Shown here: positions 1 through 64,000 of the stretch, in pieces | Layout: every line of letters begins with the position of its first letter | Position numbering within the stretch: the first letter of the stretch is position 1 | Origin: a virus | Taxonomy: Duplodnaviria; Caudoviricetes | Reading direction: 5' to 3' (one strand) | Length of the DNA stretch: 64,000 nucleotides | Virus record (IMG/VR): IMGVR_UViG_3300033498_000048 | Span: 1 to 64,000 of that record | Translations under genes and position numbers: made by a program | The notes under the pieces: model-generated | Told to the model about the DNA's origin: nothing | Database searches by the model: none | What the model saw: only the letters and a program-made list of their open reading frames with translations

Positions 1-482
1 TCGAGCTAAGTAATAGATTTAATCAAACTAACACTAGATTGGTATCATCATTTGAGAATGATGTATTCAAAGCTATTGTTAATAGGAACGTATCATCATT
101 TGAGTTGAGTCCAGTTGAATATGGAATCATTACTGAAAGACTGGTACACTATACAAACGTTGAGTTAAGTAATAGATTTAAACCGACTAATACTAGATTG
201 GTATCATCATTTGAGAATGATGTATTCAAAGCTATTGTTAATAGGAACGTATTTGTTTTTGGAACAAATGTTTCCACAGAGTTTGGACCAGTTAGGTGGT
301 GTAACTGTGCTGAAGAAACGCAGTTACAATCGAACACTTATTATATGGTTGGATGGGATAGTGTGGCATTATGTCCAGTATATTGGACAAGTGTTGGTAG
401 TGCAGATTTAACACCATCTCAAACAACACCACAATTGATGGGTAATTTAACTAATGTGTTAATTGTTGGAACATTGTTTTAG
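1..482 (+). CDS. C-terminal part of a repeat-containing protein; frame is open at the window start
   Basis: Frame is open from nt 3 (ELSNRFNQTNTRLVSSFEND...) to TAG at 482. Near-identical direct repeat at 3-93 and 162-252 (159-bp, 53-aa period). Confidence 0.6.
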   Translation, partial: ELSNRFNQTNTRLVSSFENDVFKAIVNRNVSSFELSPVEYGIITERLVHYTNVELSNRFKPTNTRLVSSFENDVFKAIVNRNVFVFGTNVSTEFGPVRWCNCAEETQLQSNTYYMVGWDSVALCPVYWTSVGSADLTPSQTTPQLMGNLTNVLIVGTLF

Positions 483-673
483 TAACATTGGTAGTCTCCA
501 ATCATCTTTTGTTATTTCTATTATAGTCATTAATGAGTCCATTAGGTTAGTTACTAAATTACAATATATTTCATTATGTTCAAATGGAAACTCAATTGAA
601 TATTTAAACATAGCTCTTGAATTATTCACATCACTAATGTGAACCATTTTCTTAGTTGGATTTTTAGCTCGTA

Positions 674-1003
674 TCATCCAAGGCTTGTTGTGGATAATAT
701 ATCCAGATTTTTTATCAATCGAAACATCTTGGTCAAGATTAAGATATTATCGTCCATAAGTGTAGGATGTTTAATTGCCATCATATAGAATATTGATAAT
801 ATCTCAATATTTGTAATTGGAGTTCTAATGTCATTAGAAATCAATACTAATGATTGTGGTAATGGAACACCGTCCAGTATATTATCAACCAGTTTTAGGT
901 TTTTCACTTTAGGCAAAGTATCAAATGTCAACGATTCGGCATAACTTAAAAATGGTTTTAAAGTTCTTCTGTGTATCATAATATTAAGCTCCAAACAAAA
1001 CAA
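674..1003 (-). CDS. hypothetical protein
   Basis: 109-aa ORF, no recognisable motif. Confidence 0.5.
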   Translation of the reverse strand: MFCLELNIMIHRRTLKPFLSYAESLTFDTLPKVKNLKLVDNILDGVPLPQSLVLISNDIRTPITNIEILSIFYMMAIKHPTLMDDNILILTKMFRLIKNLDILSTTSLG

Positions 1004-1037
1004 AATTATAACTAATTGTTAATTGAATGTCAACTAT

Positions 1038-1045
1038 TATAAATA
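1038..1045 (+). promoter_or_regulatory. T4-type late promoter TATAAATA
   Basis: Exact T4 late consensus 23 nt upstream of ORF 1068. Confidence 0.65.
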
Positions 1046-1067
1046 TATAGTTTAACGGATAATTATA

Positions 1068-1688
1068 ATGTTTAAAACGTTTAAAAGCTTTATAATGGAA
1101 GATGGTGAAGTATCAACAACGTCAAATATTGTTGGAGGTAATCCAATGTTGTTTAAAACAATAACAACAAGGAAGCCGTTAGTTGAAACTGTATATGATT
1201 ATGCAAGTTGCCAATTTACCTTAGATTATTATTTAACTGGGGTCATAAAGGAATATGCTAGACATTTAGTTAAGGAAATAGATTTGGGAGAAGATGGGTA
1301 TGTTGTTAATCCACACATTACAGTTTGCTATGGGTTAACACTGGACAAACCAATTGAATTGTTTGATTTATTGGAATCAGAATTAATACACCCAACATAT
1401 GTTGATATTCTGGATGTTGATATATTTGAATGTGATGACTACAATGTTCTAATATTACCAATTAAAAGTGAAAAACTAAACAAATTAAATCGAATCATAA
1501 ATGGAAACCTAGATGTTGTTGATACTGGATATGGAACATATAATCCACACATTACATTGGCATATTTAAAGAAAGATGTTGATTACACAAAATATACAAA
1601 CAGAAAAGACCTAACGCAATTTAATGTAAAGTTGGACAAATTCCAATTTAGTGACAAGTTAGGTACTATTACAAATTTTAATTACTAG
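1068..1688 (+). CDS. 2H phosphoesterase (T4 57B/Acb1-like) with capsid-targeting-like leader
   Basis: Two HxT motifs (NPHITVCYG, YNPHITLAY) and LILPIKSEKL resembling T4 57B; N-terminus MFKTFKSFIMED. Confidence 0.75.
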   Translation: MFKTFKSFIMEDGEVSTTSNIVGGNPMLFKTITTRKPLVETVYDYASCQFTLDYYLTGVIKEYARHLVKEIDLGEDGYVVNPHITVCYGLTLDKPIELFDLLESELIHPTYVDILDVDIFECDDYNVLILPIKSEKLNKLNRIINGNLDVVDTGYGTYNPHITLAYLKKDVDYTKYTNRKDLTQFNVKLDKFQFSDKLGTITNFNY

Positions 1689-1697
1689 GGGAATAAA

Positions 1698-2195
1698 ATG
1701 TTAAGTTATACCGAGTTTATACTGGAACGGTTAGATGCAGATGTAGAAAGGAATAAGTGGTTGGATCCAGATGATGACCCAAAATCAAAACAAACAAACG
1801 ATACCGTGAATTTTTCTGGAATTGAATTTGATGTTGAAATGGACAATGATGATATTTCTGGATTATATCTATCAGACGATACGAGACAAGTTCACAATTG
1901 GATTGATTATTTAGATGATAGTGCAATTGATGATATAACAAAGCTTGCTACTGGAAACAATCCAAAGGGAAAACTTCCACAACGATTTACAAATAAAGAT
2001 GATTTAGATTCAGTTGATGTTATGTTTCCAGATAATAAGGGAATTGAATTGTCCGTATATTACACCGAACCTGATAGTGATGGTGAATTTGAATTGGGTG
2101 GTTCTTGTGTGGATTCAAAATATGATATTGGTCAATGGTTTAACGAATATGCTGTTGAACTATTACACGATTTAGTTGCTAAAAAAGTAAGCTAA
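1698..2195 (+). CDS. acidic hypothetical protein, probable internal virion protein
   Basis: 165-aa ORF with GGGG RBS; N-terminus MLSYTEFILE resembles the T4 CTS MKTYQEFIAE. Confidence 0.65.
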   Translation: MLSYTEFILERLDADVERNKWLDPDDDPKSKQTNDTVNFSGIEFDVEMDNDDISGLYLSDDTRQVHNWIDYLDDSAIDDITKLATGNNPKGKLPQRFTNKDDLDSVDVMFPDNKGIELSVYYTEPDSDGEFELGGSCVDSKYDIGQWFNEYAVELLHDLVAKKVS

Positions 2196-2202
2196 CTTGA
2201 TT

Positions 2203-2241
2203 AAATAGTTGGAATATGGTGTTATTATATTCCAACTATTT
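2203..2241. terminator. hairpin terminator
   Basis: 15-bp inverted repeat AAATAGTTGGAATAT/ATATTCCAACTATTT just after the stop at 2195. Confidence 0.6.
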
Positions 2242-2614
2242 TGATACTTAATTACACAATCTAATGTGATAATCGTCACAATCATTTCCCAGATATTAAA
2301 TATCTATTATTACCAAGATACTTTTCAAACACACCACTTTGGACAAAGCCCTCCAACATCAATTTCAATTGGGATAACCTAATACGATTGTATCGTGTAG
2401 TGGTACATCAATTCGTTTTAAATTGTTCTTGTTTCCACCCATATTAAAAGCTTCTTCAACTTCAAACTTAGAAGCAGCTGGACGCCAATGTGCTTTAATT
2501 CCAGGTAATTCACGAGTTTTAATTTCCCATAATGATTCTGGTTTTTGGTGGTGTTTAATATCGTTATTCCAAATGTTATACATGGACATGGTAATAATCT
2601 CAGTTGTGGTTTAA

Positions 2615-2622
2615 TATAAATA
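2615..2622 (+). promoter_or_regulatory. T4-type late promoter TATAAATA
   Basis: Exact consensus upstream of ORF 2633. Confidence 0.6.
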
Positions 2623-2632
2623 CGTTATTTTA

Positions 2633-3250
2633 ATGGTGAATTATATGAAAGATATGCTTACATTTGCTACATTTTATTTAAATGAGGCTAGACAACAAAA
2701 CCTAGAATATTCTGAAAAAATGGCTAAAGACCAGATAGATAAAGTGATAGTGGAACTTGCGGGAACTCAAAGTGCTATTGCTACAAAACTGGCTAAAAAG
2801 TTTAAGGTTATTAAAGAAGCTGCTGCTAAATTGAAATCTCAAGAAGAAGAATTGAATGTGGAAGCTAAAGACTTAGTTTCCAATTTATTTGATGCTGAAG
2901 ATGTTGTATATACGCGAATAGTAAAAACTTGTTCACTAACTATTCAAGTATCAAAAGAATATCAACGTGAAACTACAAAAGTTGATACCGATGGGATTAT
3001 GGCTGACATATTAAAGTTAGCTCCAGAATTAGAAGATAAAATTAAAGAAATTGTTAAGGCTCGCACTAAAATAACAAAATCTAACGTGATGAGTGCTTTA
3101 ACGATTAAATCTGAATCAATCACATTGGACGAAGGTGTCTTAGATTCTATTAAGAAATTCTTTGTTGATTTGTTAAGTAAGTTCCAATTATGGGCTAAGT
3201 CTTTTGATACCAAACTCGATACTATTGAGAAACAATTGGCAGCTGCTTAA
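2633..3250 (+). CDS. helical hypothetical protein, probable internal virion protein
   Basis: 205-aa ORF; CTS-like MLTFATFYLNE near the N-terminus; late promoter upstream. Confidence 0.65.
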   Translation: MVNYMKDMLTFATFYLNEARQQNLEYSEKMAKDQIDKVIVELAGTQSAIATKLAKKFKVIKEAAAKLKSQEEELNVEAKDLVSNLFDAEDVVYTRIVKTCSLTIQVSKEYQRETTKVDTDGIMADILKLAPELEDKIKEIVKARTKITKSNVMSALTIKSESITLDEGVLDSIKKFFVDLLSKFQLWAKSFDTKLDTIEKQLAAA

Positions 3251-3527
3251 AAATGTGATAGTGGAAAACCTCATCATTATTTAAGGCTAATATTTCACCC
3301 CAATCAGTTCCAAATTCAATTAAATCACACTTAGTTAGAATAACAACATATAAGTCATTATCAATTAGTGGCTTATACGTTTCAATTATTTGATGATATG
3401 AATTGCAAATTCCATAATTCAATTTGTTGTCAATATTAAACCACAGTTGAAATTCGCTAGCTGATAACATCGGATATTCAGTTGTTAAATAGACTCCAAC
3501 ATCTAATTGTATTCCATCTAACATCAA
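3222..3527 (-). CDS. hypothetical protein
   Basis: 101-aa ORF abutting ORF 3524-3913. Confidence 0.55.
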   Translation of the reverse strand: MMLDGIQLDVGVYLTTEYPMLSASEFQLWFNIDNKLNYGICNSYHQIIETYKPLIDNDLYVVILTKCDLIEFGTDWGEILALNNDEVFHYHIFKQLPIVSQ

Positions 3528-3913
3528 TCAGCATCCGTTAGGCTTGGAATACTAATAACATATATTTTTTCACTATCAAATAACGAACAAACAAATACTT
3601 CGGTTTGTTCGTGTTTGTTGTTGAGTCTCAATTCAGTTGATAAAAAAGAATCAATTGATTCAAACAAAATGGAATCAGATTTTTTGAAACTAATATAATC
3701 CGTACTCATCATTGCTGTAATAAAACCACTTCCTTCAATAACCTCTACTTTAGTTTTATAACTTCGTTTATCTATCAGTCTTAATTTAAATTGTGTTTTC
3801 TTAACCAATCCATTTGATGTCTGCAATATTACAATAGAAGCATATTTGTTGTCTAGTAAAAATTGTTTACATTTTTCAGTACAGGTTGTGGTTAAACTTT
3901 TTGGAACAATCAT
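3524..3913 (-). CDS. hypothetical protein
   Basis: 129-aa ORF in a tight minus-strand run. Confidence 0.55.
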   Translation of the reverse strand: MIVPKSLTTTCTEKCKQFLLDNKYASIVILQTSNGLVKKTQFKLRLIDKRSYKTKVEVIEGSGFITAMMSTDYISFKKSDSILFESIDSFLSTELRLNNKHEQTEVFVCSLFDSEKIYVISIPSLTDAD

Positions 3914-3923
3914 ATTGATACCA

Positions 3924-4238
3924 TCATTTGAATAATTGAAGAAATTTAAAAAATTTAGACCATTCTAGCCTAGGCTTAAATACCAGTACAACTTCTTGTT
4001 TGTCAAATGCTAATTCCGTCACTACGAACCAGTCATCGGCTTGTTTTTTTGCAGCCTCAAAGGTTTGCTCTGAAACAACACAAGTAACTTTTCTAAACGA
4101 TGTGTTTAACCATTCGGCAATAACTGGGTCGTCTTTGTTCCATTTTAACGACATTAAATATCCAGCATGGAGACAAGAATTTACAGCGTGTCCAGTATCT
4201 ACCCAATCTTTTATTAAGATGTATGATTTTAATAACAT
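3924..4238 (-). CDS. peptidyl-tRNA hydrolase 2 (Pth2)-like protein
   Basis: 104 aa; pattern KSYILIKD..G.AVNSCLHA...W...FRKVTCVV matches the Pth2 family (K..I.V..D..G...Q..HA...W......K.V..V). Confidence 0.6.
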   Translation of the reverse strand: MLLKSYILIKDWVDTGHAVNSCLHAGYLMSLKWNKDDPVIAEWLNTSFRKVTCVVSEQTFEAAKKQADDWFVVTELAFDKQEVVLVFKPRLEWSKFFKFLQLFK

Positions 4239-4588
4239 TTAACTACCTTATGCGTATAACTTTTTTTAAGCTTTTTAATTTGTTCTTTGTGATAATCAAC
4301 TTTGTCGTAAATACTTAAATTATAAGCACGATTAGCATCATCTATATTTAAATGAAATGTTTTTAGAATGTCAACTGAACTAACGTCACCTAAGATAAAC
4401 GTAGCTAGTTCAACCTCCTTATTATGGTCCCGGATTTTAACCACTTGTCTGGATGAGTGTGTTGATTGTACAACGGTGATTACGAATTTAGCTGGAGGAA
4501 TACTAGCTATGTTACCAAACTCATCAAATAAGCACCACACATAAACCACATCACCAGTTTTTAACTTTAAAACATCATCTTTATTCAT
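4229..4588 (-). CDS. hypothetical protein
   Basis: 119-aa ORF overlapping the next gene's start. Confidence 0.6.
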   Translation of the reverse strand: MNKDDVLKLKTGDVVYVWCLFDEFGNIASIPPAKFVITVVQSTHSSRQVVKIRDHNKEVELATFILGDVSSVDILKTFHLNIDDANRAYNLSIYDKVDYHKEQIKKLKKSYTHKVVKCY

Positions 4589-4598
4589 TTTATTTACC

Positions 4599-5030
4599 TT
4601 AAATTGTTTCTATTTGAAATTCTTTATTCAGGATTAATAAACTGGTTTGTTTAGTAATAAAATGTCGATGTTTAATTACAACGTATGAATATGAATCTAA
4701 TAAATTAAGTGTAGAAACGAATATCGAATTTGCAAATGATATAATTTGTGGTGAACCTACAGAATGTGAAGCAATATCATATGCAACGCTATTAACATAC
4801 TCTGCTACTGAAGACACATATTCAAAACAATACCTAGGATTTATTGGAATTAATATACACTCTATTTTATCACTGTTATACTTACGACCTGAGCAACATA
4901 TATCATAAGATGATACAGAAACTTGTAAATTGTTAATATTCAAGTTTAATAACATTCTCTTAGTCTGTTCTATTCTTTCTACTGGAACAAACAATAAATT
5001 GATTCCGATACAAAATGCGTTGTTATACAT
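4599..5030 (-). CDS. hypothetical protein
   Basis: ATG at 5030 (MYNNAF...) overlaps the upstream stop by 8 nt; the longer 5222 call overlaps ORF 5023-5457. Confidence 0.55.
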   Translation of the reverse strand: MYNNAFCIGINLLFVPVERIEQTKRMLLNLNINNLQVSVSSYDICCSGRKYNSDKIECILIPINPRYCFEYVSSVAEYVNSVAYDIASHSVGSPQIISFANSIFVSTLNLLDSYSYVVIKHRHFITKQTSLLILNKEFQIETI

Positions 5031-5457
5031 TTTTATTCTCTCTATTTTTCCCGATGTGATAGCCGTTACACCATACGCATTTATAACAAGAAAAATGTAC
5101 TCCCTTCTTGTTTGACATTGAGTTGGCAGCCTTTGATGCTGATTCTTTAGTTGGATATGGTACTTTTGGTTTACCAGAATATACTGCAATGTGTGAGTTT
5201 TTGTGGAACATTCCCCACGCATTTCTAGTAATAAAGAAGTTGATTAATAACCGTTTTAATGGCAATTGGTCTTTGATGGCTAGGATTAAATTATGTATTA
5301 ACATTGTATTATCCGTTTTAAATGACATGGAATGGAACGGGGAATTTGTGATGTGGTACTTACTAAGATTCCCTAAACTTATTTGGACATTAACCCAAAC
5401 ACTTTTGTTAGATTGTATATTAAATTTTATACGTTTGCTGTACGTTCCATCATACAT
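5023..5457 (-). CDS. conserved phage protein with Zn-binding motif
   Basis: GKPKVPYPTKESA...YKCVWCNGYHIG (CxxC...H). Confidence 0.6.
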   Translation of the reverse strand: MYDGTYSKRIKFNIQSNKSVWVNVQISLGNLSKYHITNSPFHSMSFKTDNTMLIHNLILAIKDQLPLKRLLINFFITRNAWGMFHKNSHIAVYSGKPKVPYPTKESASKAANSMSNKKGVHFSCYKCVWCNGYHIGKNRENKNV

Positions 5458-5758
5458 TGGAACATTGTAGTTTTATATAGTTTACTAACTTAATAAATGC
5501 CTCCTAATTTACATTTACTTTTTTGTGTATAAAACTACTCAGTTTTCAATGCTTAAATATGTCATTTTACTAATTGGTTGTGGAAACTTTTAAAGTTATT
5601 GGCTTCTTTGTTTTTAATTCCATCTGTAACGTTGTCCACAAATCTGCTAATTGTTTGCGCGTTTTACAACACGAGGCAGCTGCGTGATATGTGGAAACAC
5701 CAATTCTAGTTGCTATAATTTCTAACTCGTTGCGTGTCATTGTATTATAATATTTTTA

Positions 5759-5944
5759 TCATTGAAATTGTTTAACGATATGGACTACATAATCATTGAT
5801 GACTTCTTTAACAAATTCTACTAAGTCATAACTTCGGTTTTTATAGACTTGTGGAATATAATCCCTTGCGTTTGCACTAGAGAATTTTTCACGTTCTAAT
5901 TTACCACCACGAAACAGGTTTACTTCACAAAAATCTTCATACAC
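5759..5944 (-). CDS. hypothetical protein
   Basis: 61-aa ORF with GAGG RBS. Confidence 0.45.
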   Translation of the reverse strand: MYEDFCEVNLFRGGKLEREKFSSANARDYIPQVYKNRSYDLVEFVKEVINDYVVHIVKQFQ

Positions 5945-5984
5945 AACATAATAACCCTCAAATTAACAATAAATTTTTCATAAA

Positions 5985-6080
5985 TGGTAGCTCGGTATGT
6001 TTGGATAAAACGTAATGACTCATTTCACACTGCTTAGTCGCGTACCAGCCGACTTGAGATGTCATTCTAAATTCAAGCTA
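5985..6080 (-). ncRNA. possible structured RNA with tRNA-like CCA end
   Basis: Minus strand: closing stem TAGCTTG/CGAGCTA then CCA; nested helices AATGAC/GTCATT and AGTCG/CGACT. Confidence 0.3.
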
Positions 6081-6156
6081 TTTCTGAATAAAAATAAAAG
6101 TTTGTCTCTATGGACAACTTGAATATATTAGCCTCCAATGACTGCTTAGAATGCAG

Positions 6157-6429
6157 TTATGGAAATAAATCTCCATATTCAAATCTAATAGCTTTGGCTT
6201 TCATAACCACACAGTCAGATATATTAGATTGTTTTTTGTGATTTGTAGTTAATTTATAAATCACACCACAGTTACATTTACAATGTAAATTATTTATTTC
6301 AACTGCAATCTGCCGTGGTACAGCATTTAATGAAAATCTATCTAAATTACATCTACCATCCTTGGTTTGAAAATCAACTTCTTTACCACATTCGTTACAG
6401 TCGAAAACTATACTATCAAACATACTCAT
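6157..6429 (-). CDS. hypothetical Zn-finger-like phage protein
   Basis: MFDSIVFDCNECGKEVDFQTK (CxxC) and a later CxC. Confidence 0.55.
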   Translation of the reverse strand: MSMFDSIVFDCNECGKEVDFQTKDGRCNLDRFSLNAVPRQIAVEINNLHCKCNCGVIYKLTTNHKKQSNISDCVVMKAKAIRFEYGDLFP

Positions 6430-6558
6430 TACAAATTTATCCTAGTCAATTATCATTTGAATTGTCTTTAATTTTTCAGCAGCTAAAGTTGAATCCGAAT
6501 CAAACTCCGCTCTAAGCTGAAACTCCTATCCCAAGCTCTTTCTGGATGAATATAAACT

Positions 6559-6593
6559 TTGTTAATATTGGTCAATTTGACCAATATTAACAA
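6559..6593. repeat. perfect 35-bp palindrome
   Basis: TTGTTAATATTGGTCAA-T-TTGACCAATATTAACAA, 17-bp arms and a 1-nt centre. Confidence 0.9.
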
Positions 6594-6785
6594 CTAAGGT
6601 AAAAAATCACTCTGCGTACGGAAAGCCTTTCTTTCTTCGGGTGAAAGTGAACTCAGATAATCTTTACCACTTCTGAAATATTCTTCCAGTTCTTCATCAG
6701 TCATTTGAATATCGGTTCTATCATTTTTCGTAATACAACTTTTCCAAGTAGTTATAAGAAACGATATGGATTTACTTATACCCAT
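6594..6785 (-). CDS. hypothetical protein
   Basis: 63-aa ORF coupled to the upstream ORF. Confidence 0.5.
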   Translation of the reverse strand: MGISKSISFLITTWKSCITKNDRTDIQMTDEELEEYFRSGKDYLSSLSPEERKAFRTQSDFLP

Positions 6786-6991
6786 TATAATTTCTCCGAA
6801 TCAATTATTGCTTGAATTGCCTTTAACTTTTCAGTATCTAAAGTTGTACCAGAATCAAATTCCGCATCTAATTTAATATTATGGTTCTTACCTAAAATCT
6901 TAACTATCTTATTAAAGGCTGCACACTTCCGTTGCTCTACTGTTTTTTGATGCTTAACATCTGCACGTTGTTTGGTCATAATAAAATCCAA
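6785..6991 (-). CDS. hypothetical protein
   Basis: 68-aa ORF. Confidence 0.5.
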   Translation of the reverse strand: MDFIMTKQRADVKHQKTVEQRKCAAFNKIVKILGKNHNIKLDAEFDSGTTLDTEKLKAIQAIIDSEKL

Positions 6992-7029
6992 TGTGGTTAA
7001 TTCAAGTTTTTAATTATACACAACCGACC

Positions 7030-7272
7030 CTAGTAAGTCAACACTAAATCAAGTTCTTGTTTTAATGTATGTCTTAACTCTTGACGAGTTTCGCCATCAT
7101 ATTTACGTTCATTTCCACATCCAATACAAGAACAGTTTTTTGGAGTGTTGTTTAATATTCCTAATCTTTTGGGGTTATTATTTCCACCCCAATATTGTTT
7201 ACGCTTAACCTTTAATCGTTCTATGTGATGTCTACGGATTGCCTTTTCGTGTTGTTCAATTGTTATGTCCAA
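7030..7272 (-). CDS. small basic Cys-containing hypothetical protein
   Basis: TPKNCSCIGCGNERK motif. Confidence 0.6.
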   Translation of the reverse strand: MDITIEQHEKAIRRHHIERLKVKRKQYWGGNNNPKRLGILNNTPKNCSCIGCGNERKYDGETRQELRHTLKQELDLVLTY

Positions 7273-7538
7273 TATTTTAACCTACCTTTATCAATAATAT
7301 CTGGTTCATAGTTTGAATCCAATTTGAACTTTCGCAATTCATTCTTGTGTTTTCTGCGCAATGGTCTTTCAGATGTTAAGTTTCTGAACCACGCTGGTTC
7401 AGGTTCTTTATATTTCACAGTAGAATTAGAGCCATCACGTTGACTCATTGTCTTTCCAACATCATAAGCATTAGTGCCAATTGAATGATTTACTTGGAAC
7501 CAAGTACCAGCAAATTTAATATAATCGTGATATTCCAA
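7263..7538 (-). CDS. small basic hypothetical protein
   Basis: PAWFRNLTSERPLRRK...YWT; 10-nt overlap with the next gene. Confidence 0.55.
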   Translation of the reverse strand: MEYHDYIKFAGTWFQVNHSIGTNAYDVGKTMSQRDGSNSTVKYKEPEPAWFRNLTSERPLRRKHKNELRKFKLDSNYEPDIIDKGRLKYWT

Positions 7539-7763
7539 TCTATTTCTATACGAACTAAAAACAACACCTTTCGGCGAAAAGTTCTTGACACAATTATACT
7601 CCTATTTCAAAGAAATGTGTTTTTGAATATGTCCAATAGCAACCTCGATGTTTTTGTCCAACTGGACAATATGGTACATCTCCAGACAAATGGTCATCTA
7701 ACTTTTTATTACAATGTTTACATCTCACAATTCTACTCATTGAAATCACGCTCAGGTAAGTGT

Positions 7764-7854
7764 TGGAGTTGGTATAGGGAATTGAACCCTACGGTCAAGC
7801 CTGTATCTAGTTTAATGACGATGGTTTTGCAGACCACTCGATACTAATACCAAC
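7764..7854 (-). tRNA. atypical tRNA-Cys(GCA): reduced D-arm, 29-nt variable region
   Basis: Acceptor GTTGGTA/TACCAAC, U73, CCA; anticodon arm GTGGT-CTGCAAA-ACCAT; T-arm TAGGG-TTCAATT-CCCTA. Confidence 0.7.
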
Positions 7855-7965
7855 ATTCTTTATTTAATAAAAATAACTTACGCTGTTTTTTATCATATTG
7901 CACATCCAACTTAATAAAACTGCATTGTCACTCAAAATGTTTAGTGATGTCAACTACTAAAGTAG

Positions 7966-8274
7966 TTATTGTATAATCATAAACCCATTTTTGTATTTTT
8001 CTTTAACTAAAGAAAGCAGTTTTGATACATCTCTTCCAGAGAAAGAACCACTTTCGACATCACCAATAAAATTGTTGACATTTTCTCCATCAACAATAGC
8101 TACAACACTATCATGTCTGTTACAATAATCAACCAATATTGCTGGTACTTCACAATCGAATACACCTGCTTCCGCTAATGAATATACCGTTTGAGAGCCG
8201 ATATAATCCTCAAATGAGGGATTTTGTATATCAGTAATATAAAAACCCATAATAATAATCACCTTTCTTAACAT
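7966..8274 (-). CDS. hypothetical protein
   Basis: 102-aa ORF. Confidence 0.55.
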   Translation of the reverse strand: MLRKVIIIMGFYITDIQNPSFEDYIGSQTVYSLAEAGVFDCEVPAILVDYCNRHDSVVAIVDGENVNNFIGDVESGSFSGRDVSKLLSLVKEKYKNGFMIIQ

Positions 8275-8350
8275 TAATAAAAACAGTATTATAACTTAAA
8301 ATTTTTATTAATGTCAACTAAAATTATATTCGATATTTCAATAGGAATAT

Positions 8351-8433
8351 CGGAGAGCATCGGAATCGAACCGAAAGGTTTTACCCTCGACAGACTTAGC
8401 AGGTCGTCCCTAGTCCAACTAGGATTACTCTCC
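8351..8433 (-). tRNA. tRNA-Ser(GCT)
   Basis: Acceptor GGAGAGT/GCTCTCC, G73, loop CTGCTAA, long variable arm, T-loop TTCGATT. Confidence 0.85.
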
Positions 8434-8735
8434 ATTAACGTATCGGATTGTGCTGTTGTGTTCCATATCAAATAATTTTTTATTGAATAATATTGAGATG
8501 ATATTCCAAGAGCTAATATCCATTTAACTTCTGTATAATCAACATTTTTTAAACTTATTCTTTGCAATAGTTCTATTATTAGTCATAATAACATATACTA
8601 TATTAAATTTTATTGTTTCAATCTAAAAACCACACAAAATAGCCTTAGATTAACGTTTAGTTGAACTTGATACTAGCATACCATTTTTATTAAAAACAAG
8701 CTTAAAAACGATTGTCGGTGTACTCCAGTTAAGAT

Positions 8736-9098
8736 TTACCATTTTAATCTACGCATATCAGTATGATGTAGATTAGGCGATGGTGCAAATTTATTAAAAT
8801 CAAAACAATGTTCTTGTTTATCAAACTTAGTGTGTAGTAATTCCAATAAAGTTACTACATTTTGAATAGTATTTATTTTTATGCTATCTACATTTTTCAT
8901 TGTTCCTATGTTGGATAAACTATATCTATCGTGGTTTAAATATTTTCTATAATAGTAGTCTGTTAGACTACTCGATTCTCGATGTAACTGGAGTAATACT
9001 CCCATATCAGTCTCTACAGAAACTTTATTTATAATACCAAATAGATTTTTTACGTCTTTTTCAAATTCCATAGTTGTTACTCTAATACCTATTTCCAA
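8736..9098 (-). CDS. hypothetical protein
   Basis: 120-aa ORF. Confidence 0.5.
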   Translation of the reverse strand: MEIGIRVTTMEFEKDVKNLFGIINKVSVETDMGVLLQLHRESSSLTDYYYRKYLNHDRYSLSNIGTMKNVDSIKINTIQNVVTLLELLHTKFDKQEHCFDFNKFAPSPNLHHTDMRRLKW

Positions 9099-9158
9099 AA
9101 CACGAATTAATGTAGTTAAATTACAGTTTGCTTAGTAATGAAATGTATATTCCATGTT

Positions 9159-9686
9159 TTACAATATAAATCCACTATCTTCTACTACATATTCTACAAT
9201 TCCATCAAAATCTTTTATTATTACATCAGCAAGTATTTTTTGCCTTAACTTTGAATAAAGTTCATCTAATCGTGTTAGGGAATCTCGTACTTTGTTATTA
9301 TATTTAATAATACAATCTTGTTCGTTATCGCATATTTGATAGCCAGTGTATAATCCAGTAAAGGTTGATTGTTCGAGTCGTTCACCAATAGTGATTATTT
9401 CGTCACCTATGTCAATTCCTAGTTCACACACTGCCAAGAAATCACCAAACACAAAACTGTGTTTAATGGTATATTGAAATGTGATTGTTCCAAATGTAGG
9501 AACAAGATTAACGCTTAAACCTAAATGTTTATCACGTTCATATCCGAACACCCAAACGTCATCATCTTCATTAAGTGAATTAATATCTATCATATATCCT
9601 CCGTTTGAAACGACAAACTTCAAAGTTAAATTTTTAAAATGTGACACCTTTGGAATTAGCATAACAAAGGTGTCGTTGTTAATCAA
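9159..9686 (-). CDS. hypothetical protein
   Basis: 175-aa ORF; the real start may be the internal ATG (MIDINS). Confidence 0.55.
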   Translation of the reverse strand: MINNDTFVMLIPKVSHFKNLTLKFVVSNGGYMIDINSLNEDDDVWVFGYERDKHLGLSVNLVPTFGTITFQYTIKHSFVFGDFLAVCELGIDIGDEIITIGERLEQSTFTGLYTGYQICDNEQDCIIKYNNKVRDSLTRLDELYSKLRQKILADVIIKDFDGIVEYVVEDSGFIL

Positions 9687-9900
9687 TGCTTAACGAAACG
9701 ATACTCGACTCTTAATGTCTGACCTCGCTTAAGTGCTTGCTTGAACCTATTACAATTTCTTGTAACTTCATACTTTATAGTCCATCAGGCATATAAATGA
9801 ACTTTACTACTGCTTAATTATATTTGAACCTGCGTGGAAATAACTCTCCCGACTCTGTTACAACAGCATTTTACCAAAGTACAATATAATGTCAAGCTAT

Positions 9901-10152
9901 TTATTCATCTGTAAAACTTAGAACTGGTTTGTATCGTTTCACATCAGTCTTATACATGAATCCACCAACATAACCGTACCACCTATCATCTATTAAGGTT
10001 GCTAGTAAAGGTCTACCTAACATATCTTCAATTATTGCTTGTTGTCCATTATATGCTTTAGTTGTATCTACCCAATCTTTATTGTAATTTTCCTTAGCAG
10101 TTTTTAAATCTCTTCTACGAATAAATGGAGATTGTTTAATCAGCACTATCAT
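9901..10152 (-). CDS. hypothetical protein
   Basis: 83-aa ORF in a coupled run. Confidence 0.5.
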   Translation of the reverse strand: MIVLIKQSPFIRRRDLKTAKENYNKDWVDTTKAYNGQQAIIEDMLGRPLLATLIDDRWYGYVGGFMYKTDVKRYKPVLSFTDE

Positions 10153-10327
10153 TTAACAATTCCTCAATAAACTCACATTCAATTATACCTTGTCTGGATA
10201 TAGTACCAAATGAATCATATTCAATAACATTAATAAAATATTCATCAACTAATGTTCCAGTAACTATTTCACCTGCATAAAAATAATTACCATTCCATTT
10301 AACCTTCCCTGCTACATTAAGAATCAT
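10136..10327 (-). CDS. small beta-rich protein; stand-alone paralogue of the C-terminal domain of ORF 15476-16393
   Basis: GKVKWNGNYFYAGEIVTGTL...VIEYDSFGTISRQG aligns with GIVKYNGNHFFSGEVVSGTV...VVEYDNIGNISRQG. Confidence 0.7.
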   Translation of the reverse strand: MILNVAGKVKWNGNYFYAGEIVTGTLVDEYFINVIEYDSFGTISRQGIIECEFIEELLNDSAD

Positions 10328-10550
10328 ATTCGTCTGGAACCTTCATTTGTTTTTTACATTGTCTAGCTAAATCTGCTGTTAATGCTAGCATTTCATTATG
10401 GCGAACACTGCCCCTTTTATAGGGAGAATCATCAATTGCTTGCATAGCACAATTTATAAGCCATCTAGCAGTGTTCCAATCTTCAATCTTTAAAGTGATT
10501 GTTTCCTTCTTCTTATTAAATACAAGTCCAAACATTATAACTATCTCCAA
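10317..10550 (-). CDS. hypothetical protein
   Basis: 77-aa ORF with GGAG RBS. Confidence 0.55.
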   Translation of the reverse strand: MEIVIMFGLVFNKKKETITLKIEDWNTARWLINCAMQAIDDSPYKRGSVRHNEMLALTADLARQCKKQMKVPDEYDS

Positions 10551-10584
10551 ATAAAAGCTATTAAAATTTACTGGTCCACTAACT

Positions 10585-11043
10585 TCACATTAAAGTTGGA
10601 ATCAATCTCGATGATTTGTGAGCTAAAAACTTTTTAGGGAAATATTGATGTGGTTTAATTAAAACGTGTTCAATATCCATTGACAATTGTGTAATGAAAT
10701 CTTCAACTGATTTTCCATAAACATGAAAATCAACATGGACTCGTGTCCAAACTCTATTGAAGCCACTACCACCCGAACCAGTCATTGATACCCATAGCCA
10801 CCCTCTAGGAGTTTTGTTCCCAATACTCAAAACATCAAATTTAAAAAAGATTTGCATTGGTACACCTTGTTCAATTGAACCAAATGATACACATTTTAAT
10901 CTTGACACAAATCCACTAGAAGTTTTTTCAAACAATATAGGGAAATCTTCTAGTTCAATGTATCGTCTCAACTTAGTTAAGTCTAACACAAGTTCTTTGC
11001 TTAAGGTGTTTTCAATATCTAATATATCGGTGATGTTTGACAT
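10585..11043 (-). CDS. hypothetical protein
   Basis: 152-aa ORF with GGA RBS. Confidence 0.6.
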   Translation of the reverse strand: MSNITDILDIENTLSKELVLDLTKLRRYIELEDFPILFEKTSSGFVSRLKCVSFGSIEQGVPMQIFFKFDVLSIGNKTPRGWLWVSMTGSGGSGFNRVWTRVHVDFHVYGKSVEDFITQLSMDIEHVLIKPHQYFPKKFLAHKSSRLIPTLM

Positions 11044-11052
11044 TTTTGTTCC

Positions 11053-11092
11053 TTGTTGTTTTTATGTTGTTTTTATGTTGTTTTTATGTTGT
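11053..11092. repeat. short tandem repeat (TGTTTTTATGT-like 11-mer, about 3 copies)
   Basis: Seen directly in the leader of ORF 10585-11043. Confidence 0.7.
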
Positions 11093-11212
11093 ACATTGTA
11101 AATTAAGTGTTTCCAATTGTCAACTAAAATAACCTTGGATTTGTAATTACAAATAACATCAAAGTACGGATTAAATCGCTCTATGTGCTAAGTAATTATC
11201 ATGTATAACAAA

Positions 11213-11450
11213 AATCAACAAGTTAGCACTTGCAAGTGTTAGTTAATCATATAACTTGTCCAAGTGCTAACTCATTGATGGATAATAATTGACAATGAAT
11301 TATAACAAAATCAATAAGTTAGCACTTACAGTGTGGTCTTAATTATATAAAGACTGCAAATGCTAACTTGTTGATTCTTAAATTATTTCTGGAAGTGTGA
11401 ATGTCCACAAGTGCTAATATTATGAATCAATGACATAGCACTTGTGGAAC
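11213..11450. repeat. TTAGCACTT-N30-AAGTGCTAA palindromic element cluster (2 full units plus half-sites)
   Basis: Left arms at 11223 and 11319; further half-sites near 11410 and 11435. Confidence 0.9.
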
Positions 11451-11467
11451 AGATATTAATTATATAA

Positions 11468-11743
11468 TCAAGTTAATTGAGCATAAAGTGTTTTGAGTAC
11501 AACACTTTCACTAATACCTTTTAATATGATTGTAGTATCATCATTATCAATTGTACTAACGATGGATACATCATACACATTAGATTCCCATTTAATTATT
11601 TGAATCATCGTAAACCAATCTATCGGTTCAAAGTGAATAATATCATATTTTCTATGAAAGTCTTTACCTAGTTCAAAGAAGTCTGTTTCAGAGTTTGAAT
11701 CAAATCCAAAAGATTGTACACATACATTAAAAATATTATCCAT
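11468..11743 (-). CDS. hypothetical protein
   Basis: 91-aa ORF. Confidence 0.6.
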   Translation of the reverse strand: MDNIFNVCVQSFGFDSNSETDFFELGKDFHRKYDIIHFEPIDWFTMIQIIKWESNVYDVSIVSTIDNDDTTIILKGISESVVLKTLYAQLT

Positions 11744-11753
11744 TATTAATCAC

Positions 11754-12326
11754 TCACACCTCAATGGAATTTAGGCTGTCACACTTCAATTCAGCTAATT
11801 TTTTCAGCAACCTTTCGCGTTTTGCTGCTATTTCACGATATTTTATCAAAAGGGCTTTATACTCTTTGTAAACTTCACAAGCTTGGTCGGGAGTAAATAG
11901 AACTTCTTTATTAAGTGTTCCAGTATATGCTGGGCGTAATTTAACCAGCTCATTCCAGAATAGGTCAAACACTTCTGGGATATATTCCGTGTTCAATAGG
12001 TATGCTCCAGTAGAGAATTGGAAATATAAATACCAGCCATCTTTAGGTTGCTCCATGGTATCAAGGGATAATGTTTGGTTCTTTGAGCCTTTACCAAACC
12101 TACGCAATGTCACAAAATTATCTAAATCAAAGAAGTCTGTCCACCCATAATGTCGTTCAGTCAGAATGCCCCCAAATAATTTTGAAACTTCTAAAAAGTG
12201 AATACGAGTGGTAAGAGTGTCATTCAAACGGGTCACATCATCTGGCACTAATTGGTGTGCAGCAGCTGTTACATGGTTTAATATATCACGGTAAATGGTA
12301 AGTTTGGATTCTAAATCTTGAGTCAT
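11754..12326 (-). CDS. hypothetical protein
   Basis: 190-aa ORF with GGAG RBS and upstream promoter. Confidence 0.7.
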   Translation of the reverse strand: MTQDLESKLTIYRDILNHVTAAAHQLVPDDVTRLNDTLTTRIHFLEVSKLFGGILTERHYGWTDFFDLDNFVTLRRFGKGSKNQTLSLDTMEQPKDGWYLYFQFSTGAYLLNTEYIPEVFDLFWNELVKLRPAYTGTLNKEVLFTPDQACEVYKEYKALLIKYREIAAKRERLLKKLAELKCDSLNSIEV

Positions 12327-12363
12327 GGTTGTTCTCCAGTTTTGTTAAGCAGTTAATTCGTAT

Positions 12364-12393
12364 ATTGTACACAATTAGCTTGTATAAAGTCAA
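12364..12393 (-). promoter_or_regulatory. sigma70-like early promoter
   Basis: TTGACT-N18-TACAAT on the minus strand, with TG just upstream of the -10 box. Confidence 0.55.
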
Positions 12394-12413
12394 CTGGAAT
12401 ACTCGTTAGTAAC

Positions 12414-12680
12414 AAATCAATAAGTTAGCACTTACAACAATTAGGTAATTCATAACACTGTCCAAGTGCTAACTCATTGATTCTTATACGATACAACTTA
12501 ACTCAATTAAATCAGTCCGTTAGCACTTGGAACGATTTACTAATTACTAACAACTCCAAAGTGCTAAGTCGTTGATTTATATTAATTGATAGTGTTACTA
12601 TTCACATCTCAATTAAATCAATAGGTTAGCATTTACAACCGATAATGTATTATAACTGTTCCGAGTGCTAACCAGTAGAT
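12414..12680. repeat. palindromic element cluster (3 units)
   Basis: Left arms at 12425, 12520, 12626. Confidence 0.9.
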
Positions 12681-12724
12681 TTTTGGATGGTACAGTAAAA
12701 GTGAACTTTCATGGTCACTTATAA

Positions 12725-13522
12725 CTAACACAACTCTGGAATTTGAGTTTTTAGATAATCATAAATTTGCCAGCAATTAAGTGTTTTTGTTGATATAGAT
12801 TTTGGAACTATGTTTTTCCAATCAGTATTCACACAAACTTCAATTAATTTTGTTTTTAAATCCTTATTGTAGCAATAAAAGTAAATTTCGCTAGCATACT
12901 CGCCAATGTAATTTGGACGTACACCAACACTACCCCAAGAACAAATTGAATAACAAAAATCATCTGTTATCGACTTTTCATTTCTAGTTTTGTTTTTTGT
13001 TCTAAGTTTAATGTCACGGAATGGATGGTTTTTTGGAGCAACATTTAACACTCGATTTAGTGGACGTTTCCAAATGTTAAAACAACAGTGCAATTTGACT
13101 CCAGAATACTCAATATCAGGTAACTCGTGTGATGACACCAAATCAAACTTATAGAAGCTCCTAGATGAATTTAGTTGGCTTATAGGTTGTATAAACGCAA
13201 TGTAATCACCTATATTAACACTTTTATTATAGAATTTTAAGCTTAAATTATTGGAAAATCCAAATGGAGGGTTACCGATAACACATCGTCCAGTCTTATA
13301 TGCTATTTTTAAAGTCAAATAATCCTGTTTAATAATATCTGGATATTCTGGTTCAATATCATATGCTAATGTATTAATAGGTAATTGTGTTAAGAATGAG
13401 CCATTTCCAGCCGATGGTTCAAGATATTCCGTTATTGGAAAATTATGTTCATTCAAATACTGTAGACATAATGCTACTATGTCTGGGTTGGTGTAATACT
13501 TATCAAAATTTATTTTGGACAT
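12725..13522 (-). CDS. DNA amino-methyltransferase (N6-adenine type)
   Basis: DKYYT, SAM-binding EPSAGNGSF, catalytic VIGNPPFG. Confidence 0.8.
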   Translation of the reverse strand: MSKINFDKYYTNPDIVALCLQYLNEHNFPITEYLEPSAGNGSFLTQLPINTLAYDIEPEYPDIIKQDYLTLKIAYKTGRCVIGNPPFGFSNNLSLKFYNKSVNIGDYIAFIQPISQLNSSRSFYKFDLVSSHELPDIEYSGVKLHCCFNIWKRPLNRVLNVAPKNHPFRDIKLRTKNKTRNEKSITDDFCYSICSWGSVGVRPNYIGEYASEIYFYCYNKDLKTKLIEVCVNTDWKNIVPKSISTKTLNCWQIYDYLKTQIPELC

Positions 13523-13553
13523 ATCAATGCGTTAATTAGGTAGAATAAGAAAG

Positions 13554-14015
13554 AATCAATGAGTTAGCACTTACAAACTGGTATTAGTTATATAACTGTT
13601 CCAAGTGCTAACCTATTGATTTATAATAGTTGACAATGAATGATAAAACTATCAATGACTTAGCACTTGGACAGTGTTATTAATTACTTAATAGCTGCAA
13701 GTGCTAAGTCATTGATAGTTGGTGTATGATATGGTAAAGATGAATCGTCCACGTGCTAACTACAAATTGAGTTAAAATATAAAATCAATAGGTTAGCACT
13801 CACGAGTGTTAGGTAATTTGTAAACGGTTACAAGTGCTAAGTTATTGATTCTCAATACAACACAATTTATATTAGTTTATCAATAACTTAGCACTTATAT
13901 GGATGTATTAATTATATAACTGTTCCAAATGCTATCATATTGATTTAATTGAGCATAAATGTATTAGTAATATCAATAAGTTAGCATTTGGAACGTGTTA
14001 GTAATTAACCACAAC
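13554..14015. repeat. palindromic element cluster (4 full units, 1 degenerate, 1 half-site)
   Basis: Left arms at 13564, 13660, 13793, 13888, 13981. Confidence 0.9.
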
Positions 14016-14175
14016 TGCTAACTTTAACCCACTCTTGTAAATCCATAATATTGAATGTATCTCTGTATATTTTACAATCAATGAACCATACACATTTAGC
14101 TGTATTTTCATCAATTGATTCCACAGTCATCAATGTTCCACCAATTTTCATGTTTACTACACTACCAATATTCAT
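14005..14175 (-). CDS. YodC/DUF2158-like small protein (not in the ORF track)
   Basis: My translation: MNIGSVVNMKIGGTLMTVESIDENTAKCVWFIDCKIYRDTF... (56 aa), matching the xGDVVxLKSGGPxMTV...CxWF pattern. Confidence 0.6.
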   Translation of the reverse strand: MNIGSVVNMKIGGTLMTVESIDENTAKCVWFIDCKIYRDTFNIMDLQEWVKVSSCG

Positions 14176-14217
14176 TTTTAATTTCCTGTTTGTTATATAG
14201 TAAATCTATTTATTAGA

Positions 14218-14225
14218 CATAAATA
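14218..14225 (+). promoter_or_regulatory. late-promoter variant CATAAATA
   Basis: One mismatch to TATAAATA, 24 nt upstream of ORF 14249. Confidence 0.4.
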
Positions 14226-14248
14226 CTTCACTTTAAGGACAGTCTAAT

Positions 14249-15409
14249 ATGAAGATATTAATGCCTATTGATGATGCGTCATTCTATGGAACAATTCCAG
14301 TTGATAATGTTCTTTATAATCCACAAATTATACTAGGAGGTATTGAAAGGATGTCGTCATTGTTATGTAATACAGTATTTGATGACATTACCATCATCCC
14401 ATGTATTACAACAATTGTTGATAGACTAAATAAATCGAGGGCAAAGTTGGTTAAACAGAGCATAGATTTCCATAAACCAGATTTAATCTTATTACATTAT
14501 CCATGGAAATACACAGCAACACTTAAAAACTCTAAAATTCCAATAATTGCATTTATCCACGATGATTATAGTGGAAAGTCTTGTGGTGGTATAACAATGT
14601 ACACTGGATTGAAAAAATCGTTAGAAATGTTACAAGATGGACATCATATTGCGTTTCTAGGTGAACACCAACTTAGTTGTTATATCAATCATATCCACAA
14701 TAAAATAGACCCGAATTACCTAGTAAACATTGAACAGACGCATATATTTAGACCAGCATATTGTACTAATACAACATTCAACTCACAACGAATTTATGAT
14801 GTGATGAATGTGTCAAGAATCCAACGCATCAAAAACGCATTTGCTCCACATGAATTTGTATTTGATACAACATTTACAAGTTTAATATCAACCAAACGAC
14901 TACCTTCGCGTGAAAACGATAATTTAGGTAAACAAAACGCTAAGTACGAAAATGATAACTTAAACATCAAATGGAAGTCATACCCAAATTGTATTACCAT
15001 ATTAAACAACACATCAGAAGAAAACTTTGAGTATTTAAGACAAGCAAAAACTTTTATGGTAGCGTGGACACGCGAGCCTTGGGGTATAACAGCACTGGAA
15101 GCATTATCTTGTGGTGTTCCATTAGTGGTTTTGACAGATGAAAGTGGAATCAACGCCTCAGATGAAATTGTGGCTGATAAATCACATTCTATTAAAATTG
15201 TAAAAACTAAGGATTGTAAAGAACAGGTCATTAATGCAATTGAGGTATTATCACAATACTCAACTGAAAAACGATTAGAAATTGCCAAAATGACAATGGA
15301 AAGGCACTCTTTAGATGCGTGGAAAAGAATGTTTTGTGATATGTTTGATAAGAGGATGTCGAGTTGTGTTAAGCCAACTCAATCTTTGTTGAAGTTTGTA
15401 TCACACTAG
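14249..15409 (+). CDS. GT-B glycosyltransferase (GT4-like)
   Basis: Signature REPWGITALEALSCGVPLV (E-x7-E); N-terminal MKILMP...GGIER. Confidence 0.8.
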   Translation: MKILMPIDDASFYGTIPVDNVLYNPQIILGGIERMSSLLCNTVFDDITIIPCITTIVDRLNKSRAKLVKQSIDFHKPDLILLHYPWKYTATLKNSKIPIIAFIHDDYSGKSCGGITMYTGLKKSLEMLQDGHHIAFLGEHQLSCYINHIHNKIDPNYLVNIEQTHIFRPAYCTNTTFNSQRIYDVMNVSRIQRIKNAFAPHEFVFDTTFTSLISTKRLPSRENDNLGKQNAKYENDNLNIKWKSYPNCITILNNTSEENFEYLRQAKTFMVAWTREPWGITALEALSCGVPLVVLTDESGINASDEIVADKSHSIKIVKTKDCKEQVINAIEVLSQYSTEKRLEIAKMTMERHSLDAWKRMFCDMFDKRMSSCVKPTQSLLKFVSH

Positions 15410-15413
15410 GCGT

Positions 15414-15475
15414 AAGTTAGCACTTGGACATTGGTGTTAATTATATAACTTGTCCAAGTGCTAACACGTTGATTA
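15414..15475. repeat. single palindromic element between convergent genes
   Basis: TTAGCACTT at 15417, N30, AAGTGCTAA. Confidence 0.9.
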
Positions 15476-16393
15476 TTAAATGAATTGACTGATTTCTACT
15501 GTACCTTGTCTTGATATGTTTCCAATATTATCATATTCAACTACATTAAGATAGTTGTCATTAGATACAGTACCGGAAACCACCTCACCAGAAAAAAAGT
15601 GATTTCCATTATATTTAACAATTCCACTCTTTAAGCTACTTGTGTCGTTTTTAGGTTCAAAAAAACGCAAATTCTTTTTACTCATAATCTCAACTGATTT
15701 GGTTTCAACTTCATAATCTAGGAATGATATGCTTGAAAGTTCAACTGGAATATCGGTAGCAATAATCATATCAGTATCAATATACAATACACATGGATTC
15801 TTAGATATTTGTTCCATTATGTTATATCCAATATTTGAAATCCAATTAGCATCTTGGAACGCTGTTAATTTACTATTGTTTGATGTGACATACCAATATA
15901 ACATATTAAGGAATACCTTTAATGCTATAATCTTGCCTTTAAGTTCATGGTTCTTTTCAACAAAAAATTCGCGTTTTAATTCAGTTCTTTCGATTTTTAA
16001 TTGTTTAACCATTTCACCGAAGTTAGGAATATTCCAAAATGGATAGTTTCCAATAAGAGCTGAATATAGGTTGTTTATCGTGATTACTTTCACTCCAATG
16101 AATGTACCAGTATGGTTCACTCCAATGAATGCTTGTGGATGTTCTTGAACTGATGTGAAATCCAGTTTCTTTGGTTCAATTATAATTGGAGTGATATTAA
16201 GCTCAGTAATAAGCTTTGTGATAACACTGTCAACTAAATAATGTGGGATAGAATCAGGGTTAAATTCAGAGATTGGTTTTCCAGTAAAATCTTGTACAAC
16301 ATCATAAATGATTTTAGATAATAAGCTCATGTGTTTATTTCCTTTAAAAGTTATTTTAATTGTCTGACTTGTTTTTGAATATATACAAATCAT
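15476..16393 (-). CDS. degenerate family-B DNA polymerase fragment fused to a small C-terminal domain
   Basis: Motif B-like KVFLNMLYW and motif C-like YIDTDMI; motif A region reads TINNLYSALI and lacks the catalytic Asp. Confidence 0.6.
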   Translation of the reverse strand: MICIYSKTSQTIKITFKGNKHMSLLSKIIYDVVQDFTGKPISEFNPDSIPHYLVDSVITKLITELNITPIIIEPKKLDFTSVQEHPQAFIGVNHTGTFIGVKVITINNLYSALIGNYPFWNIPNFGEMVKQLKIERTELKREFFVEKNHELKGKIIALKVFLNMLYWYVTSNNSKLTAFQDANWISNIGYNIMEQISKNPCVLYIDTDMIIATDIPVELSSISFLDYEVETKSVEIMSKKNLRFFEPKNDTSSLKSGIVKYNGNHFFSGEVVSGTVSNDNYLNVVEYDNIGNISRQGTVEISQFI

Positions 16394-16417
16394 TTCTTTT
16401 GTTTAATGTTACCATAT

Positions 16418-16879
16418 TTAAATTCCATTCAGAACTCTAAAATAACTAAAAATCATAATTCGTAGGTCTTTTGGAATAATAACGTTAGTATTCACAAGTC
16501 CTAAGTAGTTTTGTGTGGTGTTGTTCCAAGCTTGTTTAATTCTATCATTATCAGCAACAATCAAATTGATAATCTCACCTTCACAGTTGTATTTGATACT
16601 TCTGCTTGGATAATTGGTATGCGCAATTGGGTCTGCTTTGGGTAAAGCGTGATTAGTGACTAACAAATCATACTCATCATTCGTTATTACATAATCATAA
16701 TCAGATTCAATAGTAGCTCCACCTAGTACCCTTGAACCAGTGGAAACTGCAATCAATTTCACTTCTGCTAATTGATTTGTGGTCATATCAGCAAATTCAA
16801 CCTCCCTTGAACACTTTACAACATCACAACATTCTTCTAAGAAGACATCTAATAAGTCGCCCATAATATTACCTCGCAT
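16418..16879 (-). CDS. small Pol-beta-superfamily nucleotidyltransferase
   Basis: TGSRVLGGATIESDYDYVI (GS...DxD), later IINLIV. Confidence 0.6.
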   Translation of the reverse strand: MRGNIMGDLLDVFLEECCDVVKCSREVEFADMTTNQLAEVKLIAVSTGSRVLGGATIESDYDYVITNDEYDLLVTNHALPKADPIAHTNYPSRSIKYNCEGEIINLIVADNDRIKQAWNNTTQNYLGLVNTNVIIPKDLRIMIFSYFRVLNGI

Positions 16880-16881
16880 AA

Positions 16882-17319
16882 TTATAAAATAAAAAGATTT
16901 TCGTCTGTTTGGTGTGGAACGCCAAACGCCATTAAAAAGTTGTGAACTGTCATGGATTTTTCGCCAGTTGATAGTTCCCTGTATTGCTTATTGATGTATG
17001 AATATTCTGGAACTTTAAATGGAATTGCTAGTACCAGTTCATATGTGTTGCTATTGAACGTATCAATTAACACTTGAATGGTTTTGTTTACATCTTGAAT
17101 TTTGAAAAGTGGTGTGTTATAGACTTCAACTGAAACACAACATTTTGACTTTTGGAATATATCAACACTTTGCATAAAGTTTGTTGTCTTTTTATCATTT
17201 AGTACAAGGATGAAAGTAATTGACACTAAAGACTTATCACTGGAACCAATAGTTAAAGTCTCAGATTCTACTATTGCTGTTCTAAGTGCCGAATTAATAG
17301 TTTGTTGGTTTAGTTCCAT
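16882..17319 (-). CDS. hypothetical protein
   Basis: 145-aa ORF. Confidence 0.6.
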   Translation of the reverse strand: MELNQQTINSALRTAIVESETLTIGSSDKSLVSITFILVLNDKKTTNFMQSVDIFQKSKCCVSVEVYNTPLFKIQDVNKTIQVLIDTFNSNTYELVLAIPFKVPEYSYINKQYRELSTGEKSMTVHNFLMAFGVPHQTDENLFIL

Positions 17320-17321
17320 AA

Positions 17322-17582
17322 TTAAATTACCACTTTGTAGATTTCTAAATGTGTTACTGATAATGCAGATTTAACTAATATTGTATCAAACTTTGTTGGA
17401 ATTATATAAATCTTATCTTGGTATAATTCTAATATCTTGAATGGTTGATTTAACATATCTCCATCAAAAACGTTTACATAATTGTCTGTATCAAGAAATT
17501 GACACCATTCAACATCAGTTAGTCTGAATGATTCTTTACATGATTCGGTTAATTTTACCAAATCACCAACTTGGAACTCCAT
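17322..17582 (-). CDS. hypothetical protein
   Basis: 86-aa ORF starting MEFQVGDLV. Confidence 0.6.
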   Translation of the reverse strand: MEFQVGDLVKLTESCKESFRLTDVEWCQFLDTDNYVNVFDGDMLNQPFKILELYQDKIYIIPTKFDTILVKSALSVTHLEIYKVVI

Positions 17583-17714
17583 AATTAAACTCCAGTGTTA
17601 TTTGAATTAATTGGTACAGTGGATTAAAGGTTTGTTGTGCTTTAACATAGACTTGCATTAATTCCACTTAATGCAACAATAACAGATTATTCGTGGAATT
17701 TTACCTAAGTAAAT

Positions 17715-17801
17715 CAGAGAATAGCAGAATCGAACTGCAAGGCTTTTATGTCCTTGAACTGTTTTCCAAACAGCCATCATAACCATATGATAATATTCTC
17801 T
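17715..17801 (-). tRNA. tRNA-Ser(GGA)
   Basis: Acceptor AGAGAAT/ATTCTCT, G73, loop TTGGAAA, long variable arm, T-loop TTCGATT; CCA not encoded. Confidence 0.8.
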
Positions 17802-18043
17802 AGGAATTGTGATATTAGCGATTCACGCATTCTTAAATTATCGTGGCTTACGAAACCCTCTTATATTAAAGAATATAGCCGAATAATTTTCAATAATACT
17901 AATATCAAACTTTAAACATTATGCTTGGAATCTCACTAAATCCATAATCATACTATTATTCCCAGTTGTTTAAGTTGTTCAAGTATTATAATTACTTAAA
18001 TAATGAAGTCAATAATTATTTTGATGTGGTTGGAGAATCGAAC

Positions 18044-18260
18044 TAATTAAAAATAACAATGGTTGGTACTGAATTTCCAACATAGAATCCACTTTAAAAC
18101 ATATTCACGTTTTCGCCTCAGACCCAAGATTGCCATCTTTTTGTGCGTGTTCGGGTTCTTCATTTCGGGTGCATATTCCCTAATCTGTCAGGATTCTTAC
18201 AACCAGGAACGTACCTAAGATATGTGTATCAGCCTACACATTCATTGTTATTTTTAATTA
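18044..18260 (-). ncRNA. unknown structured RNA closed by an 18-bp perfect stem
   Basis: TAATTAAAAATAACAATG/CATTGTTATTTTTAATTA; GC-richer non-coding interior; strand inferred from neighbours. Confidence 0.45.
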
Positions 18261-18347
18261 ACTCTGGAATACAATCTTTAGTGATATGTAATAACTCTTT
18301 TAAGGTGAATAATGTTTACTGACATAGTAAACCTTAAGGTTAATGTG

Positions 18348-18437
18348 TGGAGCTCCATGGGAGAGTCGAACTCCCAACACGCTTGCGCGATGTGACGGGT
18401 TACAAAGCCGTTCCTGTACCAGTTGAGGCAATGGAGC
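18348..18437 (-). tRNA. tRNA-Thr(TGT) with long variable arm
   Basis: Acceptor GCTCCAT/ATGGAGC, U73, CCA; loop TTTGTAA; variable region CACATCGCGCAAGCGTGTT; T-loop TTCGACT. Confidence 0.8.
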
Positions 18438-18446
18438 TTTAATGCG

Positions 18447-18603
18447 TTATGGTTTATGGCAAGACACTGGGTTTTCACCAATACTATTAAGAGTCACCTT
18501 AATATATTCAGTGGTTCAATCAAGTGACTTAATCTTGTTAATTTCCACTTACTATGGTTGGAATCGTTCACCAATCATCATTCAGTCCTGCCATAAACCA
18601 TAA
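18447..18603 (-). ncRNA. unknown structured RNA closed by a 15-bp perfect stem
   Basis: TTATGGTTTATGGCA/TGCCATAAACCATAA; internal GTCAC/GTGAC helix. Confidence 0.45.
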
Positions 18604-18604
18604 A

Positions 18605-18742
18605 GGCTTAGAATACCATTCTTAAACACTCATCATATATGCAAATCCTGAGAAGGAAGTTTATCGGTTTTACCAGCATATTTAGATTAGTAAGTTATCT
18701 CGGTTATTCTTATTTGAGTGAATAAGAATGGTATTCTAAGCC
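18605..18742 (-). ncRNA. unknown structured RNA closed by a 20-bp perfect stem
   Basis: GGCTTAGAATACCATTCTTA/TAAGAATGGTATTCTAAGCC, continued by CACTCA/TGAGTG. Confidence 0.5.
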
Positions 18743-18879
18743 AAAGATGGTATGAACAATCAAATATAGTTTTTATCGCGTTTTAATATTAAACTACGTC
18801 CATGTTACTGGACGATTGGACTTTACCAATATCACGTCATTGGAAGTGAAGTATCTATATTTTACACAATACCATCTTT
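18743..18879 (-). ncRNA. Y RNA-like gene (YrlA type, diverged tRNA module)
   Basis: 11-bp end stem; internal loop TGTGTA/GATTGTTC; stem AAATATAG/CTATATTT; ATACTTC; T-like ATTGG/CCAAT; closed acceptor CGTCCA/TGGACG; D-like TAGTTTAATATTAAAAC. Confidence 0.65.
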
Positions 18880-19201
18880 TAAAAACAAATTATTCCCAAA
18901 TTCCAATACAGTTAAATTTACCTGTATCAACATCAAACGTAAATGATACAGAAAAACCATTGTAACCAGTAACATTTTCTGGACTATCGTGACATTTTTC
19001 AATAGAAAGCACAACTTTACCTCTATCTGTCACTTCATCAACGTTGAGGTTTAATGAGTTGCTTTGTTTGTTCTAAATCAGTCATTATTAGATTCCTAGT
19101 TTAAATGGATACTATAAACACATTTAAATTGATGTCAATCAACTAAATTCTGTTTGAGTTTTCTTTATTTAACGTGGGACTATTCTATCACCACAATAAT
19201 A

Positions 19202-19444
19202 CTATTTTAACCAATGAATCCCTGGAGCATAATGCTTTTCAATAAATTTAACATCTTTTTTTGTAGCATCGAATCCAAGTAATATTGAATCACCATGAGG
19301 GTTTAATACCTCAGTTAAAAAATCATCAACATCACAATCAGCGTCCAACATAGCAAAATCTTCACGGTCAGTCGGGTATTCTTTCACTTCAAAAACATGG
19401 CAACTAAATGGGTCAGGCATTGGAACGTGCATTAATTTCTTCAT
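19202..19444 (-). CDS. hypothetical protein
   Basis: 80-aa ORF. Confidence 0.6.
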   Translation of the reverse strand: MKKLMHVPMPDPFSCHVFEVKEYPTDREDFAMLDADCDVDDFLTEVLNPHGDSILLGFDATKKDVKFIEKHYAPGIHWLK

Positions 19445-19455
19445 TTTTTATAATC

Positions 19456-19860
19456 CTATATCAAAAATTTGTCATTAATATCATAATGTAATTTAGTTTC
19501 TGGGATAACATCTTTATTATCCAATACCATTTTCTTAATATCATTAAATCTTTTTTCAAGTGATTGTGTTGTTACACCTTTCAATGACTTTGCTCTGATT
19601 TTAGCTATTGAATAAGCACAATATGTTCCAGATTCTGGTCTAATGTACATACTGTGTCCAGATTCTGCATAAAACACACCATCTGTTATAGTGAATCCAT
19701 AATTCAACACATCATTTTCAAAGTACCCATTCGTTACTTCTGTCTTATCTTTTGCCAAATAACCTCTACACATCAACAACTCTGTATTACCACCAACAGA
19801 TATTTTTGACTTAGGAAAAACTTTATTCCAAGTGTTAATAACGTCTTCTTTATTTACCAT
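19456..19860 (-). CDS. hypothetical protein
   Basis: 134-aa ORF. Confidence 0.65.
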   Translation of the reverse strand: MVNKEDVINTWNKVFPKSKISVGGNTELLMCRGYLAKDKTEVTNGYFENDVLNYGFTITDGVFYAESGHSMYIRPESGTYCAYSIAKIRAKSLKGVTTQSLEKRFNDIKKMVLDNKDVIPETKLHYDINDKFLI

Positions 19861-20253
19861 ACTATAATACTCTCAAGGATTGTTATATTGTGGAACACAT
19901 AATACACATTTTATTCCAAAGAGTCAACATAAATTTGTGTATTAAGCTAGAAACGTTCTTTTAATGTCTTTCACAGTTGTTCCATATAGTAACAATTCGT
20001 AAACTGTATTAGTGTCACTATGATTCCAAAGCGTTCCAGAATCAATAGACTTAAGTATTTTGATGATTGTTGTTTTAATCGACTTTCTATTAATAGGCTA
20101 AATGAGTAGTTTGTACCATAATATCCCTATGGATTACCTTTCCAGCCCACATAGTTCGAGTAATTCTTGACGTGGAGTTTTGTGAGATTTGTTTATAATT
20201 CACATTATATTGAGTTTGTTATTAACCAGTTTACTTTTTAAAACATCTATTTG

Positions 20254-20343
20254 TGGATATGGAAGGAATTGAACCTACGATGTTTACCACGAGGGAACGG
20301 ATTTACAGTCCGATGATGCACAACCAACAGCACCCTCATATCC
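20254..20343 (-). tRNA. tRNA-Tyr(GTA)
   Basis: Acceptor GGATATG/CATATCC, A73, loop CTGTAAA, long variable arm, T-loop TTCAATT. Confidence 0.85.
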
Positions 20344-20352
20344 AAATTTATT

Positions 20353-20440
20353 ATTTAATAATTTACCAGAAACAATCCGATTCGGTGTTTATTTCACCAA
20401 AGAAGTAACCGAGTCATTCATCATGGCAAATTATTAAATA
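20353..20440 (-). ncRNA. short Y RNA-like gene (no tRNA module)
   Basis: End stem ATTTAATAATTT..CCA/TGG..AAATTATTAAAT enclosing TGATGA...GGTTACTTC...GATTGTTTC. Confidence 0.6.
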
Positions 20441-20477
20441 TTGTGTGGATGTTATTTCCACACATTTATTATTTAAC

Positions 20478-20551
20478 TGGTGCATCTGGGAGGAATTGAA
20501 CCTACTTCGCTCGATTATCAGTCGAGTGTTAGACCATTTAACTACAGATGC
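20478..20551 (-). tRNA. tRNA-Ile(GAT)
   Basis: Acceptor GCATCTG/CAGATGC, CCA, arm CTCGA-CTGATAA-TCGAG. Confidence 0.9.
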
Positions 20552-20843
20552 AATTGTAATATATCTTTTGAAGTCCATATCAAACAAATTGTTTATCTTT
20601 TAACAACATTAATAGAATTAAAAGATAAATGTTGACTTCACTGTTCACCTAGTAAATTAACGTATTCAAAATTCCCAGATTCAACAGAAGCTAGTACCTT
20701 TAGTATTTCATTTTGTAATTCATCACCACTTATATTTTGATTAGACCCTGGATATACATCTATTAGTGTTAGTCCAACATCATTCAGTTTATCGTTTAAA
20801 TCATTCACATTACACCTATATTCGTAAATTCGTTGAGTCTATT

Positions 20844-21119
20844 CTACCAACTGTAGACTTTTTTGATTTGCACACTTTCTATAACATACCAATATTGCCA
20901 TGTTCCACATTCACCGTTAGGGTCATCGACCCCACATTCATCGTAATCGACAGAGGTTATAACTTCCACATCATACCTCAAGTTATCAACCATCATATCA
21001 AATTTAAAGGTCTTTGTACCTTTAAACCAGTTACATCCAATGTTACACAGTTCGTTTCTGATAAAATACCAGATTGCTTCCTCTACATCAACAGATTTAA
21101 TGGTACGCAATTCAATCAT
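20844..21119 (-). CDS. hypothetical acidic protein
   Basis: ATG at 21119 (MIELRTIK); the longer 21206 call runs into tRNA-His. Confidence 0.6.
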   Translation of the reverse strand: MIELRTIKSVDVEEAIWYFIRNELCNIGCNWFKGTKTFKFDMMVDNLRYDVEVITSVDYDECGVDDPNGECGTWQYWYVIESVQIKKVYSW

Positions 21120-21151
21120 AATAACTCCAATTCTAACCAACACTTCATTAT

Positions 21152-21225
21152 GGGCGATTGATGGGAATTGAACCCACATCTTTGGGGTCACAACCCAACA
21201 CTTCAACCACTAAGCTACAATCGCC
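21152..21225 (-). tRNA. tRNA-His(GTG)
   Basis: G-1:C73, arm TTGGG-TTGTGAC-CCCAA, T-loop TTCAATT. Confidence 0.9.
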
Positions 21226-21330
21226 ATCGTTTTGAACTTTAGCTCAATCTATATGGATTCCATATATCTTAACTATTATAATACATTAATTCACATAACA
21301 TAAAAGATGTTAGATTTGATAATAAAACCA

Positions 21331-21381
21331 TGGACGCGAAAGGACTCTAACCTTAACTTACAATTGATTCAATTTGCGCCC
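21331..21381 (-). pseudogene. tRNA remnant (acceptor plus T-arm; D and anticodon arms deleted)
   Basis: GGGCGCA...AAGG-TTAGAGT-CCTT-TCGCGTCCA, only about 51 nt. Confidence 0.45.
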
Positions 21382-21402
21382 TAGAGTTTTATTATTGATA
21401 AT

Positions 21403-21489
21403 TGGTACGGATGATGGGACTCGAACCCACACGCTCTTTCGAGCAAGGGATTTTAAGTCCCTCGTGTCTACAATTTTCACCACATCCGC
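21403..21489 (-). tRNA. tRNA-Leu(TAA)
   Basis: GCGGATG/CATCCGT, A73, CCA, loop CTTAAAA, long variable arm. Confidence 0.92.
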
Positions 21490-21503
21490 ATTATTTGAAA
21501 AGT

Positions 21504-21578
21504 TGGTCGGAGCTGGGAGAATCGAACTCCCTTAATCTGGTTCCCAAAACCAGCGACTAACCAATAGCCTAAACTCCG
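21504..21578 (-). tRNA. tRNA-Pro(TGG)
   Basis: CGGAGTT/AGCTCCG, CCA, arm CTGGT-TTTGGGA-ACCAG. Confidence 0.9.
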
Positions 21579-21735
21579 TTTATTGTTTTCGTTTCGCACT
21601 TTTGATGGTGGCGAAACACCATTTTAACTTGATAGACTAAAGCAATTTCCCCGTAGCGTGTGGCTGAATCTATTGCTAACAGCTCAACGAATTTCACGTT
21701 GCGATTGATACCTACGCGAGTTTGTCTATCTATTT

Positions 21736-21818
21736 TGGTAGGCGACCTGGGACTCGAACCCAGAATGACATGGAGTCTAAATCCACTAGCTTTGCCAATT
21801 TGCATTAGTCAGTCGCCC
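21736..21818 (-). tRNA. atypical tRNA-Leu(TAG)
   Basis: GGGCGAC/GTCGCCT, A73, CCA; arm GTGGA-TTTAGAC-TCCAT; extended 5' connector and only a 6-nt variable region. Confidence 0.8.
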
Positions 21819-21824
21819 ATATTA

Positions 21825-21937
21825 TTTAAAAATTAACTAGAAACAATCTAAAACAGTATTAGAGGTTGAAATCATTGTTCCAACCTATTTCAATATAATG
21901 GAAGTAACCGTTTCATACACCATAGTTAATTTTTAAA
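21825..21937 (-). ncRNA. Y RNA-like gene (no tRNA module)
   Basis: End stem TTTAAAAATTAACTA/TAGTTAATTTTTAAA; TGGTGTA-TGAAAC-GGTTACTTC ... GTTTTA-GATTGTTTC; internal hairpin AGGTTG/CAACCT. Confidence 0.65.
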
Positions 21938-21940
21938 CCT

Positions 21941-22032
21941 TGGTGGGTAATGTAGGAATCAAACCTACTAGAGTCCTTTCGGAACTGACAGATTTACAGT
22001 CTGTTGCGACCCTTCAACTTCGCCGATTACCC
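21941..22032 (-). tRNA. tRNA-Tyr(GTA), second copy
   Basis: GGGTAAT/ATTACCC, A73, CCA, arm ACAGA-CTGTAAA-TCTGT, long variable arm. Confidence 0.88.
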
Positions 22033-22047
22033 TCTATTTTTACTTTG

Positions 22048-22118
22048 TGGATGCCCTAAGAGTCGAACTTAGAAGGTCAATATTACAGTCAGTCCCCGAT
22101 ACACTTGACTAGACATCC
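22048..22118 (-). pseudogene. degenerate tRNA with broken anticodon arm
   Basis: Acceptor GGATGTC/GGCATCC, D stem AGTC/GACT and T-arm CTAAG-TTCGACT-CTTAG intact; anticodon/variable region about 5 nt short and unpaired. Confidence 0.55.
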
Positions 22119-22447
22119 TTTTATTATTTGAGCCGTTTATTGGACTTTAACCATTGAGGCAATCACTCCTCACACACTTTAGAAACGACTTGGAAATTTA
22201 TCATTAAATGCTACAGCAAAATCATTACCGAACCTAACTAATATTTCATAATATACTTTGATTCGAGTTGACCTATTTAATACAAATTCTGATACTTCAT
22301 TGGTAAACTCGTTATTAACAAAGTATTCAGCAGCTTCTTCAACATCTAACATTTTATGTACCTTAACTTGATTGCTTGATTAAGTGTCACATTTTAAACT
22401 ATTTTAAAACAATGTCAACACTTTTTAAACAATCAAATGTTATTATG

Positions 22448-22519
22448 TAGCGAGTGTGGGAATCAAACCCACGACCTTTGGCTTATGAGACCAAAAAGCT
22501 ATCACTGCTATAACTCGCT
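22448..22519 (-). tRNA. tRNA-Met(CAT), body resembles initiator type
   Basis: AGCGAGT/ACTCGCT, arm TTGGT-CTCATAA-GCCAA; lacks the three G-C pairs typical of initiators. Confidence 0.8.
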
Positions 22520-22720
22520 ACATAATAACACTTTAATACATATTCCCTAATATTCCAGGACGATACAACTCCTTTGAACACTTTACACATCTATAAACAT
22601 GACATTTGTAACTTTCACTCACAATAATACTATTATAGTGAATGTATTTGAATACATGATTACAAAACCAACGCCTAAAAAATAACATTTCATTCACCCA
22701 CAACAACTTTAAATAAACAC

Positions 22721-22860
22721 ACTAGAAACAATCAAATACAGATATTATCGTGCTTTTACCATTAAGCTAAATGTCCACAAATATTGGACATTAAGAGAAT
22801 CGAACCCTCCTAAGTCTGCTAGACAGGCAGCCACACTCCCAGAGTGTGACAGCACCATTA
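22721..22860 (-). ncRNA. chimeric tRNA-Asp(GTC) / Y RNA-like gene
   Basis: 5' part GGTGCTG, D-like arm, CTGC-CTGTCTA-GCAG and T-arm; 3' part closed acceptor AATGTCC/GGACATT, D-arm TAGCTTAATGGTAAAAGC and GATTGTTTCTAG. Confidence 0.6.
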
Positions 22861-22865
22861 TTTAT

Positions 22866-23117
22866 TTAACAATTCAATCGTTTTAATTGGTTTACATCAT
22901 TTATCGTTCTACCAAAAATAACACATTTTTTAGTCATGTACCAATTAGACGCTTTAGTTACTTGACCAACTTTATATTCAATGAAAACATTATCACTTTT
23001 AAATTGAAATGATTGTGGATAATGTTTATTCGCATCATTTTTAAACTTTGGAGCAAAGGTCTCGATTAAAACTAAATACTCAGAAATAGCTTTCTTTTCA
23101 TCACTTGATAACTTCAT
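22866..23117 (-). CDS. hypothetical protein (paralogue of 23427-23639)
   Basis: ATG at 23117 (MKLSSDEK); the longer call overlaps tRNA-Asn. Confidence 0.65.
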   Translation of the reverse strand: MKLSSDEKKAISEYLVLIETFAPKFKNDANKHYPQSFQFKSDNVFIEYKVGQVTKASNWYMTKKCVIFGRTINDVNQLKRLNC

Positions 23118-23150
23118 TTTCAATTCCACTGATATTTCAAATAATATTAG

Positions 23151-23236
23151 CTCTATTGGGAGGACTCGAACCTCCATACGGTTTCCCGAATACAAAGCAT
23201 TAACAGTGCTTCCTCTTGCCATTAGAGTACAATAGA
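23151..23236 (-). tRNA. tRNA-Asn(GTT) with long variable arm
   Basis: TCTATTG/CAATAGA, G73, arm AAGCA-CTGTTAA-TGCTT, variable region TGTATTCGGGAAACCGTAT, T-arm GGAGG-TTCGAGT-CCTCC. Confidence 0.82.
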
Positions 23237-23365
23237 GCTAATATTACTAAATTGACGTAAAACATTCAATAGCTATGTTTATCATTTAAATATGAAGTAA
23301 CTATCATATACACTATAAAGGTTTCACTTATCAAGTTATTTAGTAATTATAAATTACTTGATTTA

Positions 23366-23639
23366 TAATGTCAAGCGTTTTAACTGGTTTACATCATTTG
23401 TTTTCACTCCAAACACCGTTACATCTTTACATCTTTACATCTTTAGTCATGTACCAATTATCTAGTTCTTTATTTCCACGCACAACTTTATAATCAATGT
23501 CAAGATTAGGATTCATAAACTGGAAAACCTGTAAATGGTGTTTAGTTGAATCATTTTTAAACAGATATGTAGCATTTACTTGAATCAAATCCAAATATGT
23601 TTGAATTGCCGATTTTTCAGCCACAGTTAATTGTTTCAT
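23366..23639 (-). pseudogene. paralogue of 22866-23117, frameshifted by an 8-bp tandem repeat
   Basis: (AAAGATGT)x3 at 23421-23444 gives a premature TAA; a single copy restores TKDVTVFGVKTNDVNQLKRL, matching TKKCVIFGRTINDVNQLKRL. Confidence 0.7.
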
Positions 23640-23713
23640 TGTACTACCTCATAATATATGTGTTCAAATCATAATGCACATTATATTTATAAGGTACTAC
23701 CGTGTCAAGTGTT

Positions 23714-24808
23714 TTATTTAAAACTATGTTCAAACACTAATATCTTCTTGTTCAATTCTTCTAACAATTCCAACCGTTTATCTTCTTTAAATGGTTGGAT
23801 GGTTATTAGTTGCTTCAAGTCAACATCAAATGATTTTTCAACAATATCGAGCTTACAAGATGAATGAAATATCGGTAAACAATTATTCCAAACTGCTCCA
23901 ATAAGCCTATCAATAGATATTACATTAGTGTCATATGCTGGAAAAACCATTGTATATCTAGTCCTTGATAACCTTTCGTTGTATTCATTCCAACTCAAAT
24001 ACCGATTATTAACACCAACCCTATCACTCTTAATATAAATTTCTGAATCGGTAAAATTATTTGCGAATCCATATAACTCGTTTTTATATAGTGTATCCCT
24101 ATTATGGGATTTCATATAAGTTGTATATCCACCAATGAAATTTATATTCTTATCAAGATTCGGTTTGATACTATGATTCAATAAATAATATTGATGTGAG
24201 TCCAACCTATTTGTATCATATTGTGGAATACCATATCCATAATATTTGTAATATTCATATTTTGGATAAATAGTTTGAAACAAATCACACGACATTTCAG
24301 TTGTATCAAAATTGTATTCGTGTAATGGAATTTTATATTCATTGTGAGCCTTTAACATCACCAATATATTAAAAATCCTAGATGCAGCACTCATAAACTT
24401 AAGTTGTCCAGAATCAAATGGAAATACATTACACCTGCGACTATTCCTAAAAAAATGTGAAGTGTGTTGAACATAACTTCCAATAATAAACAATTTTGAA
24501 TAATGCTGGAGGCTACTAACATCTATTTTTTCATAAACATCGTACCAAGATGTATATTGATGCGATATATACTGCTCATATAATAAATGTAACGAGAAGT
24601 TTATATCCAACCCCATCTCATTATTAAAGAATGTTATATCACTATTCGTTTTGTTATTTGATAACATATCAACATCAAATCCGATAGATTTTAAGATGGC
24701 AAGATGCCTTCGCCAATTTGCAGCATTAGTGGAAGTCGAAGTCGAAGCTCCAGTATAAAACAATATTTTAGACTTATTTTCTACGCTTGTATTATTCACA
24801 TCAATCAC
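23714..24808 (-). CDS. probable GT-B-fold glycosyltransferase
   Basis: 364 aa; C-terminal YNERLSRTRYTMVFPAYD...IDRLIGAVWNNCLPIF resembles the GT-B donor-binding segment of phage glucosyltransferases. Confidence 0.5.
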   Translation of the reverse strand: MIDVNNTSVENKSKILFYTGASTSTSTNAANWRRHLAILKSIGFDVDMLSNNKTNSDITFFNNEMGLDINFSLHLLYEQYISHQYTSWYDVYEKIDVSSLQHYSKLFIIGSYVQHTSHFFRNSRRCNVFPFDSGQLKFMSAASRIFNILVMLKAHNEYKIPLHEYNFDTTEMSCDLFQTIYPKYEYYKYYGYGIPQYDTNRLDSHQYYLLNHSIKPNLDKNINFIGGYTTYMKSHNRDTLYKNELYGFANNFTDSEIYIKSDRVGVNNRYLSWNEYNERLSRTRYTMVFPAYDTNVISIDRLIGAVWNNCLPIFHSSCKLDIVEKSFDVDLKQLITIQPFKEDKRLELLEELNKKILVFEHSFK

Positions 24809-24828
24809 CTATACGATATATAAAAATG

Positions 24829-24836
24829 TATTTATA
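24829..24836 (-). promoter_or_regulatory. T4-type late promoter TATAAATA
   Basis: Exact consensus on the minus strand, 20 nt upstream of ORF 24808. Confidence 0.55.
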
Positions 24837-24857
24837 CACAGTATAGGTGCTATTTAG

Positions 24858-25913
24858 TTATTGTTTGTGTACACTAAATTTCATAAGGTTTGGAGTAACA
24901 ATATTCACGAATCTATCAACTCCAGGTTCATCTTTTAATTGTGTCCAATCAGTGCCATTCCAGTACTTGAATATTTCAGACTCGTTCCAGTGTTTCAAAT
25001 CACATCTTGAAAATGTTACGTTACACTTATTACAAGCGTATGGAGTATCAGCTCTATTTTTATACCTAAGTCTACGTCTGATGGTTTGCATTTCCTCACC
25101 ATACCAAAACTTTTTAAAACCATCAACACCATCTAAAACATTGCCAAACTTGCCTTTAGTGACTTGTAATCCATCTTGACAGCACAACAAATAAGAACCA
25201 TCGGACGCTACAGTTACATACAAAAACGGTTGGTTACAACGTCTAGTTAATGGTTTTTCTAATGGACGCATATTGAAGTTTTTTTGAGCAGTTCCCCTAT
25301 CCCAATTCATGTTTCCATACCAATTCCCTAATAGTCCAGCTCTAAGTCTTGACTTGGGCCATGTAGATGGTTCGTCCATCAACACAATGATTTTCAAATC
25401 TGGACCATGATATTTCCATGGAGATGGAGCATTTTCAGGTTTATTATAATAACTGTAAAATGGATAACCAGATTCGGTTGCTAATTGCTCATATCTTTCA
25501 TGTGGTCCATATTGGTCAACATATAACACATTAGCACCAGCATCCAACAAATCTTTCATTTTATACTTGCCAGACAATAACTTTGTTCCATTTGTTGTAA
25601 TTTGGATTTGTGTCAATGGAGCAAGTTCTCTAGCAACTGGTAACAAAGTTAATAATTCATCGTTTAATGTCGGTTCACCCACGAACCCACATAAATCAAC
25701 TCTAACTGTTGGGGAAACCTCATTCAATATTTCAAATGTTCTTTTCCACACCAATTCATTCATTTTATTGTTATTAGATTTTGGAATTAAATCAGCACAA
25801 CAATGGTCGCATTTTAAATTACACCCAAATGCTGGTTCAATACTCCACACAATAGGAGAGGTTGAACCCAATGGTTTAATTTTTTTAGGAGTTTTTATTT
25901 TTTTAAATTCCAT
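24858..25913 (-). CDS. radical SAM / SPASM(twitch)-domain protein
   Basis: CNLKCDHC (CxxxCxxC), GEPTL, ITTNG, C-terminal RCNQPF...VASDGSYLLCC...CNKC. Confidence 0.88.
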   Translation of the reverse strand: MEFKKIKTPKKIKPLGSTSPIVWSIEPAFGCNLKCDHCCADLIPKSNNNKMNELVWKRTFEILNEVSPTVRVDLCGFVGEPTLNDELLTLLPVARELAPLTQIQITTNGTKLLSGKYKMKDLLDAGANVLYVDQYGPHERYEQLATESGYPFYSYYNKPENAPSPWKYHGPDLKIIVLMDEPSTWPKSRLRAGLLGNWYGNMNWDRGTAQKNFNMRPLEKPLTRRCNQPFLYVTVASDGSYLLCCQDGLQVTKGKFGNVLDGVDGFKKFWYGEEMQTIRRRLRYKNRADTPYACNKCNVTFSRCDLKHWNESEIFKYWNGTDWTQLKDEPGVDRFVNIVTPNLMKFSVHKQ

Positions 25914-25929
25914 TACAGTTCCCTAGTTT

Positions 25930-26110
25930 AATTACAAAATGAAGTTTGATTACAATAGAAACAATCATATGTGGTATGATTTGGCTATTGCTCTACCAAC
26001 TGAGCTACATTAACATAATTTGTTAATGGTGAGATTTGAACTCACGACAAATAGGTTTAAGATGTAACCACACATTTCACCATATTATAATCCAACTTCA
26101 TTTTGTAATT
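25930..26110 (-). ncRNA. yrlA: YrlA-type Y RNA (permuted tRNA mimic)
   Basis: Long end stem; TGGTGAA-ATGTGTGGT-TACATCT; T-arm GTGAG-TTCAAAT-CTCAC; loop-closed acceptor CATTAAC/GTTAATG; D-arm TAGCTCAGTTGGTAGAGC; ACCACATAT-GATTGTTTCTA. Confidence 0.8.
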
Positions 26111-26124
26111 AAACGGTTAATTAT

Positions 26125-26197
26125 TCCCCCTAGACAGAATCGAACTGTCATTCCCCGATTATGAGTCGGACACTTTTAACCAATAAGTTATAGGGGG
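26125..26197 (-). tRNA. tRNA(CAT), Ile2-like or elongator Met
   Basis: CCCCCTA/TAGGGGG, A73, arm TCCGA-CTCATAA-TCGGG. Confidence 0.85.
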
Positions 26198-26205
26198 TTA
26201 ATCTT

Positions 26206-26277
26206 TGGAGCGGATATGGGAACTCGAATCCCAGCAAATGGGTTGGAAGCCCATTGTCACACCTCGTGATTACCCGC
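26206..26277 (-). tRNA. tRNA-Gly(TCC)
   Basis: GCGGGTA/TATCCGC, U73, CCA, arm ATGGG-CTTCCAA-CCCAT. Confidence 0.88.
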
Positions 26278-26301
26278 AATATATTTATTTAATGTAATTT
26301 G

Positions 26302-26374
26302 TAAGCATGGCTCGATTTGAACGAACATTCCATGAGTCAAATTCATGTGTACTAACCAATTATACTACACGCCT
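26302..26374 (-). tRNA. tRNA-Gln(TTG)
   Basis: AGGCGTG/CATGCTT, arm CATGA-ATTTGAC-TCATG, T-loop TTCAAAT. Confidence 0.8.
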
Positions 26375-26389
26375 ACAAATTACACTAAA

Positions 26390-26489
26390 GTGATTTTACG
26401 GGGCTATGCTTTATCATAGAACCAACCCATGCTTTTAACATATGCAAAGCTCTAACCTTATAGGGAAAACATAAGCCCCGTAAAATCAC
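26390..26489. ncRNA. unknown RNA or hairpin closed by a 16-bp perfect stem
   Basis: GTGATTTTACGGGGCT/AGCCCCGTAAAATCAC around a 68-nt interior. Confidence 0.45.
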
Positions 26490-26646
26490 TCAATTAATTT
26501 TAATAATTCATATTGTTTCAATAGTCTTTTTTAACGTTATATTGACATCCACAACTCCATTCTTTTCCCTCGCATTTTAATTTGTGATAACGGTAAATGG
26601 CTTCCTCCACTTTTCATATTACACTAAACTCCGAAATGGTACACGT

Positions 26647-26844
26647 TTATGGATTCAAATAATATTGAACATCAGCATCCCACATCCAACTATTATCATC
26701 TAACCTCCACCCACCATACTCTTTTGTGAACAATTTAATGTTACCAGTTAGATTTTGAATTAGATATTGATTTCCAATTATTGGAACAACATCAATCACA
26801 CTAATCCACCCTAGTTTCTTTAACTTATTGTTAGACAATCTCAT
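26647..26844 (-). CDS. hypothetical protein
   Basis: 65-aa ORF. Confidence 0.55.
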   Translation of the reverse strand: MRLSNNKLKKLGWISVIDVVPIIGNQYLIQNLTGNIKLFTKEYGGWRLDDNSWMWDADVQYYLNP

Positions 26845-26873
26845 AATTAATTATTCCCATAACAAAACAAATT

Positions 26874-26966
26874 TGGCGGAAGAGGTGGGACTCGAACCCA
26901 CAAACCAACCTTCATTGGTCAAACAGTTTTCAAGACTGCGCAGTTCACCTATACTGTAGCTCTTCC
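26874..26966 (-). tRNA. tRNA-Ser(TGA)
   Basis: GGAAGAG/CTCTTCC, G73, CCA, loop CTTGAAA, long variable arm. Confidence 0.92.
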
Positions 26967-26968
26967 AT

Positions 26969-27044
26969 TGGTGGATGGTATTGAAATCGAATCAATTTCC
27001 CTGGATTTTCAGTCCAGTGCTATTACCAAACTAGCTCACCATCC
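26969..27044 (-). tRNA. tRNA-Phe(GAA)
   Basis: GGATGGT/ACCATCC, CCA, arm CTGGA-CTGAAAA-TCCAG. Confidence 0.9.
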
Positions 27045-27313
27045 AATATTTTTTAAATAATCATTGTTTCTATATAATAACCTTTAATTGGTATTATTTA
27101 AAATTGTTAATTTGAACTCCAACCGTCATGTTGGAGAATAAGCTAGTCAACACAAATCTTGACGTATCAGAGGACTATATTACACACTGTGACATCAATA
27201 TCCTAGAAATGCTGAGTTCTATCAATTTTAAATAATAACACTATCACCACAAGTTTTTTAAATTATACATTGGCAGTTAATGATTGTCAACATCTAATTT
27301 CAATACTAATAAA

Positions 27314-27345
27314 TGGTGTTCCTGACTGGAATTGAATCCGTAACA
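27314..27345 (-). pseudogene. tRNA 3' remnant (T-arm, acceptor 3' strand, CCA)
   Basis: GGA-TTCAATT-CCAG-TCAGGAACACCA with no upstream cloverleaf. Confidence 0.4.
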
Positions 27346-27350
27346 TTAAT

Positions 27351-27500
27351 TTTTAAAAATACTAGGAATTTGCGAATATAGAGATTTTACACGCTCTACC
27401 ATTAAGCTAAATGACCCTCGTATTGGTCATTAGAGGAATCGAACCTCTATCATGTTCGCCGAATGAAGTAACTATATTCTACACCATAGTATTTTTAAAA
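27351..27500 (-). ncRNA. yrlA: YrlA-type Y RNA immediately downstream of the Ro60 gene
   Basis: 14-bp end stem; TGGTGTA-GAATATAG-TTACTTC; T-arm AGAGG-TTCGATT-CCTCT; closed acceptor AATGACC/GGTCATT; D-arm TAGCTTAATGGTAGAGC; CTATATTC. Confidence 0.82.
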
Positions 27501-27595
27501 ACTTTTTTAATCTACTTCCAAGATGTAGTATTTAGTACACCTTGGAAGTAAGACAATTAACTAACTGTTGCAAGTGCTAACTCATAGATAGTTTC

Positions 27596-29014
27596 CTAAC
27601 TATCTTCACTTTGATGGTTATCTAACCCTTCCATTGAAGCAATGTAAGTCAAAAATGAACTAGACCAACCACTGATTTCAGATGTCCACACACCTTTATA
27701 ATTAACACCATGCGAATGTGAACTTACATCAATAATGTAATTAAACTTCCCAAAAGGTTTTGGAGGTGCTTTTACTCTATCACAGTCCTGTGAGTCACTA
27801 AAGATAATAATCCTATCAAAATCTGTACCAACATTCAATTGACACCAATCTAAACATTGTCTAGTGAATATGCCACCTCCACCAACTTTAACCCTTTCAT
27901 CTTCAATTTGTTTTACTAAACCAAATCCTTTGTTTGGATATTTAATATGGTTGTGTTTGCCAGTATAAGTAGAATCAACCCCAGCAGTAATGACAAACTC
28001 AAAATCTTCACACATATTAATCGCAGCTATTGCCATTGCTGTTCCAGCATCCAATCGAGTGAACTCTGAATCTTTAGATGAAATCTCACTTCGCATTGAA
28101 CCAGATACATCAAGAATAATCAAAGACTTTCCAGTTAATTTACTTACATTTGCATAGCTACGGAACATTACTTCTTCAATATCACGCTCAAATTCAGGTG
28201 AATATCTAACTGCTTTAAAGTAATCTAAAGGAAGTAACATTCCAGTTTTAACATTAGCAATAGCGTTTTGAATAACAAGTCTATCAACTCCAGCAGCTTT
28301 CATGTTTCTGATATTGCGCAACAATGCTAATCCACCCAATTTGTTTTCTTGGATTAATCTTGTCCATGATTCTTTTTTATCAGCTCCACTAGACAATGCA
28401 ACTTCCCATGTATCTGGAGTTTGTAACGTGTTTTCAGCCAATTTTTTAAAGCAATCTGCTTGTTCTTGTGTTACTGTTTTTGGGTGTACCATAAACATGA
28501 CATCACGCAATTTAACTGCATTACCAGTACCACGATATTTAGCTAAAGAATATTCGTTAAAATTCAAAAACGCTTTCGCTATTCCACGTTTCATAGCACT
28601 TGGTAGTGGACGTTTACCTCCATTCCAGTACAATGAAACCAAATCTGATAACATATCAGCACGAGTACAAACTTTAGGAATGACATCTGCAATCAATGTA
28701 CGATGTGATTCATGTTTAGCCATTTCAACAATCATCAAAATTGGAACATGACGTAACTTTTGCATAACACGACATTCAATAGCCAATTTAGCAACTTCTT
28801 CTGGTTCACATAGTGGAATCAACACTTTAATCTGCGATGCAACTTCTAAACCATCGACATACGCATTGTTTTCCCACAACAAACAAGCTAACACTAATCT
28901 TCTCAATGTTAAGATATTGCTTTGTTTAGCTGCTACATTACCCATTCCACCTGCCAATCGAACGTCTTGTTCAAAACGGTTATCAACAGCTTTAGTGTTC
29001 ATTTTTTTAGACAT
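27596..29014 (-). CDS. rsr: Ro60/TROVE-domain RNA-binding protein with C-terminal vWA domain
   Basis: LRRLVLACLLWE, LRHVP, RADML, F.EYSLAKY, VKLRDVMFMVHPK, TWEVALS, ALLRNIRNM; MIDAS LDVSGSM and IIFSDSQ; GAGG RBS before ATG 29014. Confidence 0.92.
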   Translation of the reverse strand: MSKKMNTKAVDNRFEQDVRLAGGMGNVAAKQSNILTLRRLVLACLLWENNAYVDGLEVASQIKVLIPLCEPEEVAKLAIECRVMQKLRHVPILMIVEMAKHESHRTLIADVIPKVCTRADMLSDLVSLYWNGGKRPLPSAMKRGIAKAFLNFNEYSLAKYRGTGNAVKLRDVMFMVHPKTVTQEQADCFKKLAENTLQTPDTWEVALSSGADKKESWTRLIQENKLGGLALLRNIRNMKAAGVDRLVIQNAIANVKTGMLLPLDYFKAVRYSPEFERDIEEVMFRSYANVSKLTGKSLIILDVSGSMRSEISSKDSEFTRLDAGTAMAIAAINMCEDFEFVITAGVDSTYTGKHNHIKYPNKGFGLVKQIEDERVKVGGGGIFTRQCLDWCQLNVGTDFDRIIIFSDSQDCDRVKAPPKPFGKFNYIIDVSSHSHGVNYKGVWTSEISGWSSSFLTYIASMEGLDNHQSEDS

Positions 29015-29032
29015 TTTCAATCCTCATTACAT

Positions 29033-29066
29033 TAGGAACAATCTAATCGTTACATTAGACACCATA
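29033..29066 (-). promoter_or_regulatory. minimal Y-RNA-like motif in the Ro60 mRNA leader (putative autoregulatory site)
   Basis: TA-TGGTGTC-TAAT-GTAACG-ATTA-GATTGTTCC-TA reproduces the shared internal loop, 7 nt upstream of the GAGG RBS. Confidence 0.6.
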
Positions 29067-29316
29067 AATATTCATATATTGCTTTAATGTGGCTTCCACA
29101 GTTGCCACATTCTATCAATTAATTCTTTGCCAAAAGCTTGTTGCATATCTGTTAAACAATCACTACGCATACAACGTAATTGTGATAATGTTTCAAAGTC
29201 AACAGTAACTTGGGTTATATGTATTATCTATCAACACATTAAATCCGTCTACTTCCACTTTATCCACCTTTATCAGTTTAATTTATTTCCATGTCACTCG
29301 ATAAATGATTAATTTG

Positions 29317-29389
29317 TCACCCAGGTGGGACTTGAACCCACAACCCTTCAATTAAAAGTCGAATGCTCTTCCTATTGAGCTACTGGGTG
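29317..29389 (-). tRNA. tRNA-Lys(TTT)
   Basis: CACCCAG/CTGGGTG, D stem GCTC/GAGC, arm TTCGA-CTTTTAA-TTGAA. Confidence 0.9.
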
Positions 29390-29459
29390 ATAATTGAATC
29401 ACTAAACGTATCTTTTTATTATAGATACTTCCTAACTATCTGTCAACTGACTATTCACT

Positions 29460-29696
29460 TTAAGCTAACATCACATTATATTTCACACCTAAACCCAACA
29501 CTTGAGAGTTTTGTCTGAAATTTACATATTCTCCAGGTTGGTTTGGAACTTCAATTTTAAAATGTGTATAAGCATATAATCCATGCAATTTTACCATTTT
29601 AATGAATTGCATTAACAACATTTCATTTCCACAATCTTCACGGAATTTTGTGATTAGTGGTACTAATTTTTTCAAAACTTTATCATTTGCGTTCAT
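29460..29696 (-). CDS. hypothetical protein
   Basis: 78-aa ORF behind a TTGACT-N16-TATAAT promoter. Confidence 0.55.
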   Translation of the reverse strand: MNANDKVLKKLVPLITKFREDCGNEMLLMQFIKMVKLHGLYAYTHFKIEVPNQPGEYVNFRQNSQVLGLGVKYNVMLA

Positions 29697-30063
29697 AATA
29701 ATTAAGATTCAAGGTTAGTTAATATTTTTTTTATTATACAGTGTTATCCATCAAAGTCAACAAAATAATTAAAGATTACACCTAAAACTAACGCATCATA
29801 TTCGTGCGTTGATTAACCCTCCAGAGATTTCATGCTCTAATTCATCAATTAGTAGAATCAGATGTAATCTAAAAACATTAAAGTTATATACCTGTTCATA
29901 TAATAGCCACGAGTAAGGGGACAAAAACCCAAGTTAAACGTCTAGCCTAAAATTATACGAAGTGAGCTAGTTTACCTTCCACTCGTTTGTATTATCCAAT
30001 CCAATGGAATTAACAACAACCAAACTTAAAGTCAATAAAATATATAACTTAATGTTCCGAACT

Positions 30064-30363
30064 TCATAATTTTAAATTATAGCTATATTGAGGTTCAATG
30101 TCAACTTTTTTCAAACAATCTGCTGTTTTTTCTGACATGAATAGACAATCGCCCCGTCTGATTATTTGTCCATCTTCCATGACATCTTGTGTATCGACTC
30201 CAAATAAATCATCACAAAATCCATCTATTTCTTTTCGATACTCGTCACTAAATTCAACATCTTTCGATATTCTAAATCGAGATGCTTGAATTGGTCTAAC
30301 AATATGAACACTAAGTCCACCATAAGTTAAACCATTCTTATGTGTAGATTTGGGTTGGTTCAT
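30064..30363 (-). CDS. hypothetical protein
   Basis: 99-aa ORF, 4-nt coupling with the upstream ORF. Confidence 0.6.
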   Translation of the reverse strand: MNQPKSTHKNGLTYGGLSVHIVRPIQASRFRISKDVEFSDEYRKEIDGFCDDLFGVDTQDVMEDGQIIRRGDCLFMSEKTADCLKKVDIEPQYSYNLKL

Positions 30364-31079
30364 TTAGTTTCCTCCAGATTATATGTTACAATAGGTTTAA
30401 TACGATATAAATATTCTACTTTTGATGTTATTCTATTCATTGTAGATTTGATGTCATCGGATGATTTGAATGTCGTTCCGTCTCGTAACTTGACTATTCT
30501 TGGATTGACACTATTGAAAAATTCAACTCGACTAATTTCATTAAAATAATTAGCATCTAACGAACCATTACCGTGCTTTGTAAATATTATATTTACGGTT
30601 GGTGTACCACTTGATAAAAAATTATAATACCTTTCGATTGAAATAAAACTATCTTCATATAAGATTTCATGTGGATTAATTGGAACAAGTGAAAAGTGAC
30701 ACCTAGTATGTTCTTGCTTAATGTATATCTTATCATCAAATCCAATTGAATCTAAAACCCTGCAAATGTTAGTTAGTGATAACAAGTCACGAATATATGT
30801 TTCCAACTGGATATAATTAAATTCATTGCAGGTTTCGGTATATGGAAGCACAATTGGAACTTCTACAAATCCATGTAATTCAACAAATCCCAATAAGCGT
30901 TCAACTATAGTCTGCTTACTCGTATTACAATCGACAGTAATGCCAAGCTGTTTTTGTGTGATAAGTAAGTCTTCAATATCAATTTTGTCACTTTCAACTA
31001 TTGATTGAATCGCACATTTCGTCCCGACAATACTGACAAGGAACTCTATTTGTTTTAATAATTTCACACAACACTCCAT
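30360..31079 (-). CDS. hypothetical protein
   Basis: 239-aa ORF. Confidence 0.65.
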   Translation of the reverse strand: MECCVKLLKQIEFLVSIVGTKCAIQSIVESDKIDIEDLLITQKQLGITVDCNTSKQTIVERLLGFVELHGFVEVPIVLPYTETCNEFNYIQLETYIRDLLSLTNICRVLDSIGFDDKIYIKQEHTRCHFSLVPINPHEILYEDSFISIERYYNFLSSGTPTVNIIFTKHGNGSLDANYFNEISRVEFFNSVNPRIVKLRDGTTFKSSDDIKSTMNRITSKVEYLYRIKPIVTYNLEETK

Positions 31080-31146
31080 TTAGTTTCCACAGGATAATTC
31101 TTCTAACAGGTTTAATAAAATAATCTAGCAACATATTCATTCCATT

Positions 31147-31229
31147 TGGTAGGCAGTAAGGGACTCGAACCCTTAAAGGCTTGGATTCTTAGTCCAATAG
31201 CTGTACCAATTCGCATTAGCCAACTGCCC
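31147..31229 (-). tRNA. atypical tRNA-Leu(AAG)
   Basis: GGGCAGT/ACTGCCT, A73, CCA; arm TTGGA-CTAAGAA-TCCAA (A34); same layout as tRNA-Leu at 21736. Confidence 0.8.
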
Positions 31230-31733
31230 ATTTGTGTAAATCGAATTTAACATATCAAGCTTTCCACTAACCACATTCAGCTTATTTGTTATGTCGTTTT
31301 TGTACTCAACATAACTGCTAACATCCATATTAGGGTAACTAGATGCTCCTTGTAAATAATCATTAGTGTTTTTTAAATCAATTAACAGTCTATCTTTTAT
31401 TCCAATAACACGGTCTATCTCACTGATAATTTCACTTTTTGACATTTGGACTGATAAACCAATCTCGACATATTCAGTAATATCACGCCTATCGGTTATT
31501 ATAACGTCTTCACCCCGTTCAATGATATATCTAAACGATGGATTAATAATCAACTTTACAATCTTACCACAAGATTGTGTAACAGCAATAGATTTTTTAT
31601 TTATCTTAGTGATAATACCACGCAATAATCCATAATAACTATCATTAACTGTTATGGTGTCTCCCAATAACAAATCTGAATTAGATAATATACTAATGTA
31701 ATAAACCATTTTAGCTAACACTAAACACCTCAA
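31173..31733 (-). CDS. hypothetical protein; 3' end overlaps tRNA-Leu(AAG)
   Basis: 186-aa ORF with a TTGACA-N17-TATATT promoter at 31760-31788. Confidence 0.6.
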   Translation of the reverse strand: MRCLVLAKMVYYISILSNSDLLLGDTITVNDSYYGLLRGIITKINKKSIAVTQSCGKIVKLIINPSFRYIIERGEDVIITDRRDITEYVEIGLSVQMSKSEIISEIDRVIGIKDRLLIDLKNTNDYLQGASSYPNMDVSSYVEYKNDITNKLNVVSGKLDMLNSIYTNGQLANANWYSYWTKNPSL

Positions 31734-31759
31734 CGTTATTGGACTATATTAATTTGCAC

Positions 31760-31788
31760 AATATACGTTAAAGTATGTTTAGTGTCAA
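31760..31788 (-). promoter_or_regulatory. sigma70-like early promoter
   Basis: TTGACA-N17-TATATT on the minus strand. Confidence 0.6.
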
Positions 31789-31797
31789 CATTTATTT

Positions 31798-32388
31798 TCA
31801 CAAGTCGTAAACACGCCTTCCTTTAGCTATCGCATCTTTTGCCATTCTACCTAGGTAGTTACAGGCTTCGTCCACTGGAGCCTCAATGGGTTCTTTAAAT
31901 ATGAACGGTCTACCATTTACCTTAGTATTGAACATTCCAGTTTTTCCGAACACAGGATTAGCAAACTTAATAACTTTGTTCATTCCAGGATAACCACTAT
32001 CATTAGTTCCAATTAACAATCCTTCTGTACCACCTTTTGGAACATACAACACTGAATCTTGGTCATACTTATTTCCCAACTTTAGTATCTCAGACTTCAA
32101 ATCACCCGTATCTTTTAAATCAACAACAAATAATGATTCTTCAGAAACTTCAACGGCATCTTCAGTACCATAATCTTCAATATAAGCACCTTTTACAGCA
32201 GTTACACCGAATTTCTTTTCTAGTGTAGATTTTAACTCACGGTTTAATCCTTGGTTAATAGCTTTGGTATTTTTACCACGGAACGCTGTTATGAATCCAG
32301 TATCGTGGTCTTGCATTGCTTGCCATGTGCGACTTAAAGAAGCCTCACTGATTACATTACTTTTATAAAATTCATCAAACGATAACAT
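31798..32388 (-). CDS. conserved T4-like phage protein with CTS-like leader
   Basis: MLSFDEFYK..ISEASLSR...GFITAFRG...EESLFV...KYDQDSVL; TATAAATA at 32412-32419 upstream. Confidence 0.7.
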   Translation of the reverse strand: MLSFDEFYKSNVISEASLSRTWQAMQDHDTGFITAFRGKNTKAINQGLNRELKSTLEKKFGVTAVKGAYIEDYGTEDAVEVSEESLFVVDLKDTGDLKSEILKLGNKYDQDSVLYVPKGGTEGLLIGTNDSGYPGMNKVIKFANPVFGKTGMFNTKVNGRPFIFKEPIEAPVDEACNYLGRMAKDAIAKGRRVYDL

Positions 32389-32411
32389 ACACACCTCTAA
32401 GGTTAAATATG

Positions 32412-32419
32412 TATTTATA
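32412..32419 (-). promoter_or_regulatory. T4-type late promoter TATAAATA
   Basis: Exact consensus 23 nt upstream of ATG 32388. Confidence 0.6.
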
Positions 32420-32614
32420 TTCACCAATTATTAAGATAAGTCAATACCCTAGTTTCTGCAATTTCTTCAATTAACGCACACGCCAATCTCAATAAATATG
32501 TATGACAAGAACTATATTGTGGATTTAATTTATTACTATATAAATTTCATCTGTAATCATACCACTCAACACCATCTTTAAAAGACACATTTCTATGGTT
32601 TCTACCAATTTGTT

Positions 32615-32818
32615 TCATAATACACATCTCCAACATTCAACTACAGAATCATCATCTTCAAATGTAAAACCTAAACGCATTGTTTCGTTGTGGGTCGTGA
32701 TTCCCTTTACAGTATTAACCTTATTACCAGATTTAAATGGTTTATTTGAACGCTTTTTAACTAGCTGTCCTATTAGGTGTTGATATAGGTCGACACTTTC
32801 ATTCTCAAATTTTTTCAT
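32615..32818 (-). CDS. conserved small phage protein
   Basis: KKRSNKPFKSGNKVNTVKG...FTFEDDDSVVECWRC. Confidence 0.6.
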   Translation of the reverse strand: MKKFENESVDLYQHLIGQLVKKRSNKPFKSGNKVNTVKGITTHNETMRLGFTFEDDDSVVECWRCVL

Positions 32819-32830
32819 AATAATTGACTC

Positions 32831-33421
32831 CTAACTAAGATTAATTGATTGTCCACAGAATGGACAATATTTAATGTCAATAACATCTTCACCCACCATC
32901 TTAACATTCCGATTTTCACACACTCCCACAATTGTAGATGAGTAATCAATTCCATCACTTAATGTATATTTCCCATTGCAAGATTTTTTAGTAAGTGGAT
33001 CCATATCTTCAATATGCACAAATCCATCACGACCAACATATAACCGGAACACATCACCAATTTCCTCACCTTGGGCTTGCATTTCGCCAGTTAGTCCAAA
33101 TTCTGGAAATTCCTCACGCATGAATAATATAATAAGATTAAGCTCCTCAATTGGTATAAGGTATTCATCATAAGCTTCAATACCCGTTTCATCATCTTTG
33201 ATTGTTGTTGTAATCAAGCTATCAATTGAATCTTTTAAAACATCTGGGTATTGAAGCTGGTATTTTTTAAATAGGGTTGGAATGTGAATTGCCTCTTTTT
33301 TTGCCCTTCTTTCAGCGTTACCATATAAAGATTTAAGACGATGATATTGTGCATCGGTCAATTCATTAACAAAATTTAGTGAACCTGAATAACTTACTGA
33401 ATAACTCATAATAAACTCCAA
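32831..33421 (-). CDS. hypothetical protein with C-terminal Zn-ribbon
   Basis: 196 aa; GEMQAQGEE.GD; IKYCPFCG. Confidence 0.65.
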   Translation of the reverse strand: MEFIMSYSVSYSGSLNFVNELTDAQYHRLKSLYGNAERRAKKEAIHIPTLFKKYQLQYPDVLKDSIDSLITTTIKDDETGIEAYDEYLIPIEELNLIILFMREEFPEFGLTGEMQAQGEEIGDVFRLYVGRDGFVHIEDMDPLTKKSCNGKYTLSDGIDYSSTIVGVCENRNVKMVGEDVIDIKYCPFCGQSINLS

Positions 33422-33819
33422 AAATCAAATGTTAAATTTCTTCATAGTTCCAAGATACTGGAGAATGATTTTTTACAAAATGGTCGTAAGCTGCTTTTGA
33501 ACTAGCGTAAACAACATCTTCAAAATTTCCAGATACAGTTCCACACATTGGGTGTGTGGCTACAAAATCATTGATAAAAGGTAATAATCCTCATTTACTT
33601 CTGTTGTAATTGTCCAACACTTGAATGTTGTTTTGAATATTGTTTATGTTATTCAATATCACTATAAGCAAGTTCTGTAACACACTCTGGACTCAAAGTT
33701 ACAGCAGAAGTGATGTTGTCAACATTTGGTTCAATTTTAAATGGCAGCTTTTTATTTTTCATATAATGTCCTTAAAAAGATGGAATCTAATCCACAATAG
33801 TCAAGTATTCAGTATTATA

Positions 33820-34002
33820 TCAAGCGAACTCTGCTATATCTATTAACAACACATCAATATCAGTATAAAAATGTTCAAGCGTTGGTTCAGTCGTTACAAT
33901 GCTACCACCTTCAATATGGTCTATTGTAAATTTCATTTTAGCTAAGTCATTGCCTTGGCTTTGGATTGTTTGTAAATATTTTAAAACATCTAGTGCTGTC
34001 AT
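33820..34002 (-). CDS. hypothetical protein
   Basis: 60-aa ORF. Confidence 0.45.
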   Translation of the reverse strand: MTALDVLKYLQTIQSQGNDLAKMKFTIDHIEGGSIVTTEPTLEHFYTDIDVLLIDIAEFA

Positions 34003-34083
34003 TTTAATTAAACCTCTAACTTGTGTGAAATTTGATTTGTGTAATATACATACATTAAAAACAATTGTAAACCTAAATCGTGT

Positions 34084-34335
34084 TCATTGTCTAAGCTGTG
34101 TAATAAGTTCAGCAAGTTCAACTTCCCTTGACTTTAATCGTTTACATTGTAATTCCAATTCTACACTAAATTTTTTAGATTTTTCGTGTCTATAGTTTTT
34201 GAGGTCAACTAAATCTCCATAGTATTCATTTACCCAATCAACAAATTGTTCATCGGATAGTGTTCCCAACCTGATTTCTTCATAAACATCATTACACGAT
34301 TTAATGGTCATAATGGTTCTCCAGATGGCAAACAA
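34084..34335 (-). CDS. hypothetical protein
   Basis: 83-aa ORF. Confidence 0.5.
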   Translation of the reverse strand: MFAIWRTIMTIKSCNDVYEEIRLGTLSDEQFVDWVNEYYGDLVDLKNYRHEKSKKFSVELELQCKRLKSREVELAELITQLRQ

Positions 34336-34586
34336 GGTGTGAAAATGACACCTACACCTGTTCCATCACCAACAGTACACCGTACATTAAGGTAATCGGA
34401 ACAGTATGTGTCCGAAAATAAACACCCTTTGCAGCTACCATTTGCCTCTACAATAACATTCTTAACTGCTGTTTTTCTTGCTTCCCTAATTCCTTTGCTT
34501 AGTTTTAGAATCGCTCCAACTGGGTATATAGTAGGAGTGGCTTTCCTAGAGTCTCTGGAAAAGTCTTTAAGTTTTAATTTTGGCAT
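34308..34586 (-). CDS. hypothetical Cys-rich protein
   Basis: SCKGCLF...C...RC motif. Confidence 0.55.
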   Translation of the reverse strand: MPKLKLKDFSRDSRKATPTIYPVGAILKLSKGIREARKTAVKNVIVEANGSCKGCLFSDTYCSDYLNVRCTVGDGTGVGVIFTPCLPSGEPL

Positions 34587-34705
34587 GGTTATTATCCTAT
34601 TTGATTTGTCTTACAAGTCAAGTATATTGATAACATCTTTACACAACCAATTAATTAAGATTTTGTGTAAATTGTCTTGTGCTGTCATTGTTAATTAAAA
34701 ATAGA

Positions 34706-34734
34706 ATTATACTTAGTTTGAATTTCAAAGTCAA
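34706..34734 (-). promoter_or_regulatory. sigma70-like early promoter
   Basis: TTGACT-N17-TATAAT on the minus strand. Confidence 0.7.
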
Positions 34735-35186
34735 CTATTAATTTATTTTTCAATCGCATCAATTGCAATGATTTACAATTACTTGCGAAAAGTCCAAGGA
34801 CTTATATTCTATTCTGTCAAATAATGACTTAAGTGAACCATACCATTTATTATCTGAATATACCCAAACTTCTGATTCATTATTAATAACAACGGCGAAC
34901 TTACCAAGCTCATTAAAAAAATCAAACTCATATTTTACAACACAATAAACTCTGGAATCTTAATTGCAATAATATCATACTCGCTACTATATGTCCAATT
35001 CATATCAGACATTGCCTCAATCAATTTAATCACTTCACCCACAATATCAGTCATAATGGTTCTCCAGTTTCTGTACACCGTTTTAAGATTATAGCCACGC
35101 CAGACTTTGAATATACCTTGGCACAAGTAAGGTATTCCGTGCAGTTGAATAGTGGTAATAATAAGCAATTGTCACAAGTGAGCTGT

Positions 35187-35465
35187 TCACATCATTGTCT
35201 GTAAAAATGCCAATGTATTATCTGTCCAGTCAACCCACACTTTTAACGTTGGATTAGCGATGAGGGTTTCAACAATTTTTGCTGTGTAATCACAATTTCC
35301 ACCCTCAGCACATTTATATTGTGCCAAAAATCTTTTATTGTTCTTGCCATGATTACTATCTCCTTCTCCTAAATGATTATCTATAAACTGTGTGTGAAAG
35401 TATAAAGCAAAATAAATCAAATGTAAAGGTTTATTTGTCATTAGCAGTTCTAGGAGGTATAACAA
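35187..35465 (-). CDS. hypothetical protein
   Basis: 92-aa ORF; real start is probably the internal ATG (MTNKPL). Confidence 0.5.
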   Translation of the reverse strand: MLYLLELLMTNKPLHLIYFALYFHTQFIDNHLGEGDSNHGKNNKRFLAQYKCAEGGNCDYTAKIVETLIANPTLKVWVDWTDNTLAFLQTMM

Positions 35466-35538
35466 ACTATCAATGACTTAGCACTTGGAACTATTATATA
35501 ACTAAGACCATACCGTAAGTGCTAAGTCATTGATAGTT
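35465..35538. repeat. single palindromic element with perfect 22-bp arms
   Basis: AACTATCAATGACTTAGCACTT-N30-AAGTGCTAAGTCATTGATAGTT. Confidence 0.92.
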
Positions 35539-35966
35539 TACTTTGTAAACACCACGTTACATCCTGTAAATCAGATTGGATTCGATATAAGCTAAACTCA
35601 TTGCATGGAATAAATATTCGTACAAGGTCGTCACTTGTATATGAATAGTTATCTACCAAAATAACTAACTATAGATATAATTCCATTGGATATTATCTTG
35701 TGAAGATGGTGTCCAAGTAATACATTATCACAATTTACAATTGGCTTACAGTGTAAGAAATCACTGAACCCTATTTGTTCTATGGTTATTGCTGGTATAT
35801 TAATTGGAACAAATATTGTCGATAACATTTCATTTGGAATATCTGACCAAGCTAACCACTTTTGCCACGAACTTTTTGCATCAGATACAAGTAATTCATC
35901 TAAAAGCAAAATCGGACTAATAACTTTGGTATTCGCAATCTTTGCTACATTGCTGTATTTTTCATA

Positions 35967-37598
35967 TTACACTATAATCCTTGACATAATCTCTTGGTTT
36001 AATGCTATGCCCATTAAATCATTAGCAGTTTTTGGGTTTTTAACTGAACTATCAATTTGATTGCCCATTAAAAATCCTATGGTAGAACCGTTATATCCAC
36101 TCATATAAAACACATTTTCATTATCCCCGTATGTTTCAAATTTTGCTGTGGACTTTTTACCATAAAATGAATTTGGAATATCCCAAAATACAAATACAAA
36201 TTCGTCAACAAAAACACTAGGGAATCCACCTAATAACAATTCATTTTTAAAGCCTTCAACATTTGTTAATGTATCGGATTGACCAGCTTTATCAAATTCA
36301 CCATCACTTAAACACAATATTCCAGTAGGAAACCGTGATAATTCAATTCCAGATTTTAAAAAGTCAACAAATGACGTAGCCACTGCTAATAAGTTAGTTG
36401 AACCAACATTTTCTGAATTATCATTTTGGATTCTTTCAACTGGTGTTAATCCATTCCAAACCTTTAATGTTGCGTCAGTTCCAAACTCATAAAAAATGTT
36501 ATTAAATGGACCAGTCAACATATAACTGAAAAACAATGCTAATGATTTTCCAATATCATAACTAGATACTTTTAATCCATAAGCATTATCTGTCATTGAT
36601 AACGATGTATCGAGAACCGTAATAAAGTTGGCTTTTCGATTTACATTATTGGATGCCAATTCGACTAAACCCATAAATTGTTTATTGATTGTCATTGTTT
36701 CCATCAATGATAACTTTTTATTAGTGTGATTGGACTTAACTTTAGCTAACAATTCAAATGGATAGCCAGTATATTTAACAACAGGTTTATTATCAATCCA
36801 AGTTAAATACCTATCGGTTAAATTGTGTTTTTCTAAAAACTTAGATGAAACAAGTTTAGATAATGCTCTCCCTGGAATTGAATTAAAATCCAATTGTGAC
36901 ATCAATTGTTTACTGATTTGTTGCTGCCATGTGTTTGCAGTTCCACTTGATTTCAATTCACGGTACTTTTGATATGGACTAAAATCTCCACGTTTAATTT
37001 TACCAAACATCGTTGTGGCTAAATGTTTTGCAATATAATGTCTAGCTTGTATTCTTGGTGTCTTATTGGCAATATTTGAACTAATTGATGGTAAGTACAT
37101 TTTCACCAATCCAGTAGTTTGTGGATTTTCTAATCCAGCTAATATCAAATTAGTGAATGCTATCCAATTAAGTTTTCTATTAGCCCAACCATTATGCTCT
37201 AAATCATAAGTTAGCATTTGAAAAATGTCTTTCCATGACCCAGCACAAATAATCAATTCAATGTTGTTCCAAAATAATTCTGGAACAATTCTAGCTAACC
37301 ACATTGCCCTAATAATTGATTCGTGTTTTAAGCCTTGTCCACGTTGTACCGTTTCAGTAATTGTTCCATCAAAGAATTTAACTTTTCTATCAATTAATCT
37401 AAGATATAAGGTTAAAGCCAACGTTTTGTGTGGACATTGTGAATATAACAATCGCATATCAGCACTAATTGATTCCCATGTTCTAATTTCACGATAATGT
37501 GACACAGAACCAAACTGGTCAATAAAATCATCACCTGTTGTAGCGTACTTTAATGCTCCATTACCTGATTTTATTCCCACTGAATTTTTATTAATCAT
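35967..37598 (-). CDS. DUF2828-type TROVE-like / vWA protein
   Basis: SGNGALKYATTG, RGQGLKHE, GSWKDIF, KMYLPS, KYRELKS, IPGRAL, YPFEL; MIDAS LDTSLSM; GSTNL; LSDGEFD. Confidence 0.75.
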   Translation of the reverse strand: MINKNSVGIKSGNGALKYATTGDDFIDQFGSVSHYREIRTWESISADMRLLYSQCPHKTLALTLYLRLIDRKVKFFDGTITETVQRGQGLKHESIIRAMWLARIVPELFWNNIELIICAGSWKDIFQMLTYDLEHNGWANRKLNWIAFTNLILAGLENPQTTGLVKMYLPSISSNIANKTPRIQARHYIAKHLATTMFGKIKRGDFSPYQKYRELKSSGTANTWQQQISKQLMSQLDFNSIPGRALSKLVSSKFLEKHNLTDRYLTWIDNKPVVKYTGYPFELLAKVKSNHTNKKLSLMETMTINKQFMGLVELASNNVNRKANFITVLDTSLSMTDNAYGLKVSSYDIGKSLALFFSYMLTGPFNNIFYEFGTDATLKVWNGLTPVERIQNDNSENVGSTNLLAVATSFVDFLKSGIELSRFPTGILCLSDGEFDKAGQSDTLTNVEGFKNELLLGGFPSVFVDEFVFVFWDIPNSFYGKKSTAKFETYGDNENVFYMSGYNGSTIGFLMGNQIDSSVKNPKTANDLMGIALNQEIMSRIIV

Positions 37599-37625
37599 GT
37601 TTATTTCCTTTAGTCAATATCTAAC

Positions 37626-37890
37626 AATCAATGACTTAGCACTTGGAACAGGTTATTAATTACTTAATAGCTGCAAGTGCTAAGTCATTGATTGTTGGTT
37701 AAGTTACCATTCATACTCAATTATAAAGAATCAATAGGTTAGCACTTACATGGGTGTATTAGTTATATAACCGTTCTAAATGCTAAGTCATTGATTGTAT
37801 TATCATTCATTGTCATCTACTATAAATCAATGAGTTAGCACTTGGACGTTGTTACTGATTACCTAATCACGTCCAAGTGCTAAAACTAGC
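37626..37890. repeat. palindromic element cluster (3 units)
   Basis: Left arms at 37636, 37739, 37835. Confidence 0.9.
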
Positions 37891-37891
37891 T

Positions 37892-38194
37892 TCATTTGGT
37901 TTCGGCATCTTTAAAAACAGGTTGTATGAAGGTATTAACCTTTAAAATAACATCATTAACATTCACATCATCAATTGATATAGAGTAATCAACAACTTGT
38001 TTATTACCATAATTGATTAATTGAACTCGAATACGATTTAACCAGATAAAGATTAAGATGTTGATGTCAGGATAATCTGATTTGTGATACAAGCACGGAA
38101 AACCACATTGCGAACCAGATTGTAAGTCTACTCCAGTGATACCAGTTTTAACATTGTTGAAAATTTGATTTATTGTTTCATTCGTAAATGGCAT
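37892..38194 (-). CDS. hypothetical protein
   Basis: ATG at 38194 (MPFTNE); the longer call starts inside a repeat. Confidence 0.55.
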   Translation of the reverse strand: MPFTNETINQIFNNVKTGITGVDLQSGSQCGFPCLYHKSDYPDINILIFIWLNRIRVQLINYGNKQVVDYSISIDDVNVNDVILKVNTFIQPVFKDAETK

Positions 38195-38210
38195 CTTAAT
38201 TTGCTCCGTA

Positions 38211-38670
38211 TATGTTAGCACTTGTAGTTATTAGGTAATTTGTAACACCTCTAAGTGCTATCTTGTTGATTTAATTGATAATAATATATACTAATATAAT
38301 CAATAAGTTAGCACTTAGAACAGTTATATAACTAAGACCAGACTGCAAGTGCTAACTCATTGATTCAAATGGCGTTTGATTAATTTAAGTTAATTCAATG
38401 AGTTAGCACTTAGGGCGTGTTACAAATTACCTAATGCCTGTAAGTGCTAACTCATTGATTCTTATGTAATACGATTTATATCAATTAATTCAATAAGATA
38501 GCATTTGGAGCGTGTTATAAATTACTTAACGACTGTAAGTGCTAACTCACTGATTTTTATATAATATAATTTACCTCAATTAAATCAATAAGATAGCACT
38601 TGGAGTCTGGTCTTAGTTATATAACTGTTCTAAGTGCTAACTCACTGATATACACACTGTTAGCATTTGC
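38211..38670. repeat. palindromic element array (5 units, 95-bp period)
   Basis: Left arms at 38215, 38308, 38403, 38498, 38593. Confidence 0.92.
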
Positions 38671-38677
38671 CTGATGG

Positions 38678-38908
38678 TTAATTTAAAAGTCTCCTATACA
38701 AATAACAATTAAGCTCTTTGTCAGACTTTATTGGAAAATACTCGTCTAATACTTCATCACATATCCAATAATCAGAACCACTAAAATCTATTTGTGGATA
38801 ATCATGCTTTAATTGTGATGAATATAATGTCTCACCTCGGTCTATACAATATCGTTGCGATATACTAATATACCCAGCTAATATTGCTTCAATTTTAAAG
38901 ATACTCAT
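38678..38908 (-). CDS. hypothetical protein
   Basis: 76-aa ORF with GAGG RBS. Confidence 0.6.
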   Translation of the reverse strand: MSIFKIEAILAGYISISQRYCIDRGETLYSSQLKHDYPQIDFSGSDYWICDEVLDEYFPIKSDKELNCYLYRRLLN

Positions 38909-39049
38909 TTACACCTCTTAATGGAACATATCCATGCTCGATAAACTTTTGTTTAAGCTCTTCCAATGACATTGAGTTAATACGTTCCATAGCTCGTTTA
39001 GCCAATTCTTGAATGTTCATTTCACTTCTCCAATGTTTTTGATTGTGTT

Positions 39050-39185
39050 AGTTAGCACTTGCTGGATTCAGATATATTAACGATGTCAAAGTGCTTTCCA
39101 GTTAATATTCAATATCAATTAAAACAATGAGTTAGCACTTGGAGCTGTCTATTAATTAACTACCACTTGTAAGTGCTAACTTATT
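39050..39185. repeat. palindromic elements (1 degenerate, 1 full)
   Basis: TTAGCACTT near 39052 and 39133. Confidence 0.8.
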
Positions 39186-39187
39186 GT

Positions 39188-39433
39188 TTAATATCGTTTA
39201 TCTTGTTTTGACACCCATTCCCAAGCGGATTCTTCACTTTCAAAAACGTGGAATTGGGCAAAATGAATCTTTCTGTGTTTACAGTTTCTAATATCTAAAA
39301 AACTACCATTGTCATCTCCAGTTATATGATTCACAACATTAGTTGTCTTAAAATCTCTGGTTCCATTTTTATATCGAAGTTCAAGTATATTATACATTTT
39401 CATTAAACCTATCAATTGATTTGAATATTGCAT
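39188..39433 (-). CDS. hypothetical protein
   Basis: 81-aa ORF. Confidence 0.5.
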   Translation of the reverse strand: MQYSNQLIGLMKMYNILELRYKNGTRDFKTTNVVNHITGDDNGSFLDIRNCKHRKIHFAQFHVFESEESAWEWVSKQDKRY

Positions 39434-39704
39434 TTAAGTTTTTAATTCCAACTGGATTAGCAGAATGAACTTGTAATTTTAATTGACTTGGATATTGTCC
39501 GTTATATGCCAATTCTTCTAAGTATTCAGCAATCGGAATGCTAGTTACTGGAATATCATTAATTGTTCCTAAGTCGTGGTCAAATGATATAACAGTTATT
39601 CTTTCTATAGATTCTTTTATCAGTTCCATAGCAGATTCTAAATCCCTAACTAATATCCAAGAACTGTCTGGTTGGTCTCTAATATCATCAATATATATTT
39701 TCAT
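39390..39704 (-). CDS. cyclic-phosphate-processing receiver (cREC)-like domain protein
   Basis: MKIYIDDIR..P..W.LVR...ISFDHDLG...VHSANPVG is the characteristic pattern. Confidence 0.75.
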   Translation of the reverse strand: MKIYIDDIRDQPDSSWILVRDLESAMELIKESIERITVISFDHDLGTINDIPVTSIPIAEYLEELAYNGQYPSQLKLQVHSANPVGIKNLNAIFKSIDRFNENV

Positions 39705-39723
39705 ATAAAACTCCTCATAATAA

Positions 39724-39790
39724 AATCAGTAGGTTAGCACTTGGAACGGTTATATAACTAATACCACGTTGTAAGTGCTAACTCATTGTT
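39724..39790. repeat. single palindromic element
   Basis: TTAGCACTT-N30-AAGTGCTAA. Confidence 0.88.
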
Positions 39791-39803
39791 TCGTATAGAA
39801 CGG

Positions 39804-40130
39804 CTAAGGAGCTATACCGACATCATAAGAATAATTATCACCATCACAATATCGCTCCACCCAATCTAAATATTCCTTAGATGGTTCATCATGTGTACAT
39901 ATTGAATATTCGCCTTTACCGTTACTCCACTTTCTTATCGAGATTTCCATTTTAGTGTTTTTTATGATTCTAGCTATCTGGTCTAATACCCACGCTTTAT
40001 GGTGTGAACCATCTATTTGTCCATATCGAAATAGATAATGTTCTATCCAATCTTCTTTAGTGTAATCTTTATATGGAGTGTTTTCTATATCAACTGGAAA
40101 TAGACCCAAATATCGTACTTCGTCTTTCAT
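39804..40130 (-). CDS. conserved phage hypothetical protein
   Basis: RYGQIDGSHHKAWVLDQIARI...YDVGIAP. Confidence 0.65.
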   Translation of the reverse strand: MKDEVRYLGLFPVDIENTPYKDYTKEDWIEHYLFRYGQIDGSHHKAWVLDQIARIIKNTKMEISIRKWSNGKGEYSICTHDEPSKEYLDWVERYCDGDNYSYDVGIAP

Positions 40131-40262
40131 ATTTCAACCTCATTTAATTTTAGGGTTAGCTGGCTGTTGATTATAAAACTTTTATGTGATGTTCTATTGG
40201 AATGATAGTAATTGATTCTATCGTATGGATTTCACTACCTTCATATCCATACGGCATAAACT

Positions 40263-40577
40263 TTATGTGTTTTTTTCACATTTACTCCTTTGTTGTTTTC
40301 TAATATTAACACCACACATTAATAATTCTTCCCTCAAATTATTATCAAACGGATATTGTCTTAACTTACTAGCAAACATTCCATATCTATCAATTACTAA
40401 TTTGTTATCATTCAAAAGAACATAATATCCCTCTAAACTTTGTTGACAGATTTGAATTTGTGCATTTAATAATTCATATTCGTTGACATATCCCAATAAC
40501 ACATCTTCATTATCATATAACGGTATTCTAACATAATCAATAGTTTTCAACTCAATCATTCTTATTCTCCAGTTCAA
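40263..40577 (-). CDS. hypothetical protein
   Basis: 104-aa ORF. Confidence 0.55.
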   Translation of the reverse strand: MNWRIRMIELKTIDYVRIPLYDNEDVLLGYVNEYELLNAQIQICQQSLEGYYVLLNDNKLVIDRYGMFASKLRQYPFDNNLREELLMCGVNIRKQQRSKCEKNT

Positions 40578-40583
40578 CTTTAC

Positions 40584-40844
40584 CTAAAAACTAGGTCTAT
40601 ATTTCAACTTATCATATTCACTCTTGTCAATTAATTGTAGTTTTTTACCAATTAAGGTTTGGTTATAACAATCTATTATAACCAAACCAACTGCTTTCAA
40701 ATCCCAACCACATTCATTGCACCACACATGACCATCTATAGAGTTTAATATCGTATGGTTATCACCTACAATCATTGCATATTGGCTAGTCATTGACATT
40801 CCAATATTATCAAATTTTACTCCATTCACACGTTCAATATTCAC
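40584..40844 (-). CDS. hypothetical protein
   Basis: 86-aa ORF. Confidence 0.55.
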   Translation of the reverse strand: MNIERVNGVKFDNIGMSMTSQYAMIVGDNHTILNSIDGHVWCNECGWDLKAVGLVIIDCYNQTLIGKKLQLIDKSEYDKLKYRPSF

Positions 40845-40866
40845 AACTAACTCCTTATAATAATTA

Positions 40867-41030
40867 AATCAATAAGTTAGCACTTATTGGCATTAGTTAA
40901 TTAGTAACACCGTCCAAGTGCTAACCTACTGATTTAATTGAGTATAATATACACTAATATTATCAATAGGTTAGCACTTGGACCAGTTAAGTAATTAATA
41001 CCACGTTGTAAGTGCTAACTCATTGATTTA
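40867..41030. repeat. palindromic element cluster (2 units)
   Basis: Left arms at 40877 and 40971. Confidence 0.9.
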
Positions 41031-41032
41031 TA

Positions 41033-42247
41033 TTACACTAATATAATTGTGTTGAATTTAGTACGACTGAGTGCAGTGTACAAACAACGCAGTTTTTCTT
41101 CAATAGTTCCAGGCATACTTAAGATGTCTTTTGTGTTGATTACTGTAGTATCATACGATGACCCCTGGGATTGATGTGCAGTTAAACAATATGAATGTTT
41201 AACATGAATAAACGTATCTCTAAATTTATAATAATCTTTCCAAGTAAACGATTTATCACCTTTAGCTAATTGATTTCCCATTTCAGTTAATATGGAATTT
41301 AAACCAATTCTATCTTGTGGAGCAACAAAACTATTGTTAATGACTAATGATGGAATTTCAAATTTTACACTTCCAACTTTGATTATTGAATTATGTGGCT
41401 CTATATCTTCAACATCAATAATATCACCAATATTCATTACAATGGTGTTATTAGTATCAAGTTTATATGGACGCTGTAATATCAACGATTCGTTCTTTGA
41501 GTATATGAACTCTGCATTTGGATAAATTGTTTGATGACATAAATCATTTAGATTATCTACAACTACATTCCTATACGCAATAGCCGAACAGTTTTTGGTA
41601 TTTAACTTATTAGCCATTTGATTCAATATTGAAATGAAGTTATCACTTTTACGAATTATAATAACACTTCTGGTGATTCCATCTTTTCCAACGATTTGTC
41701 CAGAAAACTTAGATAAGTCTGGAATAATATTCGTTTTTGACAATATTAATGTGCGTAACAATGCCAATAATGGTCTTATTGGATGATTAACATTCGTTTG
41801 TCTCATTTGTTCAGTTAATGTGATACTTTCATGTACCAAAGAAAATGCTGGACTATAATTTAAATTTACTGGAAATAATTGTGCTTCATCTCCAACAATA
41901 ACAATCTTAATATGTTTTAATCGTTTAACTCTTGAACATATTATATCATCAACCATACTACCTTCATCTATTACTAATACATCATATTGTGTAGATTTAC
42001 ATTCACCTTTTTTGTCAATACTGACAACTCCAGTATATTCATTTACAACTAAGCCTAAGAATGAATATATCGTCATACAATCAATTTGATTACAACCCAT
42101 TTCAATTAGTACATTCACAGCTTTGTTAGTTGGAGCTGTAAATGCTATACGAACATTCTTTGACACCTGTTGTAATAAATACGTTTTCCCAGTTCCAGCT
42201 TCACCGTATAGCCCTATTCGTTTATCCCTAGGGCTATTCATAATCAA
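41033..42247 (-). CDS. dda: Dda-like SF1B DNA helicase
   Basis: GEAGTGKT, APTNKA, DEGSM, GDEAQLFPV, LTEQMRQ, CLTAHQSQGSSYD, LYTALSR. Confidence 0.85.
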   Translation of the reverse strand: MIMNSPRDKRIGLYGEAGTGKTYLLQQVSKNVRIAFTAPTNKAVNVLIEMGCNQIDCMTIYSFLGLVVNEYTGVVSIDKKGECKSTQYDVLVIDEGSMVDDIICSRVKRLKHIKIVIVGDEAQLFPVNLNYSPAFSLVHESITLTEQMRQTNVNHPIRPLLALLRTLILSKTNIIPDLSKFSGQIVGKDGITRSVIIIRKSDNFISILNQMANKLNTKNCSAIAYRNVVVDNLNDLCHQTIYPNAEFIYSKNESLILQRPYKLDTNNTIVMNIGDIIDVEDIEPHNSIIKVGSVKFEIPSLVINNSFVAPQDRIGLNSILTEMGNQLAKGDKSFTWKDYYKFRDTFIHVKHSYCLTAHQSQGSSYDTTVINTKDILSMPGTIEEKLRCLYTALSRTKFNTIILV

Positions 42248-42306
42248 ATCAACAGCATTATTTTGTAATTGATTTAATTTAATTTTATATCACTCCACAA
42301 CTTTAG

Positions 42307-42729
42307 TTACCGATTATCGTTATCAATTATCAAATCAGACTTTGGATTAAAAATGAACAATCTAAGTTCTTCTTTAGACAAATCAGCAGTTGTGCCACTC
42401 GATTGGTGGTCAATGTAACTATCTTTATCAAGGTCATACACAACAGAAGAACATCCTGTTTGTTCCATAATAACTTCCGTTAATAAAGCTAACTTGGAAT
42501 AACTATGCTGATAATCTACAGCTACATAATTTGCCTTAGTTATGGCATCATTATATTCTTCATAACCCCAACCAAACTCACCTCCAGTCAACGTTACAAC
42601 ACCATCCTCATTAACTGGTAATGTTTCTAATAACTCATCCGTATCACTAATTGAAATTGAATGAGTTGAGGATGAGTTAGTTTCAAATACATCTTTTCTA
42701 ATTATTTGCTTCATTTTGTTTTCCCTCAA
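42307..42729 (-). CDS. FETNSSSTHS-motif protein
   Basis: IRKDVFETNSSSTHSISI...GGEFGWG...YIDHQS...FIFNPKS.L.IDNDN. Confidence 0.7.
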   Translation of the reverse strand: MRENKMKQIIRKDVFETNSSSTHSISISDTDELLETLPVNEDGVVTLTGGEFGWGYEEYNDAITKANYVAVDYQHSYSKLALLTEVIMEQTGCSSVVYDLDKDSYIDHQSSGTTADLSKEELRLFIFNPKSDLIIDNDNR

Positions 42730-43615
42730 TTGTAATAATTGCCCATTTTGCCACGTCTGCGTCCGAATCAGTAGTTAATTGTTCTAATGCCCAATTTGGT
42801 AGTTTTTCATTTGTAGCAAGTTCCATACGAATATACTTGTCATCACAATCTAAGAATTTAACTAAGAGGTCAGCTGGACAATTATCATTATAAACCATAG
42901 TTGTTTTAATATCTTTATAAGTGTCATCAGCTTCAACTATAGCCAATATGTGATGTGGGGTATTCTCATTTGAAATTATCTCGGTTACTATTTCCAAGTT
43001 ATCCATATTCAAATTAAACAACAATTCCAATATTGAATCAGTTGATTTTGGATGACTAGCAACATCTAATTTATCACTATATGTTCCATTAATAGCCCAC
43101 TCGGTTAATGTTTCAACATCAACATTCGTGTCGTAGCCATTATCATTTCCAGTTTTAAGTATTGACTTTGGGTTAAAGATAAAACTTCTTAATAATTCTG
43201 GAGATTCAAATAAATAATGTAAGTCTTTACTCTCAACAGATTGATGGTCAATATAACCAAAATCAAAATACAATTCATTTGTAGTGTAATTCTTTTTAGG
43301 AGTACCCTTAAAAATTACATTATCACATTGAGTTTGTTCTTTAATAATCTGCTTCAATACAGATAGGAATTGTTCACTTTTATCTCCAGACCAATCTAAA
43401 GCATAAATTAGGGAATAATTAGCTTTATCTATTGTGTTGGAATATGTTTTCCATTCCCAACCAAACTTACCTCCAGTTATAATAACATTACCATCAATAT
43501 CAACTGGCAACGTTTCAAACAATTCATTTGCTAATGTTGAATCCAATGATATTGAATGGGTTGAAGATGAATTTGTTTCAAACACTTTTTTTCTAATCAT
43601 ATTATTTGTTCTCAT
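42698..43615 (-). CDS. FETNSSSTHS-motif protein with C-terminal helical-repeat extension
   Basis: Paralogue of 42307-42729 (IRKKVFETNSSSTHS, GGKFGWE, YIDHQS, FIFNPKS); C-terminal LA.N..TP/LP repeats. Confidence 0.72.
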   Translation of the reverse strand: MRTNNMIRKKVFETNSSSTHSISLDSTLANELFETLPVDIDGNVIITGGKFGWEWKTYSNTIDKANYSLIYALDWSGDKSEQFLSVLKQIIKEQTQCDNVIFKGTPKKNYTTNELYFDFGYIDHQSVESKDLHYLFESPELLRSFIFNPKSILKTGNDNGYDTNVDVETLTEWAINGTYSDKLDVASHPKSTDSILELLFNLNMDNLEIVTEIISNENTPHHILAIVEADDTYKDIKTTMVYNDNCPADLLVKFLDCDDKYIRMELATNEKLPNWALEQLTTDSDADVAKWAIITIEGKQNEANN

Positions 43616-43913
43616 AGTAAGGTTCCTCGGTTGAGTCGGATGAAGTGTTTAATAAGCCCATACTAATTAATTGGTCATACCTATAGCTCTGGAATTTAGA
43701 CTTCACTTTCGATTTTCGCCTTGGTTTTATTGTTATTTCACATTCCCACACCTCCCAATCCCCACCTTTTGGAGGATTAATACAACCAACTATCATTCCA
43801 GCAAACAGTTGTGAACCCTTATCGTTAGGGTTACTTGTAACAAACTTTCCAATGGTTTTAAATTCACGTTCGCCTGTTATTGGCTCTAAATCAATTGCTA
43901 ATGTTTTTTTCAT
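43602..43913 (-). CDS. hypothetical protein
   Basis: ATG at 43913 (MKKTLA) overlaps the radical SAM stop. Confidence 0.55.
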   Translation of the reverse strand: MKKTLAIDLEPITGEREFKTIGKFVTSNPNDKGSQLFAGMIVGCINPPKGGDWEVWECEITIKPRRKSKVKSKFQSYRYDQLISMGLLNTSSDSTEEPYYENK

Positions 43914-44766
43914 AATAGTTTTTAATGGATTGATAATTGCTTTTATGTTCATTCCGTGATGATGGAGAAAAATACTTATCAACGGCATTAATATAAAATG
44001 AGTGTTCGTGTTGGTATGATGATTTCCACAAATCATCTGGAATGAATCTTTTTATCTTTAATTGTTCCAATGCTAAATTATCAAACGCAACAACATCAAA
44101 CAACTTAAATAGCTCATTTACATACCATAACCATTGTTTGTGTGAACGTGATGTTAAGTCAACTTTACCTAGATTGAATCCAAAGTCCTTTTCACCTAAA
44201 ATTAATATCTTTTTAACACCTATTGTAGATAGCCCTTTAACTGCACTAAAATCGTCTATACCAGCGATAACGTGGACAACCATGTTATCATACTCAGTGA
44301 ACGGTATAAACGCTGTAATGGCACGGAATGACACTCCAAGACCATATATTAACTGATTATCAATCAAGTGTTGGATGTGTTTACGCATTGAAGCTATTGT
44401 TAATTGATTAACTGTAAGATTGCATATGAAACCACACTCTTTAGCCCAATGTAAGAACTCCCACAATTGTTCTGAATATTGGTTACAACCGATAGCCAAT
44501 TCAATTCCAGCTGGAATTTCTGCTAACACAGACTTTAACTCGGTGTAATCACACTCATCACCATCCACAGTTGCGGATTCGTGGCAAAAGTGACACACCG
44601 ACTTTCCAGTATTTTTATTATAACCAAGTGGACACCCAGATTGGACTCGAATATCAATGTTTAACGGATAATCAAGTTTAAGTTCATTATCCACCCAAGT
44701 AACGGTTCTTGTTCCGTCTAATAATACCGAAACAACGGCATTACCATTTGTATATTCTACAATCAT
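43891..44766 (-). CDS. radical SAM protein
   Basis: PLNIDIRVQSGCPLG...CHFCHES (CxxxC motif with insertion), ELAIG, NLTVN, VAFDNLALEQL. Confidence 0.78.
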   Translation of the reverse strand: MIVEYTNGNAVVSVLLDGTRTVTWVDNELKLDYPLNIDIRVQSGCPLGYNKNTGKSVCHFCHESATVDGDECDYTELKSVLAEIPAGIELAIGCNQYSEQLWEFLHWAKECGFICNLTVNQLTIASMRKHIQHLIDNQLIYGLGVSFRAITAFIPFTEYDNMVVHVIAGIDDFSAVKGLSTIGVKKILILGEKDFGFNLGKVDLTSRSHKQWLWYVNELFKLFDVVAFDNLALEQLKIKRFIPDDLWKSSYQHEHSFYINAVDKYFSPSSRNEHKSNYQSIKNYYEKNISN

Positions 44767-44768
44767 AA

Positions 44769-45317
44769 TTAACCTTTTTTCTTAATTTTTAAAAGTTCAT
44801 TAATAATGGAGTTAAGTTTAATGTTTTCAACATCGGGTGTCAACAAGTTTAATACATTTTGAAGTAAATCGGTTTTATTCGGAAATATTAATTTTAGTGC
44901 TTCTTCACCTGAACCATATACTCCAAGATACCAAACATCATCTGGAATCGAATGTCCAATTATAGATTCAAATCTTGTCCTATTAAAAAACAATATTGAT
45001 GGAACATCATACACCACTGGAATAATTAAAGCAGTTGAACCACGACAAATATGAGTCATTGATTTAATCATATCAACCTGCTCATCGCGTTTTTTGTTAT
45101 TTGATGTGTAAGCATTATACACATATATTCCAATACTTGGTTCATCTGTCAATATTCTTGAAAATTGTCCAATTGCGGAACTGTAAATATCATTCTCATA
45201 AACCTTATATTGGTCTTTTTCAAATATCGTAGACAATATTTTATCTACAATTTTCAAATTTAATTCAGTATCACACAACACTCTAATTCTTCTTTTCATA
45301 ATATACTCATTTATCAA
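44769..45317 (-). CDS. hypothetical protein
   Basis: 182-aa ORF. Confidence 0.6.
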   Translation of the reverse strand: MINEYIMKRRIRVLCDTELNLKIVDKILSTIFEKDQYKVYENDIYSSAIGQFSRILTDEPSIGIYVYNAYTSNNKKRDEQVDMIKSMTHICRGSTALIIPVVYDVPSILFFNRTRFESIIGHSIPDDVWYLGVYGSGEEALKLIFPNKTDLLQNVLNLLTPDVENIKLNSIINELLKIKKKG

Positions 45318-45595
45318 TGGAAACTGTCATTTAAACCCAACATTGTAGTCATTCAATATTAGAAATCTTACTAACATCCAAACCAAACGGTTTCGTGTTT
45401 TTATCAATCCAATCCCTCAATTCTTCTACTTCACACAACAATCCAATTTGTTCTTCATGGGGCATTGTATCAAAATGAAATTTAATACTGTTAAACATCC
45501 CGATAATTCCTGATAATGCTATCATAATTGTTCCTCGTTCCTTCTTCTTAAACTGTTAATGGGATAACTATTGCAAATAGTTCCTTTAGTTACCG

Positions 45596-45949
45596 TTAAT
45601 AGTCACAATATCTGCATTTTACATCTCCTTCATCGTTGATGATTTCTAAAATAGCTAAACTTTTAGATGTATTAGATAACCCATTCTTACTCCACACATT
45701 ATATCTATCTTCCCCAACAAAACCTATAAAATCCCCTATACTATAATCACTAGGGTAAAAATTATCTAAATCTTCTTGGTCTTCGATATATACATTTTTG
45801 ACATATACTAACTTACCACAATTTAACTTAACTAAACATTTACCATTTTTATCACAGATATTTTTTAGTTTTGTAGTAAATGGGTTTAATCTATCTTCTA
45901 AATAAATTATAGCTGGATTTTCTGATAATTCTGTCATAATTGATGCCAA
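45596..45949 (-). CDS. hypothetical protein
   Basis: 117-aa ORF. Confidence 0.55.
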   Translation of the reverse strand: MASIMTELSENPAIIYLEDRLNPFTTKLKNICDKNGKCLVKLNCGKLVYVKNVYIEDQEDLDNFYPSDYSIGDFIGFVGEDRYNVWSKNGLSNTSKSLAILEIINDEGDVKCRYCDY

Positions 45950-46005
45950 TTAACATTTTTAAAAACGATGGCGTATTGTAACACACCTAAAAATAAAAAG
46001 TACAA

Positions 46006-46743
46006 CTATTTTGCATAGAGTTCGTTCCATCTGTTTTTGATAAATTCAAAATAATCTGAGTCGGATATTCCATTATATTTCCCAATTGCAAATGCGTCAT
46101 TCAATTCTATAATAACATACTTGCCATTTTTTAATTGTCCAATATCTAATGCTAAGGTTTCAGTTTTTATATATTTCAAACAATCTGATATGAACTTGCT
46201 TGATGGAACCTTATCATCAACAGAATCATCATATTGACATATTGAAATAACTTTACCATTTGTAATATAACATCTCCATTCAGCTTGAATCGAAATCAAA
46301 TCACTTTGATATATTAACAAATCATATGGAATATTTTTAAATATGTTATATTGTTCTAATTCATATTCACTACTATATGAATTAATATTATCACCACGAT
46401 AAATGAATCCTGAAAACAATTTAGTCGTAACTGGTTTAATGAAAATTGGGGATTCATTTAATTCAGATTTGTTTCCAATTGAAATATTCCTTCGATAAAA
46501 CTCAATTGGAAACTTAATAAGGTCTAAGCTATTAAAACCATAATATGGGATTTTCAGCAATTCAATAACTCGATTGACAAATTCCACAGAACCAACTGGA
46601 ATAGCTCCATTAATAAAGTGGTCTGTGTGTTTGTTTATATCTGCCAAATCGCACTCAATTAGGTTTAAGTTATCCTTAACCATACTCAATTTGCGAATAC
46701 ACCTAGATTCGCTTGAATTACTGCGTTGTAATATTACCAACAT
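46006..46743 (-). CDS. ATP-grasp protein (R2K/DUF4343-like)
   Basis: PVGSVEFV, FIKPV..KLFSG, AEWRCYI, ALDIG, IIELNDAFAIGKY. Confidence 0.75.
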   Translation of the reverse strand: MLVILQRSNSSESRCIRKLSMVKDNLNLIECDLADINKHTDHFINGAIPVGSVEFVNRVIELLKIPYYGFNSLDLIKFPIEFYRRNISIGNKSELNESPIFIKPVTTKLFSGFIYRGDNINSYSSEYELEQYNIFKNIPYDLLIYQSDLISIQAEWRCYITNGKVISICQYDDSVDDKVPSSKFISDCLKYIKTETLALDIGQLKNGKYVIIELNDAFAIGKYNGISDSDYFEFIKNRWNELYAK

Positions 46744-47227
46744 TTAAGTGTTCCTCCCTAACTGCCATTAAGACTTGACCCAATAAGTTTTTGCCACGCC
46801 ATGTAGATTTGTTCCAAGCTAATGGGTCATCTTTACCTAATTTAATTCCCCATATATCATCAAATGGTGATGCTTCAACTAAAATGGTTGGATAAGTTGA
46901 AAGTAATTGTTCCATTAAGTCAGGGTTTTGTTCAAATTTTAATGTACAAGCCTCAGTCATATAATTGACACTAACGTTTGTCCACTCAGATTCACTAAAC
47001 AATTTAACTTTCTGTCCTAGCTTTTTATGTTCTTTTGGGTCTGTTTCTTGGAGTATCAATCTAGCAATTCTTTCATCGCGAAAGTGTAACGCTTTTTTGA
47101 GCATAAAATATTGTTCGGAACAATTGAATGTTGTTCCGTTAGATGTGAATTTACATGAATGGAAGTTTGAAAAAATTGAACCCCAAAACAATGTCATTCC
47201 ATTTTCTATTCGTATTCCTCTAATCAT
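46718..47227 (-). CDS. NADAR (YbiA/DUF1768) family ADP-ribosyl/N-glycosidase
   Basis: FSNF, SEQYFM..KA..F.D, KLGQKVK.F, LVEASPFDDIWGI, WRGKNLLGQVLM.VRE. Confidence 0.9.
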   Translation of the reverse strand: MIRGIRIENGMTLFWGSIFSNFHSCKFTSNGTTFNCSEQYFMLKKALHFRDERIARLILQETDPKEHKKLGQKVKLFSESEWTNVSVNYMTEACTLKFEQNPDLMEQLLSTYPTILVEASPFDDIWGIKLGKDDPLAWNKSTWRGKNLLGQVLMAVREEHLNVGNITTQ

Positions 47228-47253
47228 TGGTATTTCCCACTTTAATATTAACT

Positions 47254-47466
47254 TCAGCCTATTCTGCTTGGTCTACACTCAAAAACAGAGCCACAAGTTT
47301 CACAATGTTCAATGTAAATTGTTACCGTTCTTTCACCATCGTCACAATCAAAAATCAAATCCTTAAACCGTGTTTCTGTAAGTTTTGAACAATCGCATTT
47401 TATTAGTTCACCACATTCATCACACCAGCCACTATCTAATTCACCATGCTCACTACATTTGTACAT
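47254..47466 (-). CDS. Cys-rich small protein
   Basis: C..H, CDECG, CDC, CETCG motifs. Confidence 0.55.
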   Translation of the reverse strand: MYKCSEHGELDSGWCDECGELIKCDCSKLTETRFKDLIFDCDDGERTVTIYIEHCETCGSVFECRPSRIG

Positions 47467-47625
47467 TCAATGTCATCCAACTTATTTTTTATGGGTCTAT
47501 ATCAAATATAAACATTATTTACTCACCAACATTGAGGGGTGCTAAATCTGCACCCATCGTAGTATAACTTAATTAATGGATGCAAGTGCTAACTCATTGA
47601 TTTATGGTTACACACTGGATTGGGA

Positions 47626-47976
47626 TTAGTTCCTTATCCAAAAAGATTTTACTTTAGCAGCAATAAGTAATTTTTCAATGTCATAACTTGGATTCTTACT
47701 ATTTTTAACCCTTCGCAAGTTGTGTTTCATCACACCCTTTACCACGTCAACATCGTTTGGGTTTAATACCTCAATCACAACACCAGCATATTTTAATATA
47801 GTACCCGTAGCTTTATATAGAGTTTTGCCAGTCCCATCACAACATCCACAGTTTGAACTTCCATTATTATCATACCGACCAGAACCAGAACAAGCCGAAC
47901 ATACTCCGAGTTTATGTTTATAAACATTACTGTAATATCTTTTTGTTCTTTCTTTTTTTGCCTCTAAAAAGGTCAT
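47626..47976 (-). CDS. protein with DnaJ-like Zn-finger repeats
   Basis: CSACSGSG...CGCCDGTG. Confidence 0.55.
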   Translation of the reverse strand: MTFLEAKKERTKRYYSNVYKHKLGVCSACSGSGRYDNNGSSNCGCCDGTGKTLYKATGTILKYAGVVIEVLNPNDVDVVKGVMKHNLRRVKNSKNPSYDIEKLLIAAKVKSFWIRN

Positions 47977-48077
47977 TTCATTTAGTCCTTGTCAAGTTAA
48001 ATATGTTAGTATGTGGAACATTTATGTGATTAATCCAAGTACACATCACTTACAACCATTAGTTAATTATAAGACCG

Positions 48078-48419
48078 TCATTGATTCTTGATTAACCGTT
48101 GTATAGTTTCACCTAAAACCGTATCTTCGTTTCCACAATCATCACTAACCAAATACAATCCCATGTTTAGTAATGTGTTGGTAACTGTGGTTTGTTTATT
48201 GTTGATGTTACTAATAAACTTAAAGCCTGTTTTGAACCAAGTTCCATTGGATATAAGTTCTTGTCTTCTTACTAACATTTCTGCCCTTGAACGAACTCTA
48301 AATAATATGTTTGGATTATACCAGTTCCCATTTGGTAATTTACCACCAGCTATTAGTCCTATAGTAAGATTCTTTATCAGTTTGTTAAGTTGCTTAACTC
48401 TTAAATTCTTTGTCATCAA
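48078..48419 (-). CDS. hypothetical protein
   Basis: 113-aa ORF. Confidence 0.55.
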   Translation of the reverse strand: MMTKNLRVKQLNKLIKNLTIGLIAGGKLPNGNWYNPNILFRVRSRAEMLVRRQELISNGTWFKTGFKFISNINNKQTTVTNTLLNMGLYLVSDDCGNEDTVLGETIQRLIKNQ

Positions 48420-48497
48420 TTACCCCTTTAAGTTTTGTTTATATTACAGGTGTTTTAATATCTTGTCAATTGTATTTAATAATAAATATCACACGCA

Positions 48498-48833
48498 ACT
48501 ATCAATGACTTAGCATTTGGAACAGTTAGGTAATTACTAACACACCACAAGTGCTAAGTCATTGATAGTTGTTATCGTATAAGTTTGGTAGTAACTGTTC
48601 CAAGTGCTAACTCGTTTGTGTCAATAACCTGTTCTATAATATCATTCATTGTCAATTATTAAGAATCAATGACTTAGCATTTGGAACAGTTATATAATTT
48701 AATTAACTAATGCCTGTAAGTGCTAACTCGTTGATTCTTAATAATTGATAAATATACAGTAACAATCAATAACTTAGCACTTGGAACAGTTATACAACTA
48801 AGACCACGGTGTAAGTGCTAACTCATTGATTCC
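48498..48833. repeat. palindromic element cluster (3 full units plus a half-site)
   Basis: Left arms at 48510, 48674, 48774. Confidence 0.9.
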
Positions 48834-48856
48834 TAACAAATGTAAGGAGTAAACGA

Positions 48857-49456
48857 ATGTTGAGCTTTCAACAATATAAAAATAGACCGTTATATGAAAG
48901 TATATCTAAAGGTGAACCGATAATCGTAGTTGACATCCAACCTGCATATGAAAAATTTTGCGATGATGTTATTTCAAATGACGCATTCATACAAATGATA
49001 AACAACCAAGAAAACATATTGTGGTTTTTTAATGGAGATTTTGATGGATTAACCAATGATAACATAAACACATTAAAGTCGTGGTTATTAGAATATGGAA
49101 TCACAAAGAAGACATTAAAACGAATTACATTTAAAGAAAAGTCTTATGGGTTTCTTAGGGGGTGGATGGATAATGATGTTCCATATAATATCATTATTAA
49201 GGTTATACGAGAAATGTATATAAAAAAGAAATATAGCTCAGATGAATTAGATTTAACTAAAGTGTTAAATGACGATGAACTTGAATTAGTTCCACAATAT
49301 GATTCAATTGGATTAACTGATATAGCTATTGCACAATTAAAGAAATATTCTGGATTTATTTGTGGTGGTGGAGCAGAAGAATGTTTGAGGGAAATTGAAT
49401 TACTAATGTCTGCTTTTAATTTCAAATGTAAACGATTACAAGAATATATCTATTAA
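48857..49456 (+). CDS. isochorismatase-like (cysteine hydrolase) protein with CTS-like leader
   Basis: IIVVDIQPAY, F.EKSYG, ICGGGAEECL; N-terminus MLSFQQY...LYES; AGGAG RBS. Confidence 0.6.
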   Translation: MLSFQQYKNRPLYESISKGEPIIVVDIQPAYEKFCDDVISNDAFIQMINNQENILWFFNGDFDGLTNDNINTLKSWLLEYGITKKTLKRITFKEKSYGFLRGWMDNDVPYNIIIKVIREMYIKKKYSSDELDLTKVLNDDELELVPQYDSIGLTDIAIAQLKKYSGFICGGGAEECLREIELLMSAFNFKCKRLQEYIY

Positions 49457-49457
49457 T

Positions 49458-51329
49458 ATGGCAGACCAATATTACAATAATGTTCAATTTGCATTAAGTT
49501 TAAATGGAGACTTCTTAGATTGGAGTAAACATAACAGAAGTGTAACAATTGATTCTGGAATTATAATGTCAAATAGTGTTATTAAATATGGTTCATATTC
49601 AGCCTATTTTCCAGCTGCTGTTAGTAGAACTATGTTGATAGATTACATTGATTGGACACCAAATACCGATGATTATACTATAGAGTTTTGGATAAATGCA
49701 ATAAAAGCAAGTTCACCAGCAAATGTCTTTTTAATTGGACAATATAGAGATTCCAATAACTTTTGGAAACTATACCTAAATTCAATTAATAATGATGTAA
49801 TATTGACATCATCCTCTGGAACCACCATTACAGCATCAAATTCATTTTTAAACAATTGGAATACATGGAATCATGTTGTAATGGTTCGGTATAATTCAAT
49901 TACCTCAATTTACATTAATGGTGCTGTAGTATTAACTGGAAACTTTACTATACCTACAATCAATGAACCAATTTTAATTGGAGGTTTACAACATTCAGGG
50001 ACTAATGAGTTCTTTGTTGGATATTTAAGTGATATTAGATTCACTAAAGGGATAGCAAGATATACATCTAATTTTAATGTCCCAACACAATTATTAGAAC
50101 AATCATCATTAAAAACAGTTTTGATTCAAACTATAGATTCAATTAGTTGCATTAATCCACAATGTAACTTTGATGTTTATATTGTAGGCTCTGGTAAAGT
50201 TAAATCATTTGTTAGTAATAGTTATGGGAACATTGTAATTAAAGTTCCAGAGGATGTTGTTGTCGAATTAACTGCGTATGCTACTGGATATAAAAAAGCC
50301 AGATTAGAGTTTAAATCATGTCCTGATGTCGTTACATTGAACTTAAATAGAATAGTTAATTCAAATTCTGATACAATACAACAACTATTACCATTAATAT
50401 ATTTTTCATGTGAAAATGATTCCAATGGTATATTAGCCAATTCTGGAATTACATCTGGACAAATGTCATTATTGAATACCAATTATATTACAAAATTAAA
50501 TAGTTTGATTTATGGAATTTATTACCAATTATCAGATACAATTGAACTGAATCCGATTAATAATGGTTGGACTGGTTTAAATGGATTAACTGATAATACA
50601 ACAGGCTACCAAAATATCACAACGACTGGAGGTAGCTATTGTTTTTGGGTAAAACCTACCAAATCAATTGTAATTTATAACGAGTCAATAACTGGAAATT
50701 ATGCTGACAATTTAGACCAAAGATTTTTAATTACTCCAGAATACAGTATTAACAACGTGTTTTATGGAATATCAATAGGCATTAATGGCATTCAATTTTA
50801 TATGCGAAAGGGAACAACCTTTTCTCCAGTATTAACTTGGATTAACGATTTGTCTAATTGGAATCATATTGTATTAACGATTAATTCAAATGGAGTTCCA
50901 ACATTATATATGAATGGAATATTCATTAAATCGACAAATTATGTTCCAGTTGGTGATAGGTATCTGGGATTAAACATTGGAACAGATACCAGTGGAAATA
51001 GACATTCATTTGCTGGCTCATTTACTGATATGTGTTTATTCGGTTATGATGTTAGTATTCCAAACATTAATAGAATAATGAATAGTCAATTGAAATATAA
51101 AATACAGGGAAAGGTTGTAGATTCAAATGGTAATGTTAAACCAAGTATAATTAGAGCTTATTCACATGAATCTGGAGAGTTAATTGGTGAATGTACAACA
51201 GATATTGATGGGGATTATGTCTTGATAACAAGTTCAAATGTTGCTAGTTATGTTACCTGTTTGCAATTAGATTGTGATGATATTTCAAGTGAAGGAATGA
51301 TTTACACTAATGTCATTCCTTCGTTATAA
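49458..51329 (+). CDS. LamG/ConA-like lectin-domain protein, probable tail-associated adhesin
   Basis: Two LamG-like units (DYTIEFWI...WNHVVMVR...SIYING...F.GYLSDIRFTKGIARY; YCFWVK...WNHIVLT...LYMNG) and a C-terminal TTDIDGDY carboxypeptidase-regulatory-like segment. Confidence 0.75.
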   Translation: MADQYYNNVQFALSLNGDFLDWSKHNRSVTIDSGIIMSNSVIKYGSYSAYFPAAVSRTMLIDYIDWTPNTDDYTIEFWINAIKASSPANVFLIGQYRDSNNFWKLYLNSINNDVILTSSSGTTITASNSFLNNWNTWNHVVMVRYNSITSIYINGAVVLTGNFTIPTINEPILIGGLQHSGTNEFFVGYLSDIRFTKGIARYTSNFNVPTQLLEQSSLKTVLIQTIDSISCINPQCNFDVYIVGSGKVKSFVSNSYGNIVIKVPEDVVVELTAYATGYKKARLEFKSCPDVVTLNLNRIVNSNSDTIQQLLPLIYFSCENDSNGILANSGITSGQMSLLNTNYITKLNSLIYGIYYQLSDTIELNPINNGWTGLNGLTDNTTGYQNITTTGGSYCFWVKPTKSIVIYNESITGNYADNLDQRFLITPEYSINNVFYGISIGINGIQFYMRKGTTFSPVLTWINDLSNWNHIVLTINSNGVPTLYMNGIFIKSTNYVPVGDRYLGLNIGTDTSGNRHSFAGSFTDMCLFGYDVSIPNINRIMNSQLKYKIQGKVVDSNGNVKPSIIRAYSHESGELIGECTTDIDGDYVLITSSNVASYVTCLQLDCDDISSEGMIYTNVIPSL

Positions 51330-51461
51330 CCCTCAATTCAGTTTCTTTAAATTATATTCCATTGAGTGTAACAAACTTGTTTAATACCCAATGTCCAAAG
51401 AATATATACTCTTTAGGTAATTTTTCCCAATAACCGTTATTCCAATATTCAACATCAAATT

Positions 51462-51980
51462 TTACCATTTGTTATCACCTTGAACATAACCGATTGCATT
51501 AATAATTTCATCCCATGAAACTGCTCTGTTTATTCCCAAATCATAACCATAATCTTCTGTTTCATGGGTTGAAATTGAATAATGTATCACTCCATCCTCA
51601 GTGATTAACGCTGTCAATATTCCTGAGTCCTTTGATTTAAAAGTTATGTTGAAATAACCAGTGTCTGCATCAATAGAAATACAAGGGTCATACTTTGAAA
51701 TTGTTGGAACCAAATAAAGAAAGTTCTTTGCGGATGCGTTTGAAATTTCTTTGAAGTGTTTGATTTTCTTAAAAGCCTCATTATAATTGGCTATAACCAC
51801 ATCGAATCGTACAAGGGTATTTTCCCATTCCTCTGTACTATGTTCCCAAGTATATAACATAGCCTCTCGATGAAAATCAATATTTAATTGTGTGATATAT
51901 TCTATCCACTTTTGTTCTAATTCGGTACACTTTGTCACCACGATAACCTCGATGTGTGATATTTTATGGATGCCTGTCAA
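51462..51980 (-). CDS. hypothetical protein
   Basis: 172-aa ORF, 4-nt coupling with HD-Pnk. Confidence 0.55.
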   Translation of the reverse strand: MTGIHKISHIEVIVVTKCTELEQKWIEYITQLNIDFHREAMLYTWEHSTEEWENTLVRFDVVIANYNEAFKKIKHFKEISNASAKNFLYLVPTISKYDPCISIDADTGYFNITFKSKDSGILTALITEDGVIHYSISTHETEDYGYDLGINRAVSWDEIINAIGYVQGDNKW

Positions 51981-53209
51981 TTAACAACGATTACAATTTC
52001 ATCAAATTCACCTAATGATGGTAATTGCATTTTCCAATATTGTGAATTAATAACTTCTACTGGAACATTCTTATCATGTCGAGTTGATTGTCTATCAACA
52101 TTGCTTTTGAATGCTGTTAGGAATACAACTCCAATAGTGTGATATTTTCTATTTTTCAACTCATTTAAATGATATTGGCGTGTGTTTTTAATGGTGTTGG
52201 TGTTATCAACAATCATATCGGAATTTAGTCTTGCAATACTTAATAATCGTTCTTTACACTTTGCTTTAAAATGCGAGTCTTTTGTGGATTTGTAAAAGCT
52301 AGTTGCATAATCATTTCCATACAACTCGATTCTCAAGTCGTCCATTGAAAATGTTGGTAAATTGCCTAATTGATTTCTAAATGTTGTTTTTCCAGAACCA
52401 GAAGCTCCAATCATAAAATAAGCCTTTGGAAACTTATTATTTCTAGGGCTATTAAAATAATCCAATTTGGCTAAATATTGCGATTTAAAATTAGCACACC
52501 ATTCCTCGGCTTTTTTATTATTTTGTGTATAATCATCACTAATCCTACCATAATTATCTGATAACAAAATATCTAAAAACACATCAACATTACCTATGAA
52601 TTTAGATATAGTCCAACACATATCACTAATACTGTTTTTGTTTGTAATGTTCCAAGGTTTATGTTGTTCAATTAGCCAAGCTATTACAAACAATAATTCA
52701 TTAGTAAATAATGGCTTTAATTGTGGACTTGCTAATATGAAATCAATGAATATTCTTGATGATTGCAATTCATGTCCAGTAAATGCAAAATACGTTCCAC
52801 GTTCAATTGAATATTTTTCAATTTTAGATTTTGGTTTTCCAACATCGTGAAATAATAATACTACCGAAACAATAAAGTCATTAATATTCCAATTATTAGA
52901 ACATAGTATCGAATATTCTTCCAGTGCCATTTTAGTATGAATGGCAACATTAGACTCACGATGGAATGGAGATTGTTCAACACAATTTTCCATATCATTC
53001 CACAATTTTGATACAACTAATGATTGTTGTATTGTATCAAACATTTCTTTATAATTCATATTAATCCCATTTAAAATCATCACATGGTTTATGGTACTCT
53101 CCGATATATTCACAACATCCAAAATAGAATTGCCTACAGTTTTTACAACAGATTGTAGTTTGTATTGTTCGTTTTGCATATTCTTCATTGTGATTTGCCA
53201 TATTTGCAA
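51977..53209 (-). CDS. HD-Pnk: HD phosphoesterase fused to a P-loop polynucleotide kinase (RNA end-healing)
   Basis: SPFHRESNVAIHT, LFHDVGKP, LIEQH, DNYGR; C-terminal IGASGSGKTT, SMDDLR, IVDNTN...R. Confidence 0.8.
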   Translation of the reverse strand: MQIWQITMKNMQNEQYKLQSVVKTVGNSILDVVNISESTINHVMILNGINMNYKEMFDTIQQSLVVSKLWNDMENCVEQSPFHRESNVAIHTKMALEEYSILCSNNWNINDFIVSVVLLFHDVGKPKSKIEKYSIERGTYFAFTGHELQSSRIFIDFILASPQLKPLFTNELLFVIAWLIEQHKPWNITNKNSISDMCWTISKFIGNVDVFLDILLSDNYGRISDDYTQNNKKAEEWCANFKSQYLAKLDYFNSPRNNKFPKAYFMIGASGSGKTTFRNQLGNLPTFSMDDLRIELYGNDYATSFYKSTKDSHFKAKCKERLLSIARLNSDMIVDNTNTIKNTRQYHLNELKNRKYHTIGVVFLTAFKSNVDRQSTRHDKNVPVEVINSQYWKMQLPSLGEFDEIVIVVN

Positions 53210-53287
53210 ATGTAGTACCAGTCCTAACAGTAGAATGTATTTGCCTAGTAAATTCGTGTATGTTTTTCTTATCTGTCTTTCTTGCCA

Positions 53288-53560
53288 TTATCTTCTTCCC
53301 AGTGTCAATTTAAATGATTTTCTACCATCGGTAATTTCATTAAACTTGTAGATTATATTGGAATCAGAAACAAGTGTTTTAAAATATTCCATAAAAATAC
53401 GATGTGGTGAATTTCTCAAATATCGTGTACCTTGAATTATATCACCATTTTTCATAAACAACACAAAGTCTTTATCTCCTTTAAATATTCTAATGGATTC
53501 AACATCACACAAATTAACTTGGTCAACATTATCTGTTGTGTCGTTTGTGAATTGAAACAT
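53288..53560 (-). CDS. hypothetical protein
   Basis: 90-aa ORF with GGAG RBS. Confidence 0.6.
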   Translation of the reverse strand: MFQFTNDTTDNVDQVNLCDVESIRIFKGDKDFVLFMKNGDIIQGTRYLRNSPHRIFMEYFKTLVSDSNIIYKFNEITDGRKSFKLTLGRR

Positions 53561-53612
53561 TTACTATCTCCAATGGATTAAAAGCATATTATACAACAAA
53601 CAGGAGGTTAAA

Positions 53613-53939
53613 TCAAACAATAGAAACATCGTCATCTTCTATTACATAGTTAATTCGTTTGACTTTTGGTTTTACTGTTCCCAACTCGATTATCGAACAC
53701 CCATAAGGTCTTGTTTGCTTCGATGGTACAACTGATAGGTCTACAGTAGCATCTAATATTTTTCCAATTGCTTGTCGCGGACTATTAGCTTCAACCATAT
53801 GTTCATTCAAAAAACGTTCTGATTCACCATCTGCGAGGTCATCACCAACCGTTTCATCAAACATTATCAAGTACCAAGCCATACTATTTCTCCAATTGAT
53901 TAAAAACATATTATACATTAAACCGAATTTTAAAGTCAA
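53613..53939 (-). CDS. hypothetical protein
   Basis: Real start is probably ATG 53883 (MAWYLI), behind a TTGACT/TATAAT promoter. Confidence 0.55.
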   Translation of the reverse strand: MTLKFGLMYNMFLINWRNSMAWYLIMFDETVGDDLADGESERFLNEHMVEANSPRQAIGKILDATVDLSVVPSKQTRPYGCSIIELGTVKPKVKRINYVIEDDDVSIV

Positions 53940-53949
53940 CCTATTTCAA

Positions 53950-54291
53950 TCAATCCCTAGTAGTTTCAACCCGTATTGAATCTAATAACTCGACTGGAAC
54001 CAATTGCTCAATAATATCACCGATTGCTGAATCATCAAATGTTGCTCCAGTATAAATAGTCAATATTAATTTCGTGTCTAATTCTATTGTGATGTGCCAA
54101 ATATCATATCCATATAATAGAACATTGTCATAAAAACATAATAAAAAATCATGCAATTTGTGTAATTCTATATAATGCAGTATTTCTGTGGTATCTCCAA
54201 AATAATCATATTTTAATGGAAGTTTTGGGTCATAATCGGTATTCATAAAATTGTAATTCCTTGTTAAAAGTGTTATAGTAGTGTAACACAT
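53950..54291 (-). CDS. hypothetical protein
   Basis: 113-aa ORF. Confidence 0.5.
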   Translation of the reverse strand: MCYTTITLLTRNYNFMNTDYDPKLPLKYDYFGDTTEILHYIELHKLHDFLLCFYDNVLLYGYDIWHITIELDTKLILTIYTGATFDDSAIGDIIEQLVPVELLDSIRVETTRD

Positions 54292-54314
54292 TTTATTTAT
54301 TAAAAGCCATTAAT

Positions 54315-54479
54315 ATGTTATCTTTTAAACAATACTTAGCCGAATCAAAAAAGTCTGGTAATCGCATTCAGCACTTTCAAATTAACACTCGTGGAAAAGA
54401 TTTTGTGGTTGGAGACATACATGGAGCATTTAATCACTTATTAACCGAGTGCTATTTTACAATTATACAAATCAATTAA
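54315..54479 (+). pseudogene. truncated metallophosphoesterase (lambda-phosphatase/PphA-like) with CTS-like leader
   Basis: My translation: MLSFKQYLAESKKSGNRIQHFQINTRGKDFVVGDIHGAFNHLL...* (54 aa); only the first GDxHG motif remains. Confidence 0.7.
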
Positions 54480-54678
54480 AATAGACCTGGAGGTACAAAT
54501 ATACGCAATTTTTTATTACCAAATGAACTTTGATACTTAGATTTAAGATGTGGTACACGTCCACCTCTTGCGACCTCCTCTAAGCATTTAGTGTAGTTAG
54601 CATGAATCCTACTTTTGTGTTCAATTTTCGGTTTAACAGTTACCATCTCGACACCCCATTAGATAACTTATGGAACAT

Positions 54679-55398
54679 TTAATTCACTCGATTCCATAAG
54701 TAAATTTCAGCATTTTTAAAAGAATTGTCTTTGTGTGGAGTCCAATCAACACTTGAAAAATCTTTGGTTGGATTGTCAGCTATGATTCGTTCAAATTCTA
54801 ATTCCCCAGCAACACGATTAGCGTAACTAACGGCATTATCTATAGTAAAATCAATTCCAAATTTTTTGCCCCTTTGTACTAAGTATGCAATAGCTTCACC
54901 AACAAGAACATCATTGTTATCTGATTCATTCTCTTTGATATGATATAAATCAATAGCCCGTTTAGCACATTCGACATACTTACGGACTTTCCCAGTTCCA
55001 ATAAAATCATACTGAATCCATTTAGTGTAATCTGGACTAGGTAAACTGACGTGTTTATCAAGGTATTCTGATAATTTAGTATTATCCAATGATTTTAAAA
55101 CACTAATAGCTTCACCAACAACATTTGTATTGTGTTCTTGAATTGCTGCGTTATAATTTACAACACACTCAATTTCTTTTTCAATTTCAATGATTTGGTC
55201 GTCAGTGATACTAGCTAAATTGAAGACTTCGTAATATTCAGCATCGCTAGTTATACCCCAATCACAAAGGTCTGGAAACTGAATGTGGCACAAATCACGG
55301 TCATTTGATAAATAGAATCCACGAATAACCCATAGAATTGATGGGTGATTAAAAACTAAAAACTTTTGTACTTGTTTCATAAAAATATACTCCTTCAA
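54679..55398 (-). CDS. hypothetical protein (paralogue of 62413-63132)
   Basis: FNHPSILWVIRGFYLSN...LASITDDQI; both are 239 aa. Confidence 0.7.
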   Translation of the reverse strand: MKEYIFMKQVQKFLVFNHPSILWVIRGFYLSNDRDLCHIQFPDLCDWGITSDAEYYEVFNLASITDDQIIEIEKEIECVVNYNAAIQEHNTNVVGEAISVLKSLDNTKLSEYLDKHVSLPSPDYTKWIQYDFIGTGKVRKYVECAKRAIDLYHIKENESDNNDVLVGEAIAYLVQRGKKFGIDFTIDNAVSYANRVAGELEFERIIADNPTKDFSSVDWTPHKDNSFKNAEIYLWNRVN

Positions 55399-55694
55399 TC
55401 TAGTGGAACATTCAATCCAACTGATACAACTTCACAAGTATGAATGAACACATCTTCTTGTATGGTAGTTGGCTGTTTACACATCTTTAACATTTCAAAG
55501 TAAAACCAGTTCGAGATTGGTAAATGTCCACTTTGAAAGAATGGACCCAACAAGCGATTAACCGTTACATCGTTGATGAAATGTTTGTAACACAATTGTT
55601 TGAAAAGGTTATTTAACTCCGTATCATCTGATTGAAAACACAATCCATATCCGTGGACTTCATCTGGATAATGTATATACAATTTTGTTATCAT
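55395..55694 (-). CDS. hypothetical protein
   Basis: 99-aa ORF. Confidence 0.55.
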   Translation of the reverse strand: MITKLYIHYPDEVHGYGLCFQSDDTELNNLFKQLCYKHFINDVTVNRLLGPFFQSGHLPISNWFYFEMLKMCKQPTTIQEDVFIHTCEVVSVGLNVPLD

Positions 55695-55696
55695 TT

Positions 55697-56056
55697 TCAG
55701 TCCATAATAGTAATAGGTTGACCTTCTTTTCTAATGAGTTCCTTTTTATCAGATACAATATTATTGAAAATCTTATTTGTTTTAACTGTTAAATTGATAG
55801 AAATATAATCTAATGTATCGTGTAACAAATTAATAACCCTTAATACACTATTAACTTCATAATCGAAACATTGAATATCAACCCCACCTCCAATTACCCA
55901 TGTTTCAACTACTCCAATTTTTCTTAAGACACTTCTTAAATTTTCAGCAGCTAAGTACGAATTGTTGATATTTGTATTCTTAAACTCAACAGGAATAAAT
56001 TTTCTTGGAATCCTATATCCTAATTCAACTAACTGTTTGTGTTCTAAATGTCTCAA
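55697..56056 (-). CDS. hypothetical protein
   Basis: 119-aa ORF. Confidence 0.55.
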   Translation of the reverse strand: MRHLEHKQLVELGYRIPRKFIPVEFKNTNINNSYLAAENLRSVLRKIGVVETWVIGGGVDIQCFDYEVNSVLRVINLLHDTLDYISINLTVKTNKIFNNIVSDKKELIRKEGQPITIMD

Positions 56057-56102
56057 CTTATTAACTAAGAAATTATAACATTCAGTATCATAATCATATG
56101 GT

Positions 56103-56306
56103 TCATTGTATTGAAGAAGTTAAAGTTCTAACCACACAAATCTTATCAACTAAACTAGATAAAATTTGTATTAAAGCAACTTTATCTTCTTCCACTGAAC
56201 CATATCTGTAATAAAACCTTTTATATACAGATATTAACCTTTTCTTATTCTGAGTTTTACAAGCTCTAATTAATAGCTGCTCGATATTAGTTAATTTTGT
56301 TGTCAT
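56103..56306 (-). CDS. hypothetical protein
   Basis: 67-aa ORF. Confidence 0.45.
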   Translation of the reverse strand: MTTKLTNIEQLLIRACKTQNKKRLISVYKRFYYRYGSVEEDKVALIQILSSLVDKICVVRTLTSSIQ

Positions 56307-56541
56307 GTTTGTTACTTACCAAATTTGATTTAAAATCCTTAAAAGTTGCCAGTTTTACAGCATCGTTCCAATTGGAACCTGTATTGTCCGTCCGTATTTC
56401 AGTTACTTTGTAGATATGACCGTTCACATTAATACAATCAAAACATAGTTTGGTTCTCAATGTGATAATATCAAATTCATCAGTTTTTTAGAAAACCAAC
56501 ATACAACTGGTCTATCGAACCATCTTCTCATTTAACACCTA

Positions 56542-56991
56542 TTAAAATTCTGTTCCGTTTGAACTAATGTAATCAGCTTTTACGTCATTAACACTTTTTG
56601 CGTATATTGAATGTCGCCACTCGCTTCTGATTTTTTCAATTGATTTTGGTGTTGGTAATCTACCTACCAACACATACACACATCTAAATGTATGGTGGTA
56701 ATTCTTTTGGACTTCAGCATTTTCACCATGAGTAAGATGACCACTATATTCTTTCCACTTTAATGCCGTAGATTCAGAACTAAACGTTTTAATGATTGTG
56801 CGTTTATCACGCATATCTGTTGATTGTTCTATGCCATAAATTGCCATTTTTACTCCTAGAGAAATTGTGTAATCAAGTGTTACAGTGTTAATAATTATAT
56901 GAACCAAAATGCTAATGGAATATATACGAATCAAGCCATCGTAGTATCTCCAAAATATTGTTTCTAAGCTATGGAACATATTGTAACACAT
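56542..56991 (-). CDS. hypothetical protein
   Basis: Real start is probably the internal ATG (MAIYGIEQ). Confidence 0.5.
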   Translation of the reverse strand: MCYNMFHSLETIFWRYYDGLIRIYSISILVHIIINTVTLDYTISLGVKMAIYGIEQSTDMRDKRTIIKTFSSESTALKWKEYSGHLTHGENAEVQKNYHHTFRCVYVLVGRLPTPKSIEKIRSEWRHSIYAKSVNDVKADYISSNGTEF

Positions 56992-57027
56992 CTAAAAACA
57001 AAATGTACAACTTTTTTTAAAATGACG

Positions 57028-57286
57028 TATCAATGAGTTAGCATTTGGAGCTATTAGGTAATTAGTAAACAGTTCCAAGTGCTAACTCATTGATAGTGTT
57101 ATCATTCATTGTCAATTATTAAGAATCAATGACTTAGCACTTACTGCGTGTTACTAATTACCTAATAGCCCCAAGTGCTAACCTGTTGATTTTATTATAA
57201 TATAATTTATGTTTGTAAACCAATGAGTTAGCACTTCGGCAGTGTTATGTTATTAATACCTATTATAAGTGCTAACCTATTGATAA
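57028..57286. repeat. palindromic element cluster (3 units)
   Basis: Left arms at 57038, 57134, 57228. Confidence 0.9.
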
Positions 57287-57295
57287 TGTTAGTTA

Positions 57296-57997
57296 TCAGA
57301 GTGTAATATGTTTCACCAAAGAAATTCTATATTTTTTTATAACATTGTCTAAAAATTGTAAAAAGGGTTTATCTAATTCACTGTTGGGGTCTGCTATCAC
57401 AACAACAGCATCTGGATTAACATCTCCCAATAATTTGGAAATGGTAGCCCACCAACCTTTATATTCTGATACTACTCGTTTTGCTTTAAAGATGTTGGTT
57501 CCGATATTGTTAGTTGCCACCAACACATCACGGTGTTTGTAATACAAGTCTTCAAAGTGGAAAAAACCATGATAATCTTGTTTCCTAGAACACACGAGTG
57601 AAAACTTAACAAATGGAGCTTTATTTTGTACCAATTTTATAATTTTGTTTTCATAATCATCTTTAAACTCTAACCTAGGTGGAAATAGTATAACAACATT
57701 AAACGCATTTTGCATTTTCTTTTCGAGTTCGGCATTGTCTTTTAATGTAGCCAACCTATCATTTTCAATTTGTTTCAGTTCCAAATTACGCTTATCGGTT
57801 TCTTGTTTAAGTTTTAGTATTCTAACTGGGTCTATTGAATTTAACTTGTTTTGGACATCTGCTATCTCAGAATCAAGTTTTGAAATGTATTCCCTATCAA
57901 GGGTATCTGCATATTGTTCAATGCTTTTGGTACGATTTAATGAATCCAGTTTTAATTCAAGTGAATGTATATCTCGTTGGAGTGATGTAAAACCCAT
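57296..57997 (-). CDS. coiled-coil hypothetical protein
   Basis: 233-aa ORF behind promoter 58030-58058. Confidence 0.7.
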   Translation of the reverse strand: MGFTSLQRDIHSLELKLDSLNRTKSIEQYADTLDREYISKLDSEIADVQNKLNSIDPVRILKLKQETDKRNLELKQIENDRLATLKDNAELEKKMQNAFNVVILFPPRLEFKDDYENKIIKLVQNKAPFVKFSLVCSRKQDYHGFFHFEDLYYKHRDVLVATNNIGTNIFKAKRVVSEYKGWWATISKLLGDVNPDAVVVIADPNSELDKPFLQFLDNVIKKYRISLVKHITL

Positions 57998-58029
57998 TTT
58001 AGTATTCCTGTAGTTATATTGTTATTGTA

Positions 58030-58058
58030 ATTGTATTTAACATAAACCGTGAAGTCAA
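58030..58058 (-). promoter_or_regulatory. sigma70-like early promoter
   Basis: TTGACT-N17-TACAAT on the minus strand, divergent from CATAAATA (58063-58070) on the plus strand. Confidence 0.65.
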
Positions 58059-58100
58059 TAGGCATAAATAATTCAATTAAACTTATTTTAAGGATATACT

Positions 58101-61100
58101 ATGCTACATGAAAATAGCTTATATGTTGACAACATTGCATCTAGGAAAGAAATTTTAAAAAATAAAACTAAAGTGATGGACACATTGATGTTTAATTACT
58201 TCGGGTTTATAGCATTACTTGCCACAAAGCCATCAGACTCAGGTATATTAAAAACATATAAGAATAAAGATAAGTCCGTTAGTTTGGACAAAATAGATTA
58301 TTCAAATAGCGACATTTGCATATCAATACTTTTAGCTATTGATTCTGGTATTATTGATGATTCCATTGCTGAAAAGATGTTGACATTGTTTTCAAAGCTG
58401 CGAAATGGAATCATCAATGCTGATAACTTTGATAATAATAGTTTAATAAACTTGTTAATAAAAACCAAGTATCAAGTTAATAAACCATCATCCGCAATAT
58501 TATCAATTGTGGATTCATATACTGGAAATGGTGATATTAATCAATTTGTATTAGACTTGGTTGAAGCAGCAAATAATTCCAAATATAAAGACTTAACGTC
58601 TGAATTTAGAGCTGTCACTAAACTTGTGTTTAAATATGACACACTACCAGATGATGTTTCAATGCCAACTAAAGCAATTGTTGCAAAGGGAACAATTGCT
58701 CGCGCCCAACAATTAGCAAGGGCGGAAGCAGGTGCTGAAAAGTATGAACAAGATACATTTAATAATAGTTTGAAAACTGCTTGGACAGAGGTTAAAGCAA
58801 ATAGTCCAGCTCAATTTGAAATATTCTACAAACTATCCAGCGTTAAAGAAATGGAAGAGTTTGTAACCACACATCCAATATTTGATATTGATAAGTTTGT
58901 GGTGTGGTTAAATGTTACTTACATTAAAAACCAATTTCCAGCTGAAAATACAAATGTTTTATATGATTATCTATTTGGATTATTCAAAACAGAAAGAAAA
59001 ACACATTTTGATGTTATTGGAAAACTATTAGTGGATAAAATATCTTATTATTCCCAATCAATGTCAGTTGATGATATAGTAAAAACATTCGGTGTATTTA
59101 AGCCATCTAATAATATATTGGATTCATCTATAACAAGTGCAATGGAATCAGTTGCAGATTTAGTTCTTGACCATTTAGTTCACAAGTATGAAACTATAAC
59201 TCCAGCCAACTTTAAAGAACTTAAAGATTATACTACAAATTGTATTCGTTTGTTGTCTAATTATGGAACATCCGTACATAGACGATTAGGTGATGTGATA
59301 GCCCAATTATTAAAATCTATGGGTACTAATCAGTCCAAGTCTAATGATAGTGCTAGGGCATTTTGTTCATTATATTCTACTGGTGTGATTTATATTGATG
59401 TCCAATCTAGTAAATACACAAGATATTTAATTGAATTTCTAAATAATTATTTTGAATACGATGTGTTACAATCACAGAAAAAGTTTAATGTGAGTATATA
59501 CGATAGCTTATATCAATTGATGTCACAAGACCAACGGGATTTAATCGACATTCTGAGAATGTCCATTTCATATAAAGTTGAGTTAGTTGTTGTTCCTGAA
59601 TATGTGAGGTTAAAGGATTTATTCGATGGGGTTATTGCTAATGAATCTACACTTGATAGCTTAGTAAAGAATTTAGCATCTTATAGGTTGAACGATAATG
59701 ATTATGCTAAGTTTGTTGAGAATAGTAGAAGATACATTGTGACTGGATATGATAAATTCATGGACATATACCCAACATTAATCAATTCTAATAACAATAA
59801 TCCAAATACAATTGGAATGGTTGTTAGATTGTACAAAGATTTATTCACATCACTAAAAGATAATCCAATACCAAGTACAACTAAATCAAAACGTGTTATA
59901 ACAGATATAATTGAGCGTATGGCGAATTTGTGTGAACATGAAAAAGATTACACCATATTAAATACAATATTTGATTCAGTAAACATATCTGATTTATATT
60001 CAATAGCTAGTTTATTGTCCGATGATACTAAGTACATATTTTATACATGGATTAATAATAAGGCAAATGTTGATATTGATTTCCAATCATCTATTGTTAA
60101 TGGAACACCAGATACTTTAAGTGGATTTGTAGATTCAATTATATACAACCCACAAAATACTTTTTTGATAGAATCATTAGATGTAGCAGTTAAGTTTGTC
60201 ACTATGTTTTTATCTGATAATCCGTACACATCTGATGGAATGTCTGAAATTCCAGACTATATGATTAGGTTATACAATAAACACCCAACATTAAGAGATG
60301 TAATATTAAATAAAATTCTTACAGATTCAACATACAAGTTACTTGAAGCTGCTATCAATATGTATAAAGAAAGTGTGTTTTCGTTATTGTTAAATGCTAA
60401 TGGAAAATTGATTCCAGATGATAAAACAACTAATTATATTGTGTCTTATATTAGAGCTAATATTTCAAACATACCAAGCCTTGAATATTTTAAGGGTTCA
60501 GATTATATATTAAATGTGATTAGTAATGAAATAAAATCACAAGTTATCACTAAAGTACAATTAGCTCCAGAAGAATCACTTGCATTACTATCAAGTCAAG
60601 CGTGTGATGTTGATTTATTAAATGATATACTCACAGACACTGATATTGTAAAATCTTACAAAGAATATATCACGACATCACCTGAAATATTTTCTACCAA
60701 TATGCACAAAATATTCAATAAAGTAATAACACATCCACATAATGTTAATATGAATACTGCGAATAACTTATTGAATGTGATTAAACATTTTGAATCAAAC
60801 AAATCACTATTGAAATCATCAGAAAGGAACTCACTTGTAAACTTATATTTTGAAATTGTGATTAACATATATTTAAAACAACCTGAGTCTGCTGATATTA
60901 TTTTTGATAAAGTTGGAACTAAAATGCAACAAAGTATGTTAGAGTACGTTGAACAATTTGCATTTGTAGAGTCAGCAATGAAGTCAATTACATCGGATTC
61001 TAATCCTATAAAACCTATGATTAAACTCGATAGAGATAAAATATGTAGTGTATTAGCTATTAACAGAATTAAACTTCCAGAAAACACCAAAGTTGAATAT

Positions 61101-62093
61101 ATAAAGGGAATGAAATTAACTGATATGTTAAAAAAAGGTGGAGTTCAACCAGAAAATAACATAATCACTGATTTACAATTAACCCCAAAAACAAAAACAA
61201 AAACGGAGTTAGAAGAACTATCAATCGAATACGATAAAAAGTTTAATAATAAAAATGAAAGTGGACAATATTCATATATGTTTATGGACGAATATGATGT
61301 GAGAATCCAACTGCAAGCTGATGGAATAAAAAAATTCATAGAAAACAATCCAGATACTGAGATTATGGACATAGCGTTCCACGGTACTGGAACACTAGCA
61401 GCTAGTATGATTTTACGTTATGGATTCAATGTTATTACAGAACAAATGGCAGAAGAATCTGGAGTAAAATTTGCAGGTAGAAGTTTGGGTGATGGTATTT
61501 ACTTTTCAGATGCGATTGATAAAGCTGGTTCTTACGCTTATGACAATGATGCCACAACCGATGGTTTAGGTGGATATATATTCATTATGAAAGCTGCTTT
61601 GGGACATAAAGGAAAACAATATCAAACATATAAAGGTTATAATAACGAGTGGTGTGTATTCTTTCCGAATGAACAATTGATGATTTATAAGGCATATAGG
61701 ATTAAAGCTGTTAATCCTGGAACATTTAGTAGAATTGTTGCGAAACACAAATTAAAAGAAAATTACACTGGCTTCACAACGTTTGCAAACTTCATAAACG
61801 AAGCTGAACTTATCCAATCAGATAACATCCAACAAAACGGTGATGCTATGGGAACTATAAAGCTAATTTTTATGGATGGTACATTGCCTTTAAATAATGA
61901 TGTTACAATTGACTCAACATCATTTAGAGTTGACGATGACAAAGCTTCAATAGTTAAAACAATGCGTGGAACAGAACTAACAATTAATGCGAATAATAAC
62001 GTGAATATATCACACAAAATTCCATTTACCAAAACCTTTATGGTTAGACATCCAGAATTATTAAAACTTGTATTGGGTGTAATTAAACAATAA
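58101..62093 (+). CDS. large protein with C-terminal PARP-like (H-Y-E) ADP-ribosyltransferase domain
   Basis: IAFHGTG..AASMILRYGF...GRSLGDGIYFSDAIDKAGSY...GYIFIMKAALG...NEWCVF matches the PARP catalytic signature; long helical N-terminus. Confidence 0.8.
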   Translation: MLHENSLYVDNIASRKEILKNKTKVMDTLMFNYFGFIALLATKPSDSGILKTYKNKDKSVSLDKIDYSNSDICISILLAIDSGIIDDSIAEKMLTLFSKLRNGIINADNFDNNSLINLLIKTKYQVNKPSSAILSIVDSYTGNGDINQFVLDLVEAANNSKYKDLTSEFRAVTKLVFKYDTLPDDVSMPTKAIVAKGTIARAQQLARAEAGAEKYEQDTFNNSLKTAWTEVKANSPAQFEIFYKLSSVKEMEEFVTTHPIFDIDKFVVWLNVTYIKNQFPAENTNVLYDYLFGLFKTERKTHFDVIGKLLVDKISYYSQSMSVDDIVKTFGVFKPSNNILDSSITSAMESVADLVLDHLVHKYETITPANFKELKDYTTNCIRLLSNYGTSVHRRLGDVIAQLLKSMGTNQSKSNDSARAFCSLYSTGVIYIDVQSSKYTRYLIEFLNNYFEYDVLQSQKKFNVSIYDSLYQLMSQDQRDLIDILRMSISYKVELVVVPEYVRLKDLFDGVIANESTLDSLVKNLASYRLNDNDYAKFVENSRRYIVTGYDKFMDIYPTLINSNNNNPNTIGMVVRLYKDLFTSLKDNPIPSTTKSKRVITDIIERMANLCEHEKDYTILNTIFDSVNISDLYSIASLLSDDTKYIFYTWINNKANVDIDFQSSIVNGTPDTLSGFVDSIIYNPQNTFLIESLDVAVKFVTMFLSDNPYTSDGMSEIPDYMIRLYNKHPTLRDVILNKILTDSTYKLLEAAINMYKESVFSLLLNANGKLIPDDKTTNYIVSYIRANISNIPSLEYFKGSDYILNVISNEIKSQVITKVQLAPEESLALLSSQACDVDLLNDILTDTDIVKSYKEYITTSPEIFSTNMHKIFNKVITHPHNVNMNTANNLLNVIKHFESNKSLLKSSERNSLVNLYFEIVINIYLKQPESADIIFDKVGTKMQQSMLEYVEQFAFVESAMKSITSDSNPIKPMIKLDRDKICSVLAINRIKLPENTKVEYIKGMKLTDMLKKGGVQPENNIITDLQLTPKTKTKTELEELSIEYDKKFNNKNESGQYSYMFMDEYDVRIQLQADGIKKFIENNPDTEIMDIAFHGTGTLAASMILRYGFNVITEQMAEESGVKFAGRSLGDGIYFSDAIDKAGSYAYDNDATTDGLGGYIFIMKAALGHKGKQYQTYKGYNNEWCVFFPNEQLMIYKAYRIKAVNPGTFSRIVAKHKLKENYTGFTTFANFINEAELIQSDNIQQNGDAMGTIKLIFMDGTLPLNNDVTIDSTSFRVDDDKASIVKTMRGTELTINANNNVNISHKIPFTKTFMVRHPELLKLVLGVIKQ

Positions 62094-62104
62094 GATGTTG
62101 TTTT

Positions 62105-62141
62105 ATAGCATCGTTCCGTTAGTTACTTGGAACGATGCTAT
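62105..62141. terminator. hairpin terminator between convergent genes
   Basis: 13-bp arms ATAGCATCGTTCC/GGAACGATGCTAT. Confidence 0.7.
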
Positions 62142-62149
62142 TGTGTTGT

Positions 62150-62416
62150 TTATCTGATTCCAACTTCACTAGGGAAGAATGCGTTATAGCGATTGAAAAA
62201 TGATTTAATCACATTTTTATTAGCATTAGTTATTTCAAATTTGACTGTTCCACCTAAAAATGTAATTGAAAGGTGATATAGTCCATCTTTAACAGAACAA
62301 TTGAGTATTAACTTAAACTCAGTTGGACGAACAATTGTAACTAAGTCGTTAGACATAAAATCAAATTCACCATTTTCGCCTAAAATATTTTGGAAATGTT
62401 TAAATAAGTCTTTCAT
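62150..62416 (-). CDS. hypothetical protein
   Basis: 88-aa ORF, 4-nt coupling. Confidence 0.6.
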   Translation of the reverse strand: MKDLFKHFQNILGENGEFDFMSNDLVTIVRPTEFKLILNCSVKDGLYHLSITFLGGTVKFEITNANKNVIKSFFNRYNAFFPSEVGIR

Positions 62417-63132
62417 TTTAACTCCAGCTTTGAACCAAAATAGTTGATTATTGAAATGTCTACTGATTCAAATGAATGTCCATGGTTGGTGTTCCATGTA
62501 ACGTCACTCAAATCAACTTCTGGGTTTAGTGTCATAATTCGATATAACTCTAGTTGAGCAGCACATTCATCAGCAAGACGAATTGCATTTCCAAAATTGA
62601 AATCTACTCCACAACGCTTACCTTTTGATATTAAATATGTAATAGCTTTACCAATTAAGATATTAACATCTTCATCTTCTTTCAACTTTTTGTGGTATGC
62701 CTCTAATGTAGCTTTAGCACAATCAACATATGTGCGAACCATTCCGACTTTCATTATGAACGCGGACTCATGACTAGTCCATTCTAAATAATCTGGACGT
62801 GGATATTCAACCTTTTCATCGAGTGACTTTGATAACAAACAATTGTTCAATCTTTTTAAAGTCTGAACAGCAACATCAATTGCAGTTTTATTTTCGGCTT
62901 GAATGTTTTTGTTGTTGAAGAAAACAAAATCAATCTCACATTCAATGTCAACGATTTGCTCATCTGTAATATTAGCTAACCTAGTAATCAAGTCAAATTT
63001 ATCTTTAGTGTCTATTCTATCTAATGTTACTTCGCCTGATAAGTTTGAATGGTGTAAAACACCGTTTGATAAATAGTAACCACGAATAACGTTCAAAATT
63101 AATGGATTAGTGAACTTTCTAAATTCTTTCAT
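62413..63132 (-). CDS. hypothetical protein (paralogue of 54679-55398)
   Basis: FTNPLILNVIRGYYLSN...LANITDEQI. Confidence 0.7.
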   Translation of the reverse strand: MKEFRKFTNPLILNVIRGYYLSNGVLHHSNLSGEVTLDRIDTKDKFDLITRLANITDEQIVDIECEIDFVFFNNKNIQAENKTAIDVAVQTLKRLNNCLLSKSLDEKVEYPRPDYLEWTSHESAFIMKVGMVRTYVDCAKATLEAYHKKLKEDEDVNILIGKAITYLISKGKRCGVDFNFGNAIRLADECAAQLELYRIMTLNPEVDLSDVTWNTNHGHSFESVDISIINYFGSKLELK

Positions 63133-63187
63133 ATTGTGTACCTGTTTGAGTGTTGATAAACTTGTATATTGTTGTTTCCAGGAACAT

Positions 63188-63457
63188 TTAATCTAAATAT
63201 AACAAGGTATCACAAAATGATATAAATGCGTCTATTTTATGCCAATCCATGCTATTCCTAGTGTTATAATCAGTCCTTTCTTCTTTTAACAAGGTTTTTG
63301 TTTCTTCTAACCACAATTCTCTGTTTTTAGGGTCTCTATCTTTAAGAATGCCCCTTAATGAACTCAATCTAGTATTCAAAAACATAGTTGGAGTATTATC
63401 AGTCAACGTTTGGACAACAGATTCACAAACATTTACCATTGTTCTATTAAAATTCAT
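63188..63457 (-). CDS. hypothetical protein
   Basis: 89-aa ORF. Confidence 0.6.
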   Translation of the reverse strand: MNFNRTMVNVCESVVQTLTDNTPTMFLNTRLSSLRGILKDRDPKNRELWLEETKTLLKEERTDYNTRNSMDWHKIDAFISFCDTLLYLD

Positions 63458-63521
63458 TATTCACCTTCCATTAATAATTAAGGGTTATCACATATCATAT
63501 CTAGTGTGAATTGTCGTACAA

Positions 63522-63950
63522 TCACAATAATTCGCTAAGGTACTTATAATTTGAGTATAATCCACAAAAGTTTGTTGGAATTGATTTTCCCTTAGCATCG
63601 TACAAAAATACATATTCTGTATCTTCAGTTAATGATGATAACGCAGTATTGTATGCGATTTTACCCATATCGTCTAGTTGTTTGTACCAAGCATCAAAAT
63701 TATCATTCTGTGTGAAAATTTGCCAATGTGGGTCACGTTCTAATGTTCCAGACTTTCTATGTTGATTTCTGAGTTTACCCATTTCATTTCTGAAATTAAT
63801 GAATATTAAGTGGTCAATCACATTTTTATCGGTACAATCTCTCAACCGTTTTGGTTCACTTCTACGGAACAGTTCAGTAGCAATCACTTTCCATGGTCTA
63901 TCATCGTTTACCTTAACTCCAAACAAGCCATATATAATTGAATTTCTCAT
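63522..63950 (-). CDS. hypothetical protein
   Basis: 142-aa ORF. Confidence 0.6.
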   Translation of the reverse strand: MRNSIIYGLFGVKVNDDRPWKVIATELFRRSEPKRLRDCTDKNVIDHLIFINFRNEMGKLRNQHRKSGTLERDPHWQIFTQNDNFDAWYKQLDDMGKIAYNTALSSLTEDTEYVFLYDAKGKSIPTNFCGLYSNYKYLSELL

Positions 63951-64000
63951 TTTGTCTATTTTCCATAATATTAAGTTTAAGCCATACTCAGTTTAACTTC

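What the first reader, a model, noticed from the sequence alone, without database searches (positions are those of the whole stretch)
1068..54479. T4 capsid-targeting-like leaders plus late promoters mark a set of probably injected enzymes
Established: T4 internal proteins use an N-terminal capsid-targeting sequence (MKTYQEFIAE), cleaved after Glu by the prohead protease. Seen: similar leaders on 1068 (MFKTFKSFIMED), 1698 (MLSYTEFILE), 2633 (MLTFATFYLNE), 32388 (MLSFDEFY..ISE), 48857 (MLSFQQY..LYE) and 54315 (MLSFKQYLAE). Exact TATAAATA lies upstream of 1068, 2633 and 32388, and GATAAATA upstream of 48857; most early genes instead have TTGAC-N17-TATAAT. Inference: a portable packaging tag has been grafted onto diverse cargo (2H phosphoesterase, cysteine hydrolase, phosphatase) for delivery with the DNA.
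Basis: partly seen in the sequence, partly recalled or inferred. Interest (0 to 1): 0.72.

Follow-up and report, generated by a model that had tools for sequence, protein, structure and literature searches.

The report
T4-type capsid-loading tags on enzymes
An uncultured 306-kb T4-like phage starts about twenty unrelated genes, several of them likely counter-defence enzymes, with the short peptide that phage T4 uses to load proteins into its head, so it probably delivers ready-made enzymes together with its DNA, although no virion of this phage has been examined.

Summary
All six leaders are in the sequence, with three corrections. The third motif starts at 2654, not 2633. The fourth lies on the minus strand. 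The sixth sits on a dead 54-residue phosphatase stub.

The window is the first 64 kb of a 305,782-bp T4-like phage. The genome encodes a gp21-type prohead protease, a gp22-type scaffold and a gp55 late sigma factor. About 20-23 N-termini in the genome match the leader pattern, against about 2 expected from shuffles. The conserved positions are aromatic residues at 4 and 7 and [LI]-x-E at 8-10. These are the positions that mutagenesis of T4 IPIII showed to control capsid targeting and cleavage.

TATAAATA lies 30-39 nt upstream of three of the window's genes.

The cargo in the window is:
- an Acb1-like 2H phosphodiesterase;
- a SAM-lyase-family protein;
- an isochorismatase-fold hydrolase;
- a member of a large phage family whose Agrobacterium-phage homolog was found in purified virions;
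- one orphan.

Packaging, cleavage and injection are inferred, not shown. One homolog was not detected in a Campylobacter phage virion proteome.

This is a natural expansion of the known T4 capsid-targeting system. The scan has already noted it elsewhere in this genome and in other T4-like phages.

The parts
1038..1045 (+). TATAAATA late-promoter box, 30 nt upstream of the 1068 gene
   Evidence: The genome encodes a gp55 late sigma homolog.
1068..1688 (+). Leader MFKTFKSFIME, then a linker of about 35 residues, then an Acb1-like 2H phosphodiesterase (206 aa)
   Evidence: Pfam Acb1 PF23474 at 1e-6 (29 bits, cut-off 27) and 2_5_RNA_ligase2. Both H-x-T motifs are invariant in the alignment with T4 57B. 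The N-terminal ~45 residues are an extension absent from T4 57B.
1698..2195 (+). Leader MLSYTEFILE (an exact 10-mer) on an acidic orphan protein (165 aa; mature pI 4.1). It starts 10 nt after the 1068 gene and is probably co-transcribed with it.
   Evidence: No Pfam, PHROG or Atlas relative was found.
2615..2622 (+). TATAAATA late-promoter box upstream of the 2654 gene
2654..3250 (+). Leader MLTFATFYLNE on a member of a large phage protein family (198 aa from this ATG). The frame also opens at 2633 and 2645.
   Evidence: 505 cluster representatives at E <= 1e-3. 113 of the top 150 have [LIV]-x-E-x-R with the Glu at median residue 12. The homolog Atu_ph07 gp475 was detected in virions.
31798..32388 (-). 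Leader MLSFDEFYKSNVISE on a SAM-lyase-family protein (196 aa)
   Evidence: Pfam PF23780 at 1.8e-15. The top 7 Foldseek PDB hits of the model are T3 SAM lyase and Svi3-3. 15 of 16 metagenomic homologs and 4 cultured-phage homologs keep a leader ending in Glu just before the conserved S-L-S-R.
32412..32419 (-). TATAAATA box 31 nt upstream of the SAM-lyase-like gene. It overlaps a possible TTGACT-N19-TATAAA sigma-70-like site.
48857..49456 (+). Leader MLSFQQYKNRPLYE on an isochorismatase-fold (cysteine hydrolase / nicotinamidase-like) protein (199 aa)
   Evidence: AlphaFold2 pLDDT 90.4, with the first 20 residues poorly ordered. The top 28 VIA-align matches are all isochorismatase-family proteins, Z 7.6-10.3. 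D26, K95 and C176 are invariant in 21 homologs, and 16 of the 21 keep [LI]-x-E at the boundary.
49458..51329 (+). 623-aa laminin-G / concanavalin-like protein that starts 2 nt after the 48857 gene. It is a structural-type partner in the same plus-strand island.
   Evidence: Pfam Laminin_G_3 at 3.7e-22; PHROG baseplate-wedge families
54315..54479 (+). Leader MLSFKQYLAE on a 54-aa remnant of a NinI-like Ser/Thr phosphatase (GDIHG motif only). Probably a dead gene.
   Evidence: phrog_246 at 2.6e-6 over residues 5-44. No continuation in any frame. No Shine-Dalgarno box and no TATAAATA within 70 nt.

Best explanation
The leaders are capsid targeting sequences of the T4 type. The steps below are marked as shown or inferred.

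Late expression (shown for the sequence features, inferred for timing):
- Three of the window's genes carry a TATAAATA box, and the genome encodes a gp55 late sigma homolog.
- 1698 follows the 1068 gene by 10 nt and would share its late promoter (inferred from spacing).
- 48857 sits in a plus-strand island with a structural-type gene.

Loading into the prohead (inferred):
- The tagged proteins join the scaffolding core of the prohead through the N-terminal peptide.
- The aromatic residues at positions 4 and 7 would be the address.
- The scaffold protein itself carries six copies of Y-x-x-Y-[VLA], so the tag may copy the scaffold's own interaction motif.

Cleavage (inferred):
- The gp21-type prohead protease cuts after the Glu of [LI]-x-E.
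- This frees the mature protein inside the head, where it stays with the DNA.

Delivery and function (inferred):
- The proteins are ejected into the next host.
- The window's cargo suggests ready-made counter-defence or takeover enzymes that act before any phage gene is transcribed.
- A SAM lyase would starve SAM-dependent restriction and BREX-type systems.
- An Acb1-like phosphodiesterase would destroy cyclic-nucleotide alarm signals.
- The substrate of the isochorismatase-fold amidohydrolase is unknown.

What is shown: the motif, its statistics, the promoters, the protease, scaffold and sigma genes, and the cargo families. What is inferred: binding, cleavage, packaging, ejection and the anti-defence roles.
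For: 1. The motif is real and enriched: 19-20 N-termini against about 2 in shuffles and 3 of 1413 internal Met positions.

2. The conserved positions are F/Y at 4, F/Y at 7, L/I at 8 and E at 10 or a few residues later. In T4 IPIII, residues 4 and 7 govern capsid targeting and residues 8 and 10 govern processing (review PMC9026906). T4 ipII and ipIII read MKTYQEFIAE, and ipI reads MKTFKEFTSTTTPVSTITE.

3. The machinery is present:
- Peptidase_S77 protease.
- T4_CASP scaffold with 20 [LIV]-x-E sites, 5.8 per 100 aa against 1.44 genome-wide.
- Major capsid protein with ...FLNE|V at residue 43, like T4 gp23.
- gp55 homolog.

4. Late promoters are associated with leader genes (p = 1.4e-5). In the window most leader genes sit in plus-strand islands inside a minus-strand early region.

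5. The tag is modular:
- It lies outside the fold (pLDDT about 50-67 for residues 1-20).
- It uses varied codons.
- It is the same style on unrelated cargo within this genome.
- Homologs of the same cargo in other phages have other leader styles that end at the same [LI]-x-E column.
- One homolog has no leader (P0039).

6. Atu_ph07 gp475, a homolog of the 2654 protein, was found in purified virions with 14 unique peptides and 39.5% coverage. It was most abundant in a gel slice where 14-kDa proteins run, although its predicted mass is 31.7 kDa (PMC6102473 Table S5).

7. Precedent: T4 Ip1-3 are injected inhibitors of GmrSD type IV restriction enzymes and share only the leader (PMC12373910). The T4 CTS also loads foreign enzymes (PMC9026906).
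Against: - No virion, N-terminus or expression timing is known for this uncultured phage.
- The SAM-lyase-like homolog of Campylobacter phage IBB_35 (gene 5-9, 24,190 Da) is not among the 38 virion proteins reported. That survey also missed several known structural proteins (PMC3322345).
- Atu_ph07 gp475 has no CTS-like leader itself. Its virion preparation was PEG-purified and also contained replication proteins.
- Only 8 of 23 leader genes have TATAAATA close by.
- 48857 has no clear promoter.
- 32388 may also be read from an overlapping sigma-70-like site.
- The loose core pattern gives false positives. The 63132 gene starts MKEFRKF as part of a conserved domain, and T4 57B starts MMEFKDF.
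- Several leaders depart from the 10-residue spacing.
- No CTS-like leaders were seen in the 17 coding sequences read in the S-PM2 structural region.
Confidence: 0.65

Rival explanations
1. The leaders do target the proteins to the prohead core. However, the proteins act only in head assembly, as accessory core or scaffold components that are degraded or stay inert. They are not delivered as active enzymes.
For: A 269-aa leader-bearing gene sits directly upstream of the protease, where T4 has its core genes 67 and 68. The 2654 family is mostly helical and widespread, like a structural component.
Against: The catalytic signatures are conserved: both H-x-T motifs of the 2H enzyme, invariant D/K/C in the hydrolase family, and a SAM-lyase fold and Pfam match. 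Such conservation would not be expected in a mere filler. T4 internal proteins are ejected and act in the host.
Confidence: 0.12
2. The leader is a propeptide for timed activation or turnover by the prohead protease, or another N-terminal signal such as one for expression or folding. Under this reading the proteins act inside the producing cell and are not packaged.
For: The [LI]-x-E boundary is better conserved across homologs than the aromatic pair. Only 8 of 113 leaders in the 2654 family have aromatic-x-x-aromatic. The IBB_35 homolog was not detected in virions.
Against: The T4 protease is active only inside the assembled prohead (established T4 biology, reviews), so a substrate has to be in the prohead to be cut. 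Within this genome the aromatic pair at positions 4 and 7 is nearly invariant. These are the targeting positions in T4, not the processing positions.
Confidence: 0.12
3. The shared N-terminus is a by-product of AT-rich codon bias at gene starts, of chance, or of a mobile DNA cassette copied in front of genes.
For: The genome is 31% G+C, so F, K, L, N, I and Y codons are common. The loose core pattern occurs about 10 times in shuffles.
Against: The strict pattern occurs 19 times against 1.8 +/- 1.3 in shuffles that keep each N-terminus's composition. Synonymous codons vary at every position and mean nucleotide identity is 51%. The motif is linked to late promoters.
Confidence: 0.03

Closest known systems
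Capsid targeting sequence (CTS) of phage T4 internal proteins IPI, IPII and IPIII (Mullaney and Black 1996; reviews PMC3012670, PMC9026906; Ip1-3 as injected GmrSD inhibitors, PMC12373910)
   Same: - An N-terminal peptide of 10-19 residues with aromatic residues at 4 and 7 and [LI]-x-E at the cut site.
- A gp21-type protease and a gp22-type scaffold in the same genome.
- Cargo proteins that share nothing but the leader.
- Expected co-injection with the DNA and a counter-defence role.
   Different: - About 20 tagged genes instead of 3.
- The house style is M-L-[ST]-F rather than M-K-T-Y.
- The tagged genes are scattered over 300 kb rather than placed in two hot spots.
- The cargo includes recognisable enzymes (SAM lyase family, 2H phosphodiesterase, isochorismatase fold, kinase-like, GNAT) rather than small stoichiometric inhibitors.
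- Nothing has been shown experimentally.
T4 Alt ADP-ribosyltransferase, a head-packaged enzyme trimmed by gp21 at both ends (PMC9026906, PMC5694885)
   Same: An enzyme that is carried in the head, processed by the prohead protease and ejected to act on the host at once.
   Different: According to the review, Alt has propeptides at both termini. I did not read the Alt sequence here. The proteins in this window carry the short IP-type tag at the N-terminus only.
Phage T3 SAM lyase (gene 0.3) and Svi3-3 (PDB 7ock, 8bb1, 6zm9)
   Same: The 32388 protein matches Pfam PF23780, and its model's best PDB matches are these enzymes.
   Different: - T3 makes its enzyme as an early gene product after entry (established knowledge, not tested here).
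- Here the gene has a late promoter and a cleavable capsid-targeting leader.
- The protein has an extra N-terminal helix and a C-terminal region of about 60 residues.
- A sequence profile of the family did not reach the solved SAM lyases.
Ejection (E) proteins of giant phages such as SPN3US and phiKZ, cut by a T4-like prohead protease (PMC5694885, PMC7411985)
   Same: A large protein payload inside the head, processed by a related protease after Glu.
   Different: I did not compare those phages' propeptides with these leaders. The head genes here are closest to those of T4-like cyanophages.

Membership tests
T4-type capsid targeting sequence / internal protein system | Short propeptide at the extreme N-terminus of otherwise unrelated proteins | tested here: met
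   Six in the window and about 20-23 in the genome. Their cargo falls into different Pfam or PHROG families or has none. For 2654 the true start codon is uncertain.
T4-type capsid targeting sequence / internal protein system | Aromatic residues at positions 4 and 7 (the targeting determinants in IPIII) | tested here: met
   After registering on the aromatic pair, the first position is F in 20 and Y in 3 of the 23 leaders, and the second is F in 16 and Y in 7. The first aromatic is exactly at residue 4 in 17 of the 23 leaders; in the others the motif is shifted by 1-3 residues. The determinants are taken from PMC9026906.
T4-type capsid targeting sequence / internal protein system | [LI] at P3 and Glu at P1 of the cleavage site (positions 8 and 10 in IPIII) | tested here: met
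   All six window leaders have [LI]-x-E within 15 residues. Nine of 23 leaders in the genome have Glu exactly at position 10. Others have longer linkers, like T4 IPI.
T4-type capsid targeting sequence / internal protein system | gp21-type prohead protease and gp22-type scaffolding core encoded by the same phage | tested here: met
   PF03420 at 4.9e-39; PF25623 at 9.7e-23; the scaffold is rich in [LIV]-x-E.
T4-type capsid targeting sequence / internal protein system | Protein present in the mature virion with its N-terminus starting after the Glu | not testable with these tools
   The phage is uncultured. Homolog data are mixed. Atu_ph07 gp475 was detected in virions. IBB_35 gene 5-9 was not detected among 38 virion proteins.
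T4-type capsid targeting sequence / internal protein system | Ejection into the host with the DNA | not testable with these tools
   Needs infection experiments.
SAM lyase family (PF23780; T3 SAMase, Svi3-3) | Family profile match above the curated cut-off, and the fold | tested here: met
   57.5 bits against a cut-off of 28. The top 7 Foldseek PDB hits are 7ock, 6zm9, 6znb and 8bb1, with E from 2e-4 to 2e-3. The model pLDDT is only 73 and the TM-scores are 0.29-0.55.
SAM lyase family (PF23780; T3 SAMase, Svi3-3) | Catalytic residues and SAM cleavage activity | not tested
   Invariant Y69, E71, Q110, D111 and S112 exist in the alignment. They were not mapped onto the solved active site.
Acb1 / 2H phosphoesterase superfamily | Two H-x-T/S motifs and a family profile match | tested here: met
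   H83-x-T85 and H161-x-T163 are invariant. Acb1 scores 29.0 bits against a cut-off of 27, and 2_5_RNA_ligase2 scores 27.3 against 27. Both are marginal.
Acb1 / 2H phosphoesterase superfamily | Cleavage of cyclic oligonucleotide signals, as opposed to another 2H activity | not testable with these tools
   The profile search that hit solved Acb1 structures included T4 57B in the query alignment. It is therefore not independent evidence.
Isochorismatase-like cysteine hydrolases (nicotinamidase, carbamoylsarcosine amidase) | Fold | tested here: met
   The top 28 VIA-align matches are all from this family, with Z 7.6-10.3, rmsd about 3 A and 113-130 residues aligned. Foldseek alone was weak: E 9e-3 to cysteine hydrolase 8rkz. 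No Pfam match was found.
Isochorismatase-like cysteine hydrolases (nicotinamidase, carbamoylsarcosine amidase) | Asp-Lys-Cys catalytic triad | tested here: inconclusive
   D26, K95 and C176 are invariant in 21 homologs and occur in the expected order. They were not superposed on a solved active site.
Lambda NinI-type Ser/Thr phosphatase (54315) | Complete metallophosphatase domain with all metal-binding motifs | tested here: not met
   Only 54 residues with the GDIHG motif. All three forward frames downstream are full of stops.

The most novel reading that the evidence does not exclude
T4-like phages well outside the T-evens routinely deliver ready-made catalytic counter-defence enzymes inside the capsid. 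Candidates here are a SAM lyase, a cyclic-nucleotide phosphodiesterase, an amidohydrolase, kinases and an acetyltransferase.

The address label is a copy of a repeat in each phage's own scaffold protein (here Y-x-x-Y-[VLA], six copies). It therefore co-evolves with the head and differs in style between phage lineages.

If this is true, the injected proteome of uncultured phages could be read from sequence alone. Whole protein families with a conserved [LI]-x-E boundary, such as the SAM-lyase-like family and the 2654 family of 505 clusters, would be virion cargo.
Probability: 0.35. Interest if true: 0.75.

Novelty: new variant of a known kind. Interest (0 to 1): 0.55.

Why it matters
Injected proteins are a phage's first move against host immunity, and they act before any phage gene is expressed. 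In T4 the three known ones are small inhibitors of one class of restriction enzyme.

If a short, recognisable tag marks some twenty proteins in one marine phage, including enzymes that destroy SAM or cyclic-nucleotide signals, two things follow.
- The range of defences that can be disarmed on entry is much wider than thought.
- The injected set of uncultured phages becomes predictable from sequence.

The conserved [LI]-x-E boundary in two widespread protein families gives concrete candidates to test in cultured phages. Examples are Paraglaciecola phage PANV1 gp48 and Agrobacterium phage Atu_ph07 gp475.

The idea itself was foreseen in T4 reviews. This scan has also seen the pattern in several other T4-like genomes, so this is an extension of known biology and not a surprise in kind.

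Tried and rejected
- **Near-identical DNA in cultured phages.** No match was found for 1000-9000.
- **Relatives of the 1698 and 2654 proteins in viral contigs.** The pattern scan found none. The Atlas gave nothing usable for either.
- **The 48857 protein.** It has no tblastn match in cultured phages and no Pfam or PHROG family. Foldseek alone was inconclusive.
- **SAM-lyase-like family against solved chains.** The sequence profile reached none of them.
- **Protease with leader.** A predicted complex of the prohead protease with the first 60 residues of the SAM-lyase-like protein gave no verdict. I do not count it either way.
- **T4 gp67 and gp68.** I had recalled that they carry the CTS. Reading the T4 record showed they do not, so I dropped that argument.
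- **Cyanophage virion proteomes.**
  - I tried to test the tag against the S-SM1, S-PM2 and Syn9 data (PMC3037559 Table S8).
  - The 17 coding sequences I read in the S-PM2 structural region show no such leaders.
- **CP220 virion gel.** It lists only major bands.
- **DNA-cassette rival.** Rejected by codon variety.
- **GTGCTAACTCA upstream of 48857 and 282059.**
  - I considered it as a special promoter.
  - It occurs 41 times on both strands.
  - It appears to belong to the 66-68-bp palindrome family already noted in this genome; I did not test this.

Full report
**What the window is**

The window is the first 64 kb of a 305,782-bp virus record with direct terminal repeats and about 31% G+C. 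The genome encodes several T4-type head and late-transcription genes:
- a T4 gp21-type prohead protease (Pfam Peptidase_S77, E 4.9e-39);
- a gp22-type scaffolding protein (PF25623, E 9.7e-23);
- a homolog of the gp55 late sigma factor (49% identical to S-PM2 gp55).

The protease is closest, at 50-58% identity, to those of T4-like cyanophages and marine viruses. No cultured phage is close at the DNA level. This is therefore an uncultured T4-like jumbo phage.

**The observation**

All six leaders are present:
- 1068(+) MFKTFKSFIME
- 1698(+) MLSYTEFILE
- 2654(+) MLTFATFYLNE
- 32388(-) MLSFDEFYKSNVISE
- 48857(+) MLSFQQYKNRPLYE
- 54315(+) MLSFKQYLAE

Three corrections apply.
- The third motif starts at 2654. 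The frame also opens at 2633 and 2645, and a GGTGA box favours 2645, so the tag may sit three residues in from the N-terminus.
- The fourth gene is on the minus strand.
- The sixth frame is only 54 residues long.

**Is it more than chance?**

I laid down the whole genome and made crude gene calls, 456 in all.
- A strict pattern (Met, 1-3 residues, aromatic, two residues, aromatic, then [LIVFM]-x-E within a few residues) fits 19-20 N-termini.
- The same pattern fits 3 of 1413 internal Met positions.
- It fits 1.8 +/- 1.3 N-termini (maximum 8) in 1000 shuffles that keep the composition of each N-terminus.
- With a slightly looser reading, about 23 genes carry the tag.
- The leader is written with varied synonymous codons. 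Leu uses TTA, TTG, CTT and CTA; Ser uses six codons; mean nucleotide identity over 30 nt is 51%. It is therefore selected at the protein level and is not a copied DNA cassette.

**The conserved positions match the functional positions in T4**

I read the T4 record. ipII and ipIII start MKTYQEFIAE followed by Ala, and ipI starts MKTFKEFTSTTTPVSTITE followed by Ala. A review of the T4 work reports that suppressor analysis of the IPIII tag placed capsid targeting mainly at residues 4 and 7, and processing at residues 8 and 10 (PMC9026906).

In this phage:
- after registering on the aromatic pair, both aromatic positions are F or Y in all 23 leaders; the first aromatic is exactly at residue 4 in 17 of them;
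- position 8 is mostly L or I;
- Glu is at position 10 in nine leaders, and a few residues further on in most of the others, as in T4 IPI.

This is the strongest single argument that the peptide does here what it does in T4.

**The protease's taste can be inferred from its certain substrates**
- The scaffold protein has 20 [LIV]-x-E sites in 344 residues, 5.8 per 100 against 1.44 genome-wide.
- The major capsid protein has ...ERFLNE followed by Val at residue 43, the counterpart of the T4 gp23 cut.
- The scaffold also holds six copies of Y-x-x-Y-[VLA] between residues 65 and 161, several of them followed by x-E. The genome-wide rate predicts 0.8 copies (Poisson P about 2e-4).

The tag thus resembles a repeat of the scaffold itself. 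This suggests, but does not show, that the tag enters the core by copying the scaffold's own contacts. Notes on other genomes in this scan had reported the same kind of resemblance. I tested it here independently.

**Timing**
- TATAAATA occurs only 45 times on both strands of the genome, and 9 times in the window against 16 +/- 4 expected. The motif is depleted overall.
- Of the 45 sites, 27 lie within 70 nt upstream of a start codon on the same strand. Many of the downstream genes are structural: capsid, scaffold and a PAAR-like protein.
- 8 of 23 leader genes have such a box, against 19 of 433 other genes (Fisher p = 1.4e-5).
- In the window the boxes lie 30, 39 and 31 nt before 1068, 2654 and 32388.
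- 1698 follows the 1068 gene by 10 nt and should share its transcript.
- 48857 has only a GATAAATA 110 nt upstream, which is weak. It is, however, followed after 2 nt by a 623-residue laminin-G-type protein with baseplate-family PHROG hits. Both form a plus-strand island in a minus-strand region.
- 25 of 27 sigma-70-like sites in the window are on the minus strand.
- The box before 32388 overlaps a possible TTGACT-N19-TATAAA site, so that gene may be read both early and late.

**The cargo in the window**
- **1068.** A 2H phosphodiesterase. It has marginal Pfam matches to Acb1 (29.0 bits, cut-off 27) and to the 2'-5' RNA ligase family. Both H-x-T motifs are invariant. The N-terminal ~45 residues are absent from T4 57B.
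- **32388.**
  - It matches the SAM lyase family PF23780 at 1.8e-15.
  - Its AlphaFold2 model (pLDDT 73) has T3 SAM lyase and Svi3-3 as its seven best PDB matches.
- **48857.**
  - It has no family by sequence, but it folds with pLDDT 90.
  - Its 28 best matches in an exhaustive structural comparison are all isochorismatase-family hydrolases, Z 7.6-10.3.
  - D26, K95 and C176 are invariant in 21 homologs. This is the expected catalytic triad, but I did not superpose it.
- **1698.** An acidic orphan with a mature pI of 4.1.
- **2654.** It belongs to a large family (see below).
- **54315.** A remnant: 44 residues of a NinI-like phosphatase after the tag, with no continuation, no ribosome-binding site and no promoter.

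Elsewhere in the genome the tag sits on:
- two T7 gp0.7-like kinase paralogs;
- a GNAT acetyltransferase;
- a weak ADP-ribosyltransferase match;
- a DUF5856 protein;
- a 530-residue ATPase-like protein;
- a 269-residue protein just upstream of the protease.

**Evidence from homologs that the tag is a separable address**

SAM-lyase-like family:
- 15 of 16 metagenomic homologs have a variable leader that ends in Glu immediately before the conserved S-L-S-R.
- Four cultured phages show the same arrangement: Paraglaciecola PANV1 gp48 (MKTFSEFLGE), Microcystis Mel-JY01 (MQFKQYILGE), Campylobacter CP220 gp189 and Alishewanella Slickus01.

48857 family:
- 16 of 21 homologs keep [LI]-x-E at one alignment column.
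- One homolog starts directly at the domain with no leader.

2654 family:
- An exhaustive search found 505 cluster representatives.
- 113 of the top 150 have [LIV]-x-E-x-R with the Glu at median residue 12. P3 is L or I in 105 and P1' is Ala in 77.
- Only 8 of those leaders have the aromatic pair. Many read M-K-L-x-D-L-F-E instead.

The same cargo therefore carries different leader styles in different phages, while unrelated cargo within one phage shares one style. That is what an address label matched to each phage's own head would look like.

**Experimental anchors from the literature**
- **Positive.**
  - Atu_ph07 gp475 is a homolog of the 2654 protein (tblastn 2e-13 over 95% of the query).
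  - It is in the published virion proteome with 14 unique peptides and 39.5% coverage.
  - It is most abundant in gel slice 11, where 14-kDa proteins run, although its predicted mass is 31.7 kDa. This hints at processing (PMC6102473 Table S5).
  - Caveats: gp475 has no CTS-like leader itself, and that preparation also held replication proteins.
- **Negative or neutral.**
  - The IBB_35 homolog of the SAM-lyase-like protein is gene 5-9 (24,190 Da).
  - It is not among the 38 virion proteins reported.
  - The survey missed several known structural proteins, and three neighbouring genes were detected.

**What is known and what is new**

Already known:
- T-even phages carry diverse internal proteins that share only the tag (PMC3012670).
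- The tag loads foreign enzymes into T4 heads.
- Ip1, Ip2 and Ip3 are injected inhibitors of distinct GmrSD enzymes (PMC12373910; PMC9391042).
- The review already suggests that the CTS is a general way for T4-like phages to load various proteins.

New here:
- the scale, about twenty tagged genes;
- the distance from the T-evens;
- the nature of the cargo, which includes recognisable enzymes with counter-defence potential;
- the finding that two widespread protein families keep a gp21-type cut site at their N-terminal boundary.

I found no paper describing a packaged SAM lyase.

The scan had already reported the same phenomenon in another window of this genome (e1-5321539) and in other T4-like genomes. 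My analysis agrees with those notes. It adds the homolog alignments, the virion-proteome checks, the scaffold repeat and the finding that the phosphatase is dead.

**Verdict**
- The mechanism is most likely the T4 one, with a confidence of about 0.65 for packaging and cleavage and less for the specific anti-defence roles.
- It is a new variant of a known system, and its interest is moderate.

Noticed in passing
window 54315-54479 (+): A tagged NinI-like phosphatase has decayed to a 54-residue stub that keeps the leader and the GDIHG motif. Minus-strand genes occupy the space where the rest should be. This points to turnover of tagged cargo genes.
   Followed up: yes
G000 198544-199578 (-), outside the window: The scaffold (gp22 homolog) carries six copies of Y-x-x-Y-[VLA] at residues 65, 87, 105, 120, 142 and 157, several followed by x-E. 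They resemble the core of the leader. T4 gp22 has one such site (AYINYV). S-PM2 gp22 has KFEEFASE near its N-terminus.
   Followed up: partly
window 38349-38634 and 40 other places in the genome: The 11-mer GTGCTAACTCA occurs 41 times on both strands. Four copies are spaced 95 bp apart at 38349-38634, and copies lie upstream of 48857 and 282059. It appears to belong to the 66-68-bp palindrome family that other notes on this genome describe.
   Followed up: no
proteins P0066, P0088, P0113, P0120 (homologs of the 2654 protein): Some members of the 2654 family are 450-865 residues long. They have the ~190-residue family domain at the N-terminus and varied C-terminal extensions. One carries a NUDIX domain (P0066). 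The family domain may itself act as a carrier for different cargo.
   Followed up: partly
window 32412-32450 (-): The late box before the SAM-lyase-like gene overlaps a possible sigma-70-like promoter (TTGACT, 19 nt, TATAAA). The gene may therefore be made both early and late.
   Followed up: no
window 3-482 (+): The open frame at the very start of the window contains an internal direct repeat: about 30 residues, beginning ELSNRF and ending AIVNRNV, occur twice about 65 residues apart. It lies near the genome end, which has terminal repeats.
   Followed up: no
window 51977-53209 (-): By eye, a 410-residue protein combines an HD-type motif (HDVGKP) with a P-loop (GASGSGKT). It may be an RNA- or nucleotide-repair type enzyme. 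No tool was run on it.
   Followed up: no
L008 (T4 record) 11953-12411 (-): T4 57B (Acb1) starts MMEFKDF. This looks like the aromatic pair of a CTS but has no [LI]-x-E after it. It shows that the loose pattern alone gives false positives.
   Followed up: partly
Campylobacter phage IBB_35 contig 5 (L021 and PMC3322345 tables): The SAM-lyase-like gene 5-9 was not detected in virions. Genes 5-10, 5-12 and 5-13, which lie next to it on the opposite strand, were detected.
   Followed up: partly
G000 192615-194824 (-), outside the window: A late-promoter operon 3 kb from the head genes holds three tagged genes in a row (175, 158 and 228 residues; the last is kinase-like). It looks like the counterpart of a T4 internal-protein locus.
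   Followed up: partly

What the first reader, a model, noticed from the sequence alone, without database searches (positions are those of the whole stretch)
11213..57286. About 30 copies of a fixed-geometry palindrome TTAGCACTT-N30-AAGTGCTAA punctuate the region
Seen: roughly 30 full or near-full units in 12 intergenic sites, plus lone half-sites near 27575 and 47585. Arms extend to ATCAAT(G/A)A(G/C)TTAGCACTT, up to 22 bp perfect at 35465-35538. In all seven units I counted, the distance between TTAGCA(C/T)T and A(G/A)TGCTAA is exactly 32 nt although the spacer sequence varies. The spacer has a directional, semi-conserved core (GGAAC..GTTATATAAC or TAATTAC..TAA) present in both orientations. 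Inference: strict spacing with sequence drift indicates a protein-recognised site or cruciform (REP/BIME-like or operator), not a terminator. No transposase is in the window.
Basis: seen in the sequence. Interest (0 to 1): 0.82.

Follow-up and report, generated by a model that had tools for sequence, protein, structure and literature searches.

The report
Phased palindromic protein-site arrays in phage
A 306-kb uncultured T4-like phage carries about 100 copies (30 in this window) of a rigidly built 66-68-bp mirror-image DNA element between its early genes; it behaves like a docking site for DNA-binding proteins rather than an RNA hairpin, terminator or transposon, but what binds it and what it does remain untested.

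Summary
The window has 18 exact TTAGCACTT-N30/31-AAGTGCTAA units (none in shuffles) and about 30 units at 12 intergenic sites once mismatches are allowed. The whole 305,782-bp phage has 98 units, 86 with a spacer of exactly 30.

Each unit is wAATCAAT-RAG-TTAGCACTT, then a 30-bp directional core centred on TAATTA, then the mirror arm. Units stand in arrays with a 94-96-bp period.

Variable arm positions show no compensatory change. G.U and A.C mismatches are equally common in the transcript sense. The two core halves are less complementary than chance. There are no target-site duplications, and the phage encodes no RAYT, tyrosine or serine recombinase, MotA/AsiA, HU/IHF or HrcA.

Duplex DNA read by protein is therefore the best reading. 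163 of 217 arms match the IHF consensus. The invariant 9-mer matches 8 of 9 bases of the HrcA/CIRCE half-site, but at N30 rather than N9. The one relative unit found keeps only the 9-mers and N30.

Units avoid late-gene regions, often lie upstream of consensus sigma-70 early promoters, and flank cassettes that differ in the relative, as PeSL elements do.

Function is inferred, not shown. Earlier agents of this scan reached similar conclusions on other windows of the same genome. I class it as a new variant of dispersed intergenic palindromes.

The parts
11214..11375 (.). Array 1: two N30 units (9-mer to 9-mer 11223-11270 and 11319-11366). Degenerate arms lie at 11183-11191, 11409-11417 and 11435-11443.
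11095..11123 (-). Sigma-70-like early promoter (TTGACA-17-TACAAT, 11 of 12), downstream of array 1 in the direction of transcription and upstream of gene 10585-11043.
12416..12680 (.). Array 2: three units (12425-12472 N30, 12520-12567 N30, 12626-12671 N28). Promoter TTGACT-18-TACAAT lies at 12364-12393 (-), 23 nt beyond the last arm.
13555..14021 (.). Array 3: four N30 units (13564, 13660, 13793, 13888) plus a truncated N23 unit at 13981-14021.
15408..15473 (.). A single unit that exactly fills the gap between convergent genes 14249-15409 (+) and 15476-16393 (-).
27532..27589 (.). Half-unit: the right arm (27572-27580) and the core are kept; the left arm is degenerate. It lies next to the TROVE gene 27596-29020.
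35464..35539 (.). Single unit with perfect 23-bp arms (9-mers at 35478-35525), squeezed between two co-directional ORFs.
37627..37892 (.). Array 6: three units (37636 N30, 37739 N30, 37835 N31). It ends 28 nt before the start codon of the 543-aa DUF7788/vWA-like gene 35967-37598.
38206..38649 (.). Array 7: five units (38215 N29, then 38308, 38403, 38498 and 38593, each exactly 95 bp apart).
39043..39188 (.). Array 8: one degenerate N28 unit (39052-39097) and one N30 unit (39132-39179).
39725..39790 (.). Single unit between co-directional genes, 20 nt before the start of the cREC_REC gene 39390-39704. A relative has different genes at this junction.
40868..41027 (.). Array 10: two units (40877-40924, 40971-41018), starting 5 nt after the stop codon of the Dda-like helicase 41033-42247.
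47533..47601 (.). Half-unit: right arm 47584-47592 with a core that includes TAATTA; the left arm is replaced by a short G+C-rich hairpin.
48501..48830 (.). Array 11: units at 48510-48557 (N30), 48674-48726 (N35) and 48774-48821 (N30), plus an orphan right arm at 48602-48610.
57029..57284 (.). Array 12: three N30 units (57038, 57134, 57228); the last has an atypical core.

Best explanation
The units are sequence-specific protein-binding sites on double-stranded phage DNA. Each is a 66-68-bp dyad with three parts: two outer arms (wAATCAAT-RAG-TTAGCACTT), a spacer fixed at 30 bp, and a directional core centred on TAATTA. The most likely mechanism, which is inferred, is as follows. A dimeric factor of unknown identity, probably phage-encoded or a conserved host protein, reads the invariant 9-mers TTAGCACTT and AAGTGCTAA at fixed distance. 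The outer part of each arm is a consensus IHF box and recruits the host DNA bender IHF. Arrays with a 95-bp period (nine helical turns) then build a phased nucleoprotein structure in the intergenic gaps of the early, hyperplastic regions, typically between the end of one cassette and the consensus sigma-70 promoter of the next. There the structure would act as an architectural or boundary element for early transcription. As a by-product, the near-identical 19-23-bp arms would give homology patches for cassette exchange, as proposed for PeSL elements. Shown: the anatomy, the copy number, the fixed geometry, the lack of selection for pairing, the placement, and conservation of the 9-mers and N30 in one relative. 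Inferred: every binding partner and the regulatory effect.
For: The geometry is fixed: 86 of 98 units are N30, and the TAATTA hexamer sits at core positions 13-18. The arms are conserved in sequence, not in pairing. At the variable pairs (-3..0 with 49..52, and 7 with 42), Watson-Crick counts equal the shuffle expectation. T7 and A42 variants almost never co-occur. In the sense of local transcription, G.U mismatches number 83 and A.C mismatches 76 (p = 0.63). The core halves are anti-complementary and directional, and their orientation is unrelated to gene strand (25:23 in minus-minus gaps). Units occur in co-directional, convergent and divergent gaps alike. 163 of about 217 arms match WATCAANNNNTTR; outside the arms there are 58 matches against 55 expected (consensus as in PMC9452768 and PMC10380432). 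The array period is 94-96 bp for 28 of 47 adjacent-unit distances under 200 bp (31 at 93-96), although neighbouring units are no more alike than distant ones. The phage is T4-like, with about 30 perfect TTGACA-N16-18-TATAAT (mostly N17) promoters and TATAAATA late promoters. 16 strong promoters have a unit 150 bp or less upstream and none has one downstream. In two cases (254221, 281104) the arm's ATTGAT overlaps the -35 hexamer by one base (ATTGATTGACA); in a third (116593) a degenerate arm abuts it. Units anti-correlate with late promoters (rho = -0.48, p = 0.007). The relative L075 (helicase 69% identical) has one unit with both 9-mers and N30 intact, and the gene content around it differs.
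Against: No binding protein was identified. The phage has no HU/IHF, HrcA, MotA or AsiA homologue, and the host is unknown. Two IHF footprints of about 34 bp each would collide in the roughly 29-bp linkers, so not all boxes can be occupied at once (inference from the known IHF footprint). In the relative's unit the IHF box survives on one arm only and TAATTA is absent, so these parts may be dispensable. Distances from unit to promoter vary (8 to 113 nt); helical phasing is only suggestive (Rayleigh n*R^2 = 5.4 at 10.25-10.5 bp, n = 14, many periods tried). Most strong promoters (71 of 87) have no unit within 150 bp upstream. There are 37 orphan or truncated arms, and the closest relative's 8 kb holds few units, which fits a partly neutral, expanding and decaying repeat. 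No RNA data exist for this phage.
Confidence: 0.45

Rival explanations
1. Selfish or neutral dispersed repeat. The units spread and decay by recombination or gene conversion, in the manner of REP, ERIC or Correia elements, without a dedicated function. Arm conservation would then reflect the copying mechanism rather than a regulatory protein.
For: There are 37 orphan, truncated or hybrid arms, and shortened units with N13-N23 spacers. Near-identical cores (28-29 of 30) occur at loci more than 100 kb apart, and the nearest relative of 75 of 86 units lies in another array. Abundance differs sharply between relatives: one unit in 8.3 kb of the closest relative, and none in a relative whose topoisomerase II is 64% identical. 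Units sit at the junctions of cassettes that differ between relatives.
Against: There are no target-site duplications at any boundary. The phage encodes no Y1/RAYT, tyrosine or serine recombinase. The arms are about 95% conserved while the cores have drifted to about 60% identity (18 of 30), and the 9-mers with N30 persist in a relative whose helicase is 69% identical. That pattern requires selection, or a sequence-specific copying enzyme that has not been found. The constant 95-bp period among unlike neighbours is hard to obtain from random insertion.
Confidence: 0.2
2. RNA-level element. When transcribed inside polycistronic early mRNAs, each unit folds into a roughly 19-bp stem with a 30-nt loop. 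The hairpin would serve as an RNase III-type processing site, a 3'-end stabiliser or a weak bidirectional terminator.
For: 16 of 27 co-directional arrays leave 40 nt or less before the next start codon, so they must be transcribed. The units fold stably as single strands, at -8 to -22 kcal/mol with z-scores from -2.6 to -10.9. One unit exactly fills a convergent gap (15408-15473). My strict scan found only 4 canonical intrinsic terminators between genes in 306 kb, and a relative has a canonical terminator where this phage has a 4-unit array. T residues are mildly enriched just outside the arms.
Against: No compensatory changes were found, and G.U is not preferred over A.C in the transcript sense. 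Loop length is fixed to the nucleotide and the loop carries a conserved hexamer, which hairpin function does not require. Units also sit in divergent gaps and upstream of promoters. No Rfam family reaches its threshold; there are only weak generic miRNA-hairpin matches. The stems are A+T-rich and lack a U-run of terminator quality.
Confidence: 0.15
3. Site-specific recombination sites. The core, 12-6-12 with two unlike half-sites around an A+T-rich hexamer and IHF boxes on either side, would resemble a Xer/dif or attP/attC-like crossover site that moves gene cassettes.
For: The core has a 12 + TAATTA + 12 layout with heterotypic, directional halves. IHF boxes flank it, as in lambda attP (established knowledge). 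The layout is cassette-like and cassette content differs in the relative. Family-2 cores carry GTTAG...CTAAC, reminiscent of the attC R boxes.
Against: The phage encodes no tyrosine or serine recombinase. About 100 active sites in both orientations would scramble the genome. Left and right core halves are in linkage (subfamily structure) rather than freely reassorted at the centre. Arrays of 2-6 units have no cassette between them. The relative's unit lacks the TAATTA centre.
Confidence: 0.08
4. HrcA decoy. The invariant 9-mers mimic the half-sites of the CIRCE operator (TTAGCACTC-N9-GAGTGCTAA). On replicating phage DNA they would titrate the host heat-shock repressor HrcA and so raise GroEL/DnaK levels for capsid assembly.
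For: 8 of 9 bases match per half-site, in the same inverted arrangement as CIRCE (CIRCE consensus in PMC7464140 and PMC545781). The extra 21 bp of spacer equal two helical turns, so both half-sites stay on one face of the helix (arithmetic). The 9-mers and N30 are the only parts kept in the relative. The phage encodes no DnaJ or Cpn10-family chaperone of its own. T4-type capsid proteins need GroEL (established knowledge).
Against: The defining N9 spacing never occurs in the genome, and no evidence was found here that an HrcA dimer can bridge half-sites set 30 bp apart (HrcA is generally described as binding CIRCE as a dimer). The host is unknown, so the presence of HrcA is unknown. With hundreds of known operator consensus sequences, an 8-of-9 match to one of them is not improbable by chance (my estimate). 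The idea explains neither the IHF boxes, nor the core, nor the 95-bp period.
Confidence: 0.06

Closest known systems
PeSL (promoter-early stem-loop) cassettes of T4-type phages (Arbiol 2010, PMC2839356; Comeau 2014, PMC4122927)
   Same: Both are repeated intergenic inverted-repeat motifs in T4-like genomes. Both concentrate in hyperplastic early regions, lie just upstream of sigma-70-like early promoters, and sit next to small ORFan cassettes whose content differs between related phages.
   Different: A PeSL is a short stem-loop, mostly a G/C-core stem (GN-loop-CN in RB49/phi1, A3-4G3-loop-C3T3-4 in nt-1) but AGNA-loop-TCNT in PST, fused to its own promoter, Shine-Dalgarno sequence and start codon. 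Here the unit is a 66-68-bp dyad with 19-bp sequence-conserved arms, a 30-bp fixed core and an IHF box. Most units carry no promoter, units form 95-bp phased arrays, and pairing is not under selection.
REP/BIME elements of enterobacteria, especially the IHF-binding BIME-1 (RIP/RIB)
   Same: Both are extragenic, palindromic, highly repeated, often clustered, associated with an IHF consensus, and tolerated inside operons (established knowledge).
   Different: REP/BIME elements are bacterial, carry a different sequence, and have REPs of 35-40 bp with a variable linker. Their IHF site lies between two REPs, and a RAYT transposase propagates them. Here the IHF box is part of each arm, the spacer is fixed, and the phage has no RAYT.
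CIRCE operator of the HrcA heat-shock regulon
   Same: The half-site TTAGCACT(T) and its mirror match CIRCE at 8 of 9 bases, in the same orientation (PMC7464140).
   Different: The spacer is 30 bp, not 9. There are about 100 copies, none upstream of chaperone genes. ATCAAT extensions and a conserved centre are present.
Correia (CREE/nemis) elements of Neisseria
   Same: Both are small dispersed inverted-repeat elements with IHF binding, located in intergenic regions, co-transcribed with genes and able to sit next to promoters (established knowledge).
   Different: Correia elements are 100-155 bp, have TA target duplications and a central IHF site, and are cleaved as RNA by RNase III. Here there is no duplication, the IHF box is in the arms, and nothing signals selection on the RNA.

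Membership tests
IHF binding site | 13-bp consensus WATCAANNNNTTR | tested here: met
   163 of about 217 arms match exactly. Elsewhere in the genome there are 58 matches against 55 +/- 9 in shuffles.
IHF binding site | IHF heterodimer available and binding shown | not testable with these tools
   The phage has no PF00216 gene. The host is unknown. The capsid protein is closest to phages of Acidovorax, Variovorax and Stenotrophomonas, hosts that are expected to have IHF (prior knowledge).
CIRCE / HrcA operator | Inverted repeat TTAGCACTC / GAGTGCTAA | tested here: met
   8 of 9 bases match per half-site, in the same orientation (PMC7464140).
CIRCE / HrcA operator | 9-bp spacer between the half-sites | tested here: not met
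   The spacer is 30 bp in 86 of 98 units. No pair at N9 occurs anywhere in the genome.
CIRCE / HrcA operator | Location at promoters of groESL or dnaK operons | tested here: not met
   No DnaJ or Cpn10 gene was found in the phage. The units flank ORFans, a helicase and a vWA-like gene.
PeSL (T4-type phages) | The element contains its own sigma-70-like early promoter followed by a Shine-Dalgarno sequence and a start codon | tested here: not met
   Only 16 of 87 strong promoters are within 150 bp of a unit, at variable distance. -10-like boxes next to arms are not enriched toward gene starts (8 of 35 against 8 of 40).
PeSL (T4-type phages) | Located in hyperplastic regions at indel or replacement boundaries between related phages | tested here: inconclusive
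   Units avoid late regions. The one relative shows different cassettes between conserved anchors, with a unit at the junction. Only one comparison was available.
REP/BIME | A cognate RAYT (Y1 transposase) in the genome | tested here: not met
   PF01797 is absent from the phage. The host genome could not be examined.
MITE | Terminal inverted repeats flanked by target-site duplications | tested here: not met
   Inverted arms are present, but no 2-5-bp direct repeat exceeds the shuffle expectation at any boundary.
Intrinsic terminator | G+C-rich stem, loop of 3-8 nt, U-run | tested here: not met
   The scan found 0 terminator-like sites in 35-42 kb and 2 in 10.5-16 kb (1.8 expected), neither at a unit. 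The loop is 30 nt and the stems are A+T-rich.
Structured RNA family (Rfam) | Match above the gathering score, or covariation that supports a fold | tested here: not met
   Only tRNAs pass the gathering threshold. Units give sub-threshold miRNA-hairpin matches of 24-32 bits against thresholds of 54-113. There is no covariation.
T4 MotA-dependent middle promoter | MotA box TGCTTtA 12 +/- 1 bp upstream of a -10 box, with MotA and AsiA encoded | tested here: not met
   No MotCF or AsiA gene was found. -10-like boxes peak 10 and 13-14 nt after GTGCTAA, but mainly in unit-to-unit linkers.
Integron attC / tyrosine-recombinase core site | A cognate integrase, and R boxes RYYYAAC / GTTRRRY | tested here: not met
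   PF00589 and PF00239 are absent. R-box-like GTTAG/CTAAC occurs only in one core subfamily.

The most novel reading that the evidence does not exclude
The units are a two-part host-capture device. The outer boxes load host IHF. The invariant CIRCE-like 9-mers, set two extra helical turns apart, sequester the host heat-shock repressor HrcA on the replicating phage DNA. This would de-repress GroEL/DnaK for assembly of a jumbo T4-type capsid: a phage genome using dispersed operator mimics as a transcription-factor sponge.
Probability: 0.06. Interest if true: 0.85.

Novelty: new variant of a known kind. Interest (0 to 1): 0.6.

Why it matters
Dispersed intergenic repeats are well studied in bacteria and have been described in T4-type phages only as the short promoter-terminator PeSL motifs. 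This family differs from both. It has a long dyad with nucleotide-exact geometry, arms conserved in sequence rather than in pairing, a directional core, a consensus box for a host architectural protein, and arrays phased at nine helical turns. It makes up about 2% of a 306-kb genome.

If a protein complex assembles on these arrays, this would be a phage-borne chromatin-like or insulator system for early genes, or a sponge for host regulators. It would also offer a handle on how hyperplastic regions of large phages exchange cassettes. The element is short and easy to synthesise, and the predictions can be tested by binding assays even without the uncultured phage.

Tried and rejected
1. Relatives by exact DNA pattern. 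The full unit found nothing in IMG/VR. The arm alone found 31 single chance hits without partner arms. Metagenome and GTDB genome scans gave 28 and 14 single-copy hits, none with the ATCAAT extensions or the TAATTA centre. One conserved freshwater locus is unrelated in its flanks.

2. GenBank phages. There was no nucleotide match to the window or to an array. The nearest cultured relative by capsid protein, Acidovorax phage ACP17 (59% G+C), has no recurrent palindromes in its first 50 kb.

3. Relatives by protein. The helicase, the vWA-like protein and topoisomerase II led to contigs of one close relative, with a single unit in 8.3 kb. A relative at 64% identity has none. Three promising contigs had no DNA available.

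4. The arm as an activator-dependent or MotA-type promoter: rejected.

5. The late-promoter reading of TATAATTA/TATAACTA in cores: rejected. The capsid gene uses the T4-type TATAAATA, and that motif is not enriched in the window.

6. MITE with target duplication: rejected.

7. Arrays as simple tandem duplications: rejected. Within-array core identity is 18.3 of 30 and between-array identity is 18.0.

8. Hidden base pairing inside the core: mutual information shows only subfamily structure.

9. RNA evidence: no RNA run holds this phage. The source is a microbial-mat metagenome.

10. Neighbouring proteins as candidate binders: almost all are ORFans.

11. Literature: no paper was found that describes the motif.

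Full report
OBSERVATION

The pattern TTAGCACTT-N(25-40)-AAGTGCTAA occurs 18 times in the window, 17 with a 30-nt spacer and one with 31. None of 100 dinucleotide-preserving shuffles gave a single match. The 9-mer with at most one mismatch occurs 93 times against 19 expected.

Pairing left and right 9-mers with mismatches allowed gives about 30 units at 12 intergenic sites between 11214 and 57284. Both keep a core but have lost one arm.

The window is the first 64 kb of a complete 305,782-bp IMG/VR phage record with direct terminal repeats. Over the whole genome there are 98 units with at most two mismatches. 86 of them have a spacer of exactly 30; the rest have 27-32. An arm weight matrix finds 217 arms at 12 bits or more, against 1 in a shuffled genome.

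ANATOMY

The logo of the 86 N30 units reads: w-A-ATCAAT-R-A-G/C-TTAGCACTT, then RSA.C.kTT..., then TAATTA, then ...AA.G.TSY, then AAGTGCTAA-C/G-T-Y-ATTGAT-T. The overall layout is 19-12-6-12-19.

The core is not symmetric. Positions 10-21 and 28-39 are less complementary than column composition predicts. For example, pair 19/30 forms a Watson-Crick pair in 8 units against 39 expected, and z-scores run from -2.7 to -6.8. After orienting the units, the core consensus is RSAnnGTGkTaT-TARTTA-yaTAACnGTTSC, with 44 units in one direction and 42 in the other.

Two main subfamilies exist. One has ...TGGTMT TARTTA TATAACnGTTCC, in which the GTTATATAAC palindrome lies 4 bp off centre. The other has ...GTTAS TAATTA CCTAAY, that is, GTTAG-N7-CTAAC. 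Mutual information between core columns reflects these subfamilies and shows no long-range base pairing.

Units stand alone or in arrays of 2-6, making 40 arrays genome-wide. Start-to-start spacing is 94-96 bp for 28 of the 47 neighbour distances under 200 bp, and 93-96 bp for 31 of them.

Neighbours in an array are no more alike than units in different arrays: core identity is 18.3 against 18.0 of 30. The most similar unit lies in another array for 75 of 86 units, and near-identical cores occur more than 100 kb apart. Neighbouring units tend to share core orientation (34 same, 14 opposite). Orientation is unrelated to gene strand (25:23 in minus-minus gaps, 9:7 in plus-plus gaps).

DUPLEX DNA OR HAIRPIN?

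The arms can pair. As single strands they fold at -8 to -22 kcal/mol. Pairing, however, is not what is conserved.

- At the variable arm positions (-3..0 with 49..52, and 7 with 42), the number of Watson-Crick pairs equals the shuffle expectation. T at position 7 and A at position 42 almost never coincide.
- With units oriented by local transcription, wobble-compatible G.U mismatches number 83 and incompatible A.C mismatches 76 (p = 0.63).
- The loop is fixed to the nucleotide and carries a conserved hexamer.
- No Rfam family reaches its threshold. Only weak, generic miRNA-hairpin matches appear.
- The terminator scan finds nothing at the units.
- A 30-bp central spacer also makes cruciform extrusion unlikely. 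This last point rests on established knowledge and is an inference.

I conclude that the arms are read as sequence on double-stranded DNA.

CONTEXT

The phage is T4-like. Its gp23 homologue is 59-62% identical to those of Acidovorax, Variovorax and Stenotrophomonas phages. The capsid gene has a T4-type late promoter, TATAAATA. The genome carries 87 sigma-70-like promoters matching at least 11 of 12 positions, about 30 of them perfect.

91 of 98 units are intergenic, and they occur in co-directional, convergent and divergent gaps. Per 10-kb bin, units anti-correlate with intergenic late promoters (rho = -0.48, p = 0.007). They are absent from the tRNA cluster (17.7-29.4 kb) and from the structural gene blocks.

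Sixteen strong promoters have a unit within 150 bp upstream, and none has one downstream. In two cases (254221, 281104) the arm's ATTGAT overlaps the -35 hexamer by one base (ATTGATTGACA); at 116593 a degenerate arm abuts it. The distances from the 9-mer to the -35 box are 8, 8, 17, 17, 18, 31, 41, 41 and 51 nt, and further. They hint at helical phasing, but only weakly.

On the other hand, 16 of 27 co-directional arrays leave 40 nt or less before the next start codon. RNA polymerase must therefore read through those arrays, which means the units are not efficient terminators. -10-like hexamers do peak 10 and 13-14 nt outside the arms, but mostly in unit-to-unit linkers (43 of 113). They are not enriched toward gene starts (8 of 35) compared with gene ends (8 of 40). 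The arms are therefore not activator boxes of gene promoters. The phage has no MotA or AsiA.

WHAT MIGHT BIND

I checked this myself. 163 of about 217 arms fit WATCAANNNNTTR exactly, while the rest of the genome holds 58 matches against 55 expected. The consensus is as cited in PMC9452768 and PMC10380432.

Independently, I noticed that the invariant 9-mer matches the half-site of the CIRCE operator of HrcA (TTAGCACTC-N9-GAGTGCTAA; PMC7464140, PMC545781) at 8 of 9 bases and in the same inverted arrangement. The spacer, however, is 30, not 9, and no N9 pair exists anywhere in the genome.

The phage encodes no HU/IHF, HrcA, DnaJ or Cpn10 gene. It also encodes no Y1/RAYT, tyrosine or serine recombinase. 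There are no target-site duplications.

RELATIVES

Exact-pattern scans of IMG/VR, JGI metagenomes and GTDB genomes found no other multi-copy carrier, and GenBank phages have no match.

Protein-guided retrieval found one close relative in sample ERZ925373. Its helicase is 69% identical and its vWA-like protein 65% identical. Its 2.7-kb contig L075 has one unit at 1664-1711 with both 9-mers and N30 intact. The IHF box is present on the right arm only, and the centre reads GTGTTG instead of TAATTA. Its 5.6-kb contig L081 has no unit.

Between the helicase and the cREC_REC gene, the two phages carry different small genes. This is the cassette-turnover pattern described for PeSLs.

A more distant relative, with topoisomerase II 64% identical (L089), has a canonical intrinsic terminator where this phage has a 4-unit array followed by a perfect promoter. 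By my strict scan, this phage has only four canonical intergenic terminators in 306 kb.

The family is thus confined to a narrow clade and has expanded in this genome. Its most durable features are the 9-mers and their spacing.

INTERPRETATION

The best-supported reading (confidence 0.45) is a protein-binding dyad on duplex DNA. A dimeric reader of the 9-mers at fixed distance, probably together with host IHF on the outer boxes, would form phased nucleoprotein arrays. These arrays would punctuate early, hyperplastic regions, usually upstream of early promoters, and would incidentally provide homology for cassette exchange. All binding partners and effects are inferred.

The rival readings are:
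- a largely neutral, spreading and decaying repeat (0.20);
- an RNA processing, stabilising or termination hairpin (0.15);
- site-specific recombination sites (0.08);
- an HrcA sponge (0.06).

These figures leave about 0.06 for explanations not considered here. Each rival is set out in its own section, with its evidence and the result that would refute it.

COMPARISON AND NOVELTY

The closest known kinds are PeSL elements of T4-type phages and REP/BIME-1 elements. The resemblance to both lies in placement and presumed consequences, not in membership. The defining promoter fusion of PeSL and the RAYT link of REP were both tested and not met.

No published description of this motif was found. 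Earlier agents of this scan, working on other windows of the same genome, reached compatible conclusions: about 100 copies, a protein-binding site, and IHF possible but not shown. This report adds the following:
- the anti-complementary, directional core;
- the transcript-sense mismatch test;
- the heterogeneity of units within arrays;
- the promoter and terminator context;
- the recombinase and chaperone searches;
- the CIRCE half-site match, with its failed spacing test.

I rate it a new variant of a known kind, with interest 0.6.

Noticed in passing
window 17715-29389 (- strand): A cluster of 17 tRNA genes, interspersed with several perfect TTGACA-17-TATAAT promoters (23346, 23680, 27262, 29418). 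No palindromic units lie inside it. Rfam calls one gene (26878-26966) tRNA-Sec-like, while ARAGORN calls it tRNA-Ser (tga).
   Followed up: partly
window 27596-29020 (-) and 35967-37598 (-): Two Ro60-related genes. One has a TROVE domain. The other is a 543-aa DUF7788/DUF2828 vWA-like protein whose family has more than 1,400 metagenomic relatives. They lie in a region that also holds a polynucleotide kinase-like ATPase (51977-53209) and a cREC_REC receiver-domain gene (39390-39704). Together these suggest an RNA repair or quality-control module.
   Followed up: partly
whole genome (G000:C1), e.g. window 1005-1033, 23346-23374, 30076-30104: About 30 perfect-consensus sigma-70 promoters (TTGACA-N16-18-TATAAT, mostly N17), and 87 matching at least 11 of 12 positions. 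This is many for one phage genome. By a strict scan, only four canonical intrinsic terminators lie between genes in 306 kb, one of them directly after the capsid gene (197237-197276).
   Followed up: partly
L035, L038:5448-5495, L041, L042, L047, L052 (freshwater metagenome contigs): A conserved single-copy TTAGCACTT-N30-AAGTGCTAA with unrelated flanks. It sits in a divergent gap beside an AAA/NUMOD3-type gene and a small tyrosine integrase, and looks like an operator-flanked promoter of some mobile element. The same 9-mers and spacing appear in a different context.
   Followed up: partly
G000:C1:86605-86636 and 86976-87007: Two mini-variants with the same 9-mers but a 14-bp spacer and no ATCAAT extension. 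They lie in the divergent gap that also holds normal units.
   Followed up: no
relative contig of P0171 (sample ERZ27277814, 146 kb; no DNA available): A T4-like relative (topoisomerase II 59% identical) carries two DnaJ-like genes just downstream of topoisomerase II. The phage studied here has none.
   Followed up: no
linkers between units, e.g. window 11271-11318, 13612-13659, 57086-57133: Linkers fall into recurring families. One contains AATTGACAATGAATGATAAC in either orientation, with a TTGACA that has no properly spaced -10 box. This may be a second protein site or a decayed promoter.
   Followed up: partly

Follow-up and report, generated by a model that had tools for sequence, protein, structure and literature searches.

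Organization of the Ro60 region

The analyzed window (64,000 nt) is part of a phage genome of 305,782 bp (305.8 kb) with terminal repeats, which bears out the jumbo-phage status proposed in the first-pass annotation. The phage originates from a microbial mat metagenome, and its sequence was found only in the source DNA run. A single region of the genome houses a Ro60 gene, a set of Y RNA-like loci and every tRNA gene (Table 1). ARAGORN identified 17 tRNAs, all of them within the window, which corrects the earlier estimate of about 20. Within 10 kb, tRNAs, small ORFs and a radical SAM gene (24858-25913; generic matches only) are interspersed with the Y RNA-like copies.

Table 1. Features of the Ro60/tRNA region (positions in the window).
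Feature	Coordinates	Strand	Evidence
W1, long form	18743..18879	-	R1 49 bits (non-seed), R2 E 5e-12, fold z -3.7
W2, predicted short-type Y RNA	20359..20433	-	R2 E 1e-15, fold z -3.2
W3, predicted short-type Y RNA	21830..21932	-	R2 E 1.6e-15, both stems fully paired
W4, tRNA-like/Y chimera	22712..22870	-	R2 E 5 (not significant), fold z -2.4
W8, decayed short-type copy	23249..23322	-	strict regex match, R2 22 bits, E 0.0026
Putative promoter, TTGACA-N17-TATAAT	23346..23374	-	12-of-12 consensus match
W5, predicted long YrlA-type Y RNA	25948..26092	-	Rfam YrlA 37.1 bits, R2 E 3e-10, fold z -2.7
W6, predicted long YrlA-type Y RNA	27355..27496	-	R1 48.7 bits (non-seed), R2 E 3e-12, fold z -2.6
Predicted Ro60 (TROVE + vWA) gene	27596..29014	-	Pfam TROVE, PHROG 850, phiLo Ro60 alignment
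W7, minimal Y-like site, Ro60 leader	29025..29074	-	R2 17.8 bits, E 0.04, fold z -1.0

The Ro60 frame starts at an ATG (29014) preceded by GAGG, and a longer frame opens at TTG 29020. This ORF matched Pfam TROVE (52 bits, E 7.7e-14; cut-off 23 bits) and PHROG 850 ("RNA-binding protein"). The Ro60 of the Thermus phage phiLo (PDB 9L5Y/9KOP) aligned with residues 39-464 of the product (E 4e-19), and the MIDAS motif DVSGSM of the vWA domain was present in this alignment. The product is therefore predicted to comprise both the TROVE HEAT-repeat ring and the C-terminal vWA domain (MIDAS DxSxS) of Ro60 proteins, and the Ro60 gene flagged previously is upheld by the TROVE score and the near full-length alignment. 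Its closeness to gp96 of crAss001 (57% identity) first prompted a crAss-like identity for the phage. This was rejected because of the 306 kb genome, the TTGACA/TATAAT promoters, the GAGG ribosome-binding site and the lack of a region-wide phage match: comparison of the region with phage records gave nothing beyond one 67-nt stretch. A second Ro-like ORF (35967-37598) has no direct similarity to the Ro60 ORF, and a scan of the window with covariance model R2 (see below) detected no Y copy near it.

The genome also encodes RNA-repair proteins (Rnl1, an Rnl2-type ligase and a PNK-like protein), and a search of the whole genome found no RtcB. Five perfect matches (12 of 12) to TTGACA-N17-TATAAT lie on the minus strand, starting at 30104, 29446, 27290 and 23708 in addition to the one listed in Table 1. 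These putative promoters, which are consensus matches only, would define several strong transcription units holding the Y RNAs and tRNAs.

A common scaffold of the Y RNA-like loci

Six minus-strand loci had been annotated as copies of one scaffold. Five of them (18743, 20359, 21830, 25948 and 27355) share the order stem, UGGUGUA, 8-bp stem, UUACUUC, insert, stem, GNUUGUU(U/C)C, stem: the ends of the RNA pair into a closed terminal stem, followed by 5' UGGUGUA facing 3' GNUUGUU(U/C)C, a covarying 8-bp helix and UUACUUC. Scanning both strands of the window with model R2 (filters off) recovered these five loci with E 1e-15 to 3e-10, the best noise match having E 0.08, and their minimum-free-energy folds reproduced the scaffold with z-scores of -2.1 to -3.7. 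The sixth locus (22721, here W4) lacks the second stem and UUACUUC and gave E 5.

A strict regular expression (T[AGT][GA]TGNN-N8-[AT]TAC[AT]TC) had six matches in the window. They all fall on the minus strand, within 18.8-27.5 kb, and in every case the 3' strand that completes the 8-bp stem is present, with the 3' loop after it. By chance, approximately 2.9 matches would be expected over the 305-kb genome as a whole; outside the window there were five, which have non-canonical loops. Model R1, built from seven short forms, found the three long window copies as non-seed matches.

Membership in this phage scaffold family (models R1 and R2: two covarying helices flanking UGGUGUA and GNUUGUUCC, then UUACUUC) was thus found for W1, W2, W3, W5 and W6; under R2, W8 (E 0.0026) and W7 (E 0.04) are weak and W4 is not significant. 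The proposed "at least six" copies are consequently five firm ones, the rest being three atypical or decayed loci (W4, W7, W8), of which W7 and W8 were added to those originally flagged. Over the remaining 243 kb R2 gave nothing better than E 0.39, a relaxed descriptor run on the whole genome returned noise at shuffle level, and no tRNA-shaped Y RNAs (with the module at the anticodon-arm position, as in crAss001) occur in this genome. No ARAGORN or Rfam (RF00005) tRNA match overlaps any of the W loci.

Long, short and atypical copies

A T arm, a closed acceptor stem and a D arm had been ascribed to three loci (18743, 25930, 27351), and the hairpins are indeed present in all three; those of 18743 (W1) lack the conserved tRNA nucleotides. 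W6, which follows the Ro60 stop codon at a distance of about 100 nt, has a T arm (GAGG-UUCGAUU-CCUC), a closed acceptor hairpin and a D arm (GCUU-AAUGGUA-GAGC); its 3' loop is GCAAAUUCC, not GAUUGUUUC as described earlier. W5 starts 14 nt after tRNA-Met, its outer stem reaches 25930-26110, and it carries a canonical D arm (AGCUCAGUUGGUAGAGC) and the T arm GUGAG-UUCAAAU-CUCAC. W1 is a paralog of W6 (70% identical over the full length) which has kept the three hairpins of the tRNA-like module and lost the T-loop UUCRA and the D-loop GG. Its outer stem is wholly different from that of W6, yet fully paired.

Among the short forms, W2 lies 13 nt upstream of tRNA-Tyr and has a 16-nt loop (UGAAAUAAA) of the N-UGAAA-N type common to many relatives, and W3, lying 5 nt after tRNA-Tyr and 12 nt before tRNA-Leu, has an additional 9-bp apical hairpin. 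W8, situated between a consensus promoter and tRNA-Asn, retains UAGUGUA, a stem, UUACUUC and a AUGAUAAAC loop; it has no outer stem and does not fold (z +0.57).

W7 consists of UGGUGU, a hairpin of 5-7 bp and (G)AUUGUUCC, with a weak outer stem and without UUACUUC, and ranks just above noise in the R2 scan. It ends 10 nt before the Ro60 ATG, adjoining GAGG. W4 is a chimera. Its 5' part is tRNA-like (acceptor strand GGUGCUG, a D-like hairpin, a CUGUCUA loop with GUC, and a T arm), and its 3' part (closed acceptor hairpin, D arm, GAUUGUUUC) resembles W6, to which it is 73% identical (69/95) over the part running from the T arm to the 3' end. W4 does have all three elements of the module (T arm, closed acceptor stem, D arm). 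Neither Rfam tRNA nor YrlA gave a match to it at E<=10.

Relationship to Rfam YrlA

At gathering thresholds, Rfam detected only tRNAs in the window. The search with YrlA (RF02553; gathering score 69 bits), which had been suggested as a check, was not passed by any copy: W5 scored 37.1 bits (full model, E 3.5e-5) and W6 27.0 bits (E 0.03), and W1, W2, W3 and W4 gave no match. In other phages, the best relative reached 54.8 bits and CcrColossus 42.3 bits. These sub-threshold matches (W5, W6 and relatives) are significant, with E 1e-9 to 3e-5 given. The short forms matched no Rfam family.

Chen et al. 2014 (PMC4201824) describe two motifs for YrlA, GNCGAA(N)G within the terminal stem and YUAY at the start of the variable region, and the YrlA RNAs of Salmonella Typhimurium, Mycobacterium smegmatis and mycobacteriophages contain a permuted tRNA mimic (PMC4201824; structure preprint 10.1101/312249). 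In the window, YUAY is present as UUAC (AUAC in W1), and the 5' motif UGGUG(U/A)A resembles GNCGAA in place and G-richness, not in sequence. The permuted tRNA domain occurs in W5, W6 and W4 (UUCRAUY T loops, GG-containing D loops); it is absent from W2, W3, W7 and W8 and reduced in W1 to hairpins without the conserved nucleotides. Like YrlA genes, all copies are near Ro60 and on its strand: W6 and W7 flank it closely (about 100 nt downstream and 10 nt upstream, respectively), and the other copies lie 1.5-9 kb away, most being up to 10 kb off and not adjacent. The YrlA-type assignment made previously can thus be retained, as divergent YrlA, for the long forms, on the strength of the module order (T arm, closed acceptor stem, D arm) and despite scores of 27-37 versus 69 bits; it does not extend to the short forms, which have no tRNA module.

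Covariation and occurrence in related phages

The scaffold held up as real in the covariation check proposed for relatives. Across 55 copies, 90.7% of the scaffold cells were paired, versus 51.8% in shuffled and at most 43.5% in slid controls, and all 16 scaffold pairs vary on both sides.

A blind motif scan of IMG/VR yielded 20 loci, and 16 of the records encode Ro60 (within the fetched locus in 15 cases, elsewhere in the complete record in one more); the four records without Ro60 are fragments, 3-50% complete. The Y family and Ro60 co-occur in every complete record checked. The same pattern found 9 loci in 596 Gb of prokaryote genomes, with stems that pair in only 2. The IMG/VR relatives contain 3-5 copies each by the covariance model, and every mapped copy shares the strand of Ro60, usually as part of a tandem array immediately upstream of the gene. 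In 10 of the 23 tabulated Ro60 loci, the first in-frame ATG of Ro60 is preceded, at 1-41 nt, by the end of a full short Y RNA, and W7 therefore occupies the same position. Across many phages the scaffold accompanies Ro60 genes, without exception on their strand, and the putative Y RNAs built on it would form a clade almost restricted to phages.

Identity and possible function

The W loci are very probably Y RNA genes, specifying small RNA partners of the phage's own Ro60, and we consider the explanation as a whole (Ro60-partner Y RNA genes of a phage clade) to be probable. The prediction is based on (i) the strict motif with canonical loops, confined to the tRNA/Ro60 zone on one strand, (ii) the YUAY and arm order, which match those described by Chen et al. 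2014 (PMC4201824), (iii) covariation, Ro60 co-occurrence in IMG/VR and Ro60-strand placement in relatives, (iv) the detection of long copies by a model of short forms and the significance of the sub-threshold YrlA matches, and (v) the binding of phage Y-like RNAs and PNPase by phiLo Ro60, together with the Rnl1, Rnl2-type ligase and PNK-like protein encoded here. Counting against it are the missed YrlA threshold, a 5' motif that is not GNCGAA, the failure of our model to detect the validated phiLo Yrl RNAs, the weakness of W4, W7 and W8, and the distance of most copies from Ro60.

The copies adjoin tRNAs by 5-14 nt, the last copy in relatives ends 1-15 nt before the Ro60 ATG, and W7 overlaps the ribosome-binding region, as would be expected of cis-acting elements of polycistronic tRNA/Ro60 transcripts (processing or stability signals, Ro60-binding operators) rather than free-standing RNAs with effector ends. 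This is improbable: the tRNA-mimic module of the long forms is complete and conserved, as in free YrlA RNAs, closed terminal stems like those present (8-22 bp) typify stable excised RNAs, and the processing sites of the flanking tRNAs would release the Y RNAs. The tRNA-like T and D arms, the location in the tRNA cluster and the tRNA-repair gene set of the phage suggest another reading, in which the loci work without Ro60 and serve as sponges or decoys, either for tRNA-modifying enzymes or for host defence nucleases that attack tRNAs. This is highly improbable: the invariant part of the family is the Ro60-linked scaffold and not the tRNA module, the short forms show no tRNA features, and the family and Ro60 were found together in every complete record checked. 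The anticodon-nuclease version fits poorly, because the tRNA-like modules of W1, W5 and W6 have no anticodon arm, whose place is taken by the Y stem.

It could also be argued that most of the window copies are decaying duplicates without present function and that only the Ro60-adjacent W6 is active, since W8 no longer folds, W4 is recombinant and W1 has no tRNA tertiary nucleotides. In W1, W2, W3 and W5, however, both helices are fully paired, with differing sequences and conserved loops, and the outer stems of W1 and W6 are entirely different and compensated in spite of the 70% identity of these copies. Such compensated helices indicate selection on structure, and general decay is most improbable.

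For the Y RNAs favored here, the conserved segment would be the docking place of Ro60, corresponding to GNCGAA of bacterial YrlA and GGUCCGA of animal Y RNAs. The variable apex would form the effector end, which in W5 and W6 (also W4, and in decayed form W1) mimics a permuted tRNA and in W2 and W3 (also W8) is a UGAAA loop rich in A. Transcription may be driven by strong promoters of the sigma-70 type within the tRNA cluster, and cuts by RNase P and RNase Z at the flanking tRNAs, 5-14 nt away, may release the RNAs. The resulting RNPs could serve Ro60 as a gate or as a tether to host PNPase, as shown for D. radiodurans and phiLo, or alternatively act in tRNA/rRNA quality control with the phage's own RNA ligases and kinase; a PNPase tether or RNA-repair role is tentatively proposed. 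Through the W7 mini-site on the leader, Ro60 might repress its own translation, although we regard such autoregulation as doubtful. A scheme uniting these elements is unlikely to hold in full: one Ro60 would be programmed by different Y RNAs made and processed with tRNAs (tRNA mimics directing it to tRNA-handling enzymes, A-loop forms to PNPase), would form, with Rnl1, Rnl2 and PNK, a counter-defence unit repairing or clearing tRNAs cut by host immune nucleases, and would set its own level via the leader mini-site.

Ro60 and Y RNAs are conserved from bacteria to humans, and the roles of different Y RNAs are poorly understood. Phages with one Ro60 and up to eight Y RNAs, which combine a presumed invariant docking module with swappable ends, are compact natural experiments, and some of them are cultured (CcrColossus, Sopo, crAss001). 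The shared region of tRNAs, Y RNAs and Ro60 leads to a concrete hypothesis, namely that Ro60 RNPs are tied to tRNA supply or repair during infection. With the models, such RNAs also turn up widely in phage genomes, where they lack annotation and some are mislabelled as tRNA genes.

Comparison with known systems

The window copies resemble YrlA in their location on the Ro60/Rsr strand, the end-pairing stem with a presumed Ro60 site, YUAY after the inner helix, and (W5, W6, W4) the succession of T arm, closed acceptor stem and D arm. They differ in having UGGUGUA, conservation of both strands of the internal segment, a 7-nt UUACUUC and several copies through the tRNA cluster. W2 and W3, which keep the docking stem without a tRNA module, recall by description YrlB of S. 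Typhimurium, its second and shorter Rsr-bound Y RNA, which has no tRNA domain, as does the coexistence of long and short RNAs; the phage short forms, in contrast, carry a conserved loop of the UGAAA type that is their own. The Yrn1/Rsr/PNPase system (RYPER) of D. radiodurans and animal Y RNAs likewise combine a Ro60-binding stem, with both docking-helix strands conserved, and an effector loop, but no sequence homology is detectable and the tRNA-like part of Yrn1 is arranged otherwise.

The Ro60 of phiLo binds phage Y-like RNAs and forms a ternary complex with host PNPase (PMC12135203; PDB 9L5Y, 9KOP). Both phages encode Ro60, in phiLo with the Y-like RNAs (Yrl1, Yrl2) upstream, and the proteins align over nearly their full length, although they are only 26% identical and the two phiLo RNAs have a CGAA bulge. 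The validated phiLo Yrl RNAs escape our model, and the biochemical link to phiLo is therefore one of analogy.

The same model detected 8 tandem copies in Caulobacter phage CcrColossus, 7 in CcrPW, 4 in Xanthomonas phage Sopo, 2 each in Microcystis phage Mvi-JY20 and Rhizobium phage RHph_Y65, and 2 in crAss001 besides tRNA-shaped ones (E 1e-5 to 1e-15; Ro60 strand; unannotated). The number of copies, previously judged far more than usual, exceeds the one to three per phage in the literature searched, but not the arrays in the genomes (CcrColossus, CcrPW, Sopo, and the 3-5 copies of the IMG/VR relatives). Whereas the arrays of the cultured phages run head to tail beside Ro60, the copies in the window are dispersed. 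The system is of a known kind, and what is new is its dispersal through the tRNA cluster.

Structure and conservation of the Y-RNA-like loci

Five minus-strand loci (W1, W2, W3, W5 and W6; see the table) have one scaffold in common. Its 5′ half runs from the outer stem through UGGUG(U/A)A and the 8-bp stem to (U/A)UAC(U/A)UC, and after a variable insert of 16–86 nt the 3′ half provides the second strand of the 8-bp stem, then GAUUGUU(U/C)(C/A) (replaced by GCAAAUUCC in W6) and finally the second strand of the outer stem. Folding alone reproduced this scaffold at all five loci (z-scores of −2.1 to −3.7). A strict regular expression for the linear 5′ half matched six sites in the window, all within the tRNA zone and on one strand; approximately 2.9 matches are expected by chance in the whole genome, and the five hits outside the window have non-canonical loops.

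A covariance model (R1) was seeded with seven short forms, of which two came from the window and the other five from crAss001 and IMG/VR relatives. It recovered the three long window copies (W1, 49 bits; W6, 48.7 bits; W5, 29.6 bits), none of which was in the seed. Its rebuild from 55 matches (R2) was run unfiltered on the two strands of the window and gave E-values of 1e-15 to 3e-10 for the five loci, 0.0026 for W8 and 0.04 for W7, the best noise match in the window being 0.08. Model and descriptor searches revealed no further copies in the remaining 243 kb of the genome.

Coordinates of the analyzed features (window positions unless another source is named)
Feature	Position	Strand
W1, long form	18743-18879	−
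W2, short form	20359-20433	−
W3, short form	21830-21932	−
W4	22712-22870	−
W8	23249-23322	−
W5, long form	25948-26092	−
W6, long form	27355-27496	−
W7, Ro60 leader	29025-29074	−
Ro60 ORF	27596-29014	−
Second Ro60-like ORF	35967-37598	−
tRNA-Thr(UGU), 90 nt	18348-18437	−
tRNA-Asn(GUU), 87 nt	23150-23236	−
ORF-free structured stretches	18044-18260, 18447-18742, 22040-22112, 26381-26504	−
Small paralogous ORFs	22866-23116, 23427-23639	−
Perfect promoter matches (first hexamers)	30104, 29446, 27290, 23708, 23374	−
PNK-like P-loop protein	51977-53209	−
T4 Rnl1-type and Rnl2-type RNA ligases	101579-102148 and 297344-297799 (genome)	−
CcrColossus (NC_019406) array, upstream of the Ro60 CDS	1704-2905 (locus L042)	
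CcrPW array	2708-3906 (locus L043)	
crAss001 tRNA-shaped RNAs, downstream of Ro60	6084-6227, 6335-6490 (locus L001)	
Rumen MAG copies	6593-6900 (locus L050), 6511-6700 (locus L054)	

The scaffold represents a real RNA family. A blind scan of IMG/VR with the pattern TGGTGTA-N8-TTACTTC-N(21-51)-GNTTGTTYC yielded 20 loci, nearly all with both stems paired and with unrelated stem sequences, and in 15 of them a Ro60 homologue was encoded within the few kb fetched. Among the five without a local Ro60, the sole complete record carries a TROVE gene elsewhere, and the other four are fragments (3–50% complete). Applied to 596 Gb of prokaryote genomes, the same pattern matched nine loci; seven of these are chance matches that lack pairing stems, and they serve as a control for the pattern. 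The two with pairing stems lie in contigs of rumen MAGs, one of them labelled Candidatus Xenobia, and contain two to three tandem copies; tblastn detected no Ro60 within 8 kb of these copies, which may belong to phage contigs binned into MAGs.

Covariation in relatives, on which the first-pass annotation had made its proposal depend, was evident in the 55-sequence alignment: 90.7% of the cells were paired, versus 51.8% in the shuffled control and no more than 43.5% with the partners slid, and all 16 pairs had changed on both sides (an 18-sequence version was computed as well); this alignment was fitted to the model, and model-free regex tables provided the independent check.

Variation among the copies

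The first-pass annotation had counted six scaffold loci, of which the five described are firm by R2; the sixth (22721, W4) lacks the second stem and UUACUUC and has no significant match to the model. Starting at the T arm, W4 is 73% identical to W6. Its 5′ part comprises a tRNA-like acceptor strand, a D-like hairpin and a GUC loop. W4 has the appearance of a recombinant with its junction at the T arm. A T-arm/acceptor/D-arm module had been claimed for W1, W5 and W6. W5 and W6 fit the YrlA type well, but the T and D loops of W1 have lost the tRNA signature nucleotides. W1 and W6 are 70% identical over their length, with wholly different, still fully paired outer stems. W8, probably a relic, keeps the linear motifs without a fold.

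W7 represents the scaffold in minimal form. Of the 23 Ro60 loci tabulated from relatives, 10 have a full short Y RNA whose end lies 1–41 nt ahead of the first in-frame Ro60 ATG, and W7 occupies the same position, which makes autoregulation of Ro60 or coupled processing plausible but unproven.

Ro60 and the setting of the cluster

The predicted TROVE+vWA gene was confirmed: its product exceeds the Pfam TROVE cut-off, and residues 39–464 align with the Ro60 protein whose crystal structure is known from Thermus phage phiLo; the vWA MIDAS motif (DVSGSM) is preserved in this alignment. Its closest relatives are TROVE proteins of crAss001-group phages (57% identity). A second, very distant Ro60-like ORF (543 aa) hits the same PHROG (phrog_850, E 1.3e-25) and falls just under the cut-off for the vWA-like DUF7788; BLASTP found no similarity between it and the Ro60 ORF, and there is no Y-scaffold copy near it.

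The window covers the first 64 kb of a complete virus record (305,782 bp, direct terminal repeats, 31% G+C), and a microbial mat metagenome is the only sequencing run holding this DNA. No phage record matched the region beyond one 67-nt stretch, and a search with a helicase retrieved only relatives of <30% identity. Between 17500 and 30500 we found five perfect (12-of-12) matches to TTGACA-N17-TATAAT and four 11-of-12 matches; these promoter sequences suggest that the host has a canonical sigma-70 and is not a member of the Bacteroidota. A crAss-like identity of the phage was rejected on the basis of its 3x larger genome, the perfect promoters and a GAGG ribosome-binding site.

The genome has 17 tRNA genes, and all of them map to 17.7–29.4 kb on the minus strand. 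What is distinctive here is that the Y RNA array is broken up and interleaved with these genes: W3 is separated from its two flanking tRNAs by 5 and 12 nt, and W2, W5 and W8 each lie 12–14 nt from one tRNA. One IMG/VR relative likewise carries copies within a 12-tRNA array.

Long variable arms are normally confined to Leu, Ser and Tyr tRNAs; tRNA-Thr(UGU) and tRNA-Asn(GUU) of the cluster also have them. Other stretches of the cluster are structured and free of ORFs. They comprise a long hairpin with perfect pairing, abutting elements with long stems around tRNA-Thr, and a tRNA-like sequence that has an acceptor stem and a T arm and is not called by ARAGORN; none carries the Y scaffold. Two small paralogous ORFs, one after tRNA-Asn/W8 and the other just upstream, have similar motifs at their N- and C-terminal ends and matched no family.

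Possible function

The RNAs combine a conserved structured scaffold with tRNA-mimic modules, are linked to Ro60 and have paralogues within the genome. By analogy with established work on D. radiodurans, Salmonella and phiLo, Ro60 would dock on the conserved segment (loops UGGUGUA and GNUUGUUCC), and the apical modules would recruit partners or gate the Ro60 ring. Their spacing to the tRNAs suggests that tRNA-processing enzymes may free the RNAs. The PNK-like protein, Rnl1 and the Rnl2-type ligase amount to a set of tRNA-repair genes that does not adjoin the Ro60/tRNA cluster, and together with the absence of RtcB from the genome this fits an RNA-repair or tRNA-maintenance setting. A role as anticodon-nuclease decoys would fit poorly, because the tRNA mimics lack an anticodon arm.

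Comparison with other phages and with YrlA

The copy number had been considered far more than usual, which holds against the literature searched (one to three candidates per phage). YrlA-related sequences were reported in 22 phages (Chen et al. 2014, PMC4201824); two phiLo RNAs bind the phage Ro60 and form ternary complexes with host PNPase (PMC12135203); a Listeria phage study described three abundant RNAs near an Rsr-like gene, and a jumbo-phage survey noted TROVE proteins among RNA-repair gene sets. It does not hold against genomes. In the cultured jumbo phages CcrColossus (Caulobacter) and CcrPW, R2 identified eight and seven tandem copies, respectively, all unannotated except for one CcrColossus copy overlapping an annotated "tRNA-Gln". 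Xanthomonas phage Sopo has four copies, a Microcystis, a Rhizobium and a Brevundimonas phage (Gurke) two each, a second Brevundimonas phage one, and five IMG/VR records three to five each. Given these arrays, five to eight copies are at the top of the range, not exceptional.

In crAss001 we observed two tRNA-shaped RNAs of normal strand order with the Y docking module (a hairpin-closed stem, UGGUGUA or UAGUGUA, a stem and UUACUUC) at the position of the anticodon arm; the Rfam tRNA model scored the first at 46.6 bits over 144 nt.

The short forms, in which a UGAAA-type loop is frequent across phages (W2 and W3 included), matched no Rfam family. The long forms of the window and of relatives continue after UUACUUC with a variable hairpin, which is followed in turn by a T arm of the GGUUCGAAUCC type, a closed acceptor hairpin and a D arm of the GUAGCUCAGUGGUAGAGC type, the same permuted tRNA mimic that defines YrlA. 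The proposed search with the Rfam YrlA model gave matches below its threshold: W5 (end to end, 37 bits), W6 (27 bits), relatives (up to 54.8 bits) and CcrColossus (42 bits) all scored significantly, yet below the curated 69 bits. The UUAC corresponds to the published YUAY of YrlA (Chen et al. 2014, PMC4201824), whereas the 5′ motif is unlike the published GNCGAA. In the phage scaffold, unlike in bacterial YrlA, conservation extends to both strands of the internal segment; read antiparallel, the consensus would give G-C, G·U, three mismatches, A-U and two bulged bases, which suggests that the segment is a distorted helix and not an open loop.
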